The notes beneath the pieces are model-generated. The model ran no database searches and was not told where the DNA came from. It saw only the letters and a list, made by a program, of their open reading frames with translations. Below are positions 1-64,000 of a stretch of 64,000 nt of DNA, piece by piece. The DNA is taken from assembly GCA_963713825.1 (NCBI GenBank), contig CAVQNG010000003.1, positions 416,001 to 480,000 on the forward strand, in the 5' to 3' direction. Both the position numbers and the translations under genes were made by a program. Each line of letters begins with the position of its first letter. Positions within the stretch are counted from its first letter, which is position 1. The stretch comes from an uncultured Acidobacteriota bacterium (GTDB lineage Bacteria > Acidobacteriota > Thermoanaerobaculia > Multivoradales > JAHEKO01).

Positions 1-906
1 ACCGGCCTCGAAGCCGAATTCCTGAATCCGATCGACGGTGTCACCTTGGTAGTTGTCCTGACCCGGTCCGAGATCGCTGTCCGAGTAACCCGGATCCGCG
101 GCTTCGAGCGCGCCAAAGTAACCAGCGGCATCTGTCAGCAGAAAGCGTGCCGTGCCGCGGAACTCGTTGGTACCACGCTTGGTGACCATATTGACCGAGA
201 CACCGGCTGCGCCCTTGCTTACATCGGGACCACCGGTTGCCAGCTGAATCTCGGAGAACTGGTCGAAGTCGTAGTAGGTCGGTGAGGAGCCGATGGCGGA
301 CATGTCCGTGATCTGGACACCGTCGACGAGAAAGTCGTTCTCGTCACCGTTGTTGGCCTGGCCACGGAAGACGGCCTGCTGGCCGCTCTCGTTACCACCG
401 ACGTTGATGCGGTCGGTCATGACTCCGGGAGCCTGCTGCACGATGGCCCACGGGTCACGCGCGCTCGGAATGCTCTCGAGCTCGACCTGACTGATCGTGG
501 TACCGGCGGTGAGCCGGCGCTCATCCAGCAGCGGGCTCTCGGAGGTCACCGTGATCACCTCACCAATGGCAGCACTGAGCTGCACCAGGATCGTGGTGTT
601 ACGGCCAACCCTGACATTGACGGTCGGGTACTCAACGGAGGAGAACCCGTCTAAGGAGGCCTTGAGCGCATAGTCGCCTGGGGCCAGACCGAGGAAACGG
701 GTCTCACCTTGCGCGCTGGTAATCCCGAGCTTGGGAGCTCCACCACCCGTCAGCTCGACACTGGCGCCCGGCAGAGCTTGTTCTGTGGTGTCGGTGACCT
801 GGACGTAGATGTTCCCGGTCTCCTCTTGTGCGATTGTGGTTGCCGCTGTGCTCAGCAGTAGTACGACTGCCAACGCTAGCGGCCATGACCATCTGTTCGT
901 TCTCAT
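1..906 (-). CDS. TonB-dependent receptor with N-terminal carboxypeptidase regulatory-like domain (5' part; runs off the left edge)
   Basis: Absent from the ORF track because there is no stop in the window. Manual translation from ATG 906 (GGAGGA RBS): signal peptide MRTNRWSWPLALAVVLLL, then GNIYVQVTD..ALPGASVEL, ITVTSESPLLD, and plug-domain motifs FLVDGVQITD and VNMVTKRGTNEFRG. Confidence 0.9.
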   Translation of the reverse strand, partial: MRTNRWSWPLALAVVLLLSTAATTIAQEETGNIYVQVTDTTEQALPGASVELTGGGAPKLGITSAQGETRFLGLAPGDYALKASLDGFSSVEYPTVNVRVGRNTTILVQLSAAIGEVITVTSESPLLDERRLTAGTTISQVELESIPSARDPWAIVQQAPGVMTDRINVGGNESGQQAVFRGQANNGDENDFLVDGVQITDMSAIGSSPTYYDFDQFSEIQLATGGPDVSKGAAGVSVNMVTKRGTNEFRGTARFLLTDAAGYFGALEAADPGYSDSDLGPGQDNYQGDTVDRIQEFGFEAG

Positions 907-973
907 AGGTGATCCTCCATTCGTTGGGTGAGACCTTCACGCTGTGAACGGCTGTCAATTAGGAGGACCCAGA

Positions 974-988
974 GCAAGGCGAGTGCCA
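974..988 (-). promoter_or_regulatory. sigma54 (-24/-12) promoter of the TonB receptor gene
   Basis: Minus strand reads TGGCACTCGCCTTGC, an exact TGGCAC-N5-TTGC match about 70 bp upstream of the start codon. Confidence 0.8.
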
Positions 989-1318
989 AGACCCGCAAGC
1001 AGCGCTCATGACTCGCTAAATCGTGTCGAAAACCACCGCAATCATTGGCGATGCTGGCAGTCGGTTCTCGTCCACGCCTCGATGGCCGCCGATCCTGCGC
1101 ATCGAGAGCCGCGAGAATCGGACCCAGAATCTTGAAGCAAACTCGGACGGCGGTCTTCCAGTTGCCGACGAGGCAACTCGTGATTTCTCAAGTGCTTGTA
1201 AACAAAGCGCTTACGGCGGCGCGGCCAGAATATCAACACTGATTCAATATTCCGTACAACCCCGCAGCAGAAAATGCGGAGAAATGAACTTCCACCCTCG
1301 AAGGGCAGACCTTCCGCT

Positions 1319-2104
1319 TCAACCTTGATTATTGCGGGGAGATTCGCTCGAACCCTGGACGAGCTTCTTCACCGCACCCATCGAAGATCGGCTGACCCTG
1401 AGGCTCTTGCCTCCGGTCATCACGATCTCGACGCCACCCGAGTCGGCAGGGAGGACATCTTGAACGTGGTCCTTGTTGACCACGATCGAGCGGTGAATTC
1501 TCACAAAGGTGTCGGGGCTGAGTTTCCCCAAGAGGCAGGCGAGCGAGTCTTGACAGTGAACAATACGACCCTGCAGGTACAGACGGGTGCATCGGCCTGC
1601 CGCATCGATCCAGCGAATCTGGCTCGGCTTCATGAAGACGTAGACGCCTTCCTCCGAGTGCACCATGAGCGTGTCATGGTTCGAGGATCTTCTGGTCAGT
1701 GCGCGGTTCACCTCTTCGTACCAGGGCTCGCTCGTCTCCTCGCCCGATCGGTCATCAAGGTAATGGAGGAGGTCGACCGCTTCCGTGAGGCGGAGTCGAT
1801 CGACAGGCCTACTGAGACAGATCGTCTTCATGGACAGCGCACGATAGGCATCCCCGTTTTGTCCCTTCGGGCGCTCATTCACCAGGTAGGACTCGAGGTC
1901 GAGTGAACCCGCCAGGTAGCAGGCACCGCAGCCCGGCAGCCACGATTCGATAATCCACAGCTCTGGCGCACTGGGACCGGCCGCTGTTATGGCGTCGTCG
2001 ATCGTGGCGCACTCTTTGACAACTTCGACGTCTTTCATCGAGTCCAGCGCCCGCCGCAGCGTCCCCCGGGCAGCCAGGTCCGAATCCACAATCAGGGCTT
2101 TCAT
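1319..2104 (-). CDS. LytTR-family regulator with degenerate (pseudo-)receiver domain
   Basis: MKALIVDSD receiver start; C-terminal LytTR motif FVRIHRSIVVN...LRVSRS. The phosphoacceptor position reads WIIES (Glu). Confidence 0.85.
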   Translation of the reverse strand: MKALIVDSDLAARGTLRRALDSMKDVEVVKECATIDDAITAAGPSAPELWIIESWLPGCGACYLAGSLDLESYLVNERPKGQNGDAYRALSMKTICLSRPVDRLRLTEAVDLLHYLDDRSGEETSEPWYEEVNRALTRRSSNHDTLMVHSEEGVYVFMKPSQIRWIDAAGRCTRLYLQGRIVHCQDSLACLLGKLSPDTFVRIHRSIVVNKDHVQDVLPADSGGVEIVMTGGKSLRVSRSSMGAVKKLVQGSSESPRNNQG

Positions 2105-2357
2105 TGAGATCCTCCCTCGAGTGGCATCGAGTCGAACCCAGAACAGGAACGAGGAACCCGAGCTACCGTGAAAAGCACTTCCGCCGCAAACATGGCAAAC
2201 CCCTTCGAGAAACAACTCCTCGGTTGAGAACACCGAGGCATTCAACTTCTATACGTAGATTCGGCCTGCAGGTTTGCAAAGCCATCCGCAGAGCCCTGAC
2301 AGCACTACAGATCGGCAGCCGCGTCAATGTAAACTGCGCTCTGGGAAGGTTCTGGAT

Positions 2358-4826
2358 ATGAGCGCCAGTTCGCGGACCTCAGACCTGCTCGGCAGCGACA
2401 TGCTGGACTATCTCCGTATCGGTGGCACCGAGACGGAGCTTGCGGCTGGCGACACCATCATTCACAAAGGCGATCCCGGAGTCGCGGTCTACTTCATCCT
2501 CGCCGGCGAGGTCGAGGTCAGCCTGCAGGCTGCCGACGGTCGCCACCTGGCATTGTGCCGTCTCGGCCCGAGCGAGTATTTCGGCGAGCTCTCTGTGCTA
2601 CGCCACGAGCCGGTCTCCGCCGACGTCTCTTCCACCACTCCGGTTCGACTGTTGCGTTATCCGGCCGAGCTCTTCCCGACCGCCCTCACCGAGTGCGAGC
2701 CGCTGAGAGAGATGCTGCTCGGCCGTCTGGCGCAAGATCTCCAACGATCCACCACCGACGCGTGGGACCTGTTCAAGCGAGAGCAGGCGTTCTCCGACCT
2801 CGCCCGTGGAGAGGGAGTCGAGGATTCGATGGTGGTTGCCTCCCCACGGATGCGCACCATCAAGAAGAAGCTCGTGGCGTTGGGGGACGGAGACGAGTCG
2901 GTCCTGATCACCGGCGCACCAGGCACCGGCAGGACATTGGCAGCGCGGCTCGTCCATCACTCCTCCAGCCAAGCCAACCAAGCCTTGCTGGTCGTGGATT
3001 GCCAGGATCTTCCCGTCGATGGAGCCTACACGGCCATCTTCGGGTACAGCGTCGACGGCGACAATCGGGAGGATTCGAGCAATTTCGGAGCCCTCCACCT
3101 GGCTCATGGGGGCGACCTCATCCTGCGCAACCTCGGAGCGCTCGCCGCTCGCGAGCAGGAGCAGCTCGCCGACTATCTGCAGCGGAGAAGGCTTGGGGAG
3201 ATCGCCACGTTTCCTCTGGTGCGAGTCATCGCGACTGCCCCGGACCTCGAAGATCCTCACTATGCCGCAGAGGTCAGTGAGGCTCTTCGCACCGAGTTCT
3301 CCGAGGCCGTTCGCCTGCCTTCGATCGTAGAGAGACCGCGTGACATTGTTCCCCTGGCCCGCCACTTTCTATCGGAGATCGACGGGGCCCAAGACAACCA
3401 CCTCAGCCAGGGTGCCGAGCATGCCCTGGTGTCCCTGCGTTGTCCCGTACGCAATGTCGATGAGCTTCGCGACATCGTCGAAATGGCGGCTCGATGCAGC
3501 GCGGGGAACGAGATCCGCGCCGACCAAATCTTCATCGGCCTCGGTGAAGACGAACCGCTCGGTCTGGCCCTCGGCCGACCGCCGCTCATCATGCGGTTCC
3601 TCAATGGCGGCGGCCTCACCCTTTTACGCAGTGTGACTTTGGCGTCATTCCTCGCCGCGATCGTCCTCTGCATGATGGCCGGAACGACCGTCGCCGGTCG
3701 AGTTGCCAACGGTCTCATCTGGAGTGTGTGGGAGCCTGTGGTCTTTGCCCTCTTCCTCCTCGGGGGAGCCCTCTGGTGCACCGTTTGCCCACTCTCGACC
3801 GCCGGCCGCCTGGCGAAACGCGCCATTGATCTCGACCGACCTCCGCCGCCGTGGTTGACCGGCAAGCTTGCGGCCGCTCTTCCCGCCATCGCATTCTTCG
3901 CCATCGTCTGGGTCGAGTGGGTCTTCCACATGACCGAGGCTCCCCTCGGGTCTGGTCTTCTCCTGCTGGCGCTCATCCTGTCTTCGGTGGTGCTGTGCAT
4001 GATCTACCAGCGCGAAGTGTGGTGCCGCTACGTCTGTCCCCTGGGCCGTTTGGCCGTGGTCTTGGCCCCGGCAGCCCCGCTTTCTGTCGCCGCCGACCGC
4101 AATCTCTGCGCTTCGACCTGTACCACTCACGCGTGCTACCAGGGAACGGACAAGGTCCCCGGCTGCACGGTCTTCCGTCATCCCATGAATTCCAGTGAGG
4201 CTCACAACTGCAAACTCTGTGGGGACTGTCTGCGCTCCTGCCCTCATGGATCGACCGGCCTTTTCCTGAGGCCACCGGGACAGGGAGCCGTGCACCTCGG
4301 AGGATCAGGCAGGTACCCCTCGGCGTTCGCCCTCACTCTTCTCCTCCTCGCACCGATCTTCCTTGCCGCGGACACTACAGAAGTGATGAAACAAGCGGCC
4401 ATCCTCACCATCTCGGGAATCGGCGCGATCGTCATCGGCCTGGCCCTCGGCTGGCGCCTGCCTCACTTTCTCGGAGTCCAGGGAGAGAATCCAGCTGCCG
4501 CCCAGCGCGTGGCTGCCGCGTTGGCAGTTCTGGCCTGGGGGCCCTTGATGGCCGCTCAGTTCCGCAGGATCGCTATCTTGGAGGACCTCTACGTCCGGTC
4601 CGAAAGCGGAGCTGCCTGGTTCGGCCCGTTTACCGAAGGCGTGACCTTCCTCACTCTGGCCAGTGTGGGAATCGTGCTGCTCGCTGGTGCCTTGTCTGCA
4701 ATCATCTTGTGGCGCGCTCGGAAACGCTGCAGAGACGAGCTGCGGCCCATCGCACGTTCTGCCTGGCACAGCATCGGTGTCGTCTGGCTGGTGTCAATCG
4801 TCGTGTCGCTGGCGCTGGTTCTCTGA
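2358..4826 (+). CDS. cNMP-binding / degenerate sigma54-activator-type AAA+ / membrane 4Fe-4S-binding fusion protein
   Basis: cNMP domain (GPSEYFGELS); VLITGAPGTGRT; multiple TM helices with WCTVCP, WCRYVCP and CKLCGDCLRSCP. Start codon uncertain (ATG 2358 chosen). Confidence 0.8.
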   Translation: MSASSRTSDLLGSDMLDYLRIGGTETELAAGDTIIHKGDPGVAVYFILAGEVEVSLQAADGRHLALCRLGPSEYFGELSVLRHEPVSADVSSTTPVRLLRYPAELFPTALTECEPLREMLLGRLAQDLQRSTTDAWDLFKREQAFSDLARGEGVEDSMVVASPRMRTIKKKLVALGDGDESVLITGAPGTGRTLAARLVHHSSSQANQALLVVDCQDLPVDGAYTAIFGYSVDGDNREDSSNFGALHLAHGGDLILRNLGALAAREQEQLADYLQRRRLGEIATFPLVRVIATAPDLEDPHYAAEVSEALRTEFSEAVRLPSIVERPRDIVPLARHFLSEIDGAQDNHLSQGAEHALVSLRCPVRNVDELRDIVEMAARCSAGNEIRADQIFIGLGEDEPLGLALGRPPLIMRFLNGGGLTLLRSVTLASFLAAIVLCMMAGTTVAGRVANGLIWSVWEPVVFALFLLGGALWCTVCPLSTAGRLAKRAIDLDRPPPPWLTGKLAAALPAIAFFAIVWVEWVFHMTEAPLGSGLLLLALILSSVVLCMIYQREVWCRYVCPLGRLAVVLAPAAPLSVAADRNLCASTCTTHACYQGTDKVPGCTVFRHPMNSSEAHNCKLCGDCLRSCPHGSTGLFLRPPGQGAVHLGGSGRYPSAFALTLLLLAPIFLAADTTEVMKQAAILTISGIGAIVIGLALGWRLPHFLGVQGENPAAAQRVAAALAVLAWGPLMAAQFRRIAILEDLYVRSESGAAWFGPFTEGVTFLTLASVGIVLLAGALSAIILWRARKRCRDELRPIARSAWHSIGVVWLVSIVVSLALVL

Positions 4827-5067
4827 TCGCTCCCGAGTCCGTAGTCCCACCATCGAACGAGCCGATCCCAACATCGAACGAACATCGCAGGGACTGCGGC
4901 AACAATACAAGCCAAAGAGCCCATGGCACGGACATTGCTGTTGAGGGGGGCGGGAATCATTCGGACGATCAAGCAACCGGACGCACGACTCGAACCCATG
5001 ACCCATGTAGATCCAAACAAAGAGCAGCAGGAAAGCGCATCCTCGATCTCGTAAGGAGCCAGACACC

Positions 5068-7473
5068 ATGTCGCCGGATCTACGCTATGCCCTTCGTTCG
5101 CTCATCCGACGTCCCCTCTTCTCCCTGATCTTGATCTCCATCCTGGCCATTGGCCTGGGCGCCAACACGGCGATGTTCAGCGTCGTCGACTCGGTGCTCC
5201 TGGAGCCTCTGCCCTATCCCGACGCCGACCAGTTGGTCTGGATGTGGGGTCTGACTCCTGAGCTCCGAAACAACACGCTCCCAGCCCTCGACTACATGGA
5301 CTATCGGGAACAGAGCAGTTCGTTCGAGCACCTGGCCGCCTTCTCGATCTGGCAGGAGCGGTACGTGGTCACGGGCGATATCGAGCCCGAGGTCCTGGTA
5401 GGCGCCGCGACGTCGTGGAACCTCTTTCGTACGCTGGGTATAGAGCCGATCCTCGGTCGGGGCTTCGTGCTGGGGGACGAAGACCCTACCCTGGGCAACC
5501 CGGTGGTGTTGAGCCACGAGCTCTGGCAGCGTCGCTTCGGTCGTGACCCGAAGATCCTCGGCCGAACGGTGAGCCTCGAGGGCAATGCCTACGAGGTGGT
5601 CGGCGTCATGCCCGAGGGGTTTGCCTTCCCGAATTGGGCAGAGCTCTGGCGGCCGATGCGAATGAGCGAGCCACAGGCCGAGGGCCGCCGCAACAGCAAC
5701 TTCCGGATCATTGGCCGGATGAAGTCAGAGGTAACCATCGAGCAAGCCGACGCCGAGTTGGTTGCTTTGCATGCCGGCCTGGCTGAGCAGTTTCCCGACG
5801 TCAAGGAGGGTTGGTCGGTAAAGCTGGTTCCCCTCGAAGACGTTGTCGTCGGCAACGTGCGTGGCGTGCTGTGGATCTTGCTGGGCGCGGTAGTGCTGGT
5901 CCTGCTGGTCGCCTGCGCCAACGTCGCGGCCCTGCTTCTTGCACGGGCGACTGGGCGACAGGGTGAGATGGCAGTGCGCGTGGCCTTGGGGGCATCGCGG
6001 GGGAGGGTAATCCGGCAGTTGCTTACCGAGAGCATAGTCACCGCCCTGATCGGCGGCACCCTCGGAATCGCCCTTGCGGCCGCCATTCTCAGGGGCCTCG
6101 CCAGGATGGGCACTGAAGCGGTGCCACGGCAAGCGACCATCGAGTTCGATCAGACAGCGCTGGTCTTTACACTGATCGTCTCCTTGGCCAGCGGAATCCT
6201 GTTCGGCCTCGCTCCAGCATTGCGCGCGTCCCGGCTCCAACTGGTCGAAGCGCTCAAAGATGGGCACCGAGGAAACCGTGGTGCCGGTGGCTCACGGCTC
6301 CAAGCCGGTCTCGTCGTGGGGCAGGTGGGGCTCTCGCTCGTGCTGCTCGTCGGCTCGGCGCTACTGATCCGAAGCTTCGTGACTCTCCAGAGTGAGGAGC
6401 TTGGTTTTGATCCTGAGGGAGTGCTTACCGCCGATCTTCGTCTGTCGGAGGCCGAGTACGGAGAGGACACGGTGCATCCCTATCTCTTCTACCAGGCGGC
6501 GCTCGAGCGCGTCGAGGCACTCCCCGGTGTCGAGAGCGCGGGCATCACCACCGAGCTCCCAGTGGAAGGCGGCTTTGGCCCATACAACGGGGTCTACGCC
6601 GAAGGCCGCCCCCCCGCAACACAGGCCGAGCTGATACCAGCGGTCCGACGGTCCGTCTCCCCGGGCTACTTCGAGGCGATGGGCATCTCACTGTTGCGGG
6701 GCAGGACCCTGAGAGACAGCGATGTGAACGATGCGCCACTCGTCGCTGTCATCAGCCGTAGTCTGGCCGATACCCTCTTCCCGAGCGAGGACCCGATCGG
6801 ACAATCGGTGGTCTATCCATGGGATCCTCCGGTCCTCTTCGAAGTCGTGGGTGTGGTCGGAGATGTGCGCCTCGGCGATCTCGATGACGACATGTTCTCG
6901 ACCATCTACTGGGCAATCAGCCAGCACGAGCGGCTGAACGCAAAACTGGTAGCGAAGACCTCGGGTGATCCCTCGGCGCTGGCACCTGCGCTGCGTGCCG
7001 CAATTCGCGACATCGGGCCCAACGTACCCATCACTTCGATCCGACCGATGAGCGACGTGATCTCCAAGTCGCTGGCGCTAAACCGGTTCCGCACCGTCGT
7101 CTTTGGCGCCTTCGCTGCGGTGGCCATCCTACTCGCCGCACTCGGGCTCTATGGCGTCCTGGCGCAACTCGTCGGCCGTCGAACCCACGAGCTGGGTGTG
7201 CGAATGGTGCTCGGCGCCGACCGCTTGGACATCTTGAATCGGGTTCTGGCTCAAGGCACGAAACTCACCCTGGCCGGCCTTGCCCTGGGTCTTGCGGGAG
7301 CGGCAGCTACCACCCGCGTCATCAAGGGAATGCTGTTCGGAGTGGAGTCACTGGATCCGGAGACCTTTGTCGGTGCGACCGCCTTTCTCGGGGTCGTGGC
7401 CTTGGCTGCGGCTCTGCTCCCGGCATGGCGGGCGACGCGGGTCGATCCGGTCGACTCTCTGCGGTCCGAGTAG
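5068..7473 (+). CDS. ABC permease, ADOP (duplicated MacB/FtsX) family
   Basis: DLRYALRSL..LAIGLGANTAMFS, LLVACANVA, RVALGA, RTHELGVRMVLGA, PAWRATRVDP; 801 aa. Confidence 0.95.
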   Translation: MSPDLRYALRSLIRRPLFSLILISILAIGLGANTAMFSVVDSVLLEPLPYPDADQLVWMWGLTPELRNNTLPALDYMDYREQSSSFEHLAAFSIWQERYVVTGDIEPEVLVGAATSWNLFRTLGIEPILGRGFVLGDEDPTLGNPVVLSHELWQRRFGRDPKILGRTVSLEGNAYEVVGVMPEGFAFPNWAELWRPMRMSEPQAEGRRNSNFRIIGRMKSEVTIEQADAELVALHAGLAEQFPDVKEGWSVKLVPLEDVVVGNVRGVLWILLGAVVLVLLVACANVAALLLARATGRQGEMAVRVALGASRGRVIRQLLTESIVTALIGGTLGIALAAAILRGLARMGTEAVPRQATIEFDQTALVFTLIVSLASGILFGLAPALRASRLQLVEALKDGHRGNRGAGGSRLQAGLVVGQVGLSLVLLVGSALLIRSFVTLQSEELGFDPEGVLTADLRLSEAEYGEDTVHPYLFYQAALERVEALPGVESAGITTELPVEGGFGPYNGVYAEGRPPATQAELIPAVRRSVSPGYFEAMGISLLRGRTLRDSDVNDAPLVAVISRSLADTLFPSEDPIGQSVVYPWDPPVLFEVVGVVGDVRLGDLDDDMFSTIYWAISQHERLNAKLVAKTSGDPSALAPALRAAIRDIGPNVPITSIRPMSDVISKSLALNRFRTVVFGAFAAVAILLAALGLYGVLAQLVGRRTHELGVRMVLGADRLDILNRVLAQGTKLTLAGLALGLAGAAATTRVIKGMLFGVESLDPETFVGATAFLGVVALAAALLPAWRATRVDPVDSLRSE

Positions 7474-7718
7474 ACCTGCCCCTTCAGCTCCTCGCCTTCC
7501 ATCCACCCCTTGATGATCTGGATCCGGTCGAGGTTGCCACCAATCGGGTCTTTGAGTGCCACAACGAGAAAGGAAGGCGAGGCCCCGGAGGGTGCGCTCA
7601 TGAGATCACCGCCCATAGGCACACCCTTCTGGCAGCCGATCATGCCGAACTTGAAGGGGTTCATGCCCAGCTGCTCTGCGAGCTTCAGGCCGAGTAGGAG
7701 ACCGCTGCGCGCGTAACC
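7470..7718 (-). pseudogene. Internally deleted remnant of a DUF3604 gene
   Basis: [48 protein letters not shown] aligns by eye to two segments of the intact DUF3604 protein (17737-19704) that are ~106 aa apart. Confidence 0.85.
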
Positions 7719-7760
7719 GTGCAGCCATTGCGATGCTCGAGAGGTTGGAGGAACAGTAGT

Positions 7761-8702
7761 ATGAAGACTCCCAGATTCTTGGTTCTAACATTCGTCACCA
7801 TTCTGGCTGCAAGCCTCGGACCTTCAGCCCATGGCCAGAGCTCCTCTGGCCCCTATCTGGGTCTGGACCCACCCGGAAAGTCGGCACAGGTTTTCGCTCC
7901 ATGGCTCCTGGGGAGCAATATGTCGCCCGGGTGTTCTGGATTCCTCCGTGACGGTATGGTGTTCGTCTTCAGTGCCATGAAGCCAGGATCCGACTGGCGA
8001 TTCAAGTCGACCTTTGTCACGGAACTGAAGGACGGAAACTGGACCGAGCCCGAGGTCGCCCCTTGGAGTGATCACCTGCCCTACAACTTTACGGTCGGTC
8101 CGGCGGGCCAGACCGTCTACTTCACCTCTCTCAAGTCCCCCGACAAGACTTCCAGCGTGCTATTGGAGCAAGCCAATATCTGGGCCGTCACCTTGCGCGA
8201 TTCCGGGTGGACAGAGCCGGTGATGCTGGGGGCTTCCCTCAACACCGAGGCCTACTACGAGAACTATCCCACGGTATCTTCGAACGGCACGGTCTACTAC
8301 ATGAGTCGCCGTGCTGACAGTGTAGGCAAGACGGACATCTATAGGTCAGAGAATCTAGATGGAAAGTACGGTGAGGCGGAGGGTCTCGGCGAACCGGTCA
8401 ACTCCCCCGAGTCCGACCAGGATCCCTTCGTCGCCGCCAACGAAAGCTATCTGATTGTCTGCCTCACGGGACGGCAGGACAGCCATGGCGGGTACGACCT
8501 GTACGTGAGTTTCAGAGATGCGGATGGTCTGTGGTCGGAACCGAGAAACCTGGGCGCAAGTGTCAACTCCGAGGGTGCCGAGTTCAGACCCTATGTGACG
8601 CCAGATGGCAAGCACCTCTTCTTTACCAGCCATGGAAGGGACGGGGACCAGATGGGCGGGATCTACTGGGTCAGCGCCGAGGTGATAGAAGACCTGAGGT
8701 AG
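7761..8702 (+). CDS. Exported PD40/TolB-like beta-propeller protein
   Basis: Signal peptide, YLGLDPPG, NLGASVNS, PYVTPDGKHLFFTS; paralogous to 31382-32314. Confidence 0.85.
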   Translation: MKTPRFLVLTFVTILAASLGPSAHGQSSSGPYLGLDPPGKSAQVFAPWLLGSNMSPGCSGFLRDGMVFVFSAMKPGSDWRFKSTFVTELKDGNWTEPEVAPWSDHLPYNFTVGPAGQTVYFTSLKSPDKTSSVLLEQANIWAVTLRDSGWTEPVMLGASLNTEAYYENYPTVSSNGTVYYMSRRADSVGKTDIYRSENLDGKYGEAEGLGEPVNSPESDQDPFVAANESYLIVCLTGRQDSHGGYDLYVSFRDADGLWSEPRNLGASVNSEGAEFRPYVTPDGKHLFFTSHGRDGDQMGGIYWVSAEVIEDLR

Positions 8703-8872
8703 ACGACCCGCCACAGACTCCACCCCTGCGGGTGTAGAATGTATCGGAGCCTCGACAGCTTCCGGCCCGGCGCGAAATCGGGTTGGATCCTCGCATCGCA
8801 ACAACTCGAGCTTTACCTCGACTCGTCGGCTGTCGAGGGCCGTGATCTTTCTATTGCTTCGGGAGGTTCGCC

Positions 8873-9661
8873 ATGACTGGACTGCCCCTATCGCAAAAGC
8901 TCGCATTTCTTCTTCTCTTCGTTCTGTTGCTGCTGATGGCCTTCTCGGGGTTCCTCGCCTGTGGCGGGAGCGGGGGGGGTGGCTCATCTGGTCCGATCGG
9001 ACCCGTAGATCCTGGTGGCTTCACTGGCTCCGGCAACGTCGTGGAGGAGTCACGGTCGGTCAGCGGGTTCTCGTCGGTGGATCAGGCAGGAGAAGGCCGA
9101 CTGTACATCGAGCAGACCGGTTCCGAGACGCTTCTGGTTCGCGCGGACGACAATCTCCTGCAGCACATTCAGACCAACGTCGTCGGAGATGAGCTGGAGA
9201 TCCGTACAGCGCCTGGGGTCGAGATCAATCCGAGCCAGGCCATCGAGTATTTCCTGACTGTCGATGACCTGATGGCTGCTGAGTTGACGGGAGTGGGCAG
9301 GCTCGAATGCACAGATCTCTCCACGAACAGGCTGGAGGTCGACTTCAGCGGGGTCGGGAGCGTCTTGTTCTCTGGCCTGGACGCTGAGTACCTGGATCTC
9401 AGCATGACTGGTGTCGGTGATGTCCAGTTCGCGGGAAGGGTCACAGAGCAGATGGTTCGGGTCTCAGGTGTTGGGGATTACAAGGCCCAAGGGCTATCTA
9501 GCCTGCTTGCGACGGTCGAGATCAATGGTAGTCAATCGGCCACCGTGCGCGTCACCAATCGACTGGTTGTTCGAATCACGGGCAGCGGTTGCGTTTACTA
9601 CATCGGCAACCCGATCATCGACAGCACCATCACCGGCTCTGGTTGCGTCGAGAAGCTCTAG
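8873..9661 (+). CDS. DUF2807 / head GIN domain beta-helix protein (probable lipoprotein)
   Basis: FLAC lipobox-like motif, GSGNVVEESRSVSGF, repeated xGxGxV units, ITGSGCVYYIGNP. Confidence 0.85.
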   Translation: MTGLPLSQKLAFLLLFVLLLLMAFSGFLACGGSGGGGSSGPIGPVDPGGFTGSGNVVEESRSVSGFSSVDQAGEGRLYIEQTGSETLLVRADDNLLQHIQTNVVGDELEIRTAPGVEINPSQAIEYFLTVDDLMAAELTGVGRLECTDLSTNRLEVDFSGVGSVLFSGLDAEYLDLSMTGVGDVQFAGRVTEQMVRVSGVGDYKAQGLSSLLATVEINGSQSATVRVTNRLVVRITGSGCVYYIGNPIIDSTITGSGCVEKL

Positions 9662-9854
9662 AGTCGATCAAGCCACTGGCGTCTCGGCTCGCACTGCCGG
9701 AGCGTCCTTCTGGTCCCTTTGGGCAAGAGTCCAACGCACGGAAGGAGAGACACTCTCCTCTGAGAGTGTAGGCTTCCAACGTCACGACAGAGCGAGGAGC
9801 CTCGAAACAGTGATTCGAGCAAGCGACTTGTGGAAACCCGTCACGGTATCCGGG

Positions 9855-10010
9855 CTGCTAGCGATACCAGTAGTGCTCACCGTTGTGCCGGCCGCCTATC
9901 TCGGCAGCCGAGTGAGTCATCGAGTGCCCGTCCTCCGGCTCCGCAGGATATTGGCTCTCCTCATATCCGCTGCAGCTGTGCGGATCTGGATTTCGGTCCT
10001 GTTCTCATAG
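9855..10010 (+). pseudogene. C-terminal remnant resembling a TauE/SafE sulfite exporter
   Basis: LLAIPVVLTVVPAAYLGSRVSHRVPVLRLRRILALLISAAAVRIW with no credible start; left boundary approximate. Confidence 0.6.
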
Positions 10011-10089
10011 ACAAAGCTGCAGTCGTCAGCGAACGACGAACAGCTCCGGGGGGAACTGCTGGACTCTCTACCACGCGCCTGATCAAGTC

Positions 10090-10662
10090 TCAGTTCGATT
10101 CCGGCGGGAATGGGCTCTCCCAGGGGACATCGTAGGTGTCGGTGAGCATGTTCATCATGACGCTGAAGAACCCCACCGCAAGAAGCTCGTCGATCTCGCT
10201 CTCCGAAAACCCCTCGTCTCTGAGCTGATTCTCGAAATCCCAATCCGGCTCTTCGACACGCTTGGGTTCGAGCGCGGCGCGAGAGACGATCTCTATGGCC
10301 ACCGGAAACGAGGGTGGAAGATTGGCAGTACAAGCTCCACCGGAAAGGGCCACGAGGTCCTCATACTTCAAAGTGGGGTCTAGATTCAACGCCGCGTGTC
10401 CGTGCAACGAAGTGCAGTATTCGTTGCCCGCGACAATCGAGATCTTGAACAGAATCAGCTGTTTTAGCAGCGCCGGAATCTCGCCTTCGATCACCGTCTC
10501 TTTGAGCATCGACCAGACCGCACGAAGCGTGTGTGGATTGTGGCCGAGGGCTTTGAGGAACTTGAGCACCGTGGGTGAGCCCATCGTGTCCACGATTTCA
10601 TCGTAGATGGCGCAGACCTCGGGTGACGCGTCTTCATACTCGACCTGGCTGGTTCGTTTCAT
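10090..10662 (-). CDS. Carboxymuconolactone decarboxylase / AhpD-like protein
   Basis: ASPEVCAIYDEI, KALGHNP, LKQLI..SIVAGNEYCTSLH; the usual CxxC reads NxxC. Confidence 0.8.
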   Translation of the reverse strand: MKRTSQVEYEDASPEVCAIYDEIVDTMGSPTVLKFLKALGHNPHTLRAVWSMLKETVIEGEIPALLKQLILFKISIVAGNEYCTSLHGHAALNLDPTLKYEDLVALSGGACTANLPPSFPVAIEIVSRAALEPKRVEEPDWDFENQLRDEGFSESEIDELLAVGFFSVMMNMLTDTYDVPWESPFPPESN

Positions 10663-10718
10663 CGCTGTCCTCTCGTTGGAGCCATTTTCAGTTGCTCAGT
10701 CACATCTGGATTTTTCGA

Positions 10719-12302
10719 TCAGTCAACGGTGATCGGGAGCTTGACCGTGAAACGCGTCTTTCCCGGCCGCGAGTCGACAGAGATCTGCCCACGGTGCTTC
10801 TCTACGACAATGCCATGGGTGAGATTGAGCCCCAGGCCCGTACCCTCCCCGGGGGGCTTGGTGGTGAAGAACGGATCGAAGATCTTCCCTTGCGCCTCCG
10901 GTGGGATTCCGGGCCCGTTGTCGGCAACCTGAACCACCACCCACTCACCCTCCTGGTACGCCTTCAATTCGAGCTCGCCCTCGTCACCCAATGCCGTGAT
11001 CGCGTTGTCGATGAGATGGGTCCAGACTTGGTTGAGCTCGCTGCCGAAGCCCTGAATGCGAGGTACTCCGTCCGAATAGGCGCGGGTCACGTTGATCCCA
11101 CCCCGAAGCCTGCTGTTCAGCATGACCAGAGTGTCGTTCAACCCCTCGCGAATGTCGATCAATTGAACAGGAGCCTGATCCATGAAGGAGTATCCCTTCA
11201 GGGCCTTGACGACCTCCGCAATCCGCCGAGTCCCGTGACCAATGTCCTCGAGCAGGTGGTAGACCGCAAACCGACTGCCAAAGAAGTCGATCACTACCGG
11301 AATCTCTGACGGGTGGAAATCCTTGGTCAGCTCCCCCAGCTCGGCAGGGCAAAGCCCCATCGCCACCAAAGTCGGCGCTACTTCCCACGGATCTTGGATG
11401 CCATTCTGGTCGAGCCAATTTTCTACCTCTTGTTCAAGATCACTGCGAGCAATGGGATCGAGCGAGTTCGGTTCCTTTGCACGCTTCTCAGCCTCCCTTT
11501 CGAGCTCCGCGATGTAGTCGTATTGCTGGTCCGAAAGTCCCGCCGCGCCGAGCGAGAATCGCGCCTGCTCGAGTCGGCCGATCGAGATTCTGAGTTGCTC
11601 CGCCCCCTGTTTGGAGGCAGCAGCCGGGTTGTTGAGCTCGTGAGCCATGCCCGCGCTCAAACGGCCCAAGGTCGCGAGCTTCTCGTTCTGACGCAGCATG
11701 ACTTCCTGTTCGAGGTAGGCTTGCTCCAGATCCCGAAGCTTCTGTTGCTCCCAGAGCATGTGGACCTTGCGGTGAAAGAAGCTACACACCATTGAGAGGC
11801 ACTTGACGTCGAGCTCGGAAAAGGGCTGGCGTCGCTTGCAGAACAGGAAGAGAGCCTGGGTTCTGCCATCCTCGACCAGGGTATTCACCGAGATCTGCTC
11901 GAGGTCCCCTTTCTGAAAGTGGTCAGGTAGCTGTTCCAGTGCTTCGCCCATCGGCTCACCGCAAAGGATGCGCGTCTTTCGGTCTCGCCACAGCTGCCCC
12001 TCGAGTCTCGAGAGGCCAGCCCGATTGGTGCGCACCACATCCGCCCGGCCTCGGAACCCGTCGACCACAATCGCGATGGGCTCCGGCCCCTCGTTGTTTT
12101 CGGGATCGATGTCGAAACAGAGGTAGCGCCAGGCGTAGACATCTGTGACGTATTTGAGCCTGTGTGCCAGTACCTCCCCTACCGCCTCGATGTCGGTCGC
12201 TGCATTGACGGCGCCGGTCAACTCGAAGAGCGCCTCGTATCGCGACACCTTCGAAAGGAGGTCCTGAACCGAGGATTGCGAGCTGGTCGCCTGGTCGCTC
12301 AT
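10719..12302 (-). CDS. Cytoplasmic sensor histidine kinase with GAF-like N-terminus
   Basis: EKLATLGRLSAGMAHELNNP (H box), LNQVWTHLIDNA, DNGPGI, FFTTKPPGEGTGLGL. Confidence 0.92.
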   Translation of the reverse strand: MSDQATSSQSSVQDLLSKVSRYEALFELTGAVNAATDIEAVGEVLAHRLKYVTDVYAWRYLCFDIDPENNEGPEPIAIVVDGFRGRADVVRTNRAGLSRLEGQLWRDRKTRILCGEPMGEALEQLPDHFQKGDLEQISVNTLVEDGRTQALFLFCKRRQPFSELDVKCLSMVCSFFHRKVHMLWEQQKLRDLEQAYLEQEVMLRQNEKLATLGRLSAGMAHELNNPAAASKQGAEQLRISIGRLEQARFSLGAAGLSDQQYDYIAELEREAEKRAKEPNSLDPIARSDLEQEVENWLDQNGIQDPWEVAPTLVAMGLCPAELGELTKDFHPSEIPVVIDFFGSRFAVYHLLEDIGHGTRRIAEVVKALKGYSFMDQAPVQLIDIREGLNDTLVMLNSRLRGGINVTRAYSDGVPRIQGFGSELNQVWTHLIDNAITALGDEGELELKAYQEGEWVVVQVADNGPGIPPEAQGKIFDPFFTTKPPGEGTGLGLNLTHGIVVEKHRGQISVDSRPGKTRFTVKLPITVD

Positions 12303-12325
12303 TTGGAAGTAGCCATTGAAACTCT

Positions 12326-13243
12326 TTAGCTCGGCATGGCCCGTCGCGCGACAGGGGGAACCCCGAAGTGCTTCTTGAACGTTCTCGAGAAATGGCTCCG
12401 GCTCGCGAATCCCACTCGTCGAGCCACCGCCTCCATCGGCAGTTCGTCCCCCCTTTCCAGAAGCCCCAATGCGCGTTCCATTCGAATCCTGCGCACCATG
12501 CTCATCGGGGGCAGGCCGAAAGCTCTTGTGAAGTTCTGTGAGAAGGCCGAACGGCTCATCGAGGCTGTTTCGGCAAGCTTCTCCACCGTGTGCGAGTCGG
12601 CCGGGTCTCGCAGTATGCGGTCGAGCACCCGTGCCAGACGCTCGTCTTCAAGAGCAGCCAACCACGGCAGCGAGCAGGTACCTCCCTCGCAGAGGCGACG
12701 CAGAAGGTGGACGATGCACTGACTCATGAGAGCCGCTTTCATCGCCTCGCTTCCTGGCCCAGCCGTCGATTGCTCGGCCAAGATGGCCTCGAACGCAGCG
12801 CCCGCTTGCGGGATGTCGGACAAGTCTTCGACAACTACATCCTCGAGTTTGTCGAAAAGACCCAGGGCTGCTCCATAGCGGACTTTCACCAAGCCGCAAG
12901 CAACGATCATTTCGGGAGGCTCCACCGATCCCGTTGCAATCACGGCAGCGCTCGGCAGGTGCTCCGAATCCGGATCGATGAAACACTCCTCACCGGATTC
13001 ACCCTTCGTCTCGAGCGAATGCTGCGCTCTTCTGGGAACAATAGCCAACGAGCATGGCTCGAGGAGCTGAGCGGTTCCCGACGCCGATCGCACGAACCCC
13101 GAACCCGCAATCACGAAATGAAGCATCACCCTCGCCGATCCCGGCAAGACGAGCCGCCGCCCCGGGCTCACTTCGCAAAGGGAGAACGGCTCGACATGAA
13201 TGTCGAGATTCGACAGCAGCTTGTCGAGTAACACTGTCCGCAT
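12326..13243 (-). CDS. AraC-family regulator with cupin sensor (RclR-like)
   Basis: LHFVIAGSG, IVACG, LAALEDERL, TVEKLAETASMSRSAF, VGFASRSHFSRTFKKHFG. Confidence 0.9.
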   Translation of the reverse strand: MRTVLLDKLLSNLDIHVEPFSLCEVSPGRRLVLPGSARVMLHFVIAGSGFVRSASGTAQLLEPCSLAIVPRRAQHSLETKGESGEECFIDPDSEHLPSAAVIATGSVEPPEMIVACGLVKVRYGAALGLFDKLEDVVVEDLSDIPQAGAAFEAILAEQSTAGPGSEAMKAALMSQCIVHLLRRLCEGGTCSLPWLAALEDERLARVLDRILRDPADSHTVEKLAETASMSRSAFSQNFTRAFGLPPMSMVRRIRMERALGLLERGDELPMEAVARRVGFASRSHFSRTFKKHFGVPPVARRAMPS

Positions 13244-13395
13244 GCTACTCCCGCTTGCGCCGCGGCGCAAACGAGGCGGACAAAAGAGCACACATCACGG
13301 ACCACTTGACACCCGGGTTTAGCGACACTACTCGAGAAGGCAGCCGACAGTCGGCTCTCAGGATCTGAAGGGAAACAGAAGAGGAGACCCAAGAA

Positions 13396-14160
13396 ATGAA
13401 GACAAGAACCTCAATCGCAATCGTGGCAATCGTGCTGGGGAGTCTGGCAGCAATCGGCGCCAATGCTCAGCTTCCTGATCCAGGCTTGACGATCGACACC
13501 GCCCGAACCGCCGTGGTCATCACCGACCCCCAGAATGACTTTCTCAGCCCAGACGGTGTCACCTGGGGCCTCGTCGGTGCCAGCGTGACCGCCAACAAGA
13601 CCGTAGAGAACATCGAGAGTCTGATCAAGGCAGCCAAGAGTGTGGGCATGCCGGTCTTCATCTCTCCCCACTACTACTACCCGACCGATGATGGTTGGCA
13701 GTTCGGCGGCGCGGTCGAGACGATGATGCACTCGGTCAACATGTTTGGCCGCACCGGTGCTCTCTCAACGGAAGGCTTCAGCGGCTCGGGAGCCGATTGG
13801 CTCGAGCGCTACAAGCCCCTGATCGAAGACGGCAAGACCGTAGTCGTCAGCCCACACAAGGTCTACGGCCCCGACACCAACGACCTGGTCTTGCAGCTTC
13901 GCAAGCGAGGCATCGACAAGGTCATCCTCGGCGGAATGTCCGCCAACCTTTGCACCGAGTCCCATCTCCGCGAGCTTCTCGAGCAGGGATTCGAGGTAGC
14001 CGTGGTCACGGATGCCACTGCAGCCGCGCAGACGCCTGACATCGATGGCTACGCTGCCGCTCTCACGAACTTCCGATTCCTGGCCAACGCCAACTGGACG
14101 ACAGCCCAGGCCACCGGCAAGATCAAGGCTGGCCCCAGCACCGCGGTCAGTGCCGAGTAA
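13396..14160 (+). CDS. Cysteine hydrolase (isochorismatase family) with signal peptide
   Basis: Asp-Lys-Cys triad motifs ITDPQNDF, PHKVYG, GMSANLCTES; strong GAGGAG RBS. Confidence 0.9.
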   Translation: MKTRTSIAIVAIVLGSLAAIGANAQLPDPGLTIDTARTAVVITDPQNDFLSPDGVTWGLVGASVTANKTVENIESLIKAAKSVGMPVFISPHYYYPTDDGWQFGGAVETMMHSVNMFGRTGALSTEGFSGSGADWLERYKPLIEDGKTVVVSPHKVYGPDTNDLVLQLRKRGIDKVILGGMSANLCTESHLRELLEQGFEVAVVTDATAAAQTPDIDGYAAALTNFRFLANANWTTAQATGKIKAGPSTAVSAE

Positions 14161-14186
14161 CTCGAGACCGAACCGGAACGTAATAC

Positions 14187-14215
14187 GGGCGGGGTCGATC
14201 GTGACCCCGCCCTTT
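14187..14215. terminator. Intrinsic terminator-like hairpin between convergent genes
   Basis: Perfect 10-bp stem GGGCGGGGTC / GACCCCGCCC with a 6-nt loop, followed by TTT. Confidence 0.7.
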
Positions 14216-14240
14216 GGACCGAGGGGAATTTGCCAGCGGG

Positions 14241-14807
14241 TCAGAACTTCACCAAATAATCCTTCGCTTCAAGGCATACGCTGAAAGCCTTCTTGAAGTC
14301 CTCCACCTGCTGGGCAGTGGCCGCCTGCTGTTGCGCCGCTTGCTGATCGATCTGACCGGTGGCCTCGTTCTGCTTTTGGCGGCGGGCCCTTCGTCCGCCA
14401 AGTCCACCCACGACAGCGCCGATCGCCGCACCGGTGCCGGGATCATCGCTGGCAATCTGCCCGATCAGCGCACCGCCGGCAGCACCGACCAAAGCGCCTT
14501 TGGCCCCGGCGCCCTTTCCTGCTTGTGAGACCTCTCCTTTCGCCGCCTCGGCTTGTTGTTGCTGCTGTTCGGCCTGTTTGGCCAGTTGGAAGGGGTCGGT
14601 GCCGATATTGTTGACCGCCCAGGTGTAGCACTCGGCCTCGTCTATGTTCTGCTGGTCTGCCGCTTGGCCTTCGGCCGGGAAGGCGTAGACGTTCATCGTG
14701 GCTGCCAGAGTCTTCTGTCCCGTTGGTTCGTTGACTGCAGATTGGGCTGTAGCCATGCAAGCAATGGTGAGCGTCACGGCGACGCACAGGATGAGGATTC
14801 GTTTCAT
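14241..14807 (-). CDS. Exported glycine-zipper protein
   Basis: Signal peptide, YAFPAEGQ..QQNIDEAECYTWA, GALVGAAGGALIG..GAAIGAVVGG, AFSVCLE. Confidence 0.85.
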   Translation of the reverse strand: MKRILILCVAVTLTIACMATAQSAVNEPTGQKTLAATMNVYAFPAEGQAADQQNIDEAECYTWAVNNIGTDPFQLAKQAEQQQQQAEAAKGEVSQAGKGAGAKGALVGAAGGALIGQIASDDPGTGAAIGAVVGGLGGRRARRQKQNEATGQIDQQAAQQQAATAQQVEDFKKAFSVCLEAKDYLVKF

Positions 14808-14818
14808 GATTCTTCCCC

Positions 14819-15238
14819 TCAATCGTTGGGCTCGATCGGTGTGCAGTAGGAAAAGAGAGCCAGAACGTGGCCCTCCAGGACAACGGCGGTCGATCCGGTC
14901 CCCGAGTCCTGGTCGAGAACAATACTGAATGCGCGGCTATCCTGGACACCCTGGATAAAGATCCGGTCTCCTTCGCGCTCGATGCTCTTCATCGGCGTCG
15001 AGCGGTCTTCGCCGCTCGCTGCCGTGGTGCGGAGCATCTTCTCCTTCAAGTCGACCTTGACGAACCGAGGAGCACTCCATTCACCGGGGTTGCCGGGAAA
15101 GCAGCTTCCGTCGGCAAAGCACTCGGTGGCTCGCACTGTGGTACAGAGCAGGTGATCTGCCCCGGTAACGTCATCGGCAAATGCTGGCGCTATCGCCAGG
15201 AGTGCCAGCGACGCGGCGGCAAGAATCATCGGTCTCAT
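14819..15238 (-). CDS. Hypothetical exported protein
   Basis: Signal peptide ending APAFA, GAGGAG RBS, four Cys; same strand as the glycine-zipper gene and 11 bp from it. Confidence 0.75.
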   Translation of the reverse strand: MRPMILAAASLALLAIAPAFADDVTGADHLLCTTVRATECFADGSCFPGNPGEWSAPRFVKVDLKEKMLRTTAASGEDRSTPMKSIEREGDRIFIQGVQDSRAFSIVLDQDSGTGSTAVVLEGHVLALFSYCTPIEPND

Positions 15239-15360
15239 CTTCGTTTCTCCTCTATTGCTGGTTTCGAAAGAGGCAGGGCCTGCCTGGGCCAACGAGCTGC
15301 TGCCTCACCGCCCTCCTCCAATCCGCGGCGAACGCATTTGTAGAATTACAACGATACAGG

Positions 15361-17619
15361 ATGTCACCTGAGGACCTCTATCCGCCATCGGGTTACAATC
15401 ACACCAACTTGATCGGCCAGACGCTGTCTCATTTCAGGATCACCGCCAAGCTCGGTGAAGGCGGTATGGGAGAGGTCTATCGCGCCGAGGACACCAAGCT
15501 CAAGCGGGAGGTGGCGCTCAAGGTACTCCCGACTGAGCTGGCGGGCTCTCAGGAGCGACTGGGGCGGTTCCAGCGCGAGGCCGAGACACTGGCGGCGCTC
15601 GATCACCCGAACATCGTCACCATCTACTCGGTCGAGCAGGTCGAGGGTGTGCACTTCCTGACCATGCAGTTGGTCGAGGGCAAGCCACTGTCGGAGCTCA
15701 TCCCCACTGACGGCCTGCCGCTCGAGCGCATCTTCGAGATCGCCATGCCCCTGACCGAGGCCCTGGCCGCCGCGCACGCGAAGGGCGTGATTCACAGAGA
15801 CCTCAAGCCCAGCAACATCATGGTCACCAACGACGGCGGCGTGAAAGTGCTGGACTTCGGTCTCGCCAAAATCGGCCAGGCCGCGGGTGAGGGTGCGCAC
15901 ACCCAGATGCCTACCGAGCTCCTGACCGAGGAGAACCGGATCCTCGGAACGCTGGCGTACATGTCGCCGGAACAGCTTGGCGGCAAGGTTCTCGACGCCA
16001 GCTCGGACATCTTCTCGCTTGGCGTGGTTCTCTATGAAATGGCCACCGGCAAGCGGCCGTTCGACGGCGACACTCCGGTTTCGACCATCACGGCCATCCT
16101 GAACGAAACACCCTCTTCCGCCAGCTCCTTACGCGACTCGCTGCCGGCGTCCCTCGACGCGGTCATTTCGCGCTGTCTGGAAAAGGACCCACAGCAGCGG
16201 TTTCGAAGCGTGGAGGAATTGGGACTGGCTCTGCGCGGATCTGGAACCGACCCGGTCAATGATCATTCCAGCCGACCGCTAGTGAAACTCGCGATCGGGG
16301 CACTCGTGGCTCTTGCTGTAATCATCGCCGTCCTCACCCTGCGGCCGAACGGCGAAGAAGACGTCGCACTCGTCCCCACCGAAGCCAGCGACGCGCAGTC
16401 GCTCGGCCCGTCAATCGCTGTCCTCCCTTTCACCAACGCCAGCGGCGACCCGGAGCAAGAGTACCTGGCCAACGGCCTCACCGAGGAGCTCATCACCCAA
16501 CTGTCCAAGTACCAGGAGCTCATGGTGGTCGCCCGCTCCTCAATTCTCAAGTACAAGGACCTGCCCGTAGACATTCGAGAGGTCGGTGAGGCGCTGGGGA
16601 TTCGCTACCTACTGCAGGGAACCGTGCAGAAATCCGGAGACAAGATGCGGCTGACCGCACAGCTCTCGGATTCCAGCAACGGCCGACAGATCTGGGGAGA
16701 GAGCTACGACCGCGACTTGACCGCCAGTGATTTTTTCAGTCTGCAGGACGAGCTGACCGATGAGGTCCTGAGTGCGATCGCCGGATCGTACGGAGCGCTG
16801 TTCCAAGCCGAGCTCGCGCAGGCGCGACGCAAACCGCCTTCGAGCCTCGACGCCTACGACTGCGTCCTGCGGGTCTACGACTACCTCCAGATCCACTCTG
16901 GAGAGAAACACCTTGCCGCGCGCGATTGTCTGGAAAAAGTGGTGGACGAGAACTCCGACTACGTCGACGCCCTCGCCTGGCTGGCCTACCTCTACGGTGA
17001 GGAATATCACCATCGCTGGAACGCGCGGCCCGACGAATACGACGCTCTCGATCGCGCACTACAAGCGGGCGAAGACGCCGTTCAGCTCGATGCCGTTAGC
17101 CAAGTAGCACATGGCTGTCTCGCAATGACACTCTTCATGCGTGGAGACTACGACCGCGCTACCGTCGAGGCGCAACGAGCGGTCGATCTCAACCCGCGGA
17201 ATGCCGTGTGGCTGGGCTTGATGGGCCTCTATCTCTCCCAGCTGGGAGACTCCGAGCGCGGCCTGCCGATGGTACGCGAAGCGACCCTGCTCAGCCCTCA
17301 TCCGCCAGCCTGGATCCACATGGCCTACTTCTACGACCACTATCTCAACGGCCGCTACAACGAAGCTCTGAATGAAGCGCGCCTTCTGGATTGGGACGGA
17401 GACTTCCGCATCCCGCTATTCGTCGCGGCCAGCTACGGGCAGCTCGGGCGCGCCGACGAGGCTGCACCCGCGCTAGCGGAGCTCAGGGCTCTCTGGACCA
17501 TGCCTGTAGAGGACCTCGGACCCGAACTGATCGAGCGCCACGCGATCGCGCCGGAGTTGACTGACCTTCTGCTGGAAGGGCTGGCGAAAGCCGGCCTCGA
17601 AGGGCTTCCTGGATCCTGA
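15361..17619 (+). CDS. Ser/Thr protein kinase with TM helix, TolB-like and TPR domains
   Basis: LGEGGMGEVY, VALK, HRDLKPSN, DFGLAK, YMSPEQ; SIAVLPF..EYLANGLTEELI; TPR-like C-terminus. Start is ATG 15361 or TTG 15409. Confidence 0.93.
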   Translation: MSPEDLYPPSGYNHTNLIGQTLSHFRITAKLGEGGMGEVYRAEDTKLKREVALKVLPTELAGSQERLGRFQREAETLAALDHPNIVTIYSVEQVEGVHFLTMQLVEGKPLSELIPTDGLPLERIFEIAMPLTEALAAAHAKGVIHRDLKPSNIMVTNDGGVKVLDFGLAKIGQAAGEGAHTQMPTELLTEENRILGTLAYMSPEQLGGKVLDASSDIFSLGVVLYEMATGKRPFDGDTPVSTITAILNETPSSASSLRDSLPASLDAVISRCLEKDPQQRFRSVEELGLALRGSGTDPVNDHSSRPLVKLAIGALVALAVIIAVLTLRPNGEEDVALVPTEASDAQSLGPSIAVLPFTNASGDPEQEYLANGLTEELITQLSKYQELMVVARSSILKYKDLPVDIREVGEALGIRYLLQGTVQKSGDKMRLTAQLSDSSNGRQIWGESYDRDLTASDFFSLQDELTDEVLSAIAGSYGALFQAELAQARRKPPSSLDAYDCVLRVYDYLQIHSGEKHLAARDCLEKVVDENSDYVDALAWLAYLYGEEYHHRWNARPDEYDALDRALQAGEDAVQLDAVSQVAHGCLAMTLFMRGDYDRATVEAQRAVDLNPRNAVWLGLMGLYLSQLGDSERGLPMVREATLLSPHPPAWIHMAYFYDHYLNGRYNEALNEARLLDWDGDFRIPLFVAASYGQLGRADEAAPALAELRALWTMPVEDLGPELIERHAIAPELTDLLLEGLAKAGLEGLPGS

Positions 17620-17736
17620 CCAACCTCCCACATCGACGAAGTTGACGGTGCGGAAAACCGGGCACTCACCATCGAGGGACAAGCCGCCTGACGACGAACC
17701 GCACCCCGGGTGTGCCAAGCGACAACCGAATCCGCG

Positions 17737-19704
17737 CTACGGCGTGTACCAGATCGGTGCGGTGTAGGCTCGCTCCTGGTGCGTGGTTTCAGCGCCTTCG
17801 GGTATTTCGACGCCGAAACGAAACGCGTCGTAGACAATCCAGCGCGGCGTCGGGATCTCGAGTACACGTGCATAGTAAAACGCGCGCTGCTTTGGATCGA
17901 AGTCGGGATCGGTCCAGACCGTGGCAAGCTCGGATGCGCCTATGGTGTTCATCCAGTTGGCCGCCGCAATGTCCACCGTATTGCCGACTGCGGGCAGCAC
18001 GCCGCTGGCATTGGGCTCGCGGCCGGCAGACCAGGCGACGTCATAGACCTTCTCGTGCGTCTGGCCATTCGCATCCAGCCAGCCTTTCACGATCTGAATG
18101 CGGTCGAGGTTGGCGCCAATCGCATCGCGCAGAGCGTAGACCATGAAGGTGGGGGCACCGGCGGCGTTGTGTGCCCGCAGATCGCCACCCATCGGCACGC
18201 CTTTCTCGTAGCCCCGGAAGGCGGGCGCGCGGCTATTCAAGTCCTCTGCGGTGAAGTCCCAGCCCCCAAAGAAGCGCACGGTGATGCGCGGGCCCGTAGT
18301 GCCGTAGACCTCCTTGCGTGCCATCGCGTCCCAGATCGCAGTGCGGGTGTTCTCAGCAGCCCAAACGCCGGTATACCCCGAGGCGACCAGCTCGTAACCC
18401 TCGAAGACACCATTCTCGGTTTCCGTGAAGGGGTGCATCATGCGCCCGGGCGAAGGTTCGGCGTTGGTCGCCTTACCGAAGAAATTCTCTTCCTCGACAG
18501 CGGACAGCGCGGTATGGCTGTCGGTCGATCCGATGAGGCCGAACTTGTAGGGATTGGTGCCGAGGTTGTTCTCCAGCAGAAGTCCGTTCTTGAGGGCCTC
18601 GCGGGCATACTCGGTCTTGAGCATCGCTTCGGTCTTGGCTTCGGAAAGATCGAGATTACCGGCGTCCCAGGTCTCGTAGTCAGCGAAGGCGTCATCCGGC
18701 GACAGCAGCGGATGGGCCTCACCGTCGCCCTTGATCTGGGTGACCTCGTACATCGGCTCCCAGCGAGCCCGCTTCTCGACGTAGTTCCGGTCGATCTTGC
18801 GGCCGGTGTACTGCGCGTCAACCGGGAACATGATGCCGTTCGACAGATTGCCATTGTGGGCCAGGGCGAGCGCCGAGCCTCCGGTTTCGGCCTCGTAGCT
18901 CTCCAGATATGCATAAAGATCAAGCGGGTCTGTAGAACCGACCGGTGCCTGGGTGGTGTAGGGCACGACCTGGCCAGCCTTGGCGGCGCCCTCGCGGAAG
19001 ATCACGTTGCGGTGCAGGTTGTTGCCCTTGACCAGTGAGGTCCATTCGAAACCGATGAAGGTGGTGAACGAGCCCGGATCGTTGAAGCGCTCGGCCGCAT
19101 CGACGACCCTCTCCCAGATCGACTCATAGGTCGCACCGCCTGGTGAGTACTCGGCCATCATCTCTGGATTGATCTCACCCTGCGAGAAGGTGGTGATCAG
19201 ATCCAGCGCCGCTGCAACCGAGGAGTCGCCACCGGCCTGCAAGCCGTCGTACCAGCGCTTTCCCTGTTCGTACTTGATGATGTCTGGCTCGCCTGCAGCC
19301 ATGTCGGTGAAGAAACCCATGCCATCGGAATGATCGGCGATCACCAGCCAGTCGAGCGGGCGACCCAGTTTGGCCGGCTGGCCGCTCGAGGCCATCACTT
19401 CCTCGCCGCGGGCGAAGCGGTAGGCGTCGTCCAGGCCGAGGCGGGCGCCGAATAGACCAGCATCCATGGAGAGGCCTGTATGCAGGTGCGTGTCGCCCCA
19501 GAACACCTGGTCGGGGAAGCTGCGCTGTGCATAGGGCGAATACGCCTTGCCGGGATAGAGACCCGATAACGAGTCCTTAGAGGGAGTGATCTGGGCGAAC
19601 ACGGGCGCCGCAGAGCCAACAAGCAAGATCGCACACAGAAGACTGAAGGTCAGGATGGAACGGAAACGTGAGGGGGCCACCGTGGCCAATTGCGTCAAGA
19701 ACAT
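17737..19704 (-). CDS. DUF3604 domain protein (exported, PHP-like metal-binding)
   Basis: [63 protein letters not shown]. Start approximate. Confidence 0.9.
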
Positions 19705-19941
19705 TGCTTGTTCTCCCTTCTCTAGTGAGGTGGTGCCGCTTTGCGGATCGAGATCTCTTTCTCTACTCTTCTGACCAATGGAGTATTGCAGATTCAAAGC
19801 AGACATTCGCGATCTTCCGCAAGGCTAGCCTGACGTTGGCCATTCACGGGGGAGCTAGCCTCGGGAGAGATCGTGATGCCACAGGACCCGAGCCGCCACC
19901 GCGCGCCAGGGTTGCCACGACTCGGCCAGCATGCCAGCGAA

Positions 19942-20505
19942 TCAGGGCTTCTCCACGGGTGGCGGGGGCGCGCGGAGCATGGCAACGACTTTCAGGTGGC
20001 CGTTCTGCGTCGCAAAGCTCTCAGCGGTATCGCCGTCCACATCCTCCAGATCCGGATCGGCTCCATACGCCAGGAGGACCCGGACGACCTCGACTTGCCC
20101 TTCCGCGGCAGCCGTCATCAGCGCCGTGAAGCCCTCGCCGGTGCCCTGGACATTCACGTCAGCCCCCTTTTCGAGCAGAAGCCCCACGGTCGCAGCGAAC
20201 GGACCACTGGAGGCGTACATCAGGGCCGTCCGTCCGTTCATCTCTCGGGCGTCGATGGTAGCTCCATGCTCCAGTAGAAGAGCGTCCACAGCGGTGTGGC
20301 CGTTGAAACTGGCCCACATCAGAGCCGTGCGGCCGTCGGGATCCGGGACGTCGACGGCGGCACCCTCCTCGAGGAGGCGCTTCACCTCATCCAGATTCCC
20401 GGCAAAGGCCGCCTCGTGAAGGGCCTCTACCTGCGCCGACGGCTGCGCGCCGACGACACCGGACACCAGGGAATTAACGACGAACAGCCAGTGAATGATC
20501 TTCAT
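19942..20505 (-). CDS. Ankyrin repeat protein with signal peptide
   Basis: Repeats GRTALMWA, GRTALMYA, GFTALMTA with LLxxGA. Confidence 0.92.
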   Translation of the reverse strand: MKIIHWLFVVNSLVSGVVGAQPSAQVEALHEAAFAGNLDEVKRLLEEGAAVDVPDPDGRTALMWASFNGHTAVDALLLEHGATIDAREMNGRTALMYASSGPFAATVGLLLEKGADVNVQGTGEGFTALMTAAAEGQVEVVRVLLAYGADPDLEDVDGDTAESFATQNGHLKVVAMLRAPPPPVEKP

Positions 20506-20566
20506 CGGGACATCCTCAGCGACGTTAGCAGGAAACGAGCTCCGGGGCGCCGCAACTGAAGGGTGC

Positions 20567-22002
20567 TCATGTGGACTCTTCGGTCTCGTTGGCTAGTCGT
20601 GACTGCTCGATGGCGAGGCTGACGCGAAACTCGGTCCGGCCCGGGCGGGATTCGACCGCGATGTCGCCATAATACCGGCGCACCAACCGCCGCGTGATCT
20701 CGAGACCGAGACCAAGACCCTGCCCGGCGGCTTGGTCGTGTAGAACGCGTCGAAGATCCGGGCCTCGATATCCGGCGCGATTCCGGGGCCGTCGTCCACG
20801 ACGCGGACCACGACGCTGTCTAGCTCCCGGCGCGCACTAATGTCGATCGAGCCGGACTCGGGGATGGCGTCGAGAGCATTGTCGATCAGGTTCAACCAGA
20901 CCTGGTTCAGCTCGCCTTCGGTGGCGCAAACTGGAGGGAGGTCTGGTTCGACGTCGAGGGCGATGGCAGCGCACTTGGCTTTGGCCTTTGATGCCAAAAC
21001 CAGTATTGTGTCCCTCAATCCTGTCTCTAGGTTTACGGCATTCGGTGCTGCTGGGTTATCCATCTGGGTGAATCTCTTGACGGCGGCTACCAGCTCGTGG
21101 ATCCGGGTGGCGGCATGCTCGATATCGGTGGCAAGAGAGTGGGTCTCGCACCCGACAGCCATCCAGCGGAGCACGGCATCGAGCGTGTCGCCTGACATCA
21201 CCCGGGCCAAGTCGTCCAGAACTTCGATCTTGACGGCTGTCTCGGCAAGGCGCCCCGCGTGGGTCGGGTCGCAGTGGTGTCGGGTGAGCCAGTCGGCGAA
21301 TTCCTCTTCCCGGTCCGCACGCTCGATCGGTGAGATCGCGTCGCCGGCAGGGTCAGCCAAGCAGGCGGCACGCGCCTGCTCGACCGCCTCCCACAGCTCG
21401 TCCGTAAGCACCGCCGCACCGAGAGTACGGGACGCGGTGTCCGCCTCATCCAGTGCCGCAAGAAGTGTCTTGGCGCCCCGCATCGTAGCGGAGGCGGGGT
21501 TGTTGAGCTCGTGGGCCAAGCCGGCCGCGAGCTTCCCCAGCGAGATCATCTTCTCTTCCTGCAGGTCGCTGGCGTTGAACCGTCGCGCTCTATCGAGCAT
21601 TAGATGCACGGTGAACGCAGTGAACTCCGGGCACCGGTGAACCATCTCCGGGAAGTGCTTTTCATGCACCGTAAGCAGCTCGCACGCCTCTTCGATGACG
21701 TTGTCACCGGGAGGTCCGCTCATCCGGGAGTACGGCAGCATGCCGGTCACCTCTCCGGTGCGCCACCCGATGACCCGACGCGGTCCCGCGCCCCGATCCA
21801 CACGAACAGAAATGTGCCCGGAGAGAATGACCCACAGGTTTTCGATCCGCTTGCCCATCGGCGCCACCACCCTGCCGACTTCGCGCAGCTCGAAGTCTCC
21901 GTGGGCCGCGAGCCACTCCAACTCCTCCCGGGGAATCCCCGCGAGACTCGGCAATGCTGCCAGGCGGTCGACGAGGTCGGCAGTAGGAATAGGCTTCTCC
22001 AT
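20567..22002 (-). CDS. cNMP-domain sensor histidine kinase, frameshifted near 20722
   Basis: cNMP-like N-terminus, LAHELNNP, LIDNA, DDGPGI. After TKPPG the GLGLGLEITRR..RTEFRVSL tail continues in another frame to TGA at 20567-20569. Confidence 0.85.
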
Positions 22003-24876
22003 CAGCTCCCTGAGTCCACTGGCCCCAGATACAAATCGAGCCAGTCCAGTACTTCGCGGATCACCTCGTTGGCGAGGCTGGCACGTTGCAGTCCTCGAGC
22101 AGCACCAGGCGCTTGTGCTCGTCGGGTGTTCCCAGCATGTCGAACATCGGTTTGATGTTGGTCTCCACCGGAGCCCCGAAGTCGTCTCGTCCGTTGATCA
22201 TCAGCGTCGGCACGGTCGAGCGCGGGGCGAAATTCTGCGGAATCGTACCCGGTGCCCAGTCCTCCGGGTAGTGGAACAACCCGCCCGCCAGGAGCACACT
22301 TGCATCGAAGCGCGGCTCGATGGCGGTCATCATCGGACCCACGGTGCCGCCCCAACTCATGCCGTAGTAGGCCACCCTCTCGCTATCGATGTCCTCACGT
22401 GTCTCGAGGAAATCGATCGTTCGCCGCAGGTCCCTGCCGATCTGGATCCTCAGGTCACGTTCGTCATTGGGGCCATGCCGCTCGACCTGGCGTTCGTAGG
22501 TTCCCTGATAGATGGGGTAGACCAGCGCGCGGCCGCTCTTGGGGATGAAGTGTCCGAACGGGAAGCTGGGGTGACGGCTGTCCCTGAGATACCGAGCACT
22601 CGACGGCGGAAAGTAGACCACCGCCTGGTAGGGCGGCTCGACGGCCTTCGGCAGGAAGAGATGAATCGGTAACCGCTCGTCTCCGTACGCCGCTTGCAGG
22701 GACACGACCTCGTGGCGCCAGAACTCCGGATTGTCATCGGTCCATTCGGTCTCCGTGTCGAGCTCCCGTTGGTCGTACTCGAAGTCCCGCAGCACGATCT
22801 GGAAGAGGTCGTCGTCGATGGCGGTGTCCTGTCGATGGTCCTCGACTGTGTGTTCGATCGCGATCAGTGCGGCATCAGGCAGCGGCTCAGAGGTCTGCAT
22901 ACATCGGAAGCCGTTGATCGCCCCCCGGTCATAGGGGTCGGCAGCATCGGTGCTGCGATAGAGGTAGTTGGGCTCCGACCACGCACCTCCCAGGATGTGG
23001 CGCATGTCGCCCGTTCGATTGACGCACCACTCACGGACGTTGCCCGCCATGTCGTAGGTCCCGGTCGGTCCGAGGCCAGAGTAGCTGCCCACCGCCGCTG
23101 GTCCCTCGGTGTCGAAATTGCTCCACAGCAGAATCTCACTGAAGATGCTCTGCTGCGCGGCGTGCCGCCAGTGGAACACCGTCGGCAGGCTCTTGCCGGC
23201 CCAAGCGGCGTAGGCCGACGCCTCGAACCAGCTCACACCTGAGACCGGTAGCTCGTCCTCGCCTTCGGGGTAGTTGCCCAGAGTCCAGTCAGCGGGGCCG
23301 GGACGCCCCGTCGTATCGACAAACGCGCTGCGGTCGACACCCTCATCCCAGAATCGATCGTCGCGATAGCCGCCGTCATCGACGAACGCCTTGTACTCGC
23401 GGTTGGTCACCTCGTACTTGTCGATCCAGAACTCTTCGAGCCCGACTGGGTCAGAGGCGCCGAATTCGGCGGTGCCCGCAGCCACGTAGACCATCCCCGG
23501 CGGCACCTCATCTTCGCGGAACAGCCTGAAGGTCTGTTGCATAGCGAAGGGTGCGCCTTCGAAAGGCAGGTAGCCCTCCTTCTCGATCCGGAACCGGGCG
23601 GGCAATCCGATGGGGACGCTTTCGATGGGAGTCTCACCCAGGAGAATCCACTCTCGCTCGGGGTGGTCGTAGCCCTTGGTGTAGATGGTGGCGCCGGGCG
23701 GATCGGAATCGAAGGACAGCGGAACGGTGATACTGGAGACGTACTCGAGAAGGCGCGGATCCTCCGGAATGATCTCGGATGCTTCGTAGAGCAACCGCAT
23801 CGCACCGTCCCCGATCGCCCGAATCGTGGAGTCGCTCGATCTCAGACAGGGCCTCGTTGCGGGCCCACGACACGCGTGAGTTGCGATGGATCATCCAGGC
23901 TGCACCAGCGGCGATCAGCACGACGAGTAGTGACATGCTGGCGAGCACCCCCGGGCGTCGCAAGAGTGCTCCGAGCCCGGCCGTCGGCGCATCGAGCCGT
24001 CGCTTCAGCGCCAGCAACGCGTCGTGGAGCTCCTGACCCGAGGCAAAGCGCTTCTCGGGCTCCTTCGCCAGGCTCTGGGCAAGGATCTCTTTCAGGTCGG
24101 CCGGTACATCGTGCCGCCCTTCGTCGAGCGGTGCGGGCTCGTCACGCAGAATCGACGACACCGTGTCGAGACTCGACTCGCCTGCAAAGGGCTGCTTTCC
24201 GGTGAGCATCTCGTACAGCAGTACTCCGAATGAGAAGACGTCCGTGCGCGCATCGACCGGCATGACCCTGTACCTGCTCGGGCGACATGTAGGCCAGCGT
24301 TCCGAGGACCTGGCCGGCCCGCGTGACCTGTGGCGAGGCGAGGGCGGTGAGGGTCGGCATCTCGGACGCCATCGGTACTTCGGACGGTTCGCCGTCACCA
24401 ATCAGCTTGCTCAGGCCGAAGTCGAGGATCTTCGGAACACCCTCGTCCGTCAGCACCACGTTGTCCGGTTTCAGGTCGCGGTGCAGCACTCCCTCGCGGT
24501 GGGCTCTCGCAAGGCCAGCCGCGATTCCGGTAGCGATGTCCACCGCTGTCTCCACCTCGAGCGGCTCGTCACGGACCAGGCTGCGGAGCGCCTCGCCACG
24601 CACCAGCTCCATGACGATAAAGGTCACCCCATCTTGCTCGCCGACGTCGTGGACCGTAGCGATGTTGGGGTGATTGAACGCCGCCGCCAACCGCGCCTCC
24701 TGATGGAATCGCGCGCTGCGCTCCGGATCTCGTGTCAGCTCCGGTGGCAGGACCTTCACGGCGACGTTGCGATCGAGTCGCGTATCGGTCGCCTCGTAGA
24801 CCACACCCATACCGCCCTCGCCGATCTTCTTGATCAGGCGGTAGTGGAGTAGTTGTTGTCCGGCCTCGATAGTCAC
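22002..24876 (-). pseudogene. Ser/Thr kinase / FGE-sulfatase / alpha-beta hydrolase fusion broken by three frameshifts (pseudogene or assembly error)
   Basis: Four overlapping ORFs join into one protein: kinase (HRDLKPDN, DFG), TM helix, FGE-type domain (IDKYEVTN, YDMAGNVREW, GFRC) and hydrolase (GMSWGG, GRDDF). Shifts at ~24264, ~23810 and ~22072. Confidence 0.85.
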
Positions 24877-25077
24877 GTTGCATTCCTCCCCGGTTGCGCC
24901 GAAGGGCTGAGTCAGGTTCTCGCTACTCGAAACCGGGGTTCGTCCAGATTCTACCGCGATCCCTCGAGCTCTTTGGAGCCACCTGGTCTCGACCCGGAGT
25001 CGAGACTGCGACCGCTATCGCACGCACGCCTGATCAGGAGAGGGCAAACCTCTCGCCTACAACTAGGACTACGGGTC

Positions 25078-25167
25078 TTACATCGACCTCAATTCATAGA
25101 TCCTGACGCTCGCGATGTATGGATTGCCTCGTGCGATCTCTTCAGCCGCGTCTAGGTCTTCGGCTTC
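25078..25167 (-). pseudogene. Possible C-terminal remnant of a YciI-like protein
   Basis: EAEDLDAAEEIARGNPYIASVRIYELRSM-stop resembles YCII-domain C-termini; no start codon nearby. Confidence 0.45.
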
Positions 25168-25286
25168 CGAGCCTCGGCTCGCTCGTGTGCGTCGTGCTCC
25201 CGCTTTCGCTTCACAAGCAGTGGCACCAGAGCGACAACAAGGGCGACCAAGCTCACCGGCGGCAGTCTCGAGTGTTCATCGCTCAT
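25152..25286 (-). CDS. 44-aa small ORF with a hydrophobic segment
   Basis: MSDEHSRLPPVSLVALVVALVPLLVKRKREHDAHERAEARKPKT, preceded by GAGGGAAGAGG; below the ORF-track cutoff. Confidence 0.35.
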   Translation of the reverse strand: MSDEHSRLPPVSLVALVVALVPLLVKRKREHDAHERAEARKPKT

Positions 25287-25319
25287 GGGGTGGTCCTCTT
25301 CCCTCGGACTCGAGGCGAT

Positions 25320-26819
25320 CTACCCGACCGCTGGAGCTGGTCCTGGCTCGCCGCGGTAGCGGTAGTACTCGATGCCAAAGTCGATGAAGTCCTTCTCCTC
25401 GCGCTGCCCGACGCTCTCGACCAGGAACTCCTCACGATGGTCGTAGGTCAGGCCTGGTGAATGACCGTCATCGTGCAGCTGGCGGTACTCCTCGTCGCTC
25501 AAGTCGACGTAGTAGGACAGCGCCTTGGCGAAGCCGATCTTCGCTGCAGCCTCCTGCCAGCCTTTCACCAGCTTGACCGGGATCGCTTCCGAGGCGTCGC
25601 CGCTGCCATAACCGACAAGCAAGATCTCCTCGCCTTCGAGCTGTGACTCTTCCTCGAGCGCCTGCTCGATACCCGCCGCAAGCCAGGCGAACAGCGCACC
25701 GGTGTAGATATTGCCGACGTTCATCATGAGATCGCTTCCCAGGCGCATCTTCGCCAGCACCAGGTCCGGATACTCCTCGGTCTTGCGGAACGTCTTGAGA
25801 AGCTGCACGCAATTGGGGTAGATCTCCTCTCCCAGAGCGTCACGGTACACGAGGTCCCGCACCACCGGCACGGAGTCCATCTCGGCGATCACGTCGTCGA
25901 CATCGACCTCGGCAAGGTCGCAGTACCTCTCCAGCTCACCTCTTGCCCTCTCGTCGTCGTGGGCGAGCGAGAAGAGGTAGCCCATCGCCCAGCCGCTCTC
26001 CGGCATGCGGCGGTACGGCCGGTGCAGAAATACCGCTGCCAGGTCGCGGTAGTACGGTGGGGCATGGATGGCCCGTCGCGTGAACATGTCCTCGAGCGAG
26101 CGCAAGGTCGCTTCGCTATAGCAGGTCGTCGAGTACTTCCCATTGAAGACCGGCAGGTCCTGCAATTGGCCCATGGGCCTCGGCTTCTGCCCCACGAAAC
26201 GGCTGAGGGGCTTGCGGAAATCAGGTCCTCTGTAGTCCGAAGAGCTACCACTGCCCTCGAGATGGACCTCGAGCAGCTTGGGGGCCTCCTCCACCAGCAT
26301 GGCGACGGCGCCGGCTCCCTGCGTCGGTTCTCCGCTGCTGTCGCGAGCGTACTCCGCAATGTCGGAGCAGACGACGATCGCTTGTGAGCCCTTCCCGTCG
26401 GCCATCAAGTAGCGCACAGCACTCTTGAGAGCGTAGACGCCGCCGAGACAGGCGTGCTTGAACTCCGGCACCTCGCACCCACGGGCCAGCAGCTCCTTTT
26501 TGCGGGCGCGCAAGGCATCATCGATCATGCCGCGGACGATCACGGCTCCCGCGGAATTGTCGGTGCTCGATTCGGTGCCAAGGGCGAGGTAGCGAACTCT
26601 TTGCGGATCCACGTCGAACGCGTCGATCAGTCGCAAAACCGCCGTGGCAGCCATCGTATAGGCGTTGTGTTCCGGACCGCGCATGCGGAAACTGCTCCCG
26701 ACGACGGCCTGGATCTTGCCGTAGTTGGCATCCGTCCAGTCACACCAATCTTCGAGGTTCACCCTGTAGGGCGGCACATACAGCGAGAGTCCACTGATGC
26801 CTACTTGCTGCTGGCTCAT
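25320..26819 (-). CDS. Hydroxymethylglutaryl-CoA synthase family protein
   Basis: VGISGLSLYVP, LGTESSTD (Glu), FKHACLGG (Cys), GEPTQGAGAVA, FLHRPY (His), VGNIYTG. Confidence 0.9.
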   Translation of the reverse strand: MSQQQVGISGLSLYVPPYRVNLEDWCDWTDANYGKIQAVVGSSFRMRGPEHNAYTMAATAVLRLIDAFDVDPQRVRYLALGTESSTDNSAGAVIVRGMIDDALRARKKELLARGCEVPEFKHACLGGVYALKSAVRYLMADGKGSQAIVVCSDIAEYARDSSGEPTQGAGAVAMLVEEAPKLLEVHLEGSGSSSDYRGPDFRKPLSRFVGQKPRPMGQLQDLPVFNGKYSTTCYSEATLRSLEDMFTRRAIHAPPYYRDLAAVFLHRPYRRMPESGWAMGYLFSLAHDDERARGELERYCDLAEVDVDDVIAEMDSVPVVRDLVYRDALGEEIYPNCVQLLKTFRKTEEYPDLVLAKMRLGSDLMMNVGNIYTGALFAWLAAGIEQALEEESQLEGEEILLVGYGSGDASEAIPVKLVKGWQEAAAKIGFAKALSYYVDLSDEEYRQLHDDGHSPGLTYDHREEFLVESVGQREEKDFIDFGIEYYRYRGEPGPAPAVG

Positions 26820-27153
26820 GATGGTTCTTCCCTCCCAGATCGCGACGTGATCGTGAACAGACGTGCTGCGGTCTTCGGGTAAGCGGCAATTGTGCCAGAG
26901 ATCAGCCAGCTCTGACCACCGCCATGCCGCGACCTGGCCGCCTTTTTCGAACGGTATCTGGCTCGATGATCCTCCGAGGGTCCATTCGGACCGGACCACC
27001 ACTGGACCACTGACCTGCCCCAGTGTTTGCACCACCCATTGGGGCGCCCCAAATTGAGTGCCTGAATCAGAATAGTGACAGGAGTAGAATTCTGGGGGAG
27101 CGAGATCCGATGAGGCGTTGTGACATCGCGGGTACACCTGCTGGGAGGGGAAC

Positions 27154-28134
27154 ATGAACGAGAGGAGTCTCAAGATTCTCGAAGAGGGTGTCGGCGACCT
27201 GCTGACGCCCATCGACCTCGATGCCTTCCGCGCTCACAACCGGGCCAAGGAGAAAGGTCTGGTGGACAAGCGGATGAGCGAGAAGGAGGCCATCCGGCGA
27301 TTCGTCGACGAGGGCGACTACGTCGGAGTGGAGCTCTACGGCACAGTGCGCTGCCCAATGTCGCTGACCCGCGAGCTCATCCGGGCGGGTTACCGCAGCC
27401 TGCGCGGCGTGGGCCAGGGGGTCTACGAATCGGATCTCTTCGCCGCTGCCGGCTCGTTCAAGGCCTTGGACTGGACCTATATCGGTCTCGAGGTCTACGG
27501 CGTGTCGTCCAACCTTCGGCGGGCCGTCGAATCGGGCTATGTGGAGAACATCGTCGAATGGTCCAACGCCGCCCTGGCCTGGAGATTCAAGGCGGCGGCC
27601 ATGGGGGTGCCCTTCCTGCCGACGCGCTCCATGCTGGGGACCGATACCCTCAAGTACTCGGCCGCCAAAGTGGTGGAGTGCCCTTTCACCGGCGAGCCAA
27701 TCTGTTTGCTGCCGGCGCTGATTCTCGATGTGGGCATCATCCATGTGAATCGTGCGGACAAGCACGGCAACTGCCAGATCGACGGCATCTCGGGTTTTGC
27801 AGCCGAGATGGCCTGTGCTTCGAAGAGGGTCATCGTCTCGGCCGAGGAGATCGTCGACACCGAGGCCATTCGACGGAAGCCCGATCGCACCATCATTCCC
27901 TGGTACGTGGTCGACGCCGTCGTCGAAGCACCCTTTGGCTCCCACCCCGGGGAGATGAGCGGCATGTACGAGCGCGACGAGGAGCACATCCGCTCCTATT
28001 TCGAGAGCACCAAGGACGTCGAAAAGGTGAAGGCCTATCTCGACAAGTGGGTCTACGGGGTGGAGACTCACGAAGCCTACCTCGACCTGGTGGGTAGAGA
28101 ACGGCTGGAGGACCTGAGGATCAAAGGGGCTTGA
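27154..28134 (+). CDS. CoA-transferase subunit A (glutaconate CoA-transferase GctA-like)
   Basis: EWSNAAL..FKAAAMGVPFLPTRSMLGTD, HVNRADKHGN, IVSAEEIV, APFGSHP. Confidence 0.9.
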   Translation: MNERSLKILEEGVGDLLTPIDLDAFRAHNRAKEKGLVDKRMSEKEAIRRFVDEGDYVGVELYGTVRCPMSLTRELIRAGYRSLRGVGQGVYESDLFAAAGSFKALDWTYIGLEVYGVSSNLRRAVESGYVENIVEWSNAALAWRFKAAAMGVPFLPTRSMLGTDTLKYSAAKVVECPFTGEPICLLPALILDVGIIHVNRADKHGNCQIDGISGFAAEMACASKRVIVSAEEIVDTEAIRRKPDRTIIPWYVVDAVVEAPFGSHPGEMSGMYERDEEHIRSYFESTKDVEKVKAYLDKWVYGVETHEAYLDLVGRERLEDLRIKGA

Positions 28135-28135
28135 G

Positions 28136-28903
28136 ATGGCAGAAGAGAGCTACACCAGCACCGAGTTGATGATCTGCCTGGCCAGCCGCACCATGGCCGA
28201 CAATGCGACCGCTTTCATCGGCACCGGCATTCCCATGCTGGCAGCGTCGCTGGCGCAGAAGATGCACGCCAAGAACCTGACGCCGGTCTTCGAGTTCGGG
28301 GGCACCGGCGCCATCCTCGAGAAGCTCCCTCTGGCGGTGGGGGACATGCGCACCTATAACAGGGGCCTCCACGCCGCCGGCATCTGCACCGCCATGGAGG
28401 CGGCGCAACGCGGCTTCATCGAGTATGGGTTTCTCGGCGGCGCCCAGATCGATGCCTTCGGCAACCTCAACAGCACAGTAATCGGCGAGCAGTCGTCGCC
28501 GAAAGTACGACTGCCGGGATCGGGAGGCGGCAACGACGTGGGCTCCGCCTGCTGGCGCACCATCGTCATCATGCGGCAATCGCCCCGGACCTTTGTGTCC
28601 GAGGTCGACTTCCTCACCACTCCTGGCTATCTCGACGGGCCTGGAGCGCGAGAGCGCGCCGGCCTTCCGGTTGACACTGGCCCCTTCCGAGTCGTCACCG
28701 ATCTCTGCACCCTCGACTTCGAGGACAAGAGCAAGCGCATGCGCCTGCTGGCGCTCAATCCGGGGGTCGAGCTGGAGCAGGCACAAGCCGCCACCGGCTT
28801 TGAGATACTTCTGCCAGACGAGATCGGCCGCAACGAGGAGCCCAGCACCGAAGAGTTGCGCCTCCTGCGCGATGAGATCGATAAGGATCGCCTCTACATC
28901 TGA
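28136..28903 (+). CDS. CoA-transferase subunit B (GctB-like)
   Basis: FIGTGIP, PVFEFG (catalytic Glu position), FLGGAQIDAFGNLNS, RLPGSGGGND. Confidence 0.9.
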   Translation: MAEESYTSTELMICLASRTMADNATAFIGTGIPMLAASLAQKMHAKNLTPVFEFGGTGAILEKLPLAVGDMRTYNRGLHAAGICTAMEAAQRGFIEYGFLGGAQIDAFGNLNSTVIGEQSSPKVRLPGSGGGNDVGSACWRTIVIMRQSPRTFVSEVDFLTTPGYLDGPGARERAGLPVDTGPFRVVTDLCTLDFEDKSKRMRLLALNPGVELEQAQAATGFEILLPDEIGRNEEPSTEELRLLRDEIDKDRLYI

Positions 28904-28930
28904 CGCCGTTCCAGACTCGAGGCGGGGTAA

Positions 28931-31192
<2,262 letters not shown>

Positions 31193-31267
31193 TCTCGACG
31201 GGAAGGACATCCGTCGAGGGCGCCTCGATCAGGATCGGACGGCCACCCGCGATCAGCAGGCGGATAC

Positions 31268-31372
31268 AACTCTCACTGCAGGGGCGGCCCTTGCGGCCGC
31301 CCCACAGCGAGAGGGGACAAGCCCCTCCCCCCGCAGAACTCGTTCAAGAAATGGTGGACTGGGTGGGGTCGA
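31268..31372 (+). repeat. Composite intergenic module, copy 1 (REP hairpin plus a tRNA-3'-like stub)
   Basis: ACTCTC..TGCAGGGGCGGCCCTTGCGGCCGCCC..CAAGCCCCTCCCCCCGCA, then TGGTGGACTGGGTGGGGTCGA. Confidence 0.75.
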
Positions 31373-31381
31373 TATACCCGT

Positions 31382-32314
31382 CTACTTGAATGGATCCAGT
31401 CTTCGAACCACTTTCATGTCGATCCAGTAGACGTCTCTACTGCCGCCCGTATCGCTGTTGAAGAAGAGGTACTTTCCATCCGAAGTGATGAACGGGCGAT
31501 TCTCAGAGCCGGGTGTGTTCACACCATCACCGAGGTTTATCGAGGGAGACCATTGGCCATCTCGATCCTTGAACGACACATAGAGATCATCCATGCCCAG
31601 TCCACTCGGCTTCTTCGAACAGAACACCAGCATGCTCCCGTCCGGCGAGATTGCAGGGTCCCATTCATCCCACTGCGTGTTGATGTTCTCCCCCAGACGC
31701 ATGGGCTCGGAATAGGCGCCGTTCCTGAACTGAGCAGAGAGGATCTCAGAAAGGCCATCATCACCTTCGAACCTCCTGAAGAAATAGAGGGTCTTGTCAT
31801 TCGAAACAGACGGATATGAATCGTGAAGAGGGGAGTTGACAGGAGCTCCCAGATGTACCGGTTCTGACCAAGAACCGTTGCTGTTCTCAACCAGCCAGAT
31901 GTCACTCGACTCGTTCTCTTCATCTCCTCCGCCCAGGGGTCTGTTCGAGGTGAAGTACAGCCTTGCTTCGTTGGGAGCGAAGGTGAAATCTCCGAAACCG
32001 AACCCCTCCATGAAGAACGGTGCAATTTCGGGTCTCGTCCATTCGCCGTTCTTCCTCTCCAGGACAAAGACCCTGGTGTCTTCCCTCCAGTGCCTCCTGA
32101 ACACAGCATGGTCGCCATCATGAGAGAAAGTCAGGCATCCTTCAGGGGCATCTGTGGAGATGATCACCGGAGCAAACAGCTCTGGAGTCATCCCCGGCGG
32201 TTTCTGGCCGAGATAGTCCCCTTTGAGCACTGGGACATCTTCATCGGTCGAGACCGCTGTCAAGGCAGGGAATGACAGAAACATGAGACTCAAACAAATG
32301 GCCCCTTGCTTCAT
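31382..32314 (-). CDS. Exported PD40/TolB-like beta-propeller protein
   Basis: YLGQKPPGMTPELFAP, PAISPDGSMLVF, PFITSDGKYLFF; paralog of 7761-8702. Confidence 0.85.
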   Translation of the reverse strand: MKQGAICLSLMFLSFPALTAVSTDEDVPVLKGDYLGQKPPGMTPELFAPVIISTDAPEGCLTFSHDGDHAVFRRHWREDTRVFVLERKNGEWTRPEIAPFFMEGFGFGDFTFAPNEARLYFTSNRPLGGGDEENESSDIWLVENSNGSWSEPVHLGAPVNSPLHDSYPSVSNDKTLYFFRRFEGDDGLSEILSAQFRNGAYSEPMRLGENINTQWDEWDPAISPDGSMLVFCSKKPSGLGMDDLYVSFKDRDGQWSPSINLGDGVNTPGSENRPFITSDGKYLFFNSDTGGSRDVYWIDMKVVRRLDPFK

Positions 32315-32526
32315 GATGATTCACCTCCTGATTTCGAATTGATGGCTGGCTAGGCTTCTGTCACACGTCGAGACATCTCCCTCTCTACCAAACGCACATC
32401 TGACGGCTGAGGTTTCGCAGACATGGCCACGAGCAGTTGGATCGTCGCCGGTTTTGAAGACCAGTAAGGGTATTCGGATCGCTATGGGGCTAGAATCACG
32501 CCAAGACCAGGAGCTCAATAGCCGCC

Positions 32527-34398
32527 ATGAGCAAATCCGACCGCCAATTGGGGATGCACCGCGACATCACTCGCCGGGACTTCATCCACGGCGCAGGGAT
32601 CGCGGCACTGAGTCTCAGCCTTCCTTCCGCAGTGGCTGGAGGGCAACCGTCAACCGCACCCGCCGACACGGCTGGACGCTACTACCCACCCACGCTCACC
32701 GGCCTGCGCGGCTCACACCCCGGCTCGTTCGAGGTGGCGCATGGCCTGGCTCTCGAACACAAGGACTTCGACACCGGCGAGGACCTCGGAGAGAAATACG
32801 ATCTCGTGGTCGTCGGCGGGGGTCTCAGCGGCCTCGCCGCCGCCTACTTCTACCGCCAGCGGTTCGGCGGGGACTCCCGCATCCTCATCCTGGAGAACCA
32901 CGACGAGTTCGGCGGTCACGCCACGCGCAACGAGTTCCACCAGGGCGGGCCGATGCGCCTGGTTTGGGGCGGTGACTTCAATCTCGAATACTCGGCGTTC
33001 AGCGAGCAGGGCAATGCCCTCCTGACCGAGTTGGGGGTCGATATAGACCGACTCCTGGAGCACAACGACTTCAACTACGGCACCGACGGAAAGCTCGGCC
33101 CGGCCATCTACTTCGATGCCGAGACCTATGGGAGCGACGTACTGATTCCGGGGTTCATTCCACGTTGGGGAGACTTCGCGAGCATCCTCGGCAAGCTCGA
33201 CGCCGTGCCGCTCAGCAAGGAGTCACGCGACTCCCTGAAGCGGTTCTACTCCGCCAGAACCGACGTGCTCGAGGGCCGTAGTCCGGAAGAGCGTCGGCAG
33301 TTTCTCCGACAGATCAGCTATATCGACTTCATCCGCCAGTACGGCGGCCTCACCGAGGAAGCGGCCGAGATCTTCTTCAACGCCACTCACGGCTATTGGG
33401 GCGTCGGTGCGGACAGCTTGTCGGTCGCCGAGTGCGAGGGCGCCGGACTCCCGATGGCACATCTGCTCGGCGGCGAGCCCGACTCGTCGGGCAGCGTGGG
33501 CGGCGAAGTAGTCCACTTTCCCGACGGCACTGCCTCCCTTGCCAGATTGCTGGTCCGTGCACTGATTCCAGCGGTTGCCGATGGCCAGGGCATGGACGAC
33601 ATCGTGACCGCGGCTTTCGACTATTCACAGCTCGATCGCTCCGAATCGCCGATCCGTTTGCGGCTCAATGCGACAGTAACCACTGTCCACGAGAATGACG
33701 GCGCCGTCCGCGTGAGCTTCGTCCGCGATGGAAAGACGGCGAACGTGATAGGGCGCAGCTGTGTTCTGGCCTGCTACCACTCGATGATCCCCTACCTGTG
33801 CCCTCAGCTTCCGGCAGCCCAGCGTGAGGCGCTCGCCTATCAGGTCAGGCGGCCGCTCCTGCTGACCAATGTCCTGATCCGTGACACCAAGGCCGCCGAC
33901 AAACTCGGCATCTCGGGCGCCTACTGCCCGGGGCGCCTGCATGGCGCGACCTGGCTCGTCAAGGGCATCGAAGTCGGCGAGTACCGACACGACTGGGAAG
34001 ATCCCGGGCCGGCGGTGATGCAGTTCTGGGGCTCGGTCGCACCGGTGAAGAGAGGGGTAGACATCCGCCGTCAACATCGATCATCGCGGATGCGCATGCT
34101 GACCATGGATTTCGAGGACTTCGAGAGAGAAGTCCGAACCGTGCTGGACGGCATGTTGGGCCCGGCGGGCTTCAGCGCGGCCGACGACATCCTCGCTATC
34201 ACCGTCAATCGCTGGCCGCATGGCTACTCCTACGACTACCTCGACCTGTGGGACCCAGAGTGGCCCCCGGGGGAGGCGCCGCACGAGATCGCAAGGAAAC
34301 CGTTCGGGAGCATCACCTTCGCCAACTCCGACGCCGGCGCCTACGCCATGACGGAGGTCGCCATCGACCAGGCTTGGCGGGCGGTCAACGACCTGTAG
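32527..34398 (+). CDS. Tat-exported FAD oxidoreductase, spermidine dehydrogenase (SpdH)-like
   Basis: ITRRDFIHG Tat motif, YYPPTLTGLRGSHPGSFEVAH, VVGGGLSG, AITVNRWPHGY, FANSD, AIDQAWRAV. Confidence 0.85.
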   Translation: MSKSDRQLGMHRDITRRDFIHGAGIAALSLSLPSAVAGGQPSTAPADTAGRYYPPTLTGLRGSHPGSFEVAHGLALEHKDFDTGEDLGEKYDLVVVGGGLSGLAAAYFYRQRFGGDSRILILENHDEFGGHATRNEFHQGGPMRLVWGGDFNLEYSAFSEQGNALLTELGVDIDRLLEHNDFNYGTDGKLGPAIYFDAETYGSDVLIPGFIPRWGDFASILGKLDAVPLSKESRDSLKRFYSARTDVLEGRSPEERRQFLRQISYIDFIRQYGGLTEEAAEIFFNATHGYWGVGADSLSVAECEGAGLPMAHLLGGEPDSSGSVGGEVVHFPDGTASLARLLVRALIPAVADGQGMDDIVTAAFDYSQLDRSESPIRLRLNATVTTVHENDGAVRVSFVRDGKTANVIGRSCVLACYHSMIPYLCPQLPAAQREALAYQVRRPLLLTNVLIRDTKAADKLGISGAYCPGRLHGATWLVKGIEVGEYRHDWEDPGPAVMQFWGSVAPVKRGVDIRRQHRSSRMRMLTMDFEDFEREVRTVLDGMLGPAGFSAADDILAITVNRWPHGYSYDYLDLWDPEWPPGEAPHEIARKPFGSITFANSDAGAYAMTEVAIDQAWRAVNDL

Positions 34399-34434
34399 AA
34401 CTGACGCCTCCAGGACCAAGAGAGGACCACCGAA

Positions 34435-35385
34435 ATGATCACACGACGCGACTACCTGAAGTATTCAGTGTTGACCGCTGCGGCCGCCACTCTTCCTCCA
34501 CAGCTCACTCGTGCGGCGCATCCTGAGGATCGGATCTTCAGGACCATTCCAAAGACAGGCGAGCGATTGCCAATTGTCGGTCTGGGTAGTTCTGCGACGT
34601 TTCGCTCGATTGCGGCAAGCGACGACGTCAGTGCTCTGTACGAGGTGTTGAGAACATTCTTTGACAACGGCGGTACCGTCTTCGATACGGCCCCCGCTTA
34701 TGGTGCTTCAGAAGAAGTTGCCGGCAGGATGATTCAGGAGTTGGGCGCGACCGAGAAAGTGTTCTGGGCGACGAAAGTGAACGTCGCGCCTCGTGGCGGC
34801 GGGGCCGCCGATCCGGAGGCCGCAAGAGCTCAGATCGAGCGCTCGTTCAAGCACAGTGGCAAGGATCCGATGGACCTTGTTCAGGTACACCAGCTGCGCG
34901 ATGTGCCAACCCAGCTAGGCATTCTCAAGGATCTCAAGGAGGCGGGTCGTCTGCGCTATATCGGTGTCACCTATACCGGCGCCGAGCGTTATCCAGACCT
35001 GGCGAAAGTCATGCGCGAAGAACCGATCGATTTCATAGGCGTTGATTACGCTGTAGACAATCGGCAAGCCGCTGAAGTGATTCTGCCGCTGGCGATCGAC
35101 CGCGGTATTGGTGTGCTCGTCTATCTTCCATTCGGACGAACTCGATTGTGGGCCAGAGTGGCCGGCCAGGAACTGCCGTCGTGGGCTGCCGATTTCGGCG
35201 CCGAGTCCTGGGCACAGCTGTTTATCAAATTTGCCGGAGCGCATCCGGCCGTCACTACAGTGACACCAGCAACGAGCAAAGCGACTCATATGCTCGACAA
35301 TCTTGGCGCGGGTGTGGGCGAGCTGCCGGACGAAGCCATGCAGAAACGGATGGCAGACTTCGTTGACGCGCTGCCCTCGGCGTGA
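34435..35385 (+). CDS. Aldo/keto reductase with twin-arginine signal
   Basis: MITRRDYLK, IVGLGS, FDTAPAYG, ATKV, LVQVH, RYIGVT. Confidence 0.9.
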   Translation: MITRRDYLKYSVLTAAAATLPPQLTRAAHPEDRIFRTIPKTGERLPIVGLGSSATFRSIAASDDVSALYEVLRTFFDNGGTVFDTAPAYGASEEVAGRMIQELGATEKVFWATKVNVAPRGGGAADPEAARAQIERSFKHSGKDPMDLVQVHQLRDVPTQLGILKDLKEAGRLRYIGVTYTGAERYPDLAKVMREEPIDFIGVDYAVDNRQAAEVILPLAIDRGIGVLVYLPFGRTRLWARVAGQELPSWAADFGAESWAQLFIKFAGAHPAVTTVTPATSKATHMLDNLGAGVGELPDEAMQKRMADFVDALPSA

Positions 35386-35535
35386 CAGAGCCTGCTGAAC
35401 AAGGACGACACTGTCATTCCCGGCTACCTTCTCTCACATCTGGAAAGTCCGGGGACTCACCCCGAAGAGAGAAGCTAGTGCTTGCTGCTCCACCAGCAGC
35501 TTGACGCGCTGTGGTCCTTGGGGAAACATGACTCG

Positions 35536-36609
35536 ATGCGTCTCGAAGATCTTGGTTGGGATCCGGTCTGGGAGTATCACGCTGCGGAAGCAGGCGGCCC
35601 GAAGCGTGTACCGGGTCGGGTGGCGACGGTGGATCGGGGGCGTGTTGTGGTGCTGACCGACGAGGGCGCCATTCCGGCTTCTTGGCACTTCCCCGTTTCG
35701 GTGCTCGGGGAGTCGGCAGGAGTCATGCCGGCGGTGGGCGATTGGGCCATGATCACGAATGCCGGCGAGGTGCGCACCCTCGAGACCCTGCTACCTCGAC
35801 GAAGTCTGCTGGCCAGGGGAATTCAAGGCGGTGCTCGCGTGGCTCAACCTCTGGCAGCCAACGTGGACCTGGTCATGGTGGTCACGGGTCTGGATGGCGA
35901 TTTCAGCTTGCGGCGCATCGAGCGTTATCTGGCGCTTGCCCGCAGCGGTGGCGTTCGAGCCCTCGTGGTGCTCAGCAAACTGGACCTGATCGACGATCCC
36001 GATGAAGCGATTCGGCAGGCCCGGAAGGCTACTCCTGGGTTGGATGTAGTCACGGTCAGCTCCGTAACCGGGGACGGATTGATAGAGCTCGAGAACGAGG
36101 TCAAGCCAGGGCAGACCGTGGTTCTTGTGGGTTCGTCGGGAGTGGGCAAGTCGACCTTGATCAATCGTCTGCTAGGCGAAGAGCGTCAGCGCACCGGGGC
36201 GGTTCGGGAGTCCGACGACCGGGGACGTCATGTGACCACGCGTCGCGAACTCCTCCAACTTCCCGACGGTGGACTGGTCATCGATACTCCTGGTCTGCGT
36301 GAGGTAGGGCTGCTGGCGAGTGAGGAGGCCGTACTGGAGGTCTTCCCAGAGATTGCTGCTCTTTCTGAGCAGTGCCGCTTCATGGATTGCAGTCACGTCG
36401 AAGAGCCTGATTGCGCCGTTCGGGATGCCGTCGACAAGGGCGAACTCGACGCCGATCGACTGGCTGGTTTCCACCGTCTTGTCCGGGAGCAGGCCAGCGC
36501 TACCCGCCGTGCCACCGAACACGAGCGGCGAGCTCACGAGCGAGCCCTGACAAGCCACTATCGTAAGACCCTCCGCGCCTCACTTCGATTCAAGGGTCGA
36601 GAGAACTAG
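35536..36609 (+). CDS. rsgA: Ribosome small subunit-dependent GTPase A
   Basis: AVGDW, AANVD, SKLD, GSSGVGKSTLIN, GRHVTT, DTPGLRE, CRFMDCSHVEEPDC zinc site. Confidence 0.95.
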   Translation: MRLEDLGWDPVWEYHAAEAGGPKRVPGRVATVDRGRVVVLTDEGAIPASWHFPVSVLGESAGVMPAVGDWAMITNAGEVRTLETLLPRRSLLARGIQGGARVAQPLAANVDLVMVVTGLDGDFSLRRIERYLALARSGGVRALVVLSKLDLIDDPDEAIRQARKATPGLDVVTVSSVTGDGLIELENEVKPGQTVVLVGSSGVGKSTLINRLLGEERQRTGAVRESDDRGRHVTTRRELLQLPDGGLVIDTPGLREVGLLASEEAVLEVFPEIAALSEQCRFMDCSHVEEPDCAVRDAVDKGELDADRLAGFHRLVREQASATRRATEHERRAHERALTSHYRKTLRASLRFKGREN

Positions 36610-36665
36610 CGGCGTCTTGTAGAGCGCAGAGTGCCAATCGTACCGCAGCTCGAGCAGCCATTTCG

Positions 36666-36895
36666 ACCTCCGGTTTCCTACAACTGACAACACTCAACAA
36701 CACCTGACCACTGAGGCTGCCCCCAACGCTGGACCGAGGGCTGTGAGAGATTCCCGGTCTAGATGGCCTCATTGTCAAGCATGGCGTCGGTGACGGTGAT
36801 CGCCTGGATAACTCGCCAGAACGCACCAGACGTGGATCATCTCAATCGGTGAGATGCGGTCTGGTGGACCAAGAGCGGACAACGGGCATTGGGTC
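36666..36895 (+). repeat. Composite intergenic module, copy 2 (periodic boxes and end box)
   Basis: ACCTCCGGTTTCCTACAACTGACAACACTCAACAACACCTGACCAC matches 61407-61452; GGACCAAGAGCGGACAACGGGCATTGGGT at 36866-36894. Confidence 0.8.
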
Positions 36896-36980
36896 GTCTC
36901 TTGTTGTCGGGGCATTCTTGTCCGCCTGGTTGGGGCTCCTCGCTGTACCACCGCTGTACTGCGAGACAGTGCCGGCGAAG

Positions 36981-37706
36981 CTATTTGAACACCTCGAGCG
37001 CGAACATCAAGATGCCGAGACCATTGAGCCCGATGTGCAGAACAAGTCCGGGAACCATGCTCCGAGTGCGAGTCGACAGCCACCCATAGACCAGAGCGCC
37101 TGGCACAATGGCGAGGACGTCCCATGGCTTGAACCAATGAAAGCTGGCCCACTGCAACCCGTGGATCCACCATGCCTTCTTGTCGTGTTGAAGCTCCTGT
37201 CGAGGGAGGACGTATCCTCGCCAAAGGATTTCTTCGCTGACTACATTGAATAGGATCAATCCGGTGAACAGGGCCAGACCCGTGAAGTCACCCGAGTGAT
37301 TCACCGTCGCATCCATGCGATAGGGATTCTTCATCCACTCTGGTACGAGGTTGGCAATCGGATTCCGGGTGATCTGCAGGGCGATATACGTTCCGTCGAC
37401 GATCAGAATCCCCAGCAAGACCAGCAGCCAGTCCCGCCTCGAGATGTTCTTGATGCGAAACCTGTCCTTGATGCCGCTCCAGGCAAGACGCCTGCCCTCC
37501 AAGGCGTAGAAGGTCAGTGCCAGCCCTGCTAGCAGCATGAAGAGCATCACGTTGGTCAAGGACAGGGCATCGGAATTCGAGAGACCAAAGGTCGCAGCAA
37601 CTCTGGGTGTCCCCAACGTCAGCAACACGAAGGCAGCTCCACCCAGGCCCAGGAAGAGCGACCAGGATTGCCACAGAGGTAACGGCTTCAACTCCGGATC
37701 CAGCAA
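36981..37706 (-). CDS. CPBP (CAAX/Abi) intramembrane metalloprotease
   Basis: SEEILWRGY, WASFH, LVLHIGLN; TTG start with AAGGAGG RBS. Confidence 0.9.
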   Translation of the reverse strand: MLDPELKPLPLWQSWSLFLGLGGAAFVLLTLGTPRVAATFGLSNSDALSLTNVMLFMLLAGLALTFYALEGRRLAWSGIKDRFRIKNISRRDWLLVLLGILIVDGTYIALQITRNPIANLVPEWMKNPYRMDATVNHSGDFTGLALFTGLILFNVVSEEILWRGYVLPRQELQHDKKAWWIHGLQWASFHWFKPWDVLAIVPGALVYGWLSTRTRSMVPGLVLHIGLNGLGILMFALEVFK

Positions 37707-37907
37707 GACTCCCTCCTTTCAGTTTCCAGTAGCCCTACGGGATTACGCCGTCGAAGGATTCAACCGTTCGCACATTGAAGCCGTGCTGGCAGGACCTAGC
37801 CAAGCCCTCGCCCCGCAGGGCCCGAATCCCACCCTCCCTCCGCTTCTCTTCGAGCACCTAGCGTGCCCCAAGAAGGCCCTTCTGATTTCAATCTGCTCGG
37901 ACTTTGA

Positions 37908-37968
37908 TGGCGGAGGGGGTGGGATTCGAACCCACGGACCGCGTGAACGGTCGCCGGTTCTCAAGACC
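37908..37968 (-). pseudogene. 3' fragment of tRNA-Ser (anticodon arm to CCA), att-site-like
   Basis: Minus strand GGTCTTGAGAACCGGCGACCGTTCACGCGGTCCGTGGGTTCGAATCCCACCCCCTCCGCCA: long variable arm, T arm and GCCA end; no 5' acceptor strand upstream. Confidence 0.9.
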
Positions 37969-38025
37969 GTTGCACGCATTCCAAACCAGACAAAAGCAGA
38001 CTAATCAGAACCAAGAGAGACCAAC

Positions 38026-38306
38026 TGCCGCCGGGGGTCGGGTGACCGTCGGCGACGCCGACAGCGGCCGGCAGGCTACCGCCGGCCGTGTGGGCGCTGC
38101 CAACCCCGGCACCGGGCAGTCGGGCTCCGCCGGCTGGGTGCGTGGCGAGGACGGTGCCGCCGTGCGCAAGGGTGACGACTTCTATGCCGGCAAGGATGGC
38201 AACGTCTACCAGCGCAACGATCAAGGGGACTGGAACCAGGTCGAACGCTCGGGCCAAAGGCAGGGCGTCCAGGGGAGGATTCCGCGGCGGCGGCCGCAGG
38301 CGCTGA
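38026..38306 (+). pseudogene. C-terminal remnant of a glycine-rich protein
   Basis: GRVGAANPGTG..DFYAGKDGNVYQRNDQGDWNQ, then GGFRGGGRRR-stop in another frame; no start. Confidence 0.6.
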
Positions 38307-38341
38307 GGGCCTCGCAACGACATCCGAAGCCGCTCTCGAGT

Positions 38342-38522
38342 GGACCACGGACCTTGAGTCCAAGCTGCTCAATAGGGAGAAAGTGGCGAAGGGGCAGGCG
38401 CGGCGATGCAGTGAAGCCGACTCCTGATGTAGAGGAGCCCCTTGTGGGCTCCCTCGAGAGGGGGCAGGCCCCTGCCCTACAACTTGAATGTCACAACACC
38501 TGACAACGAAGCGACGGGCTTC
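38342..38522 (+). repeat. Composite intergenic module, copy 3
   Basis: GGACCACGGACCTTGAGT..CTCAATAGGGAGAAAG, GGGGCAGGCGCGG.GATGCAGTG, REP at 38428-38481, GTCACAACACCTGACAACGAAGCGACGGGCTT. Confidence 0.9.
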
Positions 38523-38546
38523 TTGACCGTCAATTGCCCATACAAC

Positions 38547-38584
38547 TGTCTGGCCTACCGGCCATCTGTCTGTAAAATCAGACA
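38547..38584. promoter_or_regulatory. Tandem palindromic enhancer (UAS) candidate for a sigma54 activator
   Basis: TGTCTG-gcctac-CGGCCA-tc-TGTCTG-taaaat-CAGACA; near-copy at 44955-44992; about 90 bp upstream of a -24/-12 box. Confidence 0.7.
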
Positions 38585-38670
38585 TAATAAAGATGCAATA
38601 TACCCTCAGCCCACCGGTTCGAAATCTCCAAAGTACTGAAAACGGAGAACTTATCTACTTGACCACGAAT

Positions 38671-38685
38671 CGGTACGGGACTTGC
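38671..38685 (+). promoter_or_regulatory. sigma54 promoter candidate
   Basis: CGGTACGGGACTTGC has GG-N10-GC spacing, 53 bp before ATG 38739. Confidence 0.65.
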
Positions 38686-38738
38686 CCTCTCCTTGGGGGA
38701 CGACGGAACACTTCCATCGAACCCAAAGGAGAGAAACG

Positions 38739-39371
38739 ATGCGGAAGAAGATCGCCTGCCTCGCTACGATCGCGCTCACGAGCACCTCACTCTCGGCTCA
38801 GGACACCGGGTGGCTTGCACGTGCCGTCGGAGGCTGGGATAGCCTCCTCAGCCCAGTTGGTGTCTCGGAGAGCGCGGGCGACTTCAACTACCACTTCACC
38901 AACGACCTCCACGTGGGTCTCGAAGGTGAGTACCGCTTCAATCGGCGCCTCGGACTGGAGCTCGCCATTCACCAGAGTCGGCCCGACATAGTGGTCGGTG
39001 CAGAGATTGGCGACGATTTCGTCAGCCTGAGAGATAGCATCACGTACCGGCCCCTGACGGTGGGACTCGACGTGCATCTGACCCCGGATCGTCGCGCCGA
39101 TTTCACTCTTACTCCTCTCATCGGCCACGCCTTCTTCAGCGATCTCGACTTCGAGACGTCAAGTGTGACGCCCCGATTCAACAGCGGCAGCGATCTGATG
39201 TGGGGCGGCGCAGCCGCCGTGGATGTCGGCATCGGCGATGGGCCCTGGACCGTTTCGTTTGCTCTTCGGTACCTCGATGCCACACTCGAGGCAGTTGACG
39301 ACGGAGGCGTCGTGACGAGTCTCGATCTCTCTCCCTGGACAACCACCGTGGGGGTGGGTTATCGCTTCTGA
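38739..39371 (+). CDS. OmpW-like outer-membrane beta-barrel
   Basis: Signal peptide, GLEGEYRFNRRLGLEL, alternating beta strands, C-terminal PWTTTVGVGYRF. Confidence 0.85.
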   Translation: MRKKIACLATIALTSTSLSAQDTGWLARAVGGWDSLLSPVGVSESAGDFNYHFTNDLHVGLEGEYRFNRRLGLELAIHQSRPDIVVGAEIGDDFVSLRDSITYRPLTVGLDVHLTPDRRADFTLTPLIGHAFFSDLDFETSSVTPRFNSGSDLMWGGAAAVDVGIGDGPWTVSFALRYLDATLEAVDDGGVVTSLDLSPWTTTVGVGYRF

Positions 39372-39402
39372 GACCCGGCGCTGGCCGGCCCTGGCCCTCC
39401 AG

Positions 39403-40797
39403 TTGAGTTGGGCGATCGTTCTTCTACTCGGCCTGCTGGCTGCCGCGCCGGCCGGCGCAGTCGAGCCAACCCCTGAGATTGCCAGTGGTCGTTTGCCCAG
39501 CTTCTTCATAGAGACGATCATCATCGAGGACTCCACCAGGTTCTCACCTGATCTCATCCTTGCGGAGTCACGGCTCGTGGAGGGCCAGGAGTACAGCGAA
39601 CGGGAACTACGCGACGCCTTGTTCCGCATTGTTCGGCTGCCGCTCATTCTCGACGCAGAGTTCTCTCTGAGGCGAGGGACCCAGAGGGGGCGTTTTCAGC
39701 TCGTCATACAGGTCGATGAGGCTCGCCGTTGGTTCTTTGGGATGGAGGGATCAGCGATTCGATGGAGTCGTCCTGTCACGCTCTCCGGGATCTCGGCCGA
39801 GAACGTCGTCGAGAGCTTCTCCATTCTTGCCGGCCGTCGCTTCACCATCGGCCGCTACGGTGTCTTCTTCGCTGCGGTGGGAGGACAGGACGGATCTCTC
39901 AACCTGGGTTACAGCCACAATAATCTCTTCGGCCGGCGCATCCTGCTTCAGATCTCGGGAGCTTACAGCCGCTGTGGGCAAGCCCAAGTCTCTCCCCCCC
40001 TCGGCGATGAGGGAGATCAGGCATGTCGGGCCGAGATTCTAGACCTCGGCCTCGACCCGACCTTCAGTGCATGGGAGGCGGGCGAGGGAACCGCCCGAGC
40101 TCGGCTCAGCCTCGGTGTCCCCCTGAAAGGCAACCAGTCCATCCGTTTTGCCGGATCCTTCCTCGACACGGAGGGAGGCTTCCGCCGAGCCGTCTATCAG
40201 GATGATCCTGCACAGCTCGATTTCCTCCGCGATCGCACCGACTGGGAGCTGGCAGCCTCGTGGATACTCGACTCCCGCGACGACCCACTGTTCACCAGTG
40301 AGGGCCAGCGCTGGGAAGCAGGCCTCCAAGTCCGCTCGCTCGAGGCCGAAGTCGAGAGATGGGACTTCGAGAACTTGACGAGCTTCAAGACGGATCATGC
40401 GTCCCTGGAGGTCGGAGCACGGCTCGCCGGTTCGAAGTATTGGCCGCTGGGGCGCAAGGACGCGATCTGGGGTCGCCTCGACGCATTTCTCGGCCGCACC
40501 GATTTCTCCGGAGCTCTTACCGAGGATGACCGCATTCTCGAGGGCCAAGCGGATGTTTGGAGAGGTGGAGCCGCTTTTGGCTACGGCCGTTTTCTCCATC
40601 GGGTACGGACTGATGAGAAATGGCAGGAACTTCGCTGGGAGTCCGAGATCGAGGCCCTCTACTCCACCACCTCGCCCTCGTTCGACCTTCCCGAGAATCC
40701 GCTGGCCGGCTTTCGCGTCTCCAGCGGCCTGACCTGGCGCAGCAGCTGGGGGGTCTTCGGGCTCGAGCTCATCTACCAGGACCTGGGAGGAGACTGA
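39403..40797 (+). CDS. Omp85/BamA-TamA-like protein with one POTRA-like domain
   Basis: Signal peptide, IETIIIE..RLVEGQEYS..LVIQVDE, YSHNNLFGR, DSRDDPLFTSEG. Confidence 0.7.
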   Translation: MSWAIVLLLGLLAAAPAGAVEPTPEIASGRLPSFFIETIIIEDSTRFSPDLILAESRLVEGQEYSERELRDALFRIVRLPLILDAEFSLRRGTQRGRFQLVIQVDEARRWFFGMEGSAIRWSRPVTLSGISAENVVESFSILAGRRFTIGRYGVFFAAVGGQDGSLNLGYSHNNLFGRRILLQISGAYSRCGQAQVSPPLGDEGDQACRAEILDLGLDPTFSAWEAGEGTARARLSLGVPLKGNQSIRFAGSFLDTEGGFRRAVYQDDPAQLDFLRDRTDWELAASWILDSRDDPLFTSEGQRWEAGLQVRSLEAEVERWDFENLTSFKTDHASLEVGARLAGSKYWPLGRKDAIWGRLDAFLGRTDFSGALTEDDRILEGQADVWRGGAAFGYGRFLHRVRTDEKWQELRWESEIEALYSTTSPSFDLPENPLAGFRVSSGLTWRSSWGVFGLELIYQDLGGD

Positions 40798-41445
40798 TTG
40801 CGCCGGCTCGCCGTCGTTCTCACTCTTCTCCTCGCGGCCGCCACGAGCCGGGCTGACCTTGGAGAACCGACTCTGGTGCTCGGACACGGAGATCGCCTCT
40901 TGGTCACGGATCTCCCCGCGATCCTCGGTGACGAGAAGGTAGCCGAACACCTCACCTCGGGCCTCACAACAACCCTCGTCCTCACGGTGAAGACGTCTCT
41001 GTCGGGTGCAGCCAAGCTCGAAGGAGGGGCCCATATCACCATTCGATTCGAGCTCTGGGACGAGGTCTTCAACGTAACCGCTTTCGGGGGCATGGGCCCA
41101 CCACAGAGCACCGTGGTGGAGTCGAAAGAGCAGCTCACAGCCTGGTGGCGGTCTCTCCGTCTTCCGGTCATGGCAGTCCCCGACAGCGAGGGCATCCGAG
41201 GGCGAGCCGAGATCACACTGGATGTGTTGCCGTTCTCCCGCTCGGAGGAGCTGGATACGGAGCGCTGGTTCTCCGAGTCGGTACTGCGGGCCGAAGAGGG
41301 TCGAAGGTCCGGCATCTCTCATCCGACCGAAGGGAAGGAGTCTCTTGCCGAGGTCTTGGACATCCTTATTGCCACCTCCATTCGCCGTCGATCCTTAACC
41401 TCCTATTCCTGGACAATCCCGTGGCCGGAGGGGAGCACACCATGA
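40798..41445 (+). CDS. Exported hypothetical protein (position and size like DUF4390 in NtrYX operons)
   Basis: Signal peptide; abuts the upstream gene and overlaps the kinase by ATGA. The family call is weak. Confidence 0.7.
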   Translation: MRRLAVVLTLLLAAATSRADLGEPTLVLGHGDRLLVTDLPAILGDEKVAEHLTSGLTTTLVLTVKTSLSGAAKLEGGAHITIRFELWDEVFNVTAFGGMGPPQSTVVESKEQLTAWWRSLRLPVMAVPDSEGIRGRAEITLDVLPFSRSEELDTERWFSESVLRAEEGRRSGISHPTEGKESLAEVLDILIATSIRRRSLTSYSWTIPWPEGSTP

Positions 41446-42650
41446 AGATCCGTGAGCCGATCCTGGTTCTCCTGCTGATGGTGGTGGGAGCCACCACGCT
41501 GTTCACCTTCTTTCACCGCCAGATGGCAGGAGCCTCGCTGGCCTTCGGGACACAGCCGGAAGTCCTACAAGCCCTTTCCGCGTCCCTGGAAGATCAACGG
41601 CAACTCGCCCGGTTGGACCCTGCCGGTGAGACGACCTATCGGCAGCACTTCGACGAGTTGGAGACAACGCTGCACCGGCTGCAGATTCTCGAGCAGAGCC
41701 GCGAGGAGCTCACGCGGCGTTATGAGCTCCTCCTGCTCGGACTCACCGGACTGAGCGTGATTCTGGTCGCCGGTGGCTACGTCCTTCTCCAGGCTCGACA
41801 ACAGGCCCGGCTCAGTCGGGTCGATACCGCAATCACGGCGCTAGCAGAAGGTCGCACCGACCTGAAGGTGGGAATTCAGGGTCGCGACACGGCTGGCCGA
41901 ATCGCCGCGATGATTGAACGCACATCGAAAGCGATGGCTCTCGACCGGCAGCGGCTCGCAGCGTTACGGAACCTCTCCGCCTGGCAGGAGGCCTCTCGCC
42001 GACAGGCGCACGAAATGAGGACTCCACTCACCGGTCTCCAGCTCGAGCTCGACCGTCTCGATGAATTGCTCATTCAGCTAGGCGCCAATCGAAACGTCCG
42101 CGACCGATTGGACAGCGCCCGGCAGGAGCTCGGACGCCTCGCAGATTTCACCACCGGCTTTGCAGGTTTCGCAAGGCTTCCCGAACCCAAGAAGCGGGAC
42201 CACGATCTAGTCGCCCTCGTCACCGAGTTCATCGACACCTATCGGGAGGCCTGGCCTGAAGTCGACCTGCGTTACCCATCTTCAGAGCTGATCAGCGCCC
42301 AGGTCGACCGGGATCTCATCCGTCAGGTCCTGGTCAACCTGTGCGACAACGCGGCCCAGGCGGGGGCGCAATCGATTACCGTCGAAACCACCAAGGACAC
42401 GAGCAACGTTGTGGTCGAGGTCGCCGACGACGGCGGCGGAGTCGACGCAACGGTCGCAACACGCCTATTCGAGCCCTACGCGACGACTCGCGATCTTGGA
42501 CAGGGCATGGGTCTGGGCCTTGCCATCAGCAAGAAGGTCCTCCTCGACCACGGGGGGGACATCGAGCTCGTTGCGACCTCGAGCGCTGGCACGATTTTCA
42601 GGCTGACCCTTCCAAGGACCTCCGACACTCAGAAGGAAGCCACCTCATGA
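41442..42650 (+). CDS. NtrY-like membrane sensor histidine kinase
   Basis: Two TM helices, HAMP-like segment, AWQEASRRQAHEMRTPL, LVNLCDNA, DDGGG, GMGLGL. Confidence 0.9.
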   Translation: MKIREPILVLLLMVVGATTLFTFFHRQMAGASLAFGTQPEVLQALSASLEDQRQLARLDPAGETTYRQHFDELETTLHRLQILEQSREELTRRYELLLLGLTGLSVILVAGGYVLLQARQQARLSRVDTAITALAEGRTDLKVGIQGRDTAGRIAAMIERTSKAMALDRQRLAALRNLSAWQEASRRQAHEMRTPLTGLQLELDRLDELLIQLGANRNVRDRLDSARQELGRLADFTTGFAGFARLPEPKKRDHDLVALVTEFIDTYREAWPEVDLRYPSSELISAQVDRDLIRQVLVNLCDNAAQAGAQSITVETTKDTSNVVVEVADDGGGVDATVATRLFEPYATTRDLGQGMGLGLAISKKVLLDHGGDIELVATSSAGTIFRLTLPRTSDTQKEATS

Positions 42651-44014
42651 CCTCGGTCCTCATTGTCGAAGACGATCCAAAGATCCGCGCCACGCTCCTG
42701 TTTCAACTTCGCGAGGAGGGCTTCGCTCCCGAAGGAGTCACCAGTGCCGAAAACGCTCTCCAGGAGATGAACAGTGCACTTCCTGACCTCCTGATACTCG
42801 ACGTCCGACTGCCAGGGATGAGTGGTGTTGAGCTAGTGCATCAGCTGGTTAAAGAAGAGAGGCTACCGCCGACGGTTATCATCTCGGGCGAAGCCTCCAT
42901 CAGCGAAACGGTGGAAGCGCTTCAACTCGGTGTTCACGAGTTCATCGAGAAGCCGTTCTCGAAGGAGCGCCTGCTCCGGTCCATCACCAACACCCTCGAG
43001 CACAACTGCCTGCGCCAACGCGTGGCAGCACTCGAGACCGAGCTCGGTATCGACCGGGAGATTCTCGGAGACTCCGAAGCGATTGGCCGTCTTCGAGAGC
43101 AGATTACTCGAGTGGCGCTCACCGACGCCCGGGTTCTGATTCGCGGCGAGAGTGGGACCGGCAAGGAGCTCATCGCCGACGCCATCCACCGCGGTAGCTC
43201 GAGAAGCGAGCGGCCCTTCGTCAAGGTGAACTGCGCCGCGCTGCCCCCCCATCTCATCGAGGACGAGCTCTTCGGCCATCTTCGAGGGGCCTTCACGGAC
43301 GCGAGGCGCGACAAGCCGGGCCTTTTCGAGGTGGCTGACGGTGGAACGCTCTTCCTCGACGAAATCGGTGACATGGAGCTGGCGCTTCAGAGTCGCCTCC
43401 TGCGTGTGCTCGAGGACGGCAAAGTCCGCCGCCTGGGAGACACAAGGGAGCGCACCGTGGACGTGAGAATCGTCACGGCTACACATACCGACCTCGAAGC
43501 TGCGGTGGGTGATGGGCGATTCCGTGAGGATCTCTATTTCCGACTGGCCCACGTGCCCTTGGAGGTTCCTCCTTTGCGGGAACGGACCGGGGACATCGCC
43601 CTGCTCTTCAAACACTTCCTCAGGATTCACAGTCGGAGGCAGCGGCGCGCCGAGCTCGGCTTCGAATCGACGGTTCTCGAGCAGCTCGAGACGCTCGCTT
43701 GGCCCGGGAATGTCCGCGAGCTGTCGAACCTTTGCGAACGACTCGTCGTCTTCGCTGCCGACCCCGTTACTGTGGAGCAGCTACCGGAGCGCTATCGGAT
43801 CCGAGCCAAGGAACTGCCAGGCAACGGCCTGTCAGCCCTGGAGCCCAGTGCGCCGATCCTGCCCTTGCGTGACCTTCGTAGCCTCGTCGAACGCGAGTAC
43901 ATCGAGCGCGTGCTTCATCACACGGCCGGCAATATCACCGCAGCGGCCAAGCTCCTGGGTCTTCAAAGGTCCTATCTTTACGAAAAGATGGCCAAGCTCG
44001 GCCTACGACCCTAA
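42647..44014 (+). CDS. sigma54-dependent response regulator (NtrC/NtrX family)
   Basis: VEDD/ILDV receiver, GESGTGKE, GAFTDA, LFLDEIG, WPGNVREL, C-terminal Fis-type HTH. Confidence 0.95.
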   Translation: MTSVLIVEDDPKIRATLLFQLREEGFAPEGVTSAENALQEMNSALPDLLILDVRLPGMSGVELVHQLVKEERLPPTVIISGEASISETVEALQLGVHEFIEKPFSKERLLRSITNTLEHNCLRQRVAALETELGIDREILGDSEAIGRLREQITRVALTDARVLIRGESGTGKELIADAIHRGSSRSERPFVKVNCAALPPHLIEDELFGHLRGAFTDARRDKPGLFEVADGGTLFLDEIGDMELALQSRLLRVLEDGKVRRLGDTRERTVDVRIVTATHTDLEAAVGDGRFREDLYFRLAHVPLEVPPLRERTGDIALLFKHFLRIHSRRQRRAELGFESTVLEQLETLAWPGNVRELSNLCERLVVFAADPVTVEQLPERYRIRAKELPGNGLSALEPSAPILPLRDLRSLVEREYIERVLHHTAGNITAAAKLLGLQRSYLYEKMAKLGLRP

Positions 44015-44078
44015 CGACGAGGTATCGCTCTCCACGAGGCCTCGCCTCCAGGTGACGCTTACGCAGGTTTCCAGTTGC

Positions 44079-44696
44079 TCAATCGAAACAAATGCCCCGC
44101 TTCACAGCCTCCGCGATCATTTGTCCTCGGCAAATCTCGTACTTCTCCGCGCTGATATCCAGATCGAAACTCACTGTCTGGTCTCCACGACACTTCAGTC
44201 TCTTGGTCCAGCAGAAGTATTCACTGATCGCCGGAAGATGGACCACACCAACACCCCCCCACCTGCACGCCTCCTCGAGTCCGACATACCATCCCGTTAG
44301 GACGACTTTTGGACCGTCGAAGTCCTCGCACCATTCGGGATCATCCGTGCCGGAGCTCGGGTAGGGGAGATCCTGGATCTCCTCATCTGTCCAGCATGGA
44401 CACTCCGAAGAGGTCGGGACGCCCGGCATGTCAGGGTCTCCCTCCTCCATCCGGTCCCAGTAATTCTCCAGAATACTTCGAGATTCCGGCCTGCACACTT
44501 CGAAGGGATCTTCCAGCGTCCAGTTCGGTGCGCATGGATATTCCCAGTAGTCCATGCAGAGCTCGAGGAGTCCAGGGGTCCCTCCCCGGAGGTCTTCACA
44601 CAGTCTCTCGCCAACGACCCCCGCAAGCATCACCGATGGCAACGCAAGACCGAGTCCACCAAGCGCCAGGGCTGTTACAAACTTCTTCATCGTCAT
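44079..44696 (-). CDS. Exported cysteine-rich hypothetical protein (12 Cys)
   Basis: MTMKKFVTALALGG signal peptide, AGGGAAGGGGG RBS, acidic, with a CPCW motif. Confidence 0.75.
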   Translation of the reverse strand: MTMKKFVTALALGGLGLALPSVMLAGVVGERLCEDLRGGTPGLLELCMDYWEYPCAPNWTLEDPFEVCRPESRSILENYWDRMEEGDPDMPGVPTSSECPCWTDEEIQDLPYPSSGTDDPEWCEDFDGPKVVLTGWYVGLEEACRWGGVGVVHLPAISEYFCWTKRLKCRGDQTVSFDLDISAEKYEICRGQMIAEAVKRGICFD

Positions 44697-44743
44697 CCCC
44701 CTTCCCTGCAAATTCAACCGTGACCGGTTCCCGGACTCCAACT

Positions 44744-44758
44744 GCAAGATCACAGCCA
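44744..44758 (-). promoter_or_regulatory. sigma54 promoter candidate
   Basis: Minus strand TGGCTGTGATCTTGC (GG-N10-GC), 47 bp upstream of ATG 44696. Confidence 0.65.
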
Positions 44759-44761
44759 AAC

Positions 44762-44796
44762 CCCAGATGCCCAGATGGCCCAGATGGCCCAGATGG
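44762..44796. repeat. 9-bp tandem repeat (CCCAGATGG) x ~4
   Basis: One 8-bp unit followed by three perfect 9-bp units. Confidence 0.9.
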
Positions 44797-44954
44797 AACG
44801 AATCATTGCTTGGTTTAGGTTTCGGAAGCTCTTCCCGTCTAAAGGCAACACGCTGTCTAGGAGGTTCAGCCATCAAGAGAGCGACGATGCTTCTCGGAAT
44901 GGGAAAGGGGTTGCCAGCGCCAGCCGGCCTTACACCTCCGACTCACTGCTGACT

Positions 44955-44992
44955 TGTCTGGCGCACCGCACATCTGTCGCTAAAACCAGACA
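44955..44992. promoter_or_regulatory. Second tandem palindromic enhancer candidate
   Basis: TGTCTG-gcgcac-CGCACA-tc-TGTCGC-taaaac-CAGACA, same layout as 38547-38584. Confidence 0.7.
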
Positions 44993-45032
44993 GGTCGGAA
45001 GACTTCGTAGACAATTCTGAGGCACCTTCATG

Positions 45033-45255
45033 GGACCGCGGGCATTGAGTCCCAGCTACTCAATAGGGAGAAAGTATCCCAAAGTGTCAGCGATGTCCTG
45101 AGGTCAATGTGTCAACCATGTCCCGAGGTTGTACACCTTGCGGGCGCCCTCGGGAGGGGGCAAGCCCCTCCCCGTTCACCCTGATAGTCACAACACCTGA
45201 CCACGAAGCGACGGGGCTTCGCGGTCAAGGGGGATTGTTGTGGTCGATGCTCAAC
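45033..45255 (+). repeat. Composite intergenic module, copy 4
   Basis: GGACCGCGGGCATTGAGT..ACTCAATAGGGAGAAAG, partial REP, GTCACAACACCTGACCACGAAGCGACGGGGCTT..GATTGTTGTGGTCGATGC. Confidence 0.9.
45081..45135. mobile_element. Isolated IS end, IS481-family-like
   Basis: Two tandem ~21-bp units (GTGTCAGCGATGTCCTGAGGT, GTGTCAACCATGTCCCGAGGT) ending in TGTACA; no transposase present. Confidence 0.55.
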
Positions 45256-45363
45256 AGCGGCGAGACTGCCCCACGCAAGGATCAGGGAAGACCCTCACCT
45301 CCTGGGACCACTTGAACGGCACTTCGTTGGCTCCAAGAGAACCGCAGATTCGTGAAACATTGC

Positions 45364-45396
45364 CCTGACCGCGGTCGTAATATGACCAGGGTCAGG
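45364..45396. promoter_or_regulatory. Candidate TetR operator pair around a -10-like box
   Basis: Palindromes GACCGCGGTC and TGACCAGGGTCA flank TAATAT, ~90 bp upstream of the TetR gene. Confidence 0.55.
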
Positions 45397-45487
45397 AAAT
45401 GGGCAAGCTCATTCATCCACCGAACGCGCCTACCGGGAACCGAGTGTCCCCGCATCCTGGCTCCCCCGTAGAAAGGAGTCGGAATCG

Positions 45488-46090
45488 ATGAACCCTAGTT
45501 GGAGACAGCAACAGAAAGCACATCTCGAACAACAACTCTACGAGGTCGCCCTCCAGCTGTTCCGCGATCAGGGCTACGAGCACACCACGGTGCAGCAGAT
45601 CACCGATCAGGTCGGTGTCGCCAAGAGCACGTTCTTCAACCACTTCCCAAGCAAAGAACATGTAGTAGTCCTCTGGTACCGCCGCCTGACCCTCGACAGC
45701 CTCGCCGAGTTGGAGAAACAACGTCACGCCAGCGCTCTGGAGGCGATAACCGCCCTGACGGATGCGTTGGCGGTACGGGCGGTAGCGGAGCCGAAGCTGG
45801 TAGCGGTCAAGGCCCGAATCGTCGCCGCCAGCGATCTGCTGTCTGGCGAGGAGGTCACACTGGACTCTCAGCTGCTGGCGTTCTGCCGGGAACAGATTTC
45901 CCAAGCCATCGAGAGGGGAGAGCTGACAACCGATCTCGACACCGAGATGCTAGCCGCCCTCATCCTGACGACGATCACCGGGACATCCCACGAGTGGGTG
46001 ATCTCGCGGCATGGCTTCGACCTGCGTGAAGCGCTCGAGAATCGTGTCGCCTTCCTCTTTCGGGCCGCGACCCGAAGCTGCAGCCAGTGA
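45488..46090 (+). CDS. TetR/AcrR family regulator
   Basis: ALQLFRDQGYEHTTVQQIT..VAKSTFFNHFPSKE. Confidence 0.93.
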   Translation: MNPSWRQQQKAHLEQQLYEVALQLFRDQGYEHTTVQQITDQVGVAKSTFFNHFPSKEHVVVLWYRRLTLDSLAELEKQRHASALEAITALTDALAVRAVAEPKLVAVKARIVAASDLLSGEEVTLDSQLLAFCREQISQAIERGELTTDLDTEMLAALILTTITGTSHEWVISRHGFDLREALENRVAFLFRAATRSCSQ

Positions 46091-46114
46091 ATCGGACCCA
46101 CGGAGAGAGATGCT

Positions 46115-46963
46115 ATGTTCAGAGAAATTCTCCGCTTCGAGATCGCCTACCATCTCAACCACCGGCTCTTCTACTGCACGGCTGCAGTCCTGTTCCTCTT
46201 CGCCCTGGGGTTGATGAGCAGCGATCTGGGGGTGTTGTTCAGTCACTCGCCTGCCAGGGTGGCTCGCAACGCGCCTTACGTCATCGTCAAGCTGCAGGCC
46301 GGGCTGAGCTCACTGGGCCTGTTGGTGATTCCGGCCTTTGTCGCCAGCTCCATCCTCCGCGACTTCAAGCATGGGACGCACCCACTCTTCTTCAGCAAAC
46401 CCATCCGGAAACTCGACTATCTCCTAGGCCGCTTCTCCGGCTCGATGTTGATCTCCTTGGCGCTCTTCGTGAGTACCGCTCTCGGCTTGCTCGTGGGAAG
46501 CATCGCACCGTGGCAGGAGGCGGCTCGTGTCGGGCCTTTCCTGATCGCCCCCTATGCTGAGGGCCTGGCGCTTCTTGTCGTGCCCAATCTGCTGGTCATG
46601 GGGGCGATCTTCTTCACGGTCACCAGCTTGAGCCGCAGCATGCTGTTCACCTACGTGTGCGTCGTGGTCTTCGTCTCTCTCCAGGATTACGCGGAGATCC
46701 TGGCCAAGGAGCTCGAAAGCGGCTTGCTGGGAAGCTTGATCGAGCCGCTGGGCATCGCCGCTCTCGAGACCACGTCCAGGTACTGGACTGTCGCCGAGTA
46801 CGACACCGCCCTACCCGGGCTGTCGTGGCCGCTGTTCTGCAACCGCCTGGTCTGGCTCGCAGTCGGCATCGTGACCTTCGCCGTGGGCTATTCGGTTTTC
46901 AGCTATAGCCGGGCTACCGCCAGATCGTGGCGGTCTCGCCGGCGCAGACAGGCGGCATCGTGA
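46115..46963 (+). CDS. ABC-2 type permease (N-terminal part of a permease/M1 peptidase fusion)
   Basis: MFREILRFE, SSILRDF, PIRKLDYLLGRF, NRLVWL; stops in the linker region. Confidence 0.8.
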   Translation: MFREILRFEIAYHLNHRLFYCTAAVLFLFALGLMSSDLGVLFSHSPARVARNAPYVIVKLQAGLSSLGLLVIPAFVASSILRDFKHGTHPLFFSKPIRKLDYLLGRFSGSMLISLALFVSTALGLLVGSIAPWQEAARVGPFLIAPYAEGLALLVVPNLLVMGAIFFTVTSLSRSMLFTYVCVVVFVSLQDYAEILAKELESGLLGSLIEPLGIAALETTSRYWTVAEYDTALPGLSWPLFCNRLVWLAVGIVTFAVGYSVFSYSRATARSWRSRRRRQAAS

Positions 46964-49722
46964 CCAGACCCTCCCCTGTTCCGGGTACGAAGAGCGATTT
47001 CGGTGGCGGCACTGCGTGGCGTCAACTGCTTCACCGAACGCGACTGGAGGCCGCCGAAGTCCTGTGGGGCGCGCCGTTCCTCGTCCTGCTACTCCTCGGC
47101 CTGACGGTTGTCGTCTCCTTTGCGTTGATCGTCGGGGAGAACCGGGGGGCCTCGGTCTATCCGCTCACCTACATGATGCTCCGGGGTCTGGGAACCGGTC
47201 TGCAGATGTTCCTGGTCATCACCGTCGTATTCCTGAGTGGTGAGATGGTGCACCGGGAACGCAGCCTGGAGATGTCCCAGGTGTGCGATGCCCTGCCGGT
47301 ACCGACCTGGGTCTTCCTCGGCTCCAAGCTCTTGACGCTGATCGTCGTAGTGGCTGTGTTCATCGCCGCCGGCATCGTCTCGACGGTAGGGGTACAGATC
47401 TCTCGCGGGTATTTCCATCTCGAACCCAGCCTCTATGCCAGAGGCTTCCTGGCCATCGCGGTGCCGTGCATGCTCCTGGCTGTCCTCAGCCTCTGCATCC
47501 AGGTCCTGGCGAACAACAAGTTCCTCGGCTATCTCCTGATGGTGGTCGTTCTCGGACTTCGCTACGGGATGCCGCTCCTCGGCTACGAGCACTACCTCTT
47601 GCGCTATGGCGCATCTCCCGGGCTCTCCTACTCCGACATGAACGGCTACGGCCACTTCGCAGAGCCGTTTCTCTGGTTCAATCTCTACTGGGGCTTCGCT
47701 GCCATCATCCTCCTCGCGCTGTCGACGCTCTTCTGGGTGCGGGGAACCGACTCCTCCTTTGGGAGCAGGATCTCCGCGGCGCGCCGGCGTTGGTCGGGGC
47801 CGGTACGGATCGTCGTAGCGGTGGCTGCACTCGGCCTGGTGGCGTCCGGTGCCTACATCTTCTACAACACCAACATCCTGAACGACTACACACCCCGTTC
47901 CCGTCGCATCGAGCGGCTCGCCGACTACGAAAGGAAGTATCGGCAGCATGAGAACGCTCCGTTGCCACGCATCACCGCCATTCAGGCCGATGTGGACATC
48001 TTTCCCGAGGAGCGCCGGCTGGCGGTACGAGGCACCTACCGCATCGAGAACCGCGGCGTCGAGCCGATACGGCTGCTGCCTATGACCCTGTCTCCGCGCA
48101 TGGATCTCGACGTCCTCCCGCTGAGCGGTGGGATAACCCTCGAGCGATTCGACGCGGGCGGGCAGAGCGTGATCGAGGCCGATGAGGAGCTGGGGTTCTA
48201 CCTGTACCAACTCGACAGAGCCCTGGCGCCGGGGGAGGCCCGAGAGCTCTCATTCGAGGTGACCGCCGTCAACCAGGGGTTCAAGAACAGCAGGCCCAAC
48301 AATCTGGTCGTAGGCAACGGCACCCTCTTCACCAACCGCAGCTTCTTTCCGACCCTGGGATATGCCCCCACCAACGAGCTCCGCAGCACCAGGCACCGGA
48401 GCCGGCAGGGCCTGCCGCCGCTGCTGCGAATGGCATCCGTGGACGATGTGGCAGCGCGAGACGAAAACTACCTCCACGCCGACTGGGTCGAGTTCGAGAC
48501 CACCGTGTCGACCTCCGTCGACCAGATCGCCCTGGCCCCGGGCCACCTCGAGAAGGAGTGGGTCGAAGGCGAACGGCGCTACTTCCAGTATCGAGCCGAG
48601 GCCCCCATCATCAACTTCGTGGTCTACATGTCGGCGGAGTACGAAGTGCGGCGGGACCGTTGGCGAGACGTGGAGATCGAGGTGTACCACCACCCGAGTC
48701 ACTCCTTCAACATCGATCGCATGGTCGCGGCCAGCAAGAGCGCTCTCGAATACCTCTCCTCGAGCCTGGGGCCCTATCCTCACAGCCAGCTGCGCATCGT
48801 CGAGGTACCCAACTACATCGGCCTCACCGCGTTCTCCCTCGCCGGGACCATCCCGTTCTCCGAATCGTGGGGCTTCATCATGCGGCATGGTGACGACGAC
48901 ATCGACTTCACCACCGAGGTGGTGGCGCACGAGATCGCTCACCAGTGGTGGAACCACCAGGTGATCCCGGGCAATGTGCAGGGTGCGACGATGATCGCGG
49001 AGACCCTCTCCCAGTACGCCGGTGTGATGGTGCTGGAAAAGGCCTTCGGCCAGGGGATGGTGAACCGGTACCTCGCGACTGAGCTCGACCGCTATCTGGC
49101 CGGCCGAGGGGACGAGGAGATTCAGGAGATGCCGTTGCTACTGGTTGAGAACCAGCCGTACATCCACTACTTCAAGGGTAGCCTCGTCATGTATGCCCTG
49201 AAGGACTACATCGGAGAGCAGGCGCTCAATCGGGCGCTGCAGACCTTCTTCGAGGCCAACGTCTTCAAGGGACCGCCCTACCCAACCTCGGTCGAGCTCC
49301 TGCACCACCTCCGGGGGGTTGTGCCGGAGCAGTACCAGTCCGTGATCGAGGATATGTTCGAGACCATCACACACTTTGACAACAGAGCCGTGGAGGCCAC
49401 TTCCAGCGAACAGGCGGACGGCACCTATCTGGTCAAGCTGCAGACGATATCCAGAAAGCTGCGAACCAACGAGGACGGAACGGATGCCGAGATCCCCATC
49501 GACGACTGGATCGACATCGGCGTCTTCGGCGACAACGAGAGCGACAGCGGGGCCGGGCTCATCGAGTTGATGAACGAGAAGCGCCTCATCACCGAACCCA
49601 ACATGACCTTCGAAGTGCTGGTTCACCAACGTCCGGTGCAAGCCGGTATCGACCCCTACCACAGACTCATCGATCGTGACTCGAAGGACAACCTAGTCAG
49701 AGTATCCATCGCACCTCAGTGA
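46960..49722 (+). CDS. ABC-2 permease plus M1 aminopeptidase domain
   Basis: TM block, YSDMNGYGHF, VAHEIAHQWW (HEXXH), AETLSQY, GIDPYHRLIDR; GTG overlaps the upstream TGA. Confidence 0.85.
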   Translation: MTRPSPVPGTKSDFGGGTAWRQLLHRTRLEAAEVLWGAPFLVLLLLGLTVVVSFALIVGENRGASVYPLTYMMLRGLGTGLQMFLVITVVFLSGEMVHRERSLEMSQVCDALPVPTWVFLGSKLLTLIVVVAVFIAAGIVSTVGVQISRGYFHLEPSLYARGFLAIAVPCMLLAVLSLCIQVLANNKFLGYLLMVVVLGLRYGMPLLGYEHYLLRYGASPGLSYSDMNGYGHFAEPFLWFNLYWGFAAIILLALSTLFWVRGTDSSFGSRISAARRRWSGPVRIVVAVAALGLVASGAYIFYNTNILNDYTPRSRRIERLADYERKYRQHENAPLPRITAIQADVDIFPEERRLAVRGTYRIENRGVEPIRLLPMTLSPRMDLDVLPLSGGITLERFDAGGQSVIEADEELGFYLYQLDRALAPGEARELSFEVTAVNQGFKNSRPNNLVVGNGTLFTNRSFFPTLGYAPTNELRSTRHRSRQGLPPLLRMASVDDVAARDENYLHADWVEFETTVSTSVDQIALAPGHLEKEWVEGERRYFQYRAEAPIINFVVYMSAEYEVRRDRWRDVEIEVYHHPSHSFNIDRMVAASKSALEYLSSSLGPYPHSQLRIVEVPNYIGLTAFSLAGTIPFSESWGFIMRHGDDDIDFTTEVVAHEIAHQWWNHQVIPGNVQGATMIAETLSQYAGVMVLEKAFGQGMVNRYLATELDRYLAGRGDEEIQEMPLLLVENQPYIHYFKGSLVMYALKDYIGEQALNRALQTFFEANVFKGPPYPTSVELLHHLRGVVPEQYQSVIEDMFETITHFDNRAVEATSSEQADGTYLVKLQTISRKLRTNEDGTDAEIPIDDWIDIGVFGDNESDSGAGLIELMNEKRLITEPNMTFEVLVHQRPVQAGIDPYHRLIDRDSKDNLVRVSIAPQ

Positions 49723-49741
49723 ATGGGCAGGAGAAAGCGCC

Positions 49742-50626
49742 ATGTTGACGATCAGCAACCTCTCGAAGATGTACCCCAACGGCGTCCGCGCACTGCAGGA
49801 CGTCAGCCTGGAGATCCCGAAAGGCATGTTCGGCCTGCTCGGGCCCAACGGCGCCGGCAAATCGACCCTGATGCGCACACTCGCGACCCTTCAGGAGAGC
49901 GACACCGGCTCGATCCATCTGACCGAGGAACAACTCGATGTGAGCCGCGACAAGAACGAGGTGCGCAAGATCCTCGGCTACCTGCCTCAGGAGTTCGGGC
50001 TCTATCCCAGGATCTCCGCAGAAGCGCTACTCGACCATTTCGCCATCCTCAAAGGCATCACGGACAGCACCCATCGGAAACAGGCCGTCGAAGGTCTGCT
50101 CCGGAGGACCAACCTCTGGGATGTTCGCACCCAGAAGCTGGGGACCTACTCAGGCGGTATGCGACAGCGCTTCGGTATTGCCCAGGCCCTGCTCGGCGAC
50201 CCGAAGCTGATCATCGTTGACGAGCCCACTGCCGGCCTCGACCCCGAGGAGCGCCGCCGTTTCCTCAACCTGTTGAGCGAGATCGGCGAGAACGTGGTGG
50301 TGATCCTCTCGACCCACATCGTCGACGACGTCAGCGAGCTGTGCACCCGGGTGGCCATCATCGACCACGGCCGTGTGCTCCTGACCGGGGATCCCCGCGA
50401 CCTGATCTCACAGCTCGAAGGCAAGATCTGGAGCTCGGCAATGGACAAGGGTGAGGCAGAGAAGCTCGCCAACACGATGACTGTCCTCTCCACACGCCAG
50501 GTTGCAGGACAGAAAGTCGTCCGTGTACTCGGCTCGGAGGCGCCGGGGCACGGTTTCGAGCCCGTGCCTCCTGATCTCGAGGACGTCTACTTCGCAGCGC
50601 TCAAGAACGCGTGGCCCGGGGTCTGA
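49742..50626 (+). CDS. ABC transporter ATP-binding protein
   Basis: GPNGAGKS, YSGGMRQR, IIVDEPTAGLD, STH. Confidence 0.95.
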   Translation: MLTISNLSKMYPNGVRALQDVSLEIPKGMFGLLGPNGAGKSTLMRTLATLQESDTGSIHLTEEQLDVSRDKNEVRKILGYLPQEFGLYPRISAEALLDHFAILKGITDSTHRKQAVEGLLRRTNLWDVRTQKLGTYSGGMRQRFGIAQALLGDPKLIIVDEPTAGLDPEERRRFLNLLSEIGENVVVILSTHIVDDVSELCTRVAIIDHGRVLLTGDPRDLISQLEGKIWSSAMDKGEAEKLANTMTVLSTRQVAGQKVVRVLGSEAPGHGFEPVPPDLEDVYFAALKNAWPGV

Positions 50627-50639
50627 ACCTTTCGCCTAT

Positions 50640-50711
50640 CGCGGCGGCAAAGGTGAGGCTTATCGCTCCGAGAACACGAAGCTCGGACACGTTGTGGCGA
50701 TCAAGGCACTG
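50640..50711 (+). pseudogene. Ser/Thr kinase N-terminal stub
   Basis: RGGKGEAYRSENTKLGHVVAIKAL versus EGGMGEVYRAEDTKLKREVALKVL in the kinase at 15361. Confidence 0.75.
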
Positions 50712-50760
50712 AATGATTGCGCAGCGAGTGGCTAGGCGGATTGGAACATTCTGCTGGCAT

Positions 50761-51282
50761 CTATCCGAGGATGCCGAGGAACTCATTCCACGGGCCGACC
50801 TCGACTTTGTACTGCCGAGCCATCACTTTGGCGATCTGCCCCAAGTGATTGAGGTCATGAGCGACCCAAGTAGCGAAAAGCTGTTTGAGGGTCACTGTGC
50901 CGAGATCTGGGTGGACGCCTGTCTTGTTGAGATCGGTTTCCGAGAGCTGCAGGCCACGGAGTCGATTGATGGACTGCTGCCGCCAATCGGCGAAGGTGTC
51001 GAGAAGCTCTTGCATGGTTTTCCCCTCGCTGTCGGCGATCATCGCGAATCGATCGAAGGGCTCGAACTGCCGTGTCTCCCGGTCAGAGAGGATGATCTCC
51101 GCGCGAGGGATCCAGTCAGTCTTCTCGCCATGGATGAGATGTCCCACGATGTCGAAGGGACTCCAAGTGTCCTCTCCATCGCTAGCGTGAACCCATTCCG
51201 GCGGCAGGTCGCCCAACCATGCTTGGAGGATTGAGGGGGTGGCCTCGAGGACTCTTATCGCCTTGTCGAGTTCGAATTCCAT
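50761..51282 (-). CDS. DinB/YfiT family protein
   Basis: WSPFDIVGHLIHGE, WVAHDLNHLGQI. Confidence 0.92.
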   Translation of the reverse strand: MEFELDKAIRVLEATPSILQAWLGDLPPEWVHASDGEDTWSPFDIVGHLIHGEKTDWIPRAEIILSDRETRQFEPFDRFAMIADSEGKTMQELLDTFADWRQQSINRLRGLQLSETDLNKTGVHPDLGTVTLKQLFATWVAHDLNHLGQIAKVMARQYKVEVGPWNEFLGILG

Positions 51283-51417
51283 GAAAGTCCCTCTTGGTAT
51301 GCGTCGTTAGTCTCGTCGATCATGGAGACCACGCTTGCTGTATCTTGCCTCTATCCTACGCCTTTGTCGGAGGGGCCCACTGAGGGTTCAGAACCCAACC
51401 TGAGGGTCCACCGAAAC

Positions 51418-51550
51418 GGACCAGGATGGACCACGGTCATTGAGTCACCGATTGATGTAGGGGCGGCCCTTGCGGCCGCCCGAGGGAAGAACACGCCCCT
51501 CCCCTGCATTTTGAGAGTCACAACACCTGACAACGAAACGACGGGGCTTC
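51418..51550 (+). repeat. Composite intergenic module, copy 5
   Basis: GGACCAGGATGGACCACGGTCATTGAGT, REP at 51456-51508, GTCACAACACCTGACAACGAAACGACGGGGCTT. Confidence 0.9.
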
Positions 51551-51701
51551 TCCGCATGCGGCTACTGCCCTCTGCCGGTTGCTCCAGGACCGCGAGCGAC
51601 TCCTGAGCTTCTTCGAGTTCCCAACTCCTCGCGCCCTTTCAATAGCAGGATTGTGGAGACACTCGCTTGACCTTTCACCCTCGAAGAGAGATCTTGGGGC
51701 C

Positions 51702-52541
51702 ATGTTCGACCAGCTCGAAACGATATTCCACCGACCGAAGACGTTCGAGTTCTACACCGCCAACGAGCTGTGGACCGACGAGCACACCTCAGCGCAGATG
51801 CTCACCTACCACCTCAACGAGGAAGTCGACCTCTCCTCCCGCAGCGGGGCGTTCATCGATCGCTCCGTGGAATGGATCGTCCCCCACTTTGGAGTGGGCA
51901 AGGGAACGAAGATCGCCGACTTCGGCTGCGGGCCCGGGCTGTACGCCACCCGATTGGCCCGACACGGGGCCGACGTCACCGGCATCGACTTCTCGAAACG
52001 CTCCATCGACCACGCCCGCAAGACGGCTGCGGCGGAGGGGCTGTCCATTCGCTACATCAACGAGAGCTACCTCGAGTTGGAGCTGGACGATCGCTTCGAC
52101 CTGGTCACGATGATCATGTGCGACTTCTGTGCGCTCAGCCCCGAGCAACGGCGCACCATGCTCCGCAAGTTCCATGGACTGCTCGCGCCGGGGGGCGCGG
52201 TGCTGCTCGACGTCTACTCCCTGGCCGCCTTTGCCGGGCGCAAGGAGCTGGCCACCTGCGAGATAGATCTCCTAGACGGCTTCTGGTCGCCGCACCGCTA
52301 TTACGGCTTCCTCAACACCTTCAAGTATGACGAGGAGAAGGTGGTCCTCGACAAGTTCACCATTGTCGAAGAGGCGCGCACCCGCACCATCTACAACTGG
52401 CTGCAGTACTTCAGCCCCGAGGCTCTCGAGCAGGAGCTCAACGGCTGCGGCCTCGACGTCGAGAAACGCTACGCGGATGTGGCCGGCTCGACGTACAAGC
52501 CCGAACACACCGAGTTCGCGGTGGTGGCCCGCAAGCAGTAG
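51702..52541 (+). CDS. Class I SAM-dependent methyltransferase
   Basis: ADFGCGPGLY, VTGIDFS, LAPGGAVLLDV. Confidence 0.92.
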   Translation: MFDQLETIFHRPKTFEFYTANELWTDEHTSAQMLTYHLNEEVDLSSRSGAFIDRSVEWIVPHFGVGKGTKIADFGCGPGLYATRLARHGADVTGIDFSKRSIDHARKTAAAEGLSIRYINESYLELELDDRFDLVTMIMCDFCALSPEQRRTMLRKFHGLLAPGGAVLLDVYSLAAFAGRKELATCEIDLLDGFWSPHRYYGFLNTFKYDEEKVVLDKFTIVEEARTRTIYNWLQYFSPEALEQELNGCGLDVEKRYADVAGSTYKPEHTEFAVVARKQ

Positions 52542-52600
52542 GACAGGGGCTCCGAAATACCTCTTCTGGCCACGTAGACTTATCGGAAGGACTTATCCGT

Positions 52601-52755
52601 GACTCACGGACATTGAGTGAACTCTCGGTGCAGGGCCGGCCCTCACGGCCGCCCGCGGGAGGGGGCAAGCCCCCTCCCCTTCATGCTGAAAGTCACATCA
52701 GCTGACCACTATGCGACGGCGCCTCTCGGGCAGAGGGGATTGTCGTGGTCGCCGC
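52601..52755 (+). repeat. Composite intergenic module, copy 6 (diverged)
   Basis: CACGGACATTGAGTGAACTCTCGGTG, REP, GTCACATCAGCTGACCACTATGCGACGG..CAGAGGGGATTGTCGTGGTCG. Confidence 0.85.
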
Positions 52756-52882
52756 CAACTTCCGTACACCGGTGTGCTTGCCGTCGCAGAGCGATCGCAA
52801 CTACACTAGCGGCAAGCTATTCCGTAAGTAGCAGCGGTGGGACAGATCGAGGCTGAGTCACGGTCTCGATATCGGTTTCCGC

Positions 52883-52913
52883 ACATCCGTACATCCGTAC
52901 ATCCGTACATCCG
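52883..52913. repeat. 8-bp tandem repeat (ACATCCGT) x4
   Basis: Directly abuts the GGAGGAGG RBS of the next gene. Confidence 0.9.
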
Positions 52914-52927
52914 GAGGAGGAGAGAGT

Positions 52928-53695
52928 ATGTTGACAAGAACAGTTGGAATCGTGGCACTGATGGGCGTTCTGGTAGTGCCGATATCGGCCCGGGCGCAGG
53001 AGGAGGAAGCGGTCAGACCGTTCGTCTACGCAACCTATTTCGAATGTGACGTCGCCGACCAGGAGTTGGCCGACATGCTGGTCGAGTCGGTCCAGGCGCC
53101 AATCTATGACGCTGCGGTGGAGGACGGTACGATTTCCGCCTGGGGCTGGATGTCGCATCACACCGGCGGCAAGTGGCGCCGGGCGCTCTACTACATGGCA
53201 CCTACCACCGACGCTCTGTTGGCGGCGCAGAAGACTATTGCCGGACGGGTCGATGAGTCGAACTCGCAGGCCGCCGCCCGCTTCACGCGGATCTGCGGTG
53301 CCCATGAAGACTACATCTGGCGCTCGCTGGCCGCTAGCGGTGGAGCGGACAACATCGACGACGCCACCAATCCTGGCGACGCCGGGATCTCTCAGTACAT
53401 GGTCTGCAAGATGTCGGAGCAGAAGCGAGCAGACGAGATCGTCGAGGCGGTTCTCGGCCCAGTCTACGACGCACAGATCGCGGCGGGTAATCTCGTCAGT
53501 TGGGGTTGGCTCGGACATCAGGTCGGCGGCGAGTACCGACGCTTGTTCACCCTGAGGGGCCAGGATCACCCGAGCCTGCTCGAAACCTGGGGTACGGCCA
53601 TCAACGAGCTTGAGAAGAACCACGCGGCCGAGATCAACGAGTTCGACGAGATCTGCTATACCCACCAGGATTACATGTGGAACATCGTGCACTGA
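52928..53695 (+). CDS. Exported hypothetical protein with an internal two-fold repeat
   Basis: Signal peptide; both halves share P.YDA..G...WGW..H..GG..RR and IC..H.DY.W. Confidence 0.85.
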   Translation: MLTRTVGIVALMGVLVVPISARAQEEEAVRPFVYATYFECDVADQELADMLVESVQAPIYDAAVEDGTISAWGWMSHHTGGKWRRALYYMAPTTDALLAAQKTIAGRVDESNSQAAARFTRICGAHEDYIWRSLAASGGADNIDDATNPGDAGISQYMVCKMSEQKRADEIVEAVLGPVYDAQIAAGNLVSWGWLGHQVGGEYRRLFTLRGQDHPSLLETWGTAINELEKNHAAEINEFDEICYTHQDYMWNIVH

Positions 53696-53768
53696 TCACC
53701 GTGGAGATCGCTCGCTTCACGATCGAGAGCTGCCGGCCAGGGGCTCGTGGCCCAACCGGCGGGGTTCA

Positions 53769-55073
53769 TCATCCGGCGGGATCGACGATCATCGCGCGGC
53801 CAACCTGAGCGGGATCAGCAGGCGTTCCACCAGCCGGCCGCCGTGGGAGTCGACCAAGAACGACAAGGCTCAATGCCACGGTTAGCATCGCTCCGACGCA
53901 CCAAGCCCACGAGATCGACCAACGTTGCGCCACCGTGCCCATCACCAGGGAGCCGAGCGGGAAGAACGAGCCGAACACGAAGGCCCAGATGCCCATTACG
54001 CGGCCGCGTAGCTCGTCGGGCACGCTCTCCTGGACCAGCCCGTTCGCGGTGGCCATGAAGCCGACCTGGCAGAAGCCGGCGCCGACGAGGAGCGGGACGG
54101 CCACGTACACCTTGGAGCTGAGCCCGAGGAGGAAGACGGCAATCGCGCCGGCCCATACGAGCCCGAACACGACGTAGCGATTCGAGCGCCGCGCTCTCAC
54201 CTGTCCCGCAACCCAGAGCGCACCGATGAGGGCGCCCAGGCCGGGTGCCGCCATGAGCAGCGAGTACCCGCTCTCGTTCATGCCCAAATGGTCCTTCGCA
54301 TAGGCCGGCATCTGGGTCTGGTAGGTCCACGTGAAGACAAGCGTGATGGCGAGGAGCAGCATCAACGTGCGCGTGCGGCGATGGCCGTGCACGTAGCGAA
54401 CGCCCTCGAGAAGCTCCTTGATTGGACCCGCGTGCACGCGCTCCGCGTTCGTGGACTCGAGCCGGATGCCAGCGAGTGCGATCACCATGATCAGATTCAT
54501 GGCGGCCGCGATGATGAAGCAGGGGCCCACGCCCAACAGCCACAGGAGCGGCGCGCCGAGGGCGGGGCCCACCACGCGAGCGACGTTGAACCCCGCGCTG
54601 TTGAGCGCGATCGCGTTCCTGAGATCGGTCCGACCAGCCAGGTTGCTGACGAAGGCGTTCCGCACCGGGATCTCTACTGCCCGCGCGGCACCGATGAGGA
54701 TAGCGGCAGCGAACACATGGCCGATCAGCACGTGCTCAGTCAGCACCAGGATGCCAAGCACCACATTTGCCGTAATGGCGACCCACGGCAGTGCCATGAG
54801 GAGCTTGCGCCGATCGACGCGATCGGCCAGGACGCCACCGAAGGGGCTGAGGACCAGGAGCGGTAGGAGCCCCGCCGCCGTGACGTAGCCCAGGGTGTCG
54901 CGTCGGCCCGTCAGCTCGTAGACGAGCCAGCCCTGAACGATGACCCGGATCCAGAATCCGAGCAGGGAGAGGACGTGGCCGACGAAGTACCGGCGAAACG
55001 CGGGCCGCCTCAGGGAAGCGAACGTGGCGCGGACGAGCCCGTCCTCATCGGCCCCCGCACCCTCCGTTCTCAT
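53769..55073 (-). CDS. MFS transporter (MFS_3-like)
   Basis: FRRYFVG, GGVLADRVDRRKL, NAIALNS..ARVVGPA, VPDELRGRVMG. Confidence 0.92.
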   Translation of the reverse strand: MRTEGAGADEDGLVRATFASLRRPAFRRYFVGHVLSLLGFWIRVIVQGWLVYELTGRRDTLGYVTAAGLLPLLVLSPFGGVLADRVDRRKLLMALPWVAITANVVLGILVLTEHVLIGHVFAAAILIGAARAVEIPVRNAFVSNLAGRTDLRNAIALNSAGFNVARVVGPALGAPLLWLLGVGPCFIIAAAMNLIMVIALAGIRLESTNAERVHAGPIKELLEGVRYVHGHRRTRTLMLLLAITLVFTWTYQTQMPAYAKDHLGMNESGYSLLMAAPGLGALIGALWVAGQVRARRSNRYVVFGLVWAGAIAVFLLGLSSKVYVAVPLLVGAGFCQVGFMATANGLVQESVPDELRGRVMGIWAFVFGSFFPLGSLVMGTVAQRWSISWAWCVGAMLTVALSLVVLGRLPRRPAGGTPADPAQVGRAMIVDPAG

Positions 55074-55531
55074 GCGTCCCCCTCGAGGTCCTGTGCGGGC
55101 TCCTTGGACTTCTTCCAACCAGCCATCTCGGCATCGTGCTGAACGTAGTCCGTGGCATGTACGGCCGTAAGGAGCTGAACCGATGCCAACTTCTCGATGG
55201 GCACCACGGTGTGGTCGAGATTCGCTTCGACTTCCGCGGCCTTGTTCTCGAACATCGCTCTGCTGTCCAGCTTCTTGCCATAGGGAGCTTCCGGCTCGCC
55301 CAGATGAAGAGGAATGCCTTGCGCCGCGATAAATTCGCAAAGGTCCGAGTACTCTTCCTTCAACCTCTCGAGCGCTCCGTAACGCTCATCCACCGTCAGA
55401 AAGTCCGGGTAATCGGGCATGGAAGAGACGACCTCTCGAAACAGCTCTTCCCTGTTTACCTGTGGCTGGAGATCCGCGCAAGCACAGAGACTCCAACAGA
55501 TCCAAACCGCGACTGGCCCTCTCGCTCTCAT
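55070..55531 (-). CDS. Hypothetical protein, possible lipoprotein
   Basis: LCAC lipobox-like motif; ATGA overlap with the MFS gene. Start uncertain. Confidence 0.55.
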   Translation of the reverse strand: MRARGPVAVWICWSLCACADLQPQVNREELFREVVSSMPDYPDFLTVDERYGALERLKEEYSDLCEFIAAQGIPLHLGEPEAPYGKKLDSRAMFENKAAEVEANLDHTVVPIEKLASVQLLTAVHATDYVQHDAEMAGWKKSKEPAQDLEGDA

Positions 55532-55607
55532 TTCGCTTGGACTTCCTCTCTCGCTGTCCTGACCCATCAAGGTGTTGGTTCCACCCATTATGTTAGGAAA
55601 CCGCTCG

Positions 55608-55727
55608 TGGCCGAGGGGTGGAATTCGAGCACGGATGGGCAGGCCTGGGGGTGCAGTGAAGCCGACTCCTGATGTAGGGGAGCCCCTTGCGGGCTCCCTC
55701 GGGAGGGGGCAAGCCCCTCCCCTTGTA
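55608..55727 (+). repeat. Composite intergenic module, copy 7 (tRNA-Ser stub, insert, REP)
   Basis: TGGCCGAGGGGTGGAATTCG, then CACGGATGGGCAGGC..TGCAGTGAAGCCGACTCCTGAT, then GTAGGGGAGCCCCTTGCGGGCTCCC..GCAAGCCCCTCCCC. Confidence 0.85.
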
Positions 55728-55874
55728 TCTCTATCTCCTCAGAAGATAGAGAGCCCAGTGGTACGGAGGGCTCTCCTGGTCAAGAGGCAGCGGAGATCAG
55801 ACGCTGCTCCCTCCCGACGGCCGTAGAACCTGAGCGAGTAGATAAGCGCCCCCGCCGACGCCTCAGGGTCAAGC

Positions 55875-57143
55875 TCAGGGCTCCAGCACGATCCGCCCGG
55901 CCTGCATCACAAAACGGACCTCGCGGAGACGGGAGATATCCTCAGAGGGGTCGCCGTCGACGGCCACCAAGTCGGCTTGCAGACCGGGCAGCACGGAACC
56001 GATCTGCTCTTCGAGGTGCAAGATGCGTGCATTGACCGAGGTGGCAGCCCGGAGCGCTTCGAGCGGGCTCATTCCGTAGCTCACCATCAACTGCAGCTCG
56101 AGCCAGTTGTCACCATGTCGAAAGACTCCTGCATCGCTCCCGGCGCAGAGGATCACCCCAGCATCGAGCGCAGCCCGAAAACTCTCTCGACTGGCGCGCA
56201 TCCTCTCGGGCTCCTCATCGACCTCCGCGTCCCAGCCCTCATAGCGAGACACGGCCTCCGTCGCAGCCAGTGTAGGGCAGAGGGCGACCCCCTTTTCCGC
56301 CATGAGACGAAAGACCTCGGGAGTTCCACCATCGCCGTGCTCGATGGTCTCGACGCCCGCCAGCGTGGCTCTGCGCATGCCTTCGGGCGTGCTCGCATGA
56401 GCTACCACGGGCCTGCCACTGCTTCGGGCAGTCTCCACTACGAGCTCTAGCTCGGCCTGCGAGAAGGTGGGAAAACTCGCGCCCTCGGGTCCCCAGCGAT
56501 AGTCGGCATAGATCTTGATCCAGTCGGCACCCTTGCCGATCTGATCACGAACGACCCGGATCAGCGCATCGACGCCGTCGGCTGGTTCAGCGCCCAAGGG
56601 AACCTCGAAAGAGGGCGCGAAGCCCTTGGGACCATAACTGCCGGTTGCGACGATGGCTCGTGTCGCTACCAGAAACCGGGGACCGTCGATGACGCCCTTC
56701 TCGATGGCCCGCTTGAGACCCACGTCCGCATATCCTGCCCCTTCGGTTCCGAGATCGCGAACGGTGGTGAAGCCGGCCAGCAGTGTGTCGCGGGCATGAA
56801 CCGTGGCACGGGCGACACGCTCGGCCTCGGATTCCTTGAGCACCTGATCGTTCCAGGAGGTCTCGTTGTAGGGGTGGAGAAAGAGATGAGCGTGCCCCTC
56901 GATCAATCCAGGCAAGAGAGTCGTGCCCGGCAACTCGACGATCCGGGCATCCGTTGGAGGACGAATCTCTGCCATCGGTCCCACGCCCTCGATCCGCTCC
57001 CCGCGAACTAGCACCGCCCAGCCAGCGTGAACCTCCTGACCATCGAACACCCTTGCCGGGCGCAGAAGGTAGGTGTCCTCGAACTGAGCAGTAGCCAGAC
57101 CGGCTTCGAAGAGTAGCGCCAGCAGTAGGAGGAGTCGCGTCAT
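55875..57143 (-). CDS. Metal-dependent amidohydrolase (Xaa-Pro dipeptidase-like) with signal peptide
   Basis: PGLIEGHAH, GFTTVRDLG, WIKIY, VVAHA, IEHG, AGSDAG. Confidence 0.92.
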   Translation of the reverse strand: MTRLLLLLALLFEAGLATAQFEDTYLLRPARVFDGQEVHAGWAVLVRGERIEGVGPMAEIRPPTDARIVELPGTTLLPGLIEGHAHLFLHPYNETSWNDQVLKESEAERVARATVHARDTLLAGFTTVRDLGTEGAGYADVGLKRAIEKGVIDGPRFLVATRAIVATGSYGPKGFAPSFEVPLGAEPADGVDALIRVVRDQIGKGADWIKIYADYRWGPEGASFPTFSQAELELVVETARSSGRPVVAHASTPEGMRRATLAGVETIEHGDGGTPEVFRLMAEKGVALCPTLAATEAVSRYEGWDAEVDEEPERMRASRESFRAALDAGVILCAGSDAGVFRHGDNWLELQLMVSYGMSPLEALRAATSVNARILHLEEQIGSVLPGLQADLVAVDGDPSEDISRLREVRFVMQAGRIVLEP

Positions 57144-57374
57144 GCCGCGAGAGGTCGGTCTTCGATCAACGCAGTTGCTTTTTCCGGCTCTCATCCTAGC
57201 ATCGCCTGGGCAGTCTGATCGGGCAATCCGGGCATGACCCGCGTCAGGTCTGGTGCAAGGTCTCCTTGCAGGTGCCGTACCGCTTCCCTCTCTCACCAGA
57301 CTCGATAGGTGATGCGCATCACCGACCCAATCGTGCTGAAAGAGCGCAAAAAGCTCAGGAACCTCGATCCATCC

Positions 57375-58064
57375 TCAGCTTTGCCGTTCAAGCGCTGCGA
57401 GAACGAGCTTTGCCACCGCCTCTGATGAGGCCGGGTTTTGACCGGTGATGAGATTGCCGTCCTGGCGTGTGTAGGACTGCCAGTCGTCAACTTTCGAGTA
57501 CTTGGCACCCCGAGCGATCATCGTGTCCTCTACGAGGAGAGGAACAACCTTGGTGAGGCCTGCAGCTTCCTCTTCCGAGTTCGTGAAGCCCGTCACTTCT
57601 CGCCCTTTCACAATGTGTTCACCGTTTTCGTCCTTGGCATTGACGAGAGCAATCGGCGCATGGCACACGGCGGATACAGGCTTGTTGCCTGCCCAGAAGT
57701 CTTCGATCAGCCGGATGGACTCTTCGTCTTCGACGAGGTCCCAGAGGGGACCGTGTCCTCCGGGGTAAAAGACCGCATCAAAGTCTCGGGCCGAAAGCGA
57801 GTCCAGCCTAGCGGTGGCGGCAAGCTCGGCATTTGCAGCGCTGTCAGCCTTGAACCGACGAGTAGCCTCGGTCTGTGCGTCGGGGTCGTCGCTCTTGGGG
57901 TCGAGCGGCGGCTGCCCGCCTTCTGGGGAAGCCAGTGTGACCTCGGCTCCTGCGTCCTTGAACACGTAGTAGGGAGCAGCAAGCTCTTCCAGCCAGAAAC
58001 CCGTGGGGTGCCCCGTGTCTCCGAGCTGGTTGTGTGATGTGAGTACGACAAGGATATTGGCCAT
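57375..58064 (-). CDS. DJ-1/PfpI family protein (Hsp31-like)
   Basis: TGFWLEE, YPGGHGPLWDL, AVCHAP, ITGQNPASS. Confidence 0.95.
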   Translation of the reverse strand: MANILVVLTSHNQLGDTGHPTGFWLEELAAPYYVFKDAGAEVTLASPEGGQPPLDPKSDDPDAQTEATRRFKADSAANAELAATARLDSLSARDFDAVFYPGGHGPLWDLVEDEESIRLIEDFWAGNKPVSAVCHAPIALVNAKDENGEHIVKGREVTGFTNSEEEAAGLTKVVPLLVEDTMIARGAKYSKVDDWQSYTRQDGNLITGQNPASSEAVAKLVLAALERQS

Positions 58065-58242
58065 GCTTTTTCTCCAGCTTGTCTAGGTTTGAGTGTTGAT
58101 GCCGGGCTAAAGGCCGAGCAACAAGGAGGACACATTATGCGCAATGTTGATGAACTGCACCAGCCCAAGAATGTCGGCAGGGCTCGATTGAACTCGCTAC
58201 CCACCATGCCGCGTCGCATTGCGGTGCATCGAAGGTGGCCCG

Positions 58243-59040
58243 TCAGAGATCAATCCTGCGAGGCGGCCACGGAAAGAAAGCGCTCGTGCGACGCACGTAG
58301 TCACGATACTTCGGCTTGGTGTCACCGAGTCCTCTCTCGAGCAGAGCGACTCCGGAGACCTTGACGATCAGCAGATTCATCAGCAGGGGGCTGACGAGTG
58401 TCCAGGACGACGCGGGCGTCGACAGCGCAAAGCACCCAAAGCCCCACCACAGCGTCGCATCGCCAAAGTAGTTGGGGTGGCGGGTATAGCGCCACAGTCC
58501 TCGATCCATGACCTCGCCCTTGTTGGCCGGGTTGGCCTTGAACCGGGCTAGCTGGAAGTCGCCGACGGCTTCGAAGAAGAAGCCTATGGCGAACAGAGTC
58601 AGACCGAGTAGGTCGAGCCATGACCATCCTGACGGCTGTCGCGACACCTGCACCTGCAGAAGGGGCATGCCGACCACCCAGAAGAGAAACCCCTGCAACC
58701 AGAAGACGATGACCAGAGACCACAGCGGAAAGGCGGCGCCCCACTTCTCGCGCATCGCCGCATAGCGGTAGTCCTCGCCGTGCCCACGATTGCGCCAGAG
58801 GATGTAGATCGAGAGCCGCAGACCCCAAAGCGTAACCAGCAAGGGGACCAGCGTCTGCCTGAAGGAGTCGACCGGCACACGGCTACGGTAGAACCAAGCG
58901 AGCGTGACGAAGCCAAGGCCCCAGAAGATGTCGATAATCGACGCGTCCCGCTTGGCGAGACTCGCCAGCCAGACGGCCGTGGTGAGGCCGACGGCGACCG
59001 CGAGGCCCGGCCAGGCAAGGGCCGTGATCTGCTCGATCAT
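58243..59040 (-). CDS. DUF1295 (steroid 5-alpha reductase-like) membrane protein
   Basis: IIDIFWG, EDYRY, GLWRYTRHPNYFG, RTSAFFPWPP. Confidence 0.92.
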   Translation of the reverse strand: MIEQITALAWPGLAVAVGLTTAVWLASLAKRDASIIDIFWGLGFVTLAWFYRSRVPVDSFRQTLVPLLVTLWGLRLSIYILWRNRGHGEDYRYAAMREKWGAAFPLWSLVIVFWLQGFLFWVVGMPLLQVQVSRQPSGWSWLDLLGLTLFAIGFFFEAVGDFQLARFKANPANKGEVMDRGLWRYTRHPNYFGDATLWWGFGCFALSTPASSWTLVSPLLMNLLIVKVSGVALLERGLGDTKPKYRDYVRRTSAFFPWPPRRIDL

Positions 59041-59312
59041 GAGGGACCGCCCCTCTCGCCGCGTGTCCAAAGGGTGTGCGAAGCAAACCACTCCTCGCCC
59101 TGCCTATAGCTGAAGCGCTCGGTGCAAGCCAGGAAGAATACGCGCCAGCGGTGGAACCAGCGCTCGGCCTCGGTCCCGTAGACGGGCTTCAAAATCGCCC
59201 GAATGGTCTCACTGTGACGATCCATGTTCTCGAGCCAGGCGAGAGCGATTCTCTCATAGTGCTTGCCGTCGAGGCGCCACTGCTGATCGAGTCGGACAGG
59301 CCCTGCGAATTG
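59037..59312 (-). pseudogene. 3' remnant of a cyclopropane-fatty-acid-synthase-like SAM methyltransferase
   Basis: WRLDGKHYERIALAWLENMD..RWRVFFLACTERF..GEEW; ATGA-coupled to DUF1295, with its 5' part replaced by the NUDIX gene. Confidence 0.8.
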
Positions 59313-59314
59313 CT

Positions 59315-59872
59315 CTAGATCTCGAAGCCGGCCTGCTTGCTGGCGACTTCGAAGAGGTAGAAAGCCGCAATCACCAGGGCATGAGAGATCTGACCTGTCT
59401 GGATTCGCTGCGGTATCTCGTCGAGCGGCACCAGCTCGCGCTCAATCTCCTCGCCGTCCACCCCGAAAAGGGTCTGATTGACATCAATCGCTTCGAGGTC
59501 GGTCGCCAGCCACGTGGTGAGCCGGTTGTCGAGGAAGGCAGGGTTCGGATGGCTGCAGCCAAGCTGTCGCAACTTGCCAGCGCGAAGCCCCGTCTCTTCC
59601 TCCAGCTCTCTGGCCGCCGCCGTCCGGATGTCCTCGCCCGGATCGACCATGCCGCCCGGAATCTCCAGCGTCGGTGCCTGGATTCCGTATCGCCACTGAC
59701 GGATCAGCACGACCCTGCGGCCCTCGAGCAGCGGGATGACGTTGATCCACTCGGGCGCATCCATCACCAGCACTGTACGGCGCTGGTCTCCGGACGCGAG
59801 CTCCCGGCGCTGCAGCTCGAGGATGCGATGGGAGTGGAGAATCTCGGTCTCGAGGATCTTCCAGTCACGCAT
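59315..59872 (-). CDS. NUDIX hydrolase (ADP-ribose pyrophosphatase-like)
   Basis: RQWRY, EIPGGMVDPGE..AARELEEETG Nudix box. Confidence 0.93.
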   Translation of the reverse strand: MRDWKILETEILHSHRILELQRRELASGDQRRTVLVMDAPEWINVIPLLEGRRVVLIRQWRYGIQAPTLEIPGGMVDPGEDIRTAAARELEEETGLRAGKLRQLGCSHPNPAFLDNRLTTWLATDLEAIDVNQTLFGVDGEEIERELVPLDEIPQRIQTGQISHALVIAAFYLFEVASKQAGFEI

Positions 59873-60076
59873 GGACGCGAGCCTATCTCGCTTAGAGTGT
59901 CGAATCGAGTCTCGGCCGCAGCAGGCGACGAGCCGTGTTCACCGACCGAGGACTGTTCGTCGCCAGAGCTGATGAGATAATGAAGCGCTGAGAGCCGCGT
60001 CGTGGAGGCGAATGGCGGATGAGAATCGTCGCGGCTGTAAAATCGGGGACTCTCTTATCGAAAGCCGGAGGTGGAG

Positions 60077-60529
60077 ATGGCTATCAGGCGGATCAAGTAC
60101 ATCAGTCGGTTCTCGAGACCTCTCGAGGCGAGCGACATCGAGCAGATCGGAGAGGTCAGCCGAGTCAACAACGCCGAGCGTGGCATCACGGGACTACTCA
60201 TGACGAGTGGGGGTCTCTTCCTGCAGATTCTCGAAGGTCCTCCTCCGGCGGTCGAGACTCTCTGGAAGACCATCGTTGTGGATGAGCGTCACAAGGACGT
60301 TCTGCTGCTCAGTGACGAGACGGTCGATCGCCGGCTGTTTCCCGACTGGGCGATGAAAACGATTTCGCTCCGATCGTCGACCGCCGGTCGACTGGCCCCT
60401 GTTCACACCATGGTCGAAGCGATCAGTGCGCAGCGCGAGGTCATCGACCGGCTCCTCGGCTCGATCGAACGCGCAGTTTGGGAAGAATACGTCCACGGCG
60501 GTCAGCGGACCGAGACAGTGGACGAGTAG
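60077..60529 (+). CDS. Short BLUF-domain blue-light sensor
   Basis: KYIS, SRVNN..ITGLL, FLQILEG, DERH, RLFPDWAM: conserved Tyr, Gln, Trp and Met present. Confidence 0.93.
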   Translation: MAIRRIKYISRFSRPLEASDIEQIGEVSRVNNAERGITGLLMTSGGLFLQILEGPPPAVETLWKTIVVDERHKDVLLLSDETVDRRLFPDWAMKTISLRSSTAGRLAPVHTMVEAISAQREVIDRLLGSIERAVWEEYVHGGQRTETVDE

Positions 60530-60708
60530 ACGATGGCTGAGCCCGAGCCGATGAAGAGGACTTGCACTGGAGAGGCAGTTGACCGAGTCTCGACATATCG
60601 CTTGTCCAAGCTGCTCCAAGGTGAACCGAGTTGCCGCCGTGAGGTTGGGTTAGGATCATTGCTGTGGTGTCTGCAAGAAGCCACTGTAACCTCGTGGAGG
60701 AGGAGCTG

Positions 60709-61083
60709 ATGAGGGAACTCTCGATCTTGATTCAACTGGTCATCGCGTTGGGGATCGTGAATGTGTGGATTCTTCGCCCGGGCAAGCCGACCCCATGGCG
60801 GCCGGACGGCGCGTCCAACATGAAGGAGGAGTTCAGCAAGTACGGTCTCCCAGACTGGGTCCGCAGTGCGGTCGGCTTCGCCAAGCTGACCCTGGCAGTG
60901 CTGCTCGTCGTAGGCATCTGGTATCCACCCGTGGCGGCAGGAGCCGCTGCCGCAATGGCGTTGCTGATGCTCGCGGCCGTGATCGCTCACGTCCGAGCGG
61001 GGGATCCGCCCCAAAAATCGCTTCCGGCCTTCACGATGCTCTTGCTCTCGGCGTTCGTTGCCTACGCGAACGGTCTTTCCTAG
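60709..61083 (+). CDS. DoxX-like membrane protein
   Basis: NVWILR, MKEEFSKYGLP, AVIAHVRAGDP..KSLPA. Confidence 0.88.
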   Translation: MRELSILIQLVIALGIVNVWILRPGKPTPWRPDGASNMKEEFSKYGLPDWVRSAVGFAKLTLAVLLVVGIWYPPVAAGAAAAMALLMLAAVIAHVRAGDPPQKSLPAFTMLLLSAFVAYANGLS

Positions 61084-61198
61084 AGGACAGAGCCGCAATC
61101 CGAGGCTGCTCGCCCGAGTCGACCAGACCGCCAGGAATCTCGAGTAGCCCAAGGTGTGCCGCAGCACCCCCCAAAGTCCACAGAAATGCACCACCCGT

Positions 61199-61544
61199 GG
61201 ACCACACGGGCATTGAGTGGACTCTCGGTGTAGGGGCGTCCCTTGCGGGCACCCGCAGGAGGGGGCAAGCCACTCCCCTACAAAGTGAATTTCTGGAATG
61301 GCGGAGAGGAAGGGATTCGTACACGGAGGGGCAGGCGCGGGGATGCAGTGTCGGCGACCATCGGGAGGCAACCCTTGGACCGCGTGAACGGTCGCCGGTT
61401 TTCAACACCTCCGGTTCCCTACTACTGACAACACTCCACAGCAACTGACAACTAAGCGACGGGGCTTCTTGGGCAGAGGGGATTGTTGTGGTCGATGCCG
61501 AGGGTTGTGGTTGGTTGTGGCTTCGGGGACCAGGAGTGGACCAC
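61199..61544 (+). repeat. Composite intergenic module, copy 8 (most complete)
   Basis: GGACCAC-GGGCATTGAGT, REP, tRNA-Ser fragment, CTGACAAC boxes, GATTGTTGTGGTCGATGC, GGACCAGGAGTGGACCAC; GGACCAC occurs at both ends. Confidence 0.92.
61299..61409 (-). pseudogene. tRNA-Ser 3' fragment with a 50-bp insertion in the T loop
   Basis: Removing 61320-61369 gives GGTGTTGAAAACCGGCGACCGTTCACGCGGTCCAAGGGTTCGAATCCCTTCCTCTCCGCCA on the minus strand. Confidence 0.88.
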
Positions 61545-61599
61545 GACCTGTACAATGAGGTGACCTTCTCGACCACGTTGACCCGGGACGAGCCGACTC

Positions 61600-61686
61600 A
61601 TGATCGGCAAGACGCTTTCTCACTTCAAGATTACCGCCAAGCTCGTCAAAGGCGGGGTGGGGGAGGCGTATCGGGCCGAGGACATA
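61600..61686 (+). pseudogene. Ser/Thr kinase N-terminal stub
   Basis: MIGKTLSHFKITAKLVKGGVGEAYRAED versus [28 protein letters not shown] at 15409; stops a few codons later. Confidence 0.88.
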
Positions 61687-61715
61687 GCCGTTCTCACCGC
61701 CCAGTGATTTCTCTA

Positions 61716-63347
61716 GTGCTTCGCATCGCCTATCTGCTCCCCACAGCCTTGATCTTCCTGGCCTGTTCGGCTGAGCCCGCTGGCGAAGGCACTCCACTGC
61801 AAAGCAAGCCGTCCCGCGCCACCTCCATTGCCGAACTGCAGGCGCTCGTTTCCACCGACTGGGTGTCGGTGTACGACCCCGACCGCGCTTGGAGCGGCTA
61901 CACCCTGGATCTCTACAATCGCAGAATCCCAATCCTGTTCGATATGAACGGTCGCATTGCCCATGCCTGGCCAGAAACCCGAGTCAAAGCGAGAGCGCGG
62001 CTACTTCCAAACGGATCTCTACTCGCTATCGGTCTCGACCGAACGATCGAAGAGTATGACTGGGATGGGAAGCTCGTCTGGCAGGCCAAGGTGGAAGGGA
62101 AAGTTCCGCATCACGATGTCGGCCGCCTCGGTAACGGCAATACGGTCGTCATCATCGCGACCAAGGGCGTCCCTACCGACGACATCGTCGAGTTCGACCG
62201 GCAGGGCAAGGTCGTTTGGGAATGGAAGGCCGCCGAGCATCTCTCCTTCTACTGGACCGATCGGGAGATCGATCGCTCGGACATCACCCACATCAACTCG
62301 GTAAAGGAGCTCCCGAACAATCGCTGGTGGGACGCCGGTGACGAACGTTTCCGGCCTGGAAACTTGCTGATCAGCGCAAGAAATCTCGATGCCGTCTTCA
62401 TCATCGACAAGGCGTCGAAAGAGATCGTCTGGTCCTACGACATTCGTCTCGACCGCCAGCACGAAGCTGTGATGACCGAATCGGGGCTTCCCGGCGAGGG
62501 TAACATCCTGATCTTCAACAACGGTCTCCAAGACAAGTATCGAATGCGCAGTAGCACGGTCATCGAGATCGACCCTACGACCCTTGCGACCCTCTGGGAG
62601 TATCGGTCAGACACATTCTTCTCGCAGACCGGTGGTGTCGAACAAGCTCTCCCGAACGGCAACGTGATGATCACCTCTAGCCTCGGAGGGCGGATCTTCG
62701 AGGTGACCCGGGATGGAGACATGGTGTGGGAATGGACACCTGCCTACAAACCGATGAGGCCGAACCGCTACAGTTACGATTTCTGTCCGCAGCTCGAGTC
62801 GATGGGCCGACCCGAGGAGCTGTGGGTCGAGGACGATCCAGACTATCGACATGTCGATCGGCCTCTTTATCTGTTCGCAAGAAAGCCGGCCCTTCATACA
62901 ATCCCGATCCAAGGCGAGGACCGCAAGGTCTTGAAAGACTCCTCGGCCTGCAGAGATGTCCTTATTCCTGCCGAGGCCTCTCTTCGGCTGACGTTCTTCC
63001 TCGATACGGACGAAATCGAGCACGCCGGACTGGGCGAAACCTCCGGGCGCTTCAGGGCGAGTCTGCGCCCGTCGGGGAGTTCCGAGGAAATCGAGATTCT
63101 GAATGAAGTTGTTTCGCAACCGACCAGCAAGCCTAGACATCGTACCGTCAACCTGGAGGACTGGGCCTACAAGAGAGCGACACTGTGTATCGAGGCCGAT
63201 CGATACGGTCGGTGGCAAAACCCAGACATCCGGACAGCCCGCGCGCGAGTCGACACCGCTAGCTCGAACAAGCTGAGGATAGAGATGACCGAGGAAGAGC
63301 TCCGCGTTCGCCTCGAACACCTCGAAGCCCTCGGTTATGTCGAGTGA
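61716..63347 (+). CDS. Arylsulfotransferase (ASST)-like beta-propeller lipoprotein
   Basis: FLAC lipobox, PHHD, THINSV, LLISARN, QHEA, LPNGNVMIT. GTG 61716 chosen because the ORF-track start runs through the repeat. Confidence 0.8.
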   Translation: MLRIAYLLPTALIFLACSAEPAGEGTPLQSKPSRATSIAELQALVSTDWVSVYDPDRAWSGYTLDLYNRRIPILFDMNGRIAHAWPETRVKARARLLPNGSLLAIGLDRTIEEYDWDGKLVWQAKVEGKVPHHDVGRLGNGNTVVIIATKGVPTDDIVEFDRQGKVVWEWKAAEHLSFYWTDREIDRSDITHINSVKELPNNRWWDAGDERFRPGNLLISARNLDAVFIIDKASKEIVWSYDIRLDRQHEAVMTESGLPGEGNILIFNNGLQDKYRMRSSTVIEIDPTTLATLWEYRSDTFFSQTGGVEQALPNGNVMITSSLGGRIFEVTRDGDMVWEWTPAYKPMRPNRYSYDFCPQLESMGRPEELWVEDDPDYRHVDRPLYLFARKPALHTIPIQGEDRKVLKDSSACRDVLIPAEASLRLTFFLDTDEIEHAGLGETSGRFRASLRPSGSSEEIEILNEVVSQPTSKPRHRTVNLEDWAYKRATLCIEADRYGRWQNPDIRTARARVDTASSNKLRIEMTEEELRVRLEHLEALGYVE

Positions 63348-63369
63348 CCTGGAACTCCCCCCGCATCGC

Positions 63370-63420
63370 AACCTCGATGTCGTTGATGGACTCCAGAGCG
63401 CGCCGTAGCGTGCCTCGAGC
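63370..63420 (-). pseudogene. Stub of a LytTR-type receiver N-terminus
   Basis: ARGTLRRALESINDIEV versus ARGTLRRALDSMKDVEV in the gene at 1319-2104. Confidence 0.7.
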
Positions 63421-63485
63421 GACCTGCCCTTCACTCAAGAGAAAAAACCTATGAGTCCGACTGGAGATCAAGACCGAAACCCTGT

Positions 63486-63640
63486 GGAACTCTCTGCCAT
63501 TGGCAGGCCCTCCCCTGCGTCCTCCAGTTCACAACACCTGACAACGAAGCGACGGGGCTTCACTGCCAGGCGTGATTGTTGTGGTCGATGCTCAAGAGTG
63601 GTGGTTAGTTGCGGTCAAATGGACCGATAGTGAACCAAGA
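63486..63640 (+). repeat. Composite intergenic module, copy 9
   Basis: GAACTCTC, REP 3' half, CACAACACCTGACAACGAAGCGACGGGGCTT, GATTGTTGTGGTCGATGC, GGACCGATAGTGAACCA. Confidence 0.9.
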
Positions 63641-63812
63641 CGAGTACCACCTTGGCCTCAACGCTCAACTCAAGACGACATCCTACGGCTCTTCTCGAGG
63701 GCGAACCACACCCCAATACTGGCTGCACTGCTGGCTGCCGAAACCAGACCACTGTCGAGATTGACTGACCTGTCAACTGCGATAACCTGCAGAAACCGAC
63801 ACCGGACGATCC

Positions 63813-64000
63813 ATGAGCAGTACTCTTCTCCTCCTCGGCAAGGGCATCCTCGTCGTGCTCCTGTTCGTTGCGGCAGGAAACCCAGTCGTCTGCCTGACCC
63901 GTTGCCTTCGATCTCGCCCCTGGTACTCACGATGGGCCTACGCCTATCTCCTGGGAATCGTCATCGTGTGCAGTTCGGTATTTGCAGCTTCTCAATGGCT
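63813..64000 (+). CDS. Membrane protein, 5' part (runs off the right edge)
   Basis: Open frame MSSTLLLLGKGILVVLLFVAAG..WAYAYLLGIVIV with two hydrophobic segments. Confidence 0.5.
   Translation, partial: MSSTLLLLGKGILVVLLFVAAGNPVVCLTRCLRSRPWYSRWAYAYLLGIVIVCSSVFAASQW

What the first reader, a model, noticed from the sequence alone, without database searches (positions are those of the whole stretch)
31268..63640. Nine co-oriented composite att-like modules partition 32 kb into gene blocks (candidate cassette/accretion system)
Seen: copies start at about 31268, 36666, 38342, 45033, 51418, 52601, 55608, 61199 and 63486, all intergenic and on the same strand. They draw on one parts list in largely conserved order: GGACCAC-GGCATTGAGT, REP hairpin, reverse tRNA 3' fragment, CACAACACCTGACAACGAAGCGACGGGGCTT (seven copies), GATTGTTGTGGTCGATGC, GGACCA-N4/5-GGACCA. 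They bound unrelated blocks such as a single methyltransferase, the sigma54 unit and the TetR-ABC unit. Established: tyrosine integrases that target tRNA genes leave 3' fragments next to arm-type repeats, and tandem integration gives direct orientation. Inference: an integrase-free array built by repeated site-specific events in trans, like an integron in function but without attC sites.
Basis: partly seen in the sequence, partly recalled or inferred. Interest (0 to 1): 0.85.

Follow-up and report, generated by a model that had tools for sequence, protein, structure and literature searches.

The report
Integrase-free gene-cassette array at tRNA-Ser
Next to a serine tRNA gene, this sediment acidobacterium carries a 58-kb row of small gene packets separated by copies of the tRNA's tail and conserved recombination-site arms; none of them encodes a recombinase, and related species hold different packets at the same spot.

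Summary
It runs from window 26979 to an intact minus-strand tRNA-Ser(UGA), 21.6 kb past the window's end (G000:C3:442979-501606).

Each full junction reads: P-type arm, then the 61-nt 3' part of tRNA-Ser, then a 138-nt P'-type arm. This is the junction expected between integrative elements stacked in tandem at a tRNA gene. Only the GC-rich hairpin part is an ordinary REP scattered across the genome.

I found no tyrosine or serine recombinase in the array. None lies on module-bearing contigs or regions of eight related genomes, and none turned up among the cargo proteins I scanned.

Block content and order differ among congeners, with breakpoints in the modules. One 4.9-kb block is 97-100% identical between two species whose core flanks are 77-82% identical.

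Best reading (0.6): a tandem-accretion, CIME-like "additive island" of natively integrase-less cassettes, moved by an integrase supplied in trans and not yet identified. It is not an integron.

This is a new variant of a known kind. Earlier notes of this scan describe similar integrase-free tRNA arrays on other DNA.

The parts
26979..27015 (+). Left border of the array. A solo site (GGTCCA...GGACC...TGGACCAC boxes) sits between the core HMG-CoA-synthase-like gene and the first block.
   Evidence: Homology of the katG block with G004 starts exactly at the GGACC-N5-TGGACCAC half-site. In G003 and G004 a module stands at this position.
27154..31192 (+). Block 1: two CoA-transferase subunits and catalase-peroxidase (katG). 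This block is flanked by modules in G003 and G004.
   Evidence: Pfam. Synteny: 94.6% to G004:C74, 88-94% to G003:C50.
31260..31380 (+). This is not a module.
   Evidence: Only the REP part matches, and REP occurs outside the array on both strands.
31382..36609 (.). Cargo: PD40 repeat protein (-), FAD/NAD oxidoreductase, aldo-keto reductase, RsgA-like GTPase (+).
   Evidence: Pfam. RsgA alone is shared with G003 and G004, where it has other neighbours.
36666..36715 (+). Remnant of the P' arm (B1 part), fused to the last bases of the tRNA fragment.
   Evidence: (D11).
37908..37969 (+). Displaced tRNA-Ser 3' fragment (positions 1-62 of the reverse-strand gene, 92%). It is followed by an alternative right-hand arm, also seen at C3:491574 and in L096.
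38342..38525 (+). Module: end of the P arm, hairpin, 50-nt unit, REP, first half of the P' arm.
38682..44876 (.). Cargo: OMP beta-barrel protein, two unknown proteins, sigma54-dependent response regulator, unknown 265-aa protein (-).
   Evidence: Pfam. PHROGs one search found nothing.
45033..45320 (+). Module: P arm end, hairpin, REP, P' arm (B1, start of B2).
45488..51282 (.). Cargo: TetR regulator, unknown protein, ABC-2 permease fused to an M1 peptidase domain, ABC ATPase, DinB-family protein (-).
   Evidence: Pfam.
51405..51550 (+). Module: complete P-arm box set (GGTCCAC...GGACC...TGGACCAC), REP, B1 part.
51579..52541 (+). Single-gene cargo: SAM-dependent methyltransferase.
   Evidence: Pfam.
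52601..52755 (+). Module: hairpin start, REP, diverged P' arm.
   Evidence: (D1-D4).
52928..55340 (.). Cargo: unknown 255-aa protein and an MFS_3 transporter (-). The MFS gene recurs at 92-97% identity in G002, G003, G004 and three metagenome contigs, each time with other neighbours.
   Evidence: Pfam.
55608..55875 (+). Degenerate junction: tRNA acceptor-like piece, 50-nt unit, REP, and a roughly 190-nt segment shared with contig C26.
55875..61083 (.). Cargo: amidohydrolase, DJ-1/PfpI, DUF1295, NUDIX (all -), BLUF sensor, DoxX (+).
   Evidence: Pfam.
61176..61575 (+). Most complete module in the window: P-arm boxes, REP, tRNA acceptor/T part, 50-nt insert in the T loop, tRNA variable-arm/anticodon part, whole P' arm ending in GGACC-N5-TGGACCAC.
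61488..63347 (+). Cargo: arylsulfotransferase-like beta-propeller protein whose first residues resemble a Ser/Thr-kinase N-terminus.
   Evidence: Pfam (D7).
63486..63640 (+). Module: REP end and P' arm (B1 28-57, B2 13-76). The array goes on beyond the window.

Best explanation
The region is a tandem-accretion hot spot, an 'additive' genomic island, at the 3' side of tRNA-Ser(UGA) in a Thermoanaerobaculia (Acidobacteriota) genome.

Each unit is a small gene packet with no recombinase. In its circular form it would carry one long attP-like site: a P arm (boxes GGTCCAC / TGGACCAC x2 plus a hairpin), the 61-nt 3' part of tRNA-Ser from the CCA end to the anticodon stem, and a 138-nt P' arm (two CCACAAC boxes, two inverted GTTGTGG boxes, and a terminal GGACC-N5-TGGACCAC).

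A tyrosine-type integrase that crosses over in the anticodon stem-loop inserts each unit into the intact tRNA or into a resident tRNA fragment. This integrase is supplied in trans and is not identified. Every internal junction therefore reads P arm, tRNA fragment, P' arm, all in one orientation.

The junctions later decay in three ways: invasion by REP hairpins, a 50-nt insert in the T loop, and deletions between the GGACC-N5-TGGACCAC boxes of the two arms, which leave 'solo' sites. Units or groups of units are exchanged between species.

What is shown: the anatomy, the clustering, the fixed tRNA boundary, the lack of recombinase genes, and block turnover with recent exchange.

What is inferred: the integrase, the circular intermediate, and the order of events.
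For: 1. An intact tRNA-Ser(tga) lies at the right end, on the minus strand. All tRNA fragments are co-oriented with it.

2. The fragment always ends after CAAGACC in the anticodon stem, whatever follows it. Four partners are seen: the P' arm, an alternative arm (window 37969, C3:491574, L096), cargo directly (L096), or the rest of the intact tRNA. The same boundary is found at two secondary sites. One is G001 at a locus that is empty in G000, where the empty site matches the tRNA's anticodon region at 13 of 17 positions by my count. The other is C1:146140-146235.

3. Uninterrupted 61-nt fragments followed by the full P' arm occur in G001 and in 11 of 21 metagenome contigs (12 copies in all). 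There are 22 distinct full P' arms of 136-138 nt (one of them 108 nt), with 88% mean column identity.

4. The arm parts occur only in the array.

5. At one chromosomal locus, between the HMG-CoA-synthase-like gene and tRNA-Ser, G000 holds 58.6 kb and G003 about 14 kb. G004 holds at least 17 kb next to the tRNA; its outer flank was not recovered. Content and order differ between them.

6. The arm halves stay with their cargo. The GGACC-N5-TGGACCAC half stays with the right-hand cargo (katG block and S46 block). The P arm stays with the left-hand cargo.

7. The S46-GNAT-TPR block is 97-100% identical between G000 and G004 from the half-site to the P arm, while core flanks are 77-82% identical. 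The MFS gene is 92-97% identical in 6 other sources.

8. The same kind of tRNA-fragment array with a diverged P' arm lies at tRNA-Ser(tga) in two other genera of the family.
Against: - No integrase that could act on these sites was found. PF00589 has 5 matches in G000 and none lies in C3:440-512 kb. None lies on module-bearing contigs or regions of G001-G005, G009, G048 or G051.
- The only arm-binding (PF13356) integrase, on contig C35, has different boxes (GGTTACCAC x2) and an unknown target.
- No integrase remnant turned up among the 57 array and flank proteins (Pfam). None was found among the 20 cargo proteins I scanned, out of 157 ORFs called in relatives and metagenome contigs.
- No excised circle was seen (one search was not interpretable).
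- The solo sites recombine at the GGACC boxes, not in the tRNA core. The simple model explains this only by secondary deletion.
- Some block breakpoints are not at any module, for example just 3' of the MFS gene at C3:469736-469760.
- The arms are conserved across three genera in arrays that never hold an integrase. A purely transient helper element does not easily explain that.
Confidence: 0.6

Rival explanations
1. Exchange by homologous recombination. The array was seeded long ago by site-specific events. Today the 250-350-bp modules (82-94% alike) serve only as portable homology: incoming DNA recombines through RecA between two modules and adds, swaps or deletes blocks. No site-specific recombinase exists any more.
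For: - No recombinase was found in 9 genomes.
- The modules are long and similar enough for homologous recombination.
- Many junctions are partial or decayed, and some breakpoints lie outside the modules.
- Identity of the S46 block decays gradually over the P arm and REP, from 0.95 to 0.7, rather than stopping sharply on the right side.
Against: - The left boundary of the same 99% tract is sharp, at the GGACC half-site, with unrelated sequence to its left.
- The tRNA fragment ends at one fixed base with at least four different partners and at two secondary sites.
- The protein-box-like motifs of the arms are the best conserved part across genera, while the middle of the arm is hypervariable. 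This pattern suggests selection for protein binding.
Confidence: 0.2
2. A dedicated cassette platform, an analogue of an integron. A host-encoded or unrecognised recombinase, conserved in this family, captures and shuffles cassettes at tRNA-Ser. It uses the GGACC-N5-TGGACCAC boxes (and perhaps the GGTCCA-N6-TGGACC inverted repeat) as a second crossover site.
For: - Arrays are found at the same tRNA in three genera, always without an integrase, and the terminal boxes are conserved.
- Solo sites join the left half of a P arm precisely to the right half of a P' arm.
- Cassettes can be as small as about 0.7-1 kb (L091, L087, L096).
- Cargo is of the adaptive, accessory kind.
Against: - No candidate enzyme was found. 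The only recombinases seen in all nine genomes are the Xer-type hits: two per genome in most, one in the 84%-complete G002.
- Flanking unknown proteins gave no family match.
- Genes lie on both strands and in multi-gene units, so there is no common promoter logic.
- The solo sites can be secondary deletions.
Confidence: 0.12
3. A true integron or CALIN: the CCACAAC...GTTGTGG inverted repeat of the P' arm is an attC site recombined by an integron integrase.
For: - The inverted repeat spans about 57 nt with AAC and GTT at its ends.
- The genome holds a 70-aa C-terminal remnant of an IntI-like integrase at C3:1156479-1156691. Its likeness to IntI C-termini is from recall.
Against: - TIGR02249 is below its cut-off everywhere in the genome (best 95 bits against 265).
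- The remnant lies 655 kb away from the array.
- Conserved sequence continues about 55 nt past the would-be R' box and about 100-200 nt before R''.
- There is no covariation in the stem (covariation term -0.24), and the 3' half of the inner stem is hypervariable without compensating changes.
- Blocks hold several genes on both strands.
Confidence: 0.03
4. An ordinary REP or MITE family that happens to be dense here.
For: The GC-rich hairpin part is a genuine REP with copies on both strands all over the genome: 44 short places outside the array, and 6 outside against 2 inside at E<=1e-3.
Against: All the other parts (P arm, tRNA fragment junction, P' arm) occur only in this one 58-kb stretch, all on one strand. 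They mark the block breakpoints between genomes.
Confidence: 0.02

Closest known systems
Tandem accretion of integrative elements with cis-mobilizable elements (CIMEs). Source: review PMC5704250, passages read, which cites Pavlovic et al. 2004 and Bellanger et al. 2011 (seen only as references).
   Same: Units are bounded by att sites and have no integration or transfer genes. They are stacked in direct orientation at the 3' end of a target gene. Junctions are hybrid att sites, and mobilisation by another element's integrase is expected.
   Different: CIMEs are described as decayed ICEs or IMEs, usually one or two per site. Here at least 16 intervals of 0.4-9.7 kb (and cassettes of about 0.7 kb in metagenomes) show no remnant of integrase or transfer genes. 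No helper was found in any of the 9 genomes. The host is an uncultured Acidobacteriota lineage, not a Firmicute.
Additive flexible genomic islands at tRNA genes (Alteromonas; PMC4898812, passages read).
   Same: A tRNA hot spot holds variable numbers of cassettes, with a partial tRNA direct repeat downstream of cassettes. Nearly identical cassettes occur in divergent species whose cores have drifted apart.
   Different: The passages I read describe no conserved long-armed junction module and do not state that the cassettes lack integrases. Here every junction carries the same module of about 250-350 bp.
Tycheposon islands of Prochlorococcus (bioRxiv 10.1101/2020.12.28.424599, passages read).
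   Same: Islands lie next to tRNA genes (tRNA-Ser TGA appears among the labelled sites in a figure legend). Elements sit back to back, separated by a partial tRNA, and older partial tRNAs are scattered through the island. Cargo is adaptive.
   Different: Tycheposons carry their own tyrosine recombinase and replication genes, and their islands contain fragmented integrases. Neither was found here.
Integrons and CALINs
   Same: In function: an ordered, co-oriented row of exchangeable accessory-gene units without mobility genes of their own, relying on one recombinase in trans.
   Different: There is no IntI, no attC-type folded site and no attI/Pc logic. The site is a tRNA-derived core with long arms. 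Units are often multi-gene and lie on both strands.

Membership tests
tRNA-targeting integrative elements in tandem (accretion / CIME array) | An intact target tRNA gene at one end of the array | tested here: met
   tRNA-Ser(tga) at L008:1517-1606 (-), which is C3:501517-501606.
tRNA-targeting integrative elements in tandem (accretion / CIME array) | Direct repeats of the tRNA 3' segment, co-oriented with the gene, at every junction | tested here: met
   At least 8 tRNA-derived fragments in the array, all on +.
tRNA-targeting integrative elements in tandem (accretion / CIME array) | A fixed crossover boundary inside the tRNA (anticodon stem-loop class) | tested here: met
   The fragment ends after CAAGACC with four different right-hand partners and at two secondary sites.
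tRNA-targeting integrative elements in tandem (accretion / CIME array) | A tyrosine (or serine) integrase in at least one unit, or next to the tRNA | tested here: not met
   PF00589, TIGR02249 and PF00239 are absent from C3:440-512 kb. They are absent from module contigs or regions of 8 relatives.
CIME (cis-mobilizable element) | The unit keeps attL and attR but has no integration or transfer genes | tested here: met
   Arms lie on both sides of the blocks. No recombinase or transfer domains in 57 proteins, nor in 20 proteins of relatives.
CIME (cis-mobilizable element) | Origin by decay of an ICE or IME (remnants of integrase or conjugation genes) | tested here: not met
   No such remnant in any block examined.
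CIME (cis-mobilizable element) | Excision or mobilisation by a co-resident element's integrase | tested here: inconclusive
   Only Logan contigs could be laid. Their joints connect paralogous modules and cannot show circles.
Integron | An integron integrase (IntI) next to the array | tested here: not met
   TIGR02249: best match 95 bits against a cut-off of 265, and that match is a 70-aa C-terminal remnant 655 kb away.
Integron | attC sites: imperfect hairpins with R''/L''/L'/R' boxes at the 3' end of each cassette, crossover in R' | tested here: inconclusive
   An inverted repeat with AAC and GTT exists, but there is no covariation and conserved sequence extends well beyond it. No attC model was available.
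Integron | Mostly single, promoterless, co-oriented ORFs | tested here: not met
   Genes lie on both strands, and blocks hold up to 6 genes.
REP / MITE | Copies scattered over the genome in both orientations | tested here: not met
   This holds only for the hairpin part. The arms and the tRNA junction are confined to one 58-kb stretch, all on +.
Tycheposon | The element carries its own tyrosine recombinase plus a replication module | tested here: not met
   None found. The definition is taken from passages of 10.1101/2020.12.28.424599.
Additive flexible genomic island | The same chromosomal hot spot, different cassette sets in relatives, and cassettes more alike than the core genome | tested here: met
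   Cassettes are 91-99% identical to G004, whose core flanks are 77-82% identical. For G003 the difference is smaller: cassettes 88-97%, flanks 83-87%.

The most novel reading that the evidence does not exclude
A family of Thermoanaerobaculia maintains a chromosomal cassette-capture platform at tRNA-Ser(UGA) that works like an integron but was built independently. Its cassettes are natively free of recombinase genes and carry a complete attP-like site of about 330 bp. They are moved by a dedicated recombinase that is host-encoded or of an unrecognised family. That enzyme binds the GGACC-N5-TGGACCAC boxes and can cross over both in the tRNA anticodon stem and at the boxes. Together with the similar arrays noted elsewhere in this scan, this would be one instance of a widespread, undescribed class of tRNA-anchored cassette systems in uncultured prokaryotes.
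Probability: 0.15. Interest if true: 0.85.

Novelty: new variant of a known kind. Interest (0 to 1): 0.55.

Why it matters
Integrons are the textbook way in which bacteria stockpile and shuffle single accessory genes without giving each gene its own mobility machinery.

This array shows the same outcome reached through the tRNA-att route. There are dozens of different accessory genes: transporters, beta-lactamase-fold hydrolases, methyltransferases, phosphotransferases, regulators and peroxidase. All are packaged as integrase-less units with a shared, long att site. They are stacked at one tRNA and exchanged between species of abundant sediment Acidobacteriota.

If the recombinase can be found, it would make testable how flexible 'additive' islands are filled in uncultured lineages that show few classical mobile elements. 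The conserved module is also a practical marker for fishing the cassette pool out of metagenomes: one exact 29-mer gave 21 contigs in a single scan.

Tried and rejected
1. Integron reading. The IntI model is below its cut-off. The alignment fold of 22 P' arms gave no covariation. Rejected as a membership claim.

2. Search for the integrase, all without a hit on the array or on module contigs:
- PF00589, PF00239 and PF13356 in the own genome.
- PF00589 in G001-G005, G009, G048 and G051.
- Pfam on 57 array and flank proteins and on 20 relatives' proteins.
- PHROGs on 10 unknown proteins.

I inspected the integrase contexts at C25:523198 (near tRNA-Lys and tRNA-Leu), C35 (boxes GGTTACCAC x2), G003:C173 (the same element as C35) and G004:C35 (next to tRNA-Lys). 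None relates to tRNA-Ser.

3. Helper phage or satellite. Four exact-pattern scans of the viral contigs gave either 0 hits (three scans) or 3 chance hits to the 18-mer with no other module part.

4. The 18-mer in the genome collection gave 42 hits. Four are contigs labelled Thermoanaerobaculia or Acidobacteriota, two of which I checked and found to carry the modules. I took the other 38 for chance hits on taxon and expected number, and did not inspect them.

5. Reads. Only Logan contigs of 4 runs were laid on L007:1-20000. All listed joints connect module paralogs or tRNA-Ser genes of other organisms. There is no evidence for or against circles, and uncovered parts were not interpreted.

6. Rfam gathering scan of window 26000-64000: 0 families.

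7. A crude regular expression for a canonical dif site found nothing, so the idea that the boxes are Xer sites stays untested.

8. Supplementary files of the papers were not available. Those of the tycheposon and Alteromonas papers may list integrase-less units that I could not see.

Full report
**Observation.**
- The 31-mer occurs 5 times at <=3 mismatches, all on the + strand. None of 100 shuffles gave a match.
- The 18-mer GATTGTTGTGGTCGATGC occurs 3 times, all on +.
- The repeat finder groups the copies into families.

I read the nine places and scored them against nine part queries cut from canonical copies. Six of them are true composite modules: 38342, 45033, 51418, 52601, 61199 and 63486. 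The copy at 36666 is a lone piece of one arm. The copy at 55608 is a degenerate junction without that arm. The copy at 31268 is only a GC-rich REP hairpin.

**Where it lies in the genome.** The window is G000:C3:416001-480000. I ran blastn of the nine places against all 5.42 Mb, which gave 60 merged places.
- The 16 composite places all lie in C3:447260-501989 and all are on +.
- The 44 others are short (at most 124 nt, plus one of 192 nt on C26). They lie on both strands and correspond to the REP part; the C26 place matches a different shared segment.
- At E<=1e-3 the P-arm box set (4 of 4), B1 (9 of 9) and B2 (6 of 6) occur only in the array, while REP occurs 2 times inside and 6 outside.
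- Exact words tell the same story. GATTGTTGTGGTC occurs 6 of 6 times inside. A 23-mer of the tRNA fragment occurs 6 of 6 times inside. TGGACCAC occurs 17 of 197 times inside about 1% of the genome, all 17 on +.

**Anatomy.** ARAGORN finds an intact tRNA-Ser(tga) on the minus strand at C3:501517-501606, the right end of the array. There is no tRNA in the window itself.

A full junction reads, on the + strand:
- a box set GGTCCAC-N-TGGACCAC-N-TGGACCAC with a short hairpin; this is also what lies directly 3' of the intact tRNA;
- the reverse-strand tRNA from its CCA end to the anticodon stem (61 nt);
- a 138-nt arm.

Twenty-two distinct full copies of that arm, from G000, five congeners and metagenome contigs, are 136-138 nt long (one is 108 nt) and share 88% mean column identity. 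The conserved features of the arm are two CCACAAC boxes, two inverted GTTGTGG boxes and the terminal GGACC-N5-TGGACCAC. A stretch of about 16 nt in the middle is hypervariable.

This is the junction expected between two elements integrated in tandem at a tRNA gene: the P arm of the left element, the core, then the P' arm of the right element.

Many G000 copies carry later additions. A REP hairpin sits between the P arm and the tRNA fragment. One or two 50-nt units are inserted in the T loop. Copies without the insert exist in G001 and in 11 of 21 metagenome contigs.

**The crossover position.** The tRNA fragment always ends after CAAGACC, in the 5' strand of the anticodon stem, whatever follows it. 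Four partners are seen: the 138-nt arm; a second kind of arm (window 37969, C3:491574, L096); cargo directly (L096); or the rest of the intact tRNA.

The same end is seen at two places away from the tRNA.
- In G001 an insertion ends with the fragment joined to a flank that is uninterrupted in G000 (C4, about 156.8 kb). The empty G000 site matches the tRNA's anticodon region at 13 of 17 positions by my count.
- The second place is C1:146140-146235.

A fixed boundary with many partners is the mark of site-specific recombination in the anticodon stem-loop.

**Solo sites.** Three places carry only the boxes: window 26979 (the left border), C3:481805 and C3:484217. At C3:481805 the left half matches the start of a P arm and the right half matches the end of a P' arm. 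The homology of the following block with G004 starts exactly at that right half. The same holds at the left border of the katG block.

These solo sites are deletions of the module's interior between the box pairs of the two arms. The evidence cannot say whether a recombinase or slippage made them.

**No recombinase.**
- PF00589 has five matches in G000: two Xer-like, one at C25:523198, one fragment at C3:1156518, and one on C35. None lies in C3:440-512 kb.
- The integron-integrase model stays below its cut-off everywhere.
- The single weak resolvase match is at C3:1339.
- Pfam on 57 distinct proteins from C3:440142-511673 shows ordinary accessory functions and no recombinase, transposase or transfer domain. 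The functions include CoA-transferase, katG, PD40, oxidoreductases, RsgA-like GTPase, CAAX protease, OMP, sigma54 regulator, TetR, ABC, M1 peptidase, DinB, methyltransferase, MFS, amidohydrolase, DJ-1, DUF1295, NUDIX, BLUF, DoxX, arylsulfotransferase-like, S46 peptidase, GNAT, TPR, hydrolases, a metallo-beta-lactamase-fold protein, a beta-lactamase-fold protein and a Vsr-like nuclease.
- Ten unknown proteins gave nothing in PHROGs.
- The 464-aa protein next to the tRNA is a secreted repeat protein, not an integrase.
- Genes lie on both strands.

**Relatives.**
- A 283-nt module query matches beyond its tRNA part in 5 of 5 congeners, with several co-oriented copies per contig. Many contigs break at a module. 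Among the other 35 genomes it matches in one (G009).
- The arm alone matches in 9 of 45 genomes of the family, in 3 of 20 genera.
- G051 and G048, from other genera, also carry co-oriented tRNA-Ser fragments upstream of their tRNA-Ser(tga). Their arms are diverged but the terminal boxes are kept.
- PF00589 matches in G001-G005, G009, G048 and G051 never fall on module-bearing contigs or regions.
- Record titles name the related contigs as Thermoanaerobaculia or Acidobacteriota MAGs.

**Block turnover.** I compared relatives' contigs with G000 by blastn.
- G004 reads: module, katG block (94.6%), module, RsgA (93.9%), arm, 5.3 kb absent from G000, module, S46-GNAT-TPR block (99.06%), P arm, tRNA-Ser.
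- G003 reads, from the tRNA: RsgA, modules, about 5 kb mostly absent from G000, katG block, module, MFS (96.7%), module, then the same core left flank as in G000 (87%).

So one chromosomal locus holds 58.6 kb in G000 and about 14 kb in G003, and G004 holds at least 17 kb next to the tRNA. Sets and orders differ.

The core flanks of G004 are 77-82% identical to G000. The S46 block is 97-100% identical over 4.9 kb, starting sharply at the box half-site and fading over the P arm. Blocks were therefore exchanged recently relative to the divergence of these species. The contrast is clear for G004 and weaker for G003, whose cassettes are 88-97% and flanks 83-87% identical.

One exact 29-mer spanning the tRNA-fragment/arm junction found 21 metagenome contigs.
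- Four are 99% identical to G000.
- The others carry other cargo or known cargo with new neighbours. Examples are L096 (GNAT between two tRNA fragments, then the FAD oxidoreductase) and L098.
- Inter-module distances go down to about 0.7-1 kb (L091, L087, L096).
- I called 157 ORFs of at least 100 aa in 35 loci of relatives and metagenomes and scanned 20 of them with Pfam. These were the ones of 247-572 aa with no or weak G000 match. None is a recombinase. They are permeases, methyltransferases, beta-lactamase-fold proteins, an APH-type phosphotransferase, GGDEF, a glycosyltransferase and others.

**Results against a clean picture.**
- Some breakpoints lie outside any module, for example just 3' of the MFS gene at C3:469736-469760 in five comparisons.
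- RsgA has three different right-hand junctions in three genomes.
- Many modules are partial.
- No helper element was found in the genomes or in viral contigs.
- The Logan contigs of four runs gave only joints between paralogous modules, so circles could not be tested.
- The fold of the arm alignment shows no covariation, which neither supports nor excludes a folded site.
- Rfam finds nothing in window 26000-64000.

**Explanation.** The anatomy, the fixed tRNA boundary and the turnover fit tandem accretion by a tRNA-directed integrase. The units lack any integrase of their own and must be moved in trans (confidence 0.6).

The main rival (0.2) is that the modules now act only as portable homology for RecA-dependent exchange. 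The gradual right-hand decay of identity and the absence of a recombinase favour this rival. The sharp left-hand boundaries and the conserved boxes argue against it.

A dedicated, host-encoded cassette platform is the boldest reading not excluded (0.12 as a rival; 0.15 for the somewhat wider novel case). The integron (0.03) and plain REP/MITE (0.02) readings are rejected on tested features.

**Comparison with the known.**
- Units that keep att sites but lack integration and transfer genes, stacked at a target gene, are CIMEs in tandem accretion (PMC5704250, passages read).
- tRNA hot spots with variable cassettes, partial tRNA repeats and near-identical cassettes in divergent species are the 'additive flexible genomic islands' of Alteromonas (PMC4898812, passages read).
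- Prochlorococcus islands with back-to-back elements separated by partial tRNAs are described for tycheposons, which do carry integrases (10.1101/2020.12.28.424599, passages read).

The present case differs in four ways: the number and small size of the units; the complete lack of integrase genes or remnants across nine genomes; the uniform long-armed junction module; and the host lineage.

My searches for 'integrase-less' with tRNA, tandem and genomic island and the two other literature searches listed no paper whose title or abstract start describes such an array. Supplements were closed.

Earlier notes of this scan describe similar integrase-free arrays at other tRNAs in other uncultured lineages. 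They are unchecked AI notes that agree with this reading. I did not test them.

**Verdict.** This is a new variant of a known kind. Interest 0.55.

Noticed in passing
G000:C3:1156479-1156691 (L001:1462-1674): A 70-aa open frame that is the C-terminal end of an integron-integrase-like tyrosine recombinase (TIGR02249 positions 261-315, 95 bits). The rest of the gene is missing. The VOC/glyoxalase-like gene just downstream (L001:2316-2810) is 83% identical in DNA to a gene lying beside a tRNA-Ser module in metagenome contig L085.
   Followed up: partly
G000:C35:1-1550; G003:C173 (L102): A P4-like integrase (448 aa, the only PF13356 arm-binding domain in the genome) is preceded by two direct GGTTACCAC boxes 12 bp apart, an architecture like the TGGACCAC pairs of the modules. 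The stretch of the gene that I could see in G003 reads the same as in G000. Its attachment site is unknown.
   Followed up: partly
window 61322-61371; C3:488611-488711, 491436-491536, 494705-494754: A 50-nt unit is inserted in the T loop of the displaced tRNA fragments, sometimes as two tandem copies. Its first 14 nt resemble the tRNA acceptor/T-stem. It also occurs alone at window 38390 and 55630. Its origin is unexplained.
   Followed up: partly
G000:C1:146140-146235: A further displaced tRNA-Ser fragment with a hairpin remnant, outside the array. It ends at the same CAAGACC position.
   Followed up: no
G001:C12 / G001:C165 (L031, L028) against G000:C4:156791-156814: In G001, module-bearing DNA (at least 10 kb) is inserted at a locus that is uninterrupted in G000. 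Its right junction joins the tRNA fragment to the flank at a site matching the anticodon region at 13 of 17 positions. The left junction is not clean, and an ORF that looks like an IS-element OrfA (my impression only, not tested) lies nearby.
   Followed up: partly
window 55680-55875 and G000:C26:22434-22625: A roughly 190-nt non-coding segment (a REP plus a hairpin-rich stretch) is shared between the degenerate junction at 55608 and a place on contig C26 downstream of a gene I did not scan (it looked like an alkaline-phosphatase or sulfatase type). This element is different from the att module.
   Followed up: no
window 61488-61700 and 15410-15493: The arylsulfotransferase-like ORF starts with about 30 residues typical of the N-terminus of the genome's many Ser/Thr kinases (83% DNA identity to window 15410-15493). 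In G004, G001 and G009 the P' arm is followed directly by full kinase genes. The arm's outer end may therefore come from, or serve as, a kinase gene leader.
   Followed up: no
G051:C2:1410600-1423100 (L106:7150-19400): The tRNA-Ser array of this other genus holds four tandem paralogs, about 2.7 kb each, that look like a kinase-PD40-type gene (not scanned with Pfam).
   Followed up: no
G000:C3:499830-501224 (L011:830-2224, -): The gene next to the intact tRNA encodes a 464-aa secreted protein built of about 9 repeats of a ~45-residue unit (FQVNSYTTG...FVVxW). It has no Pfam match.
   Followed up: no
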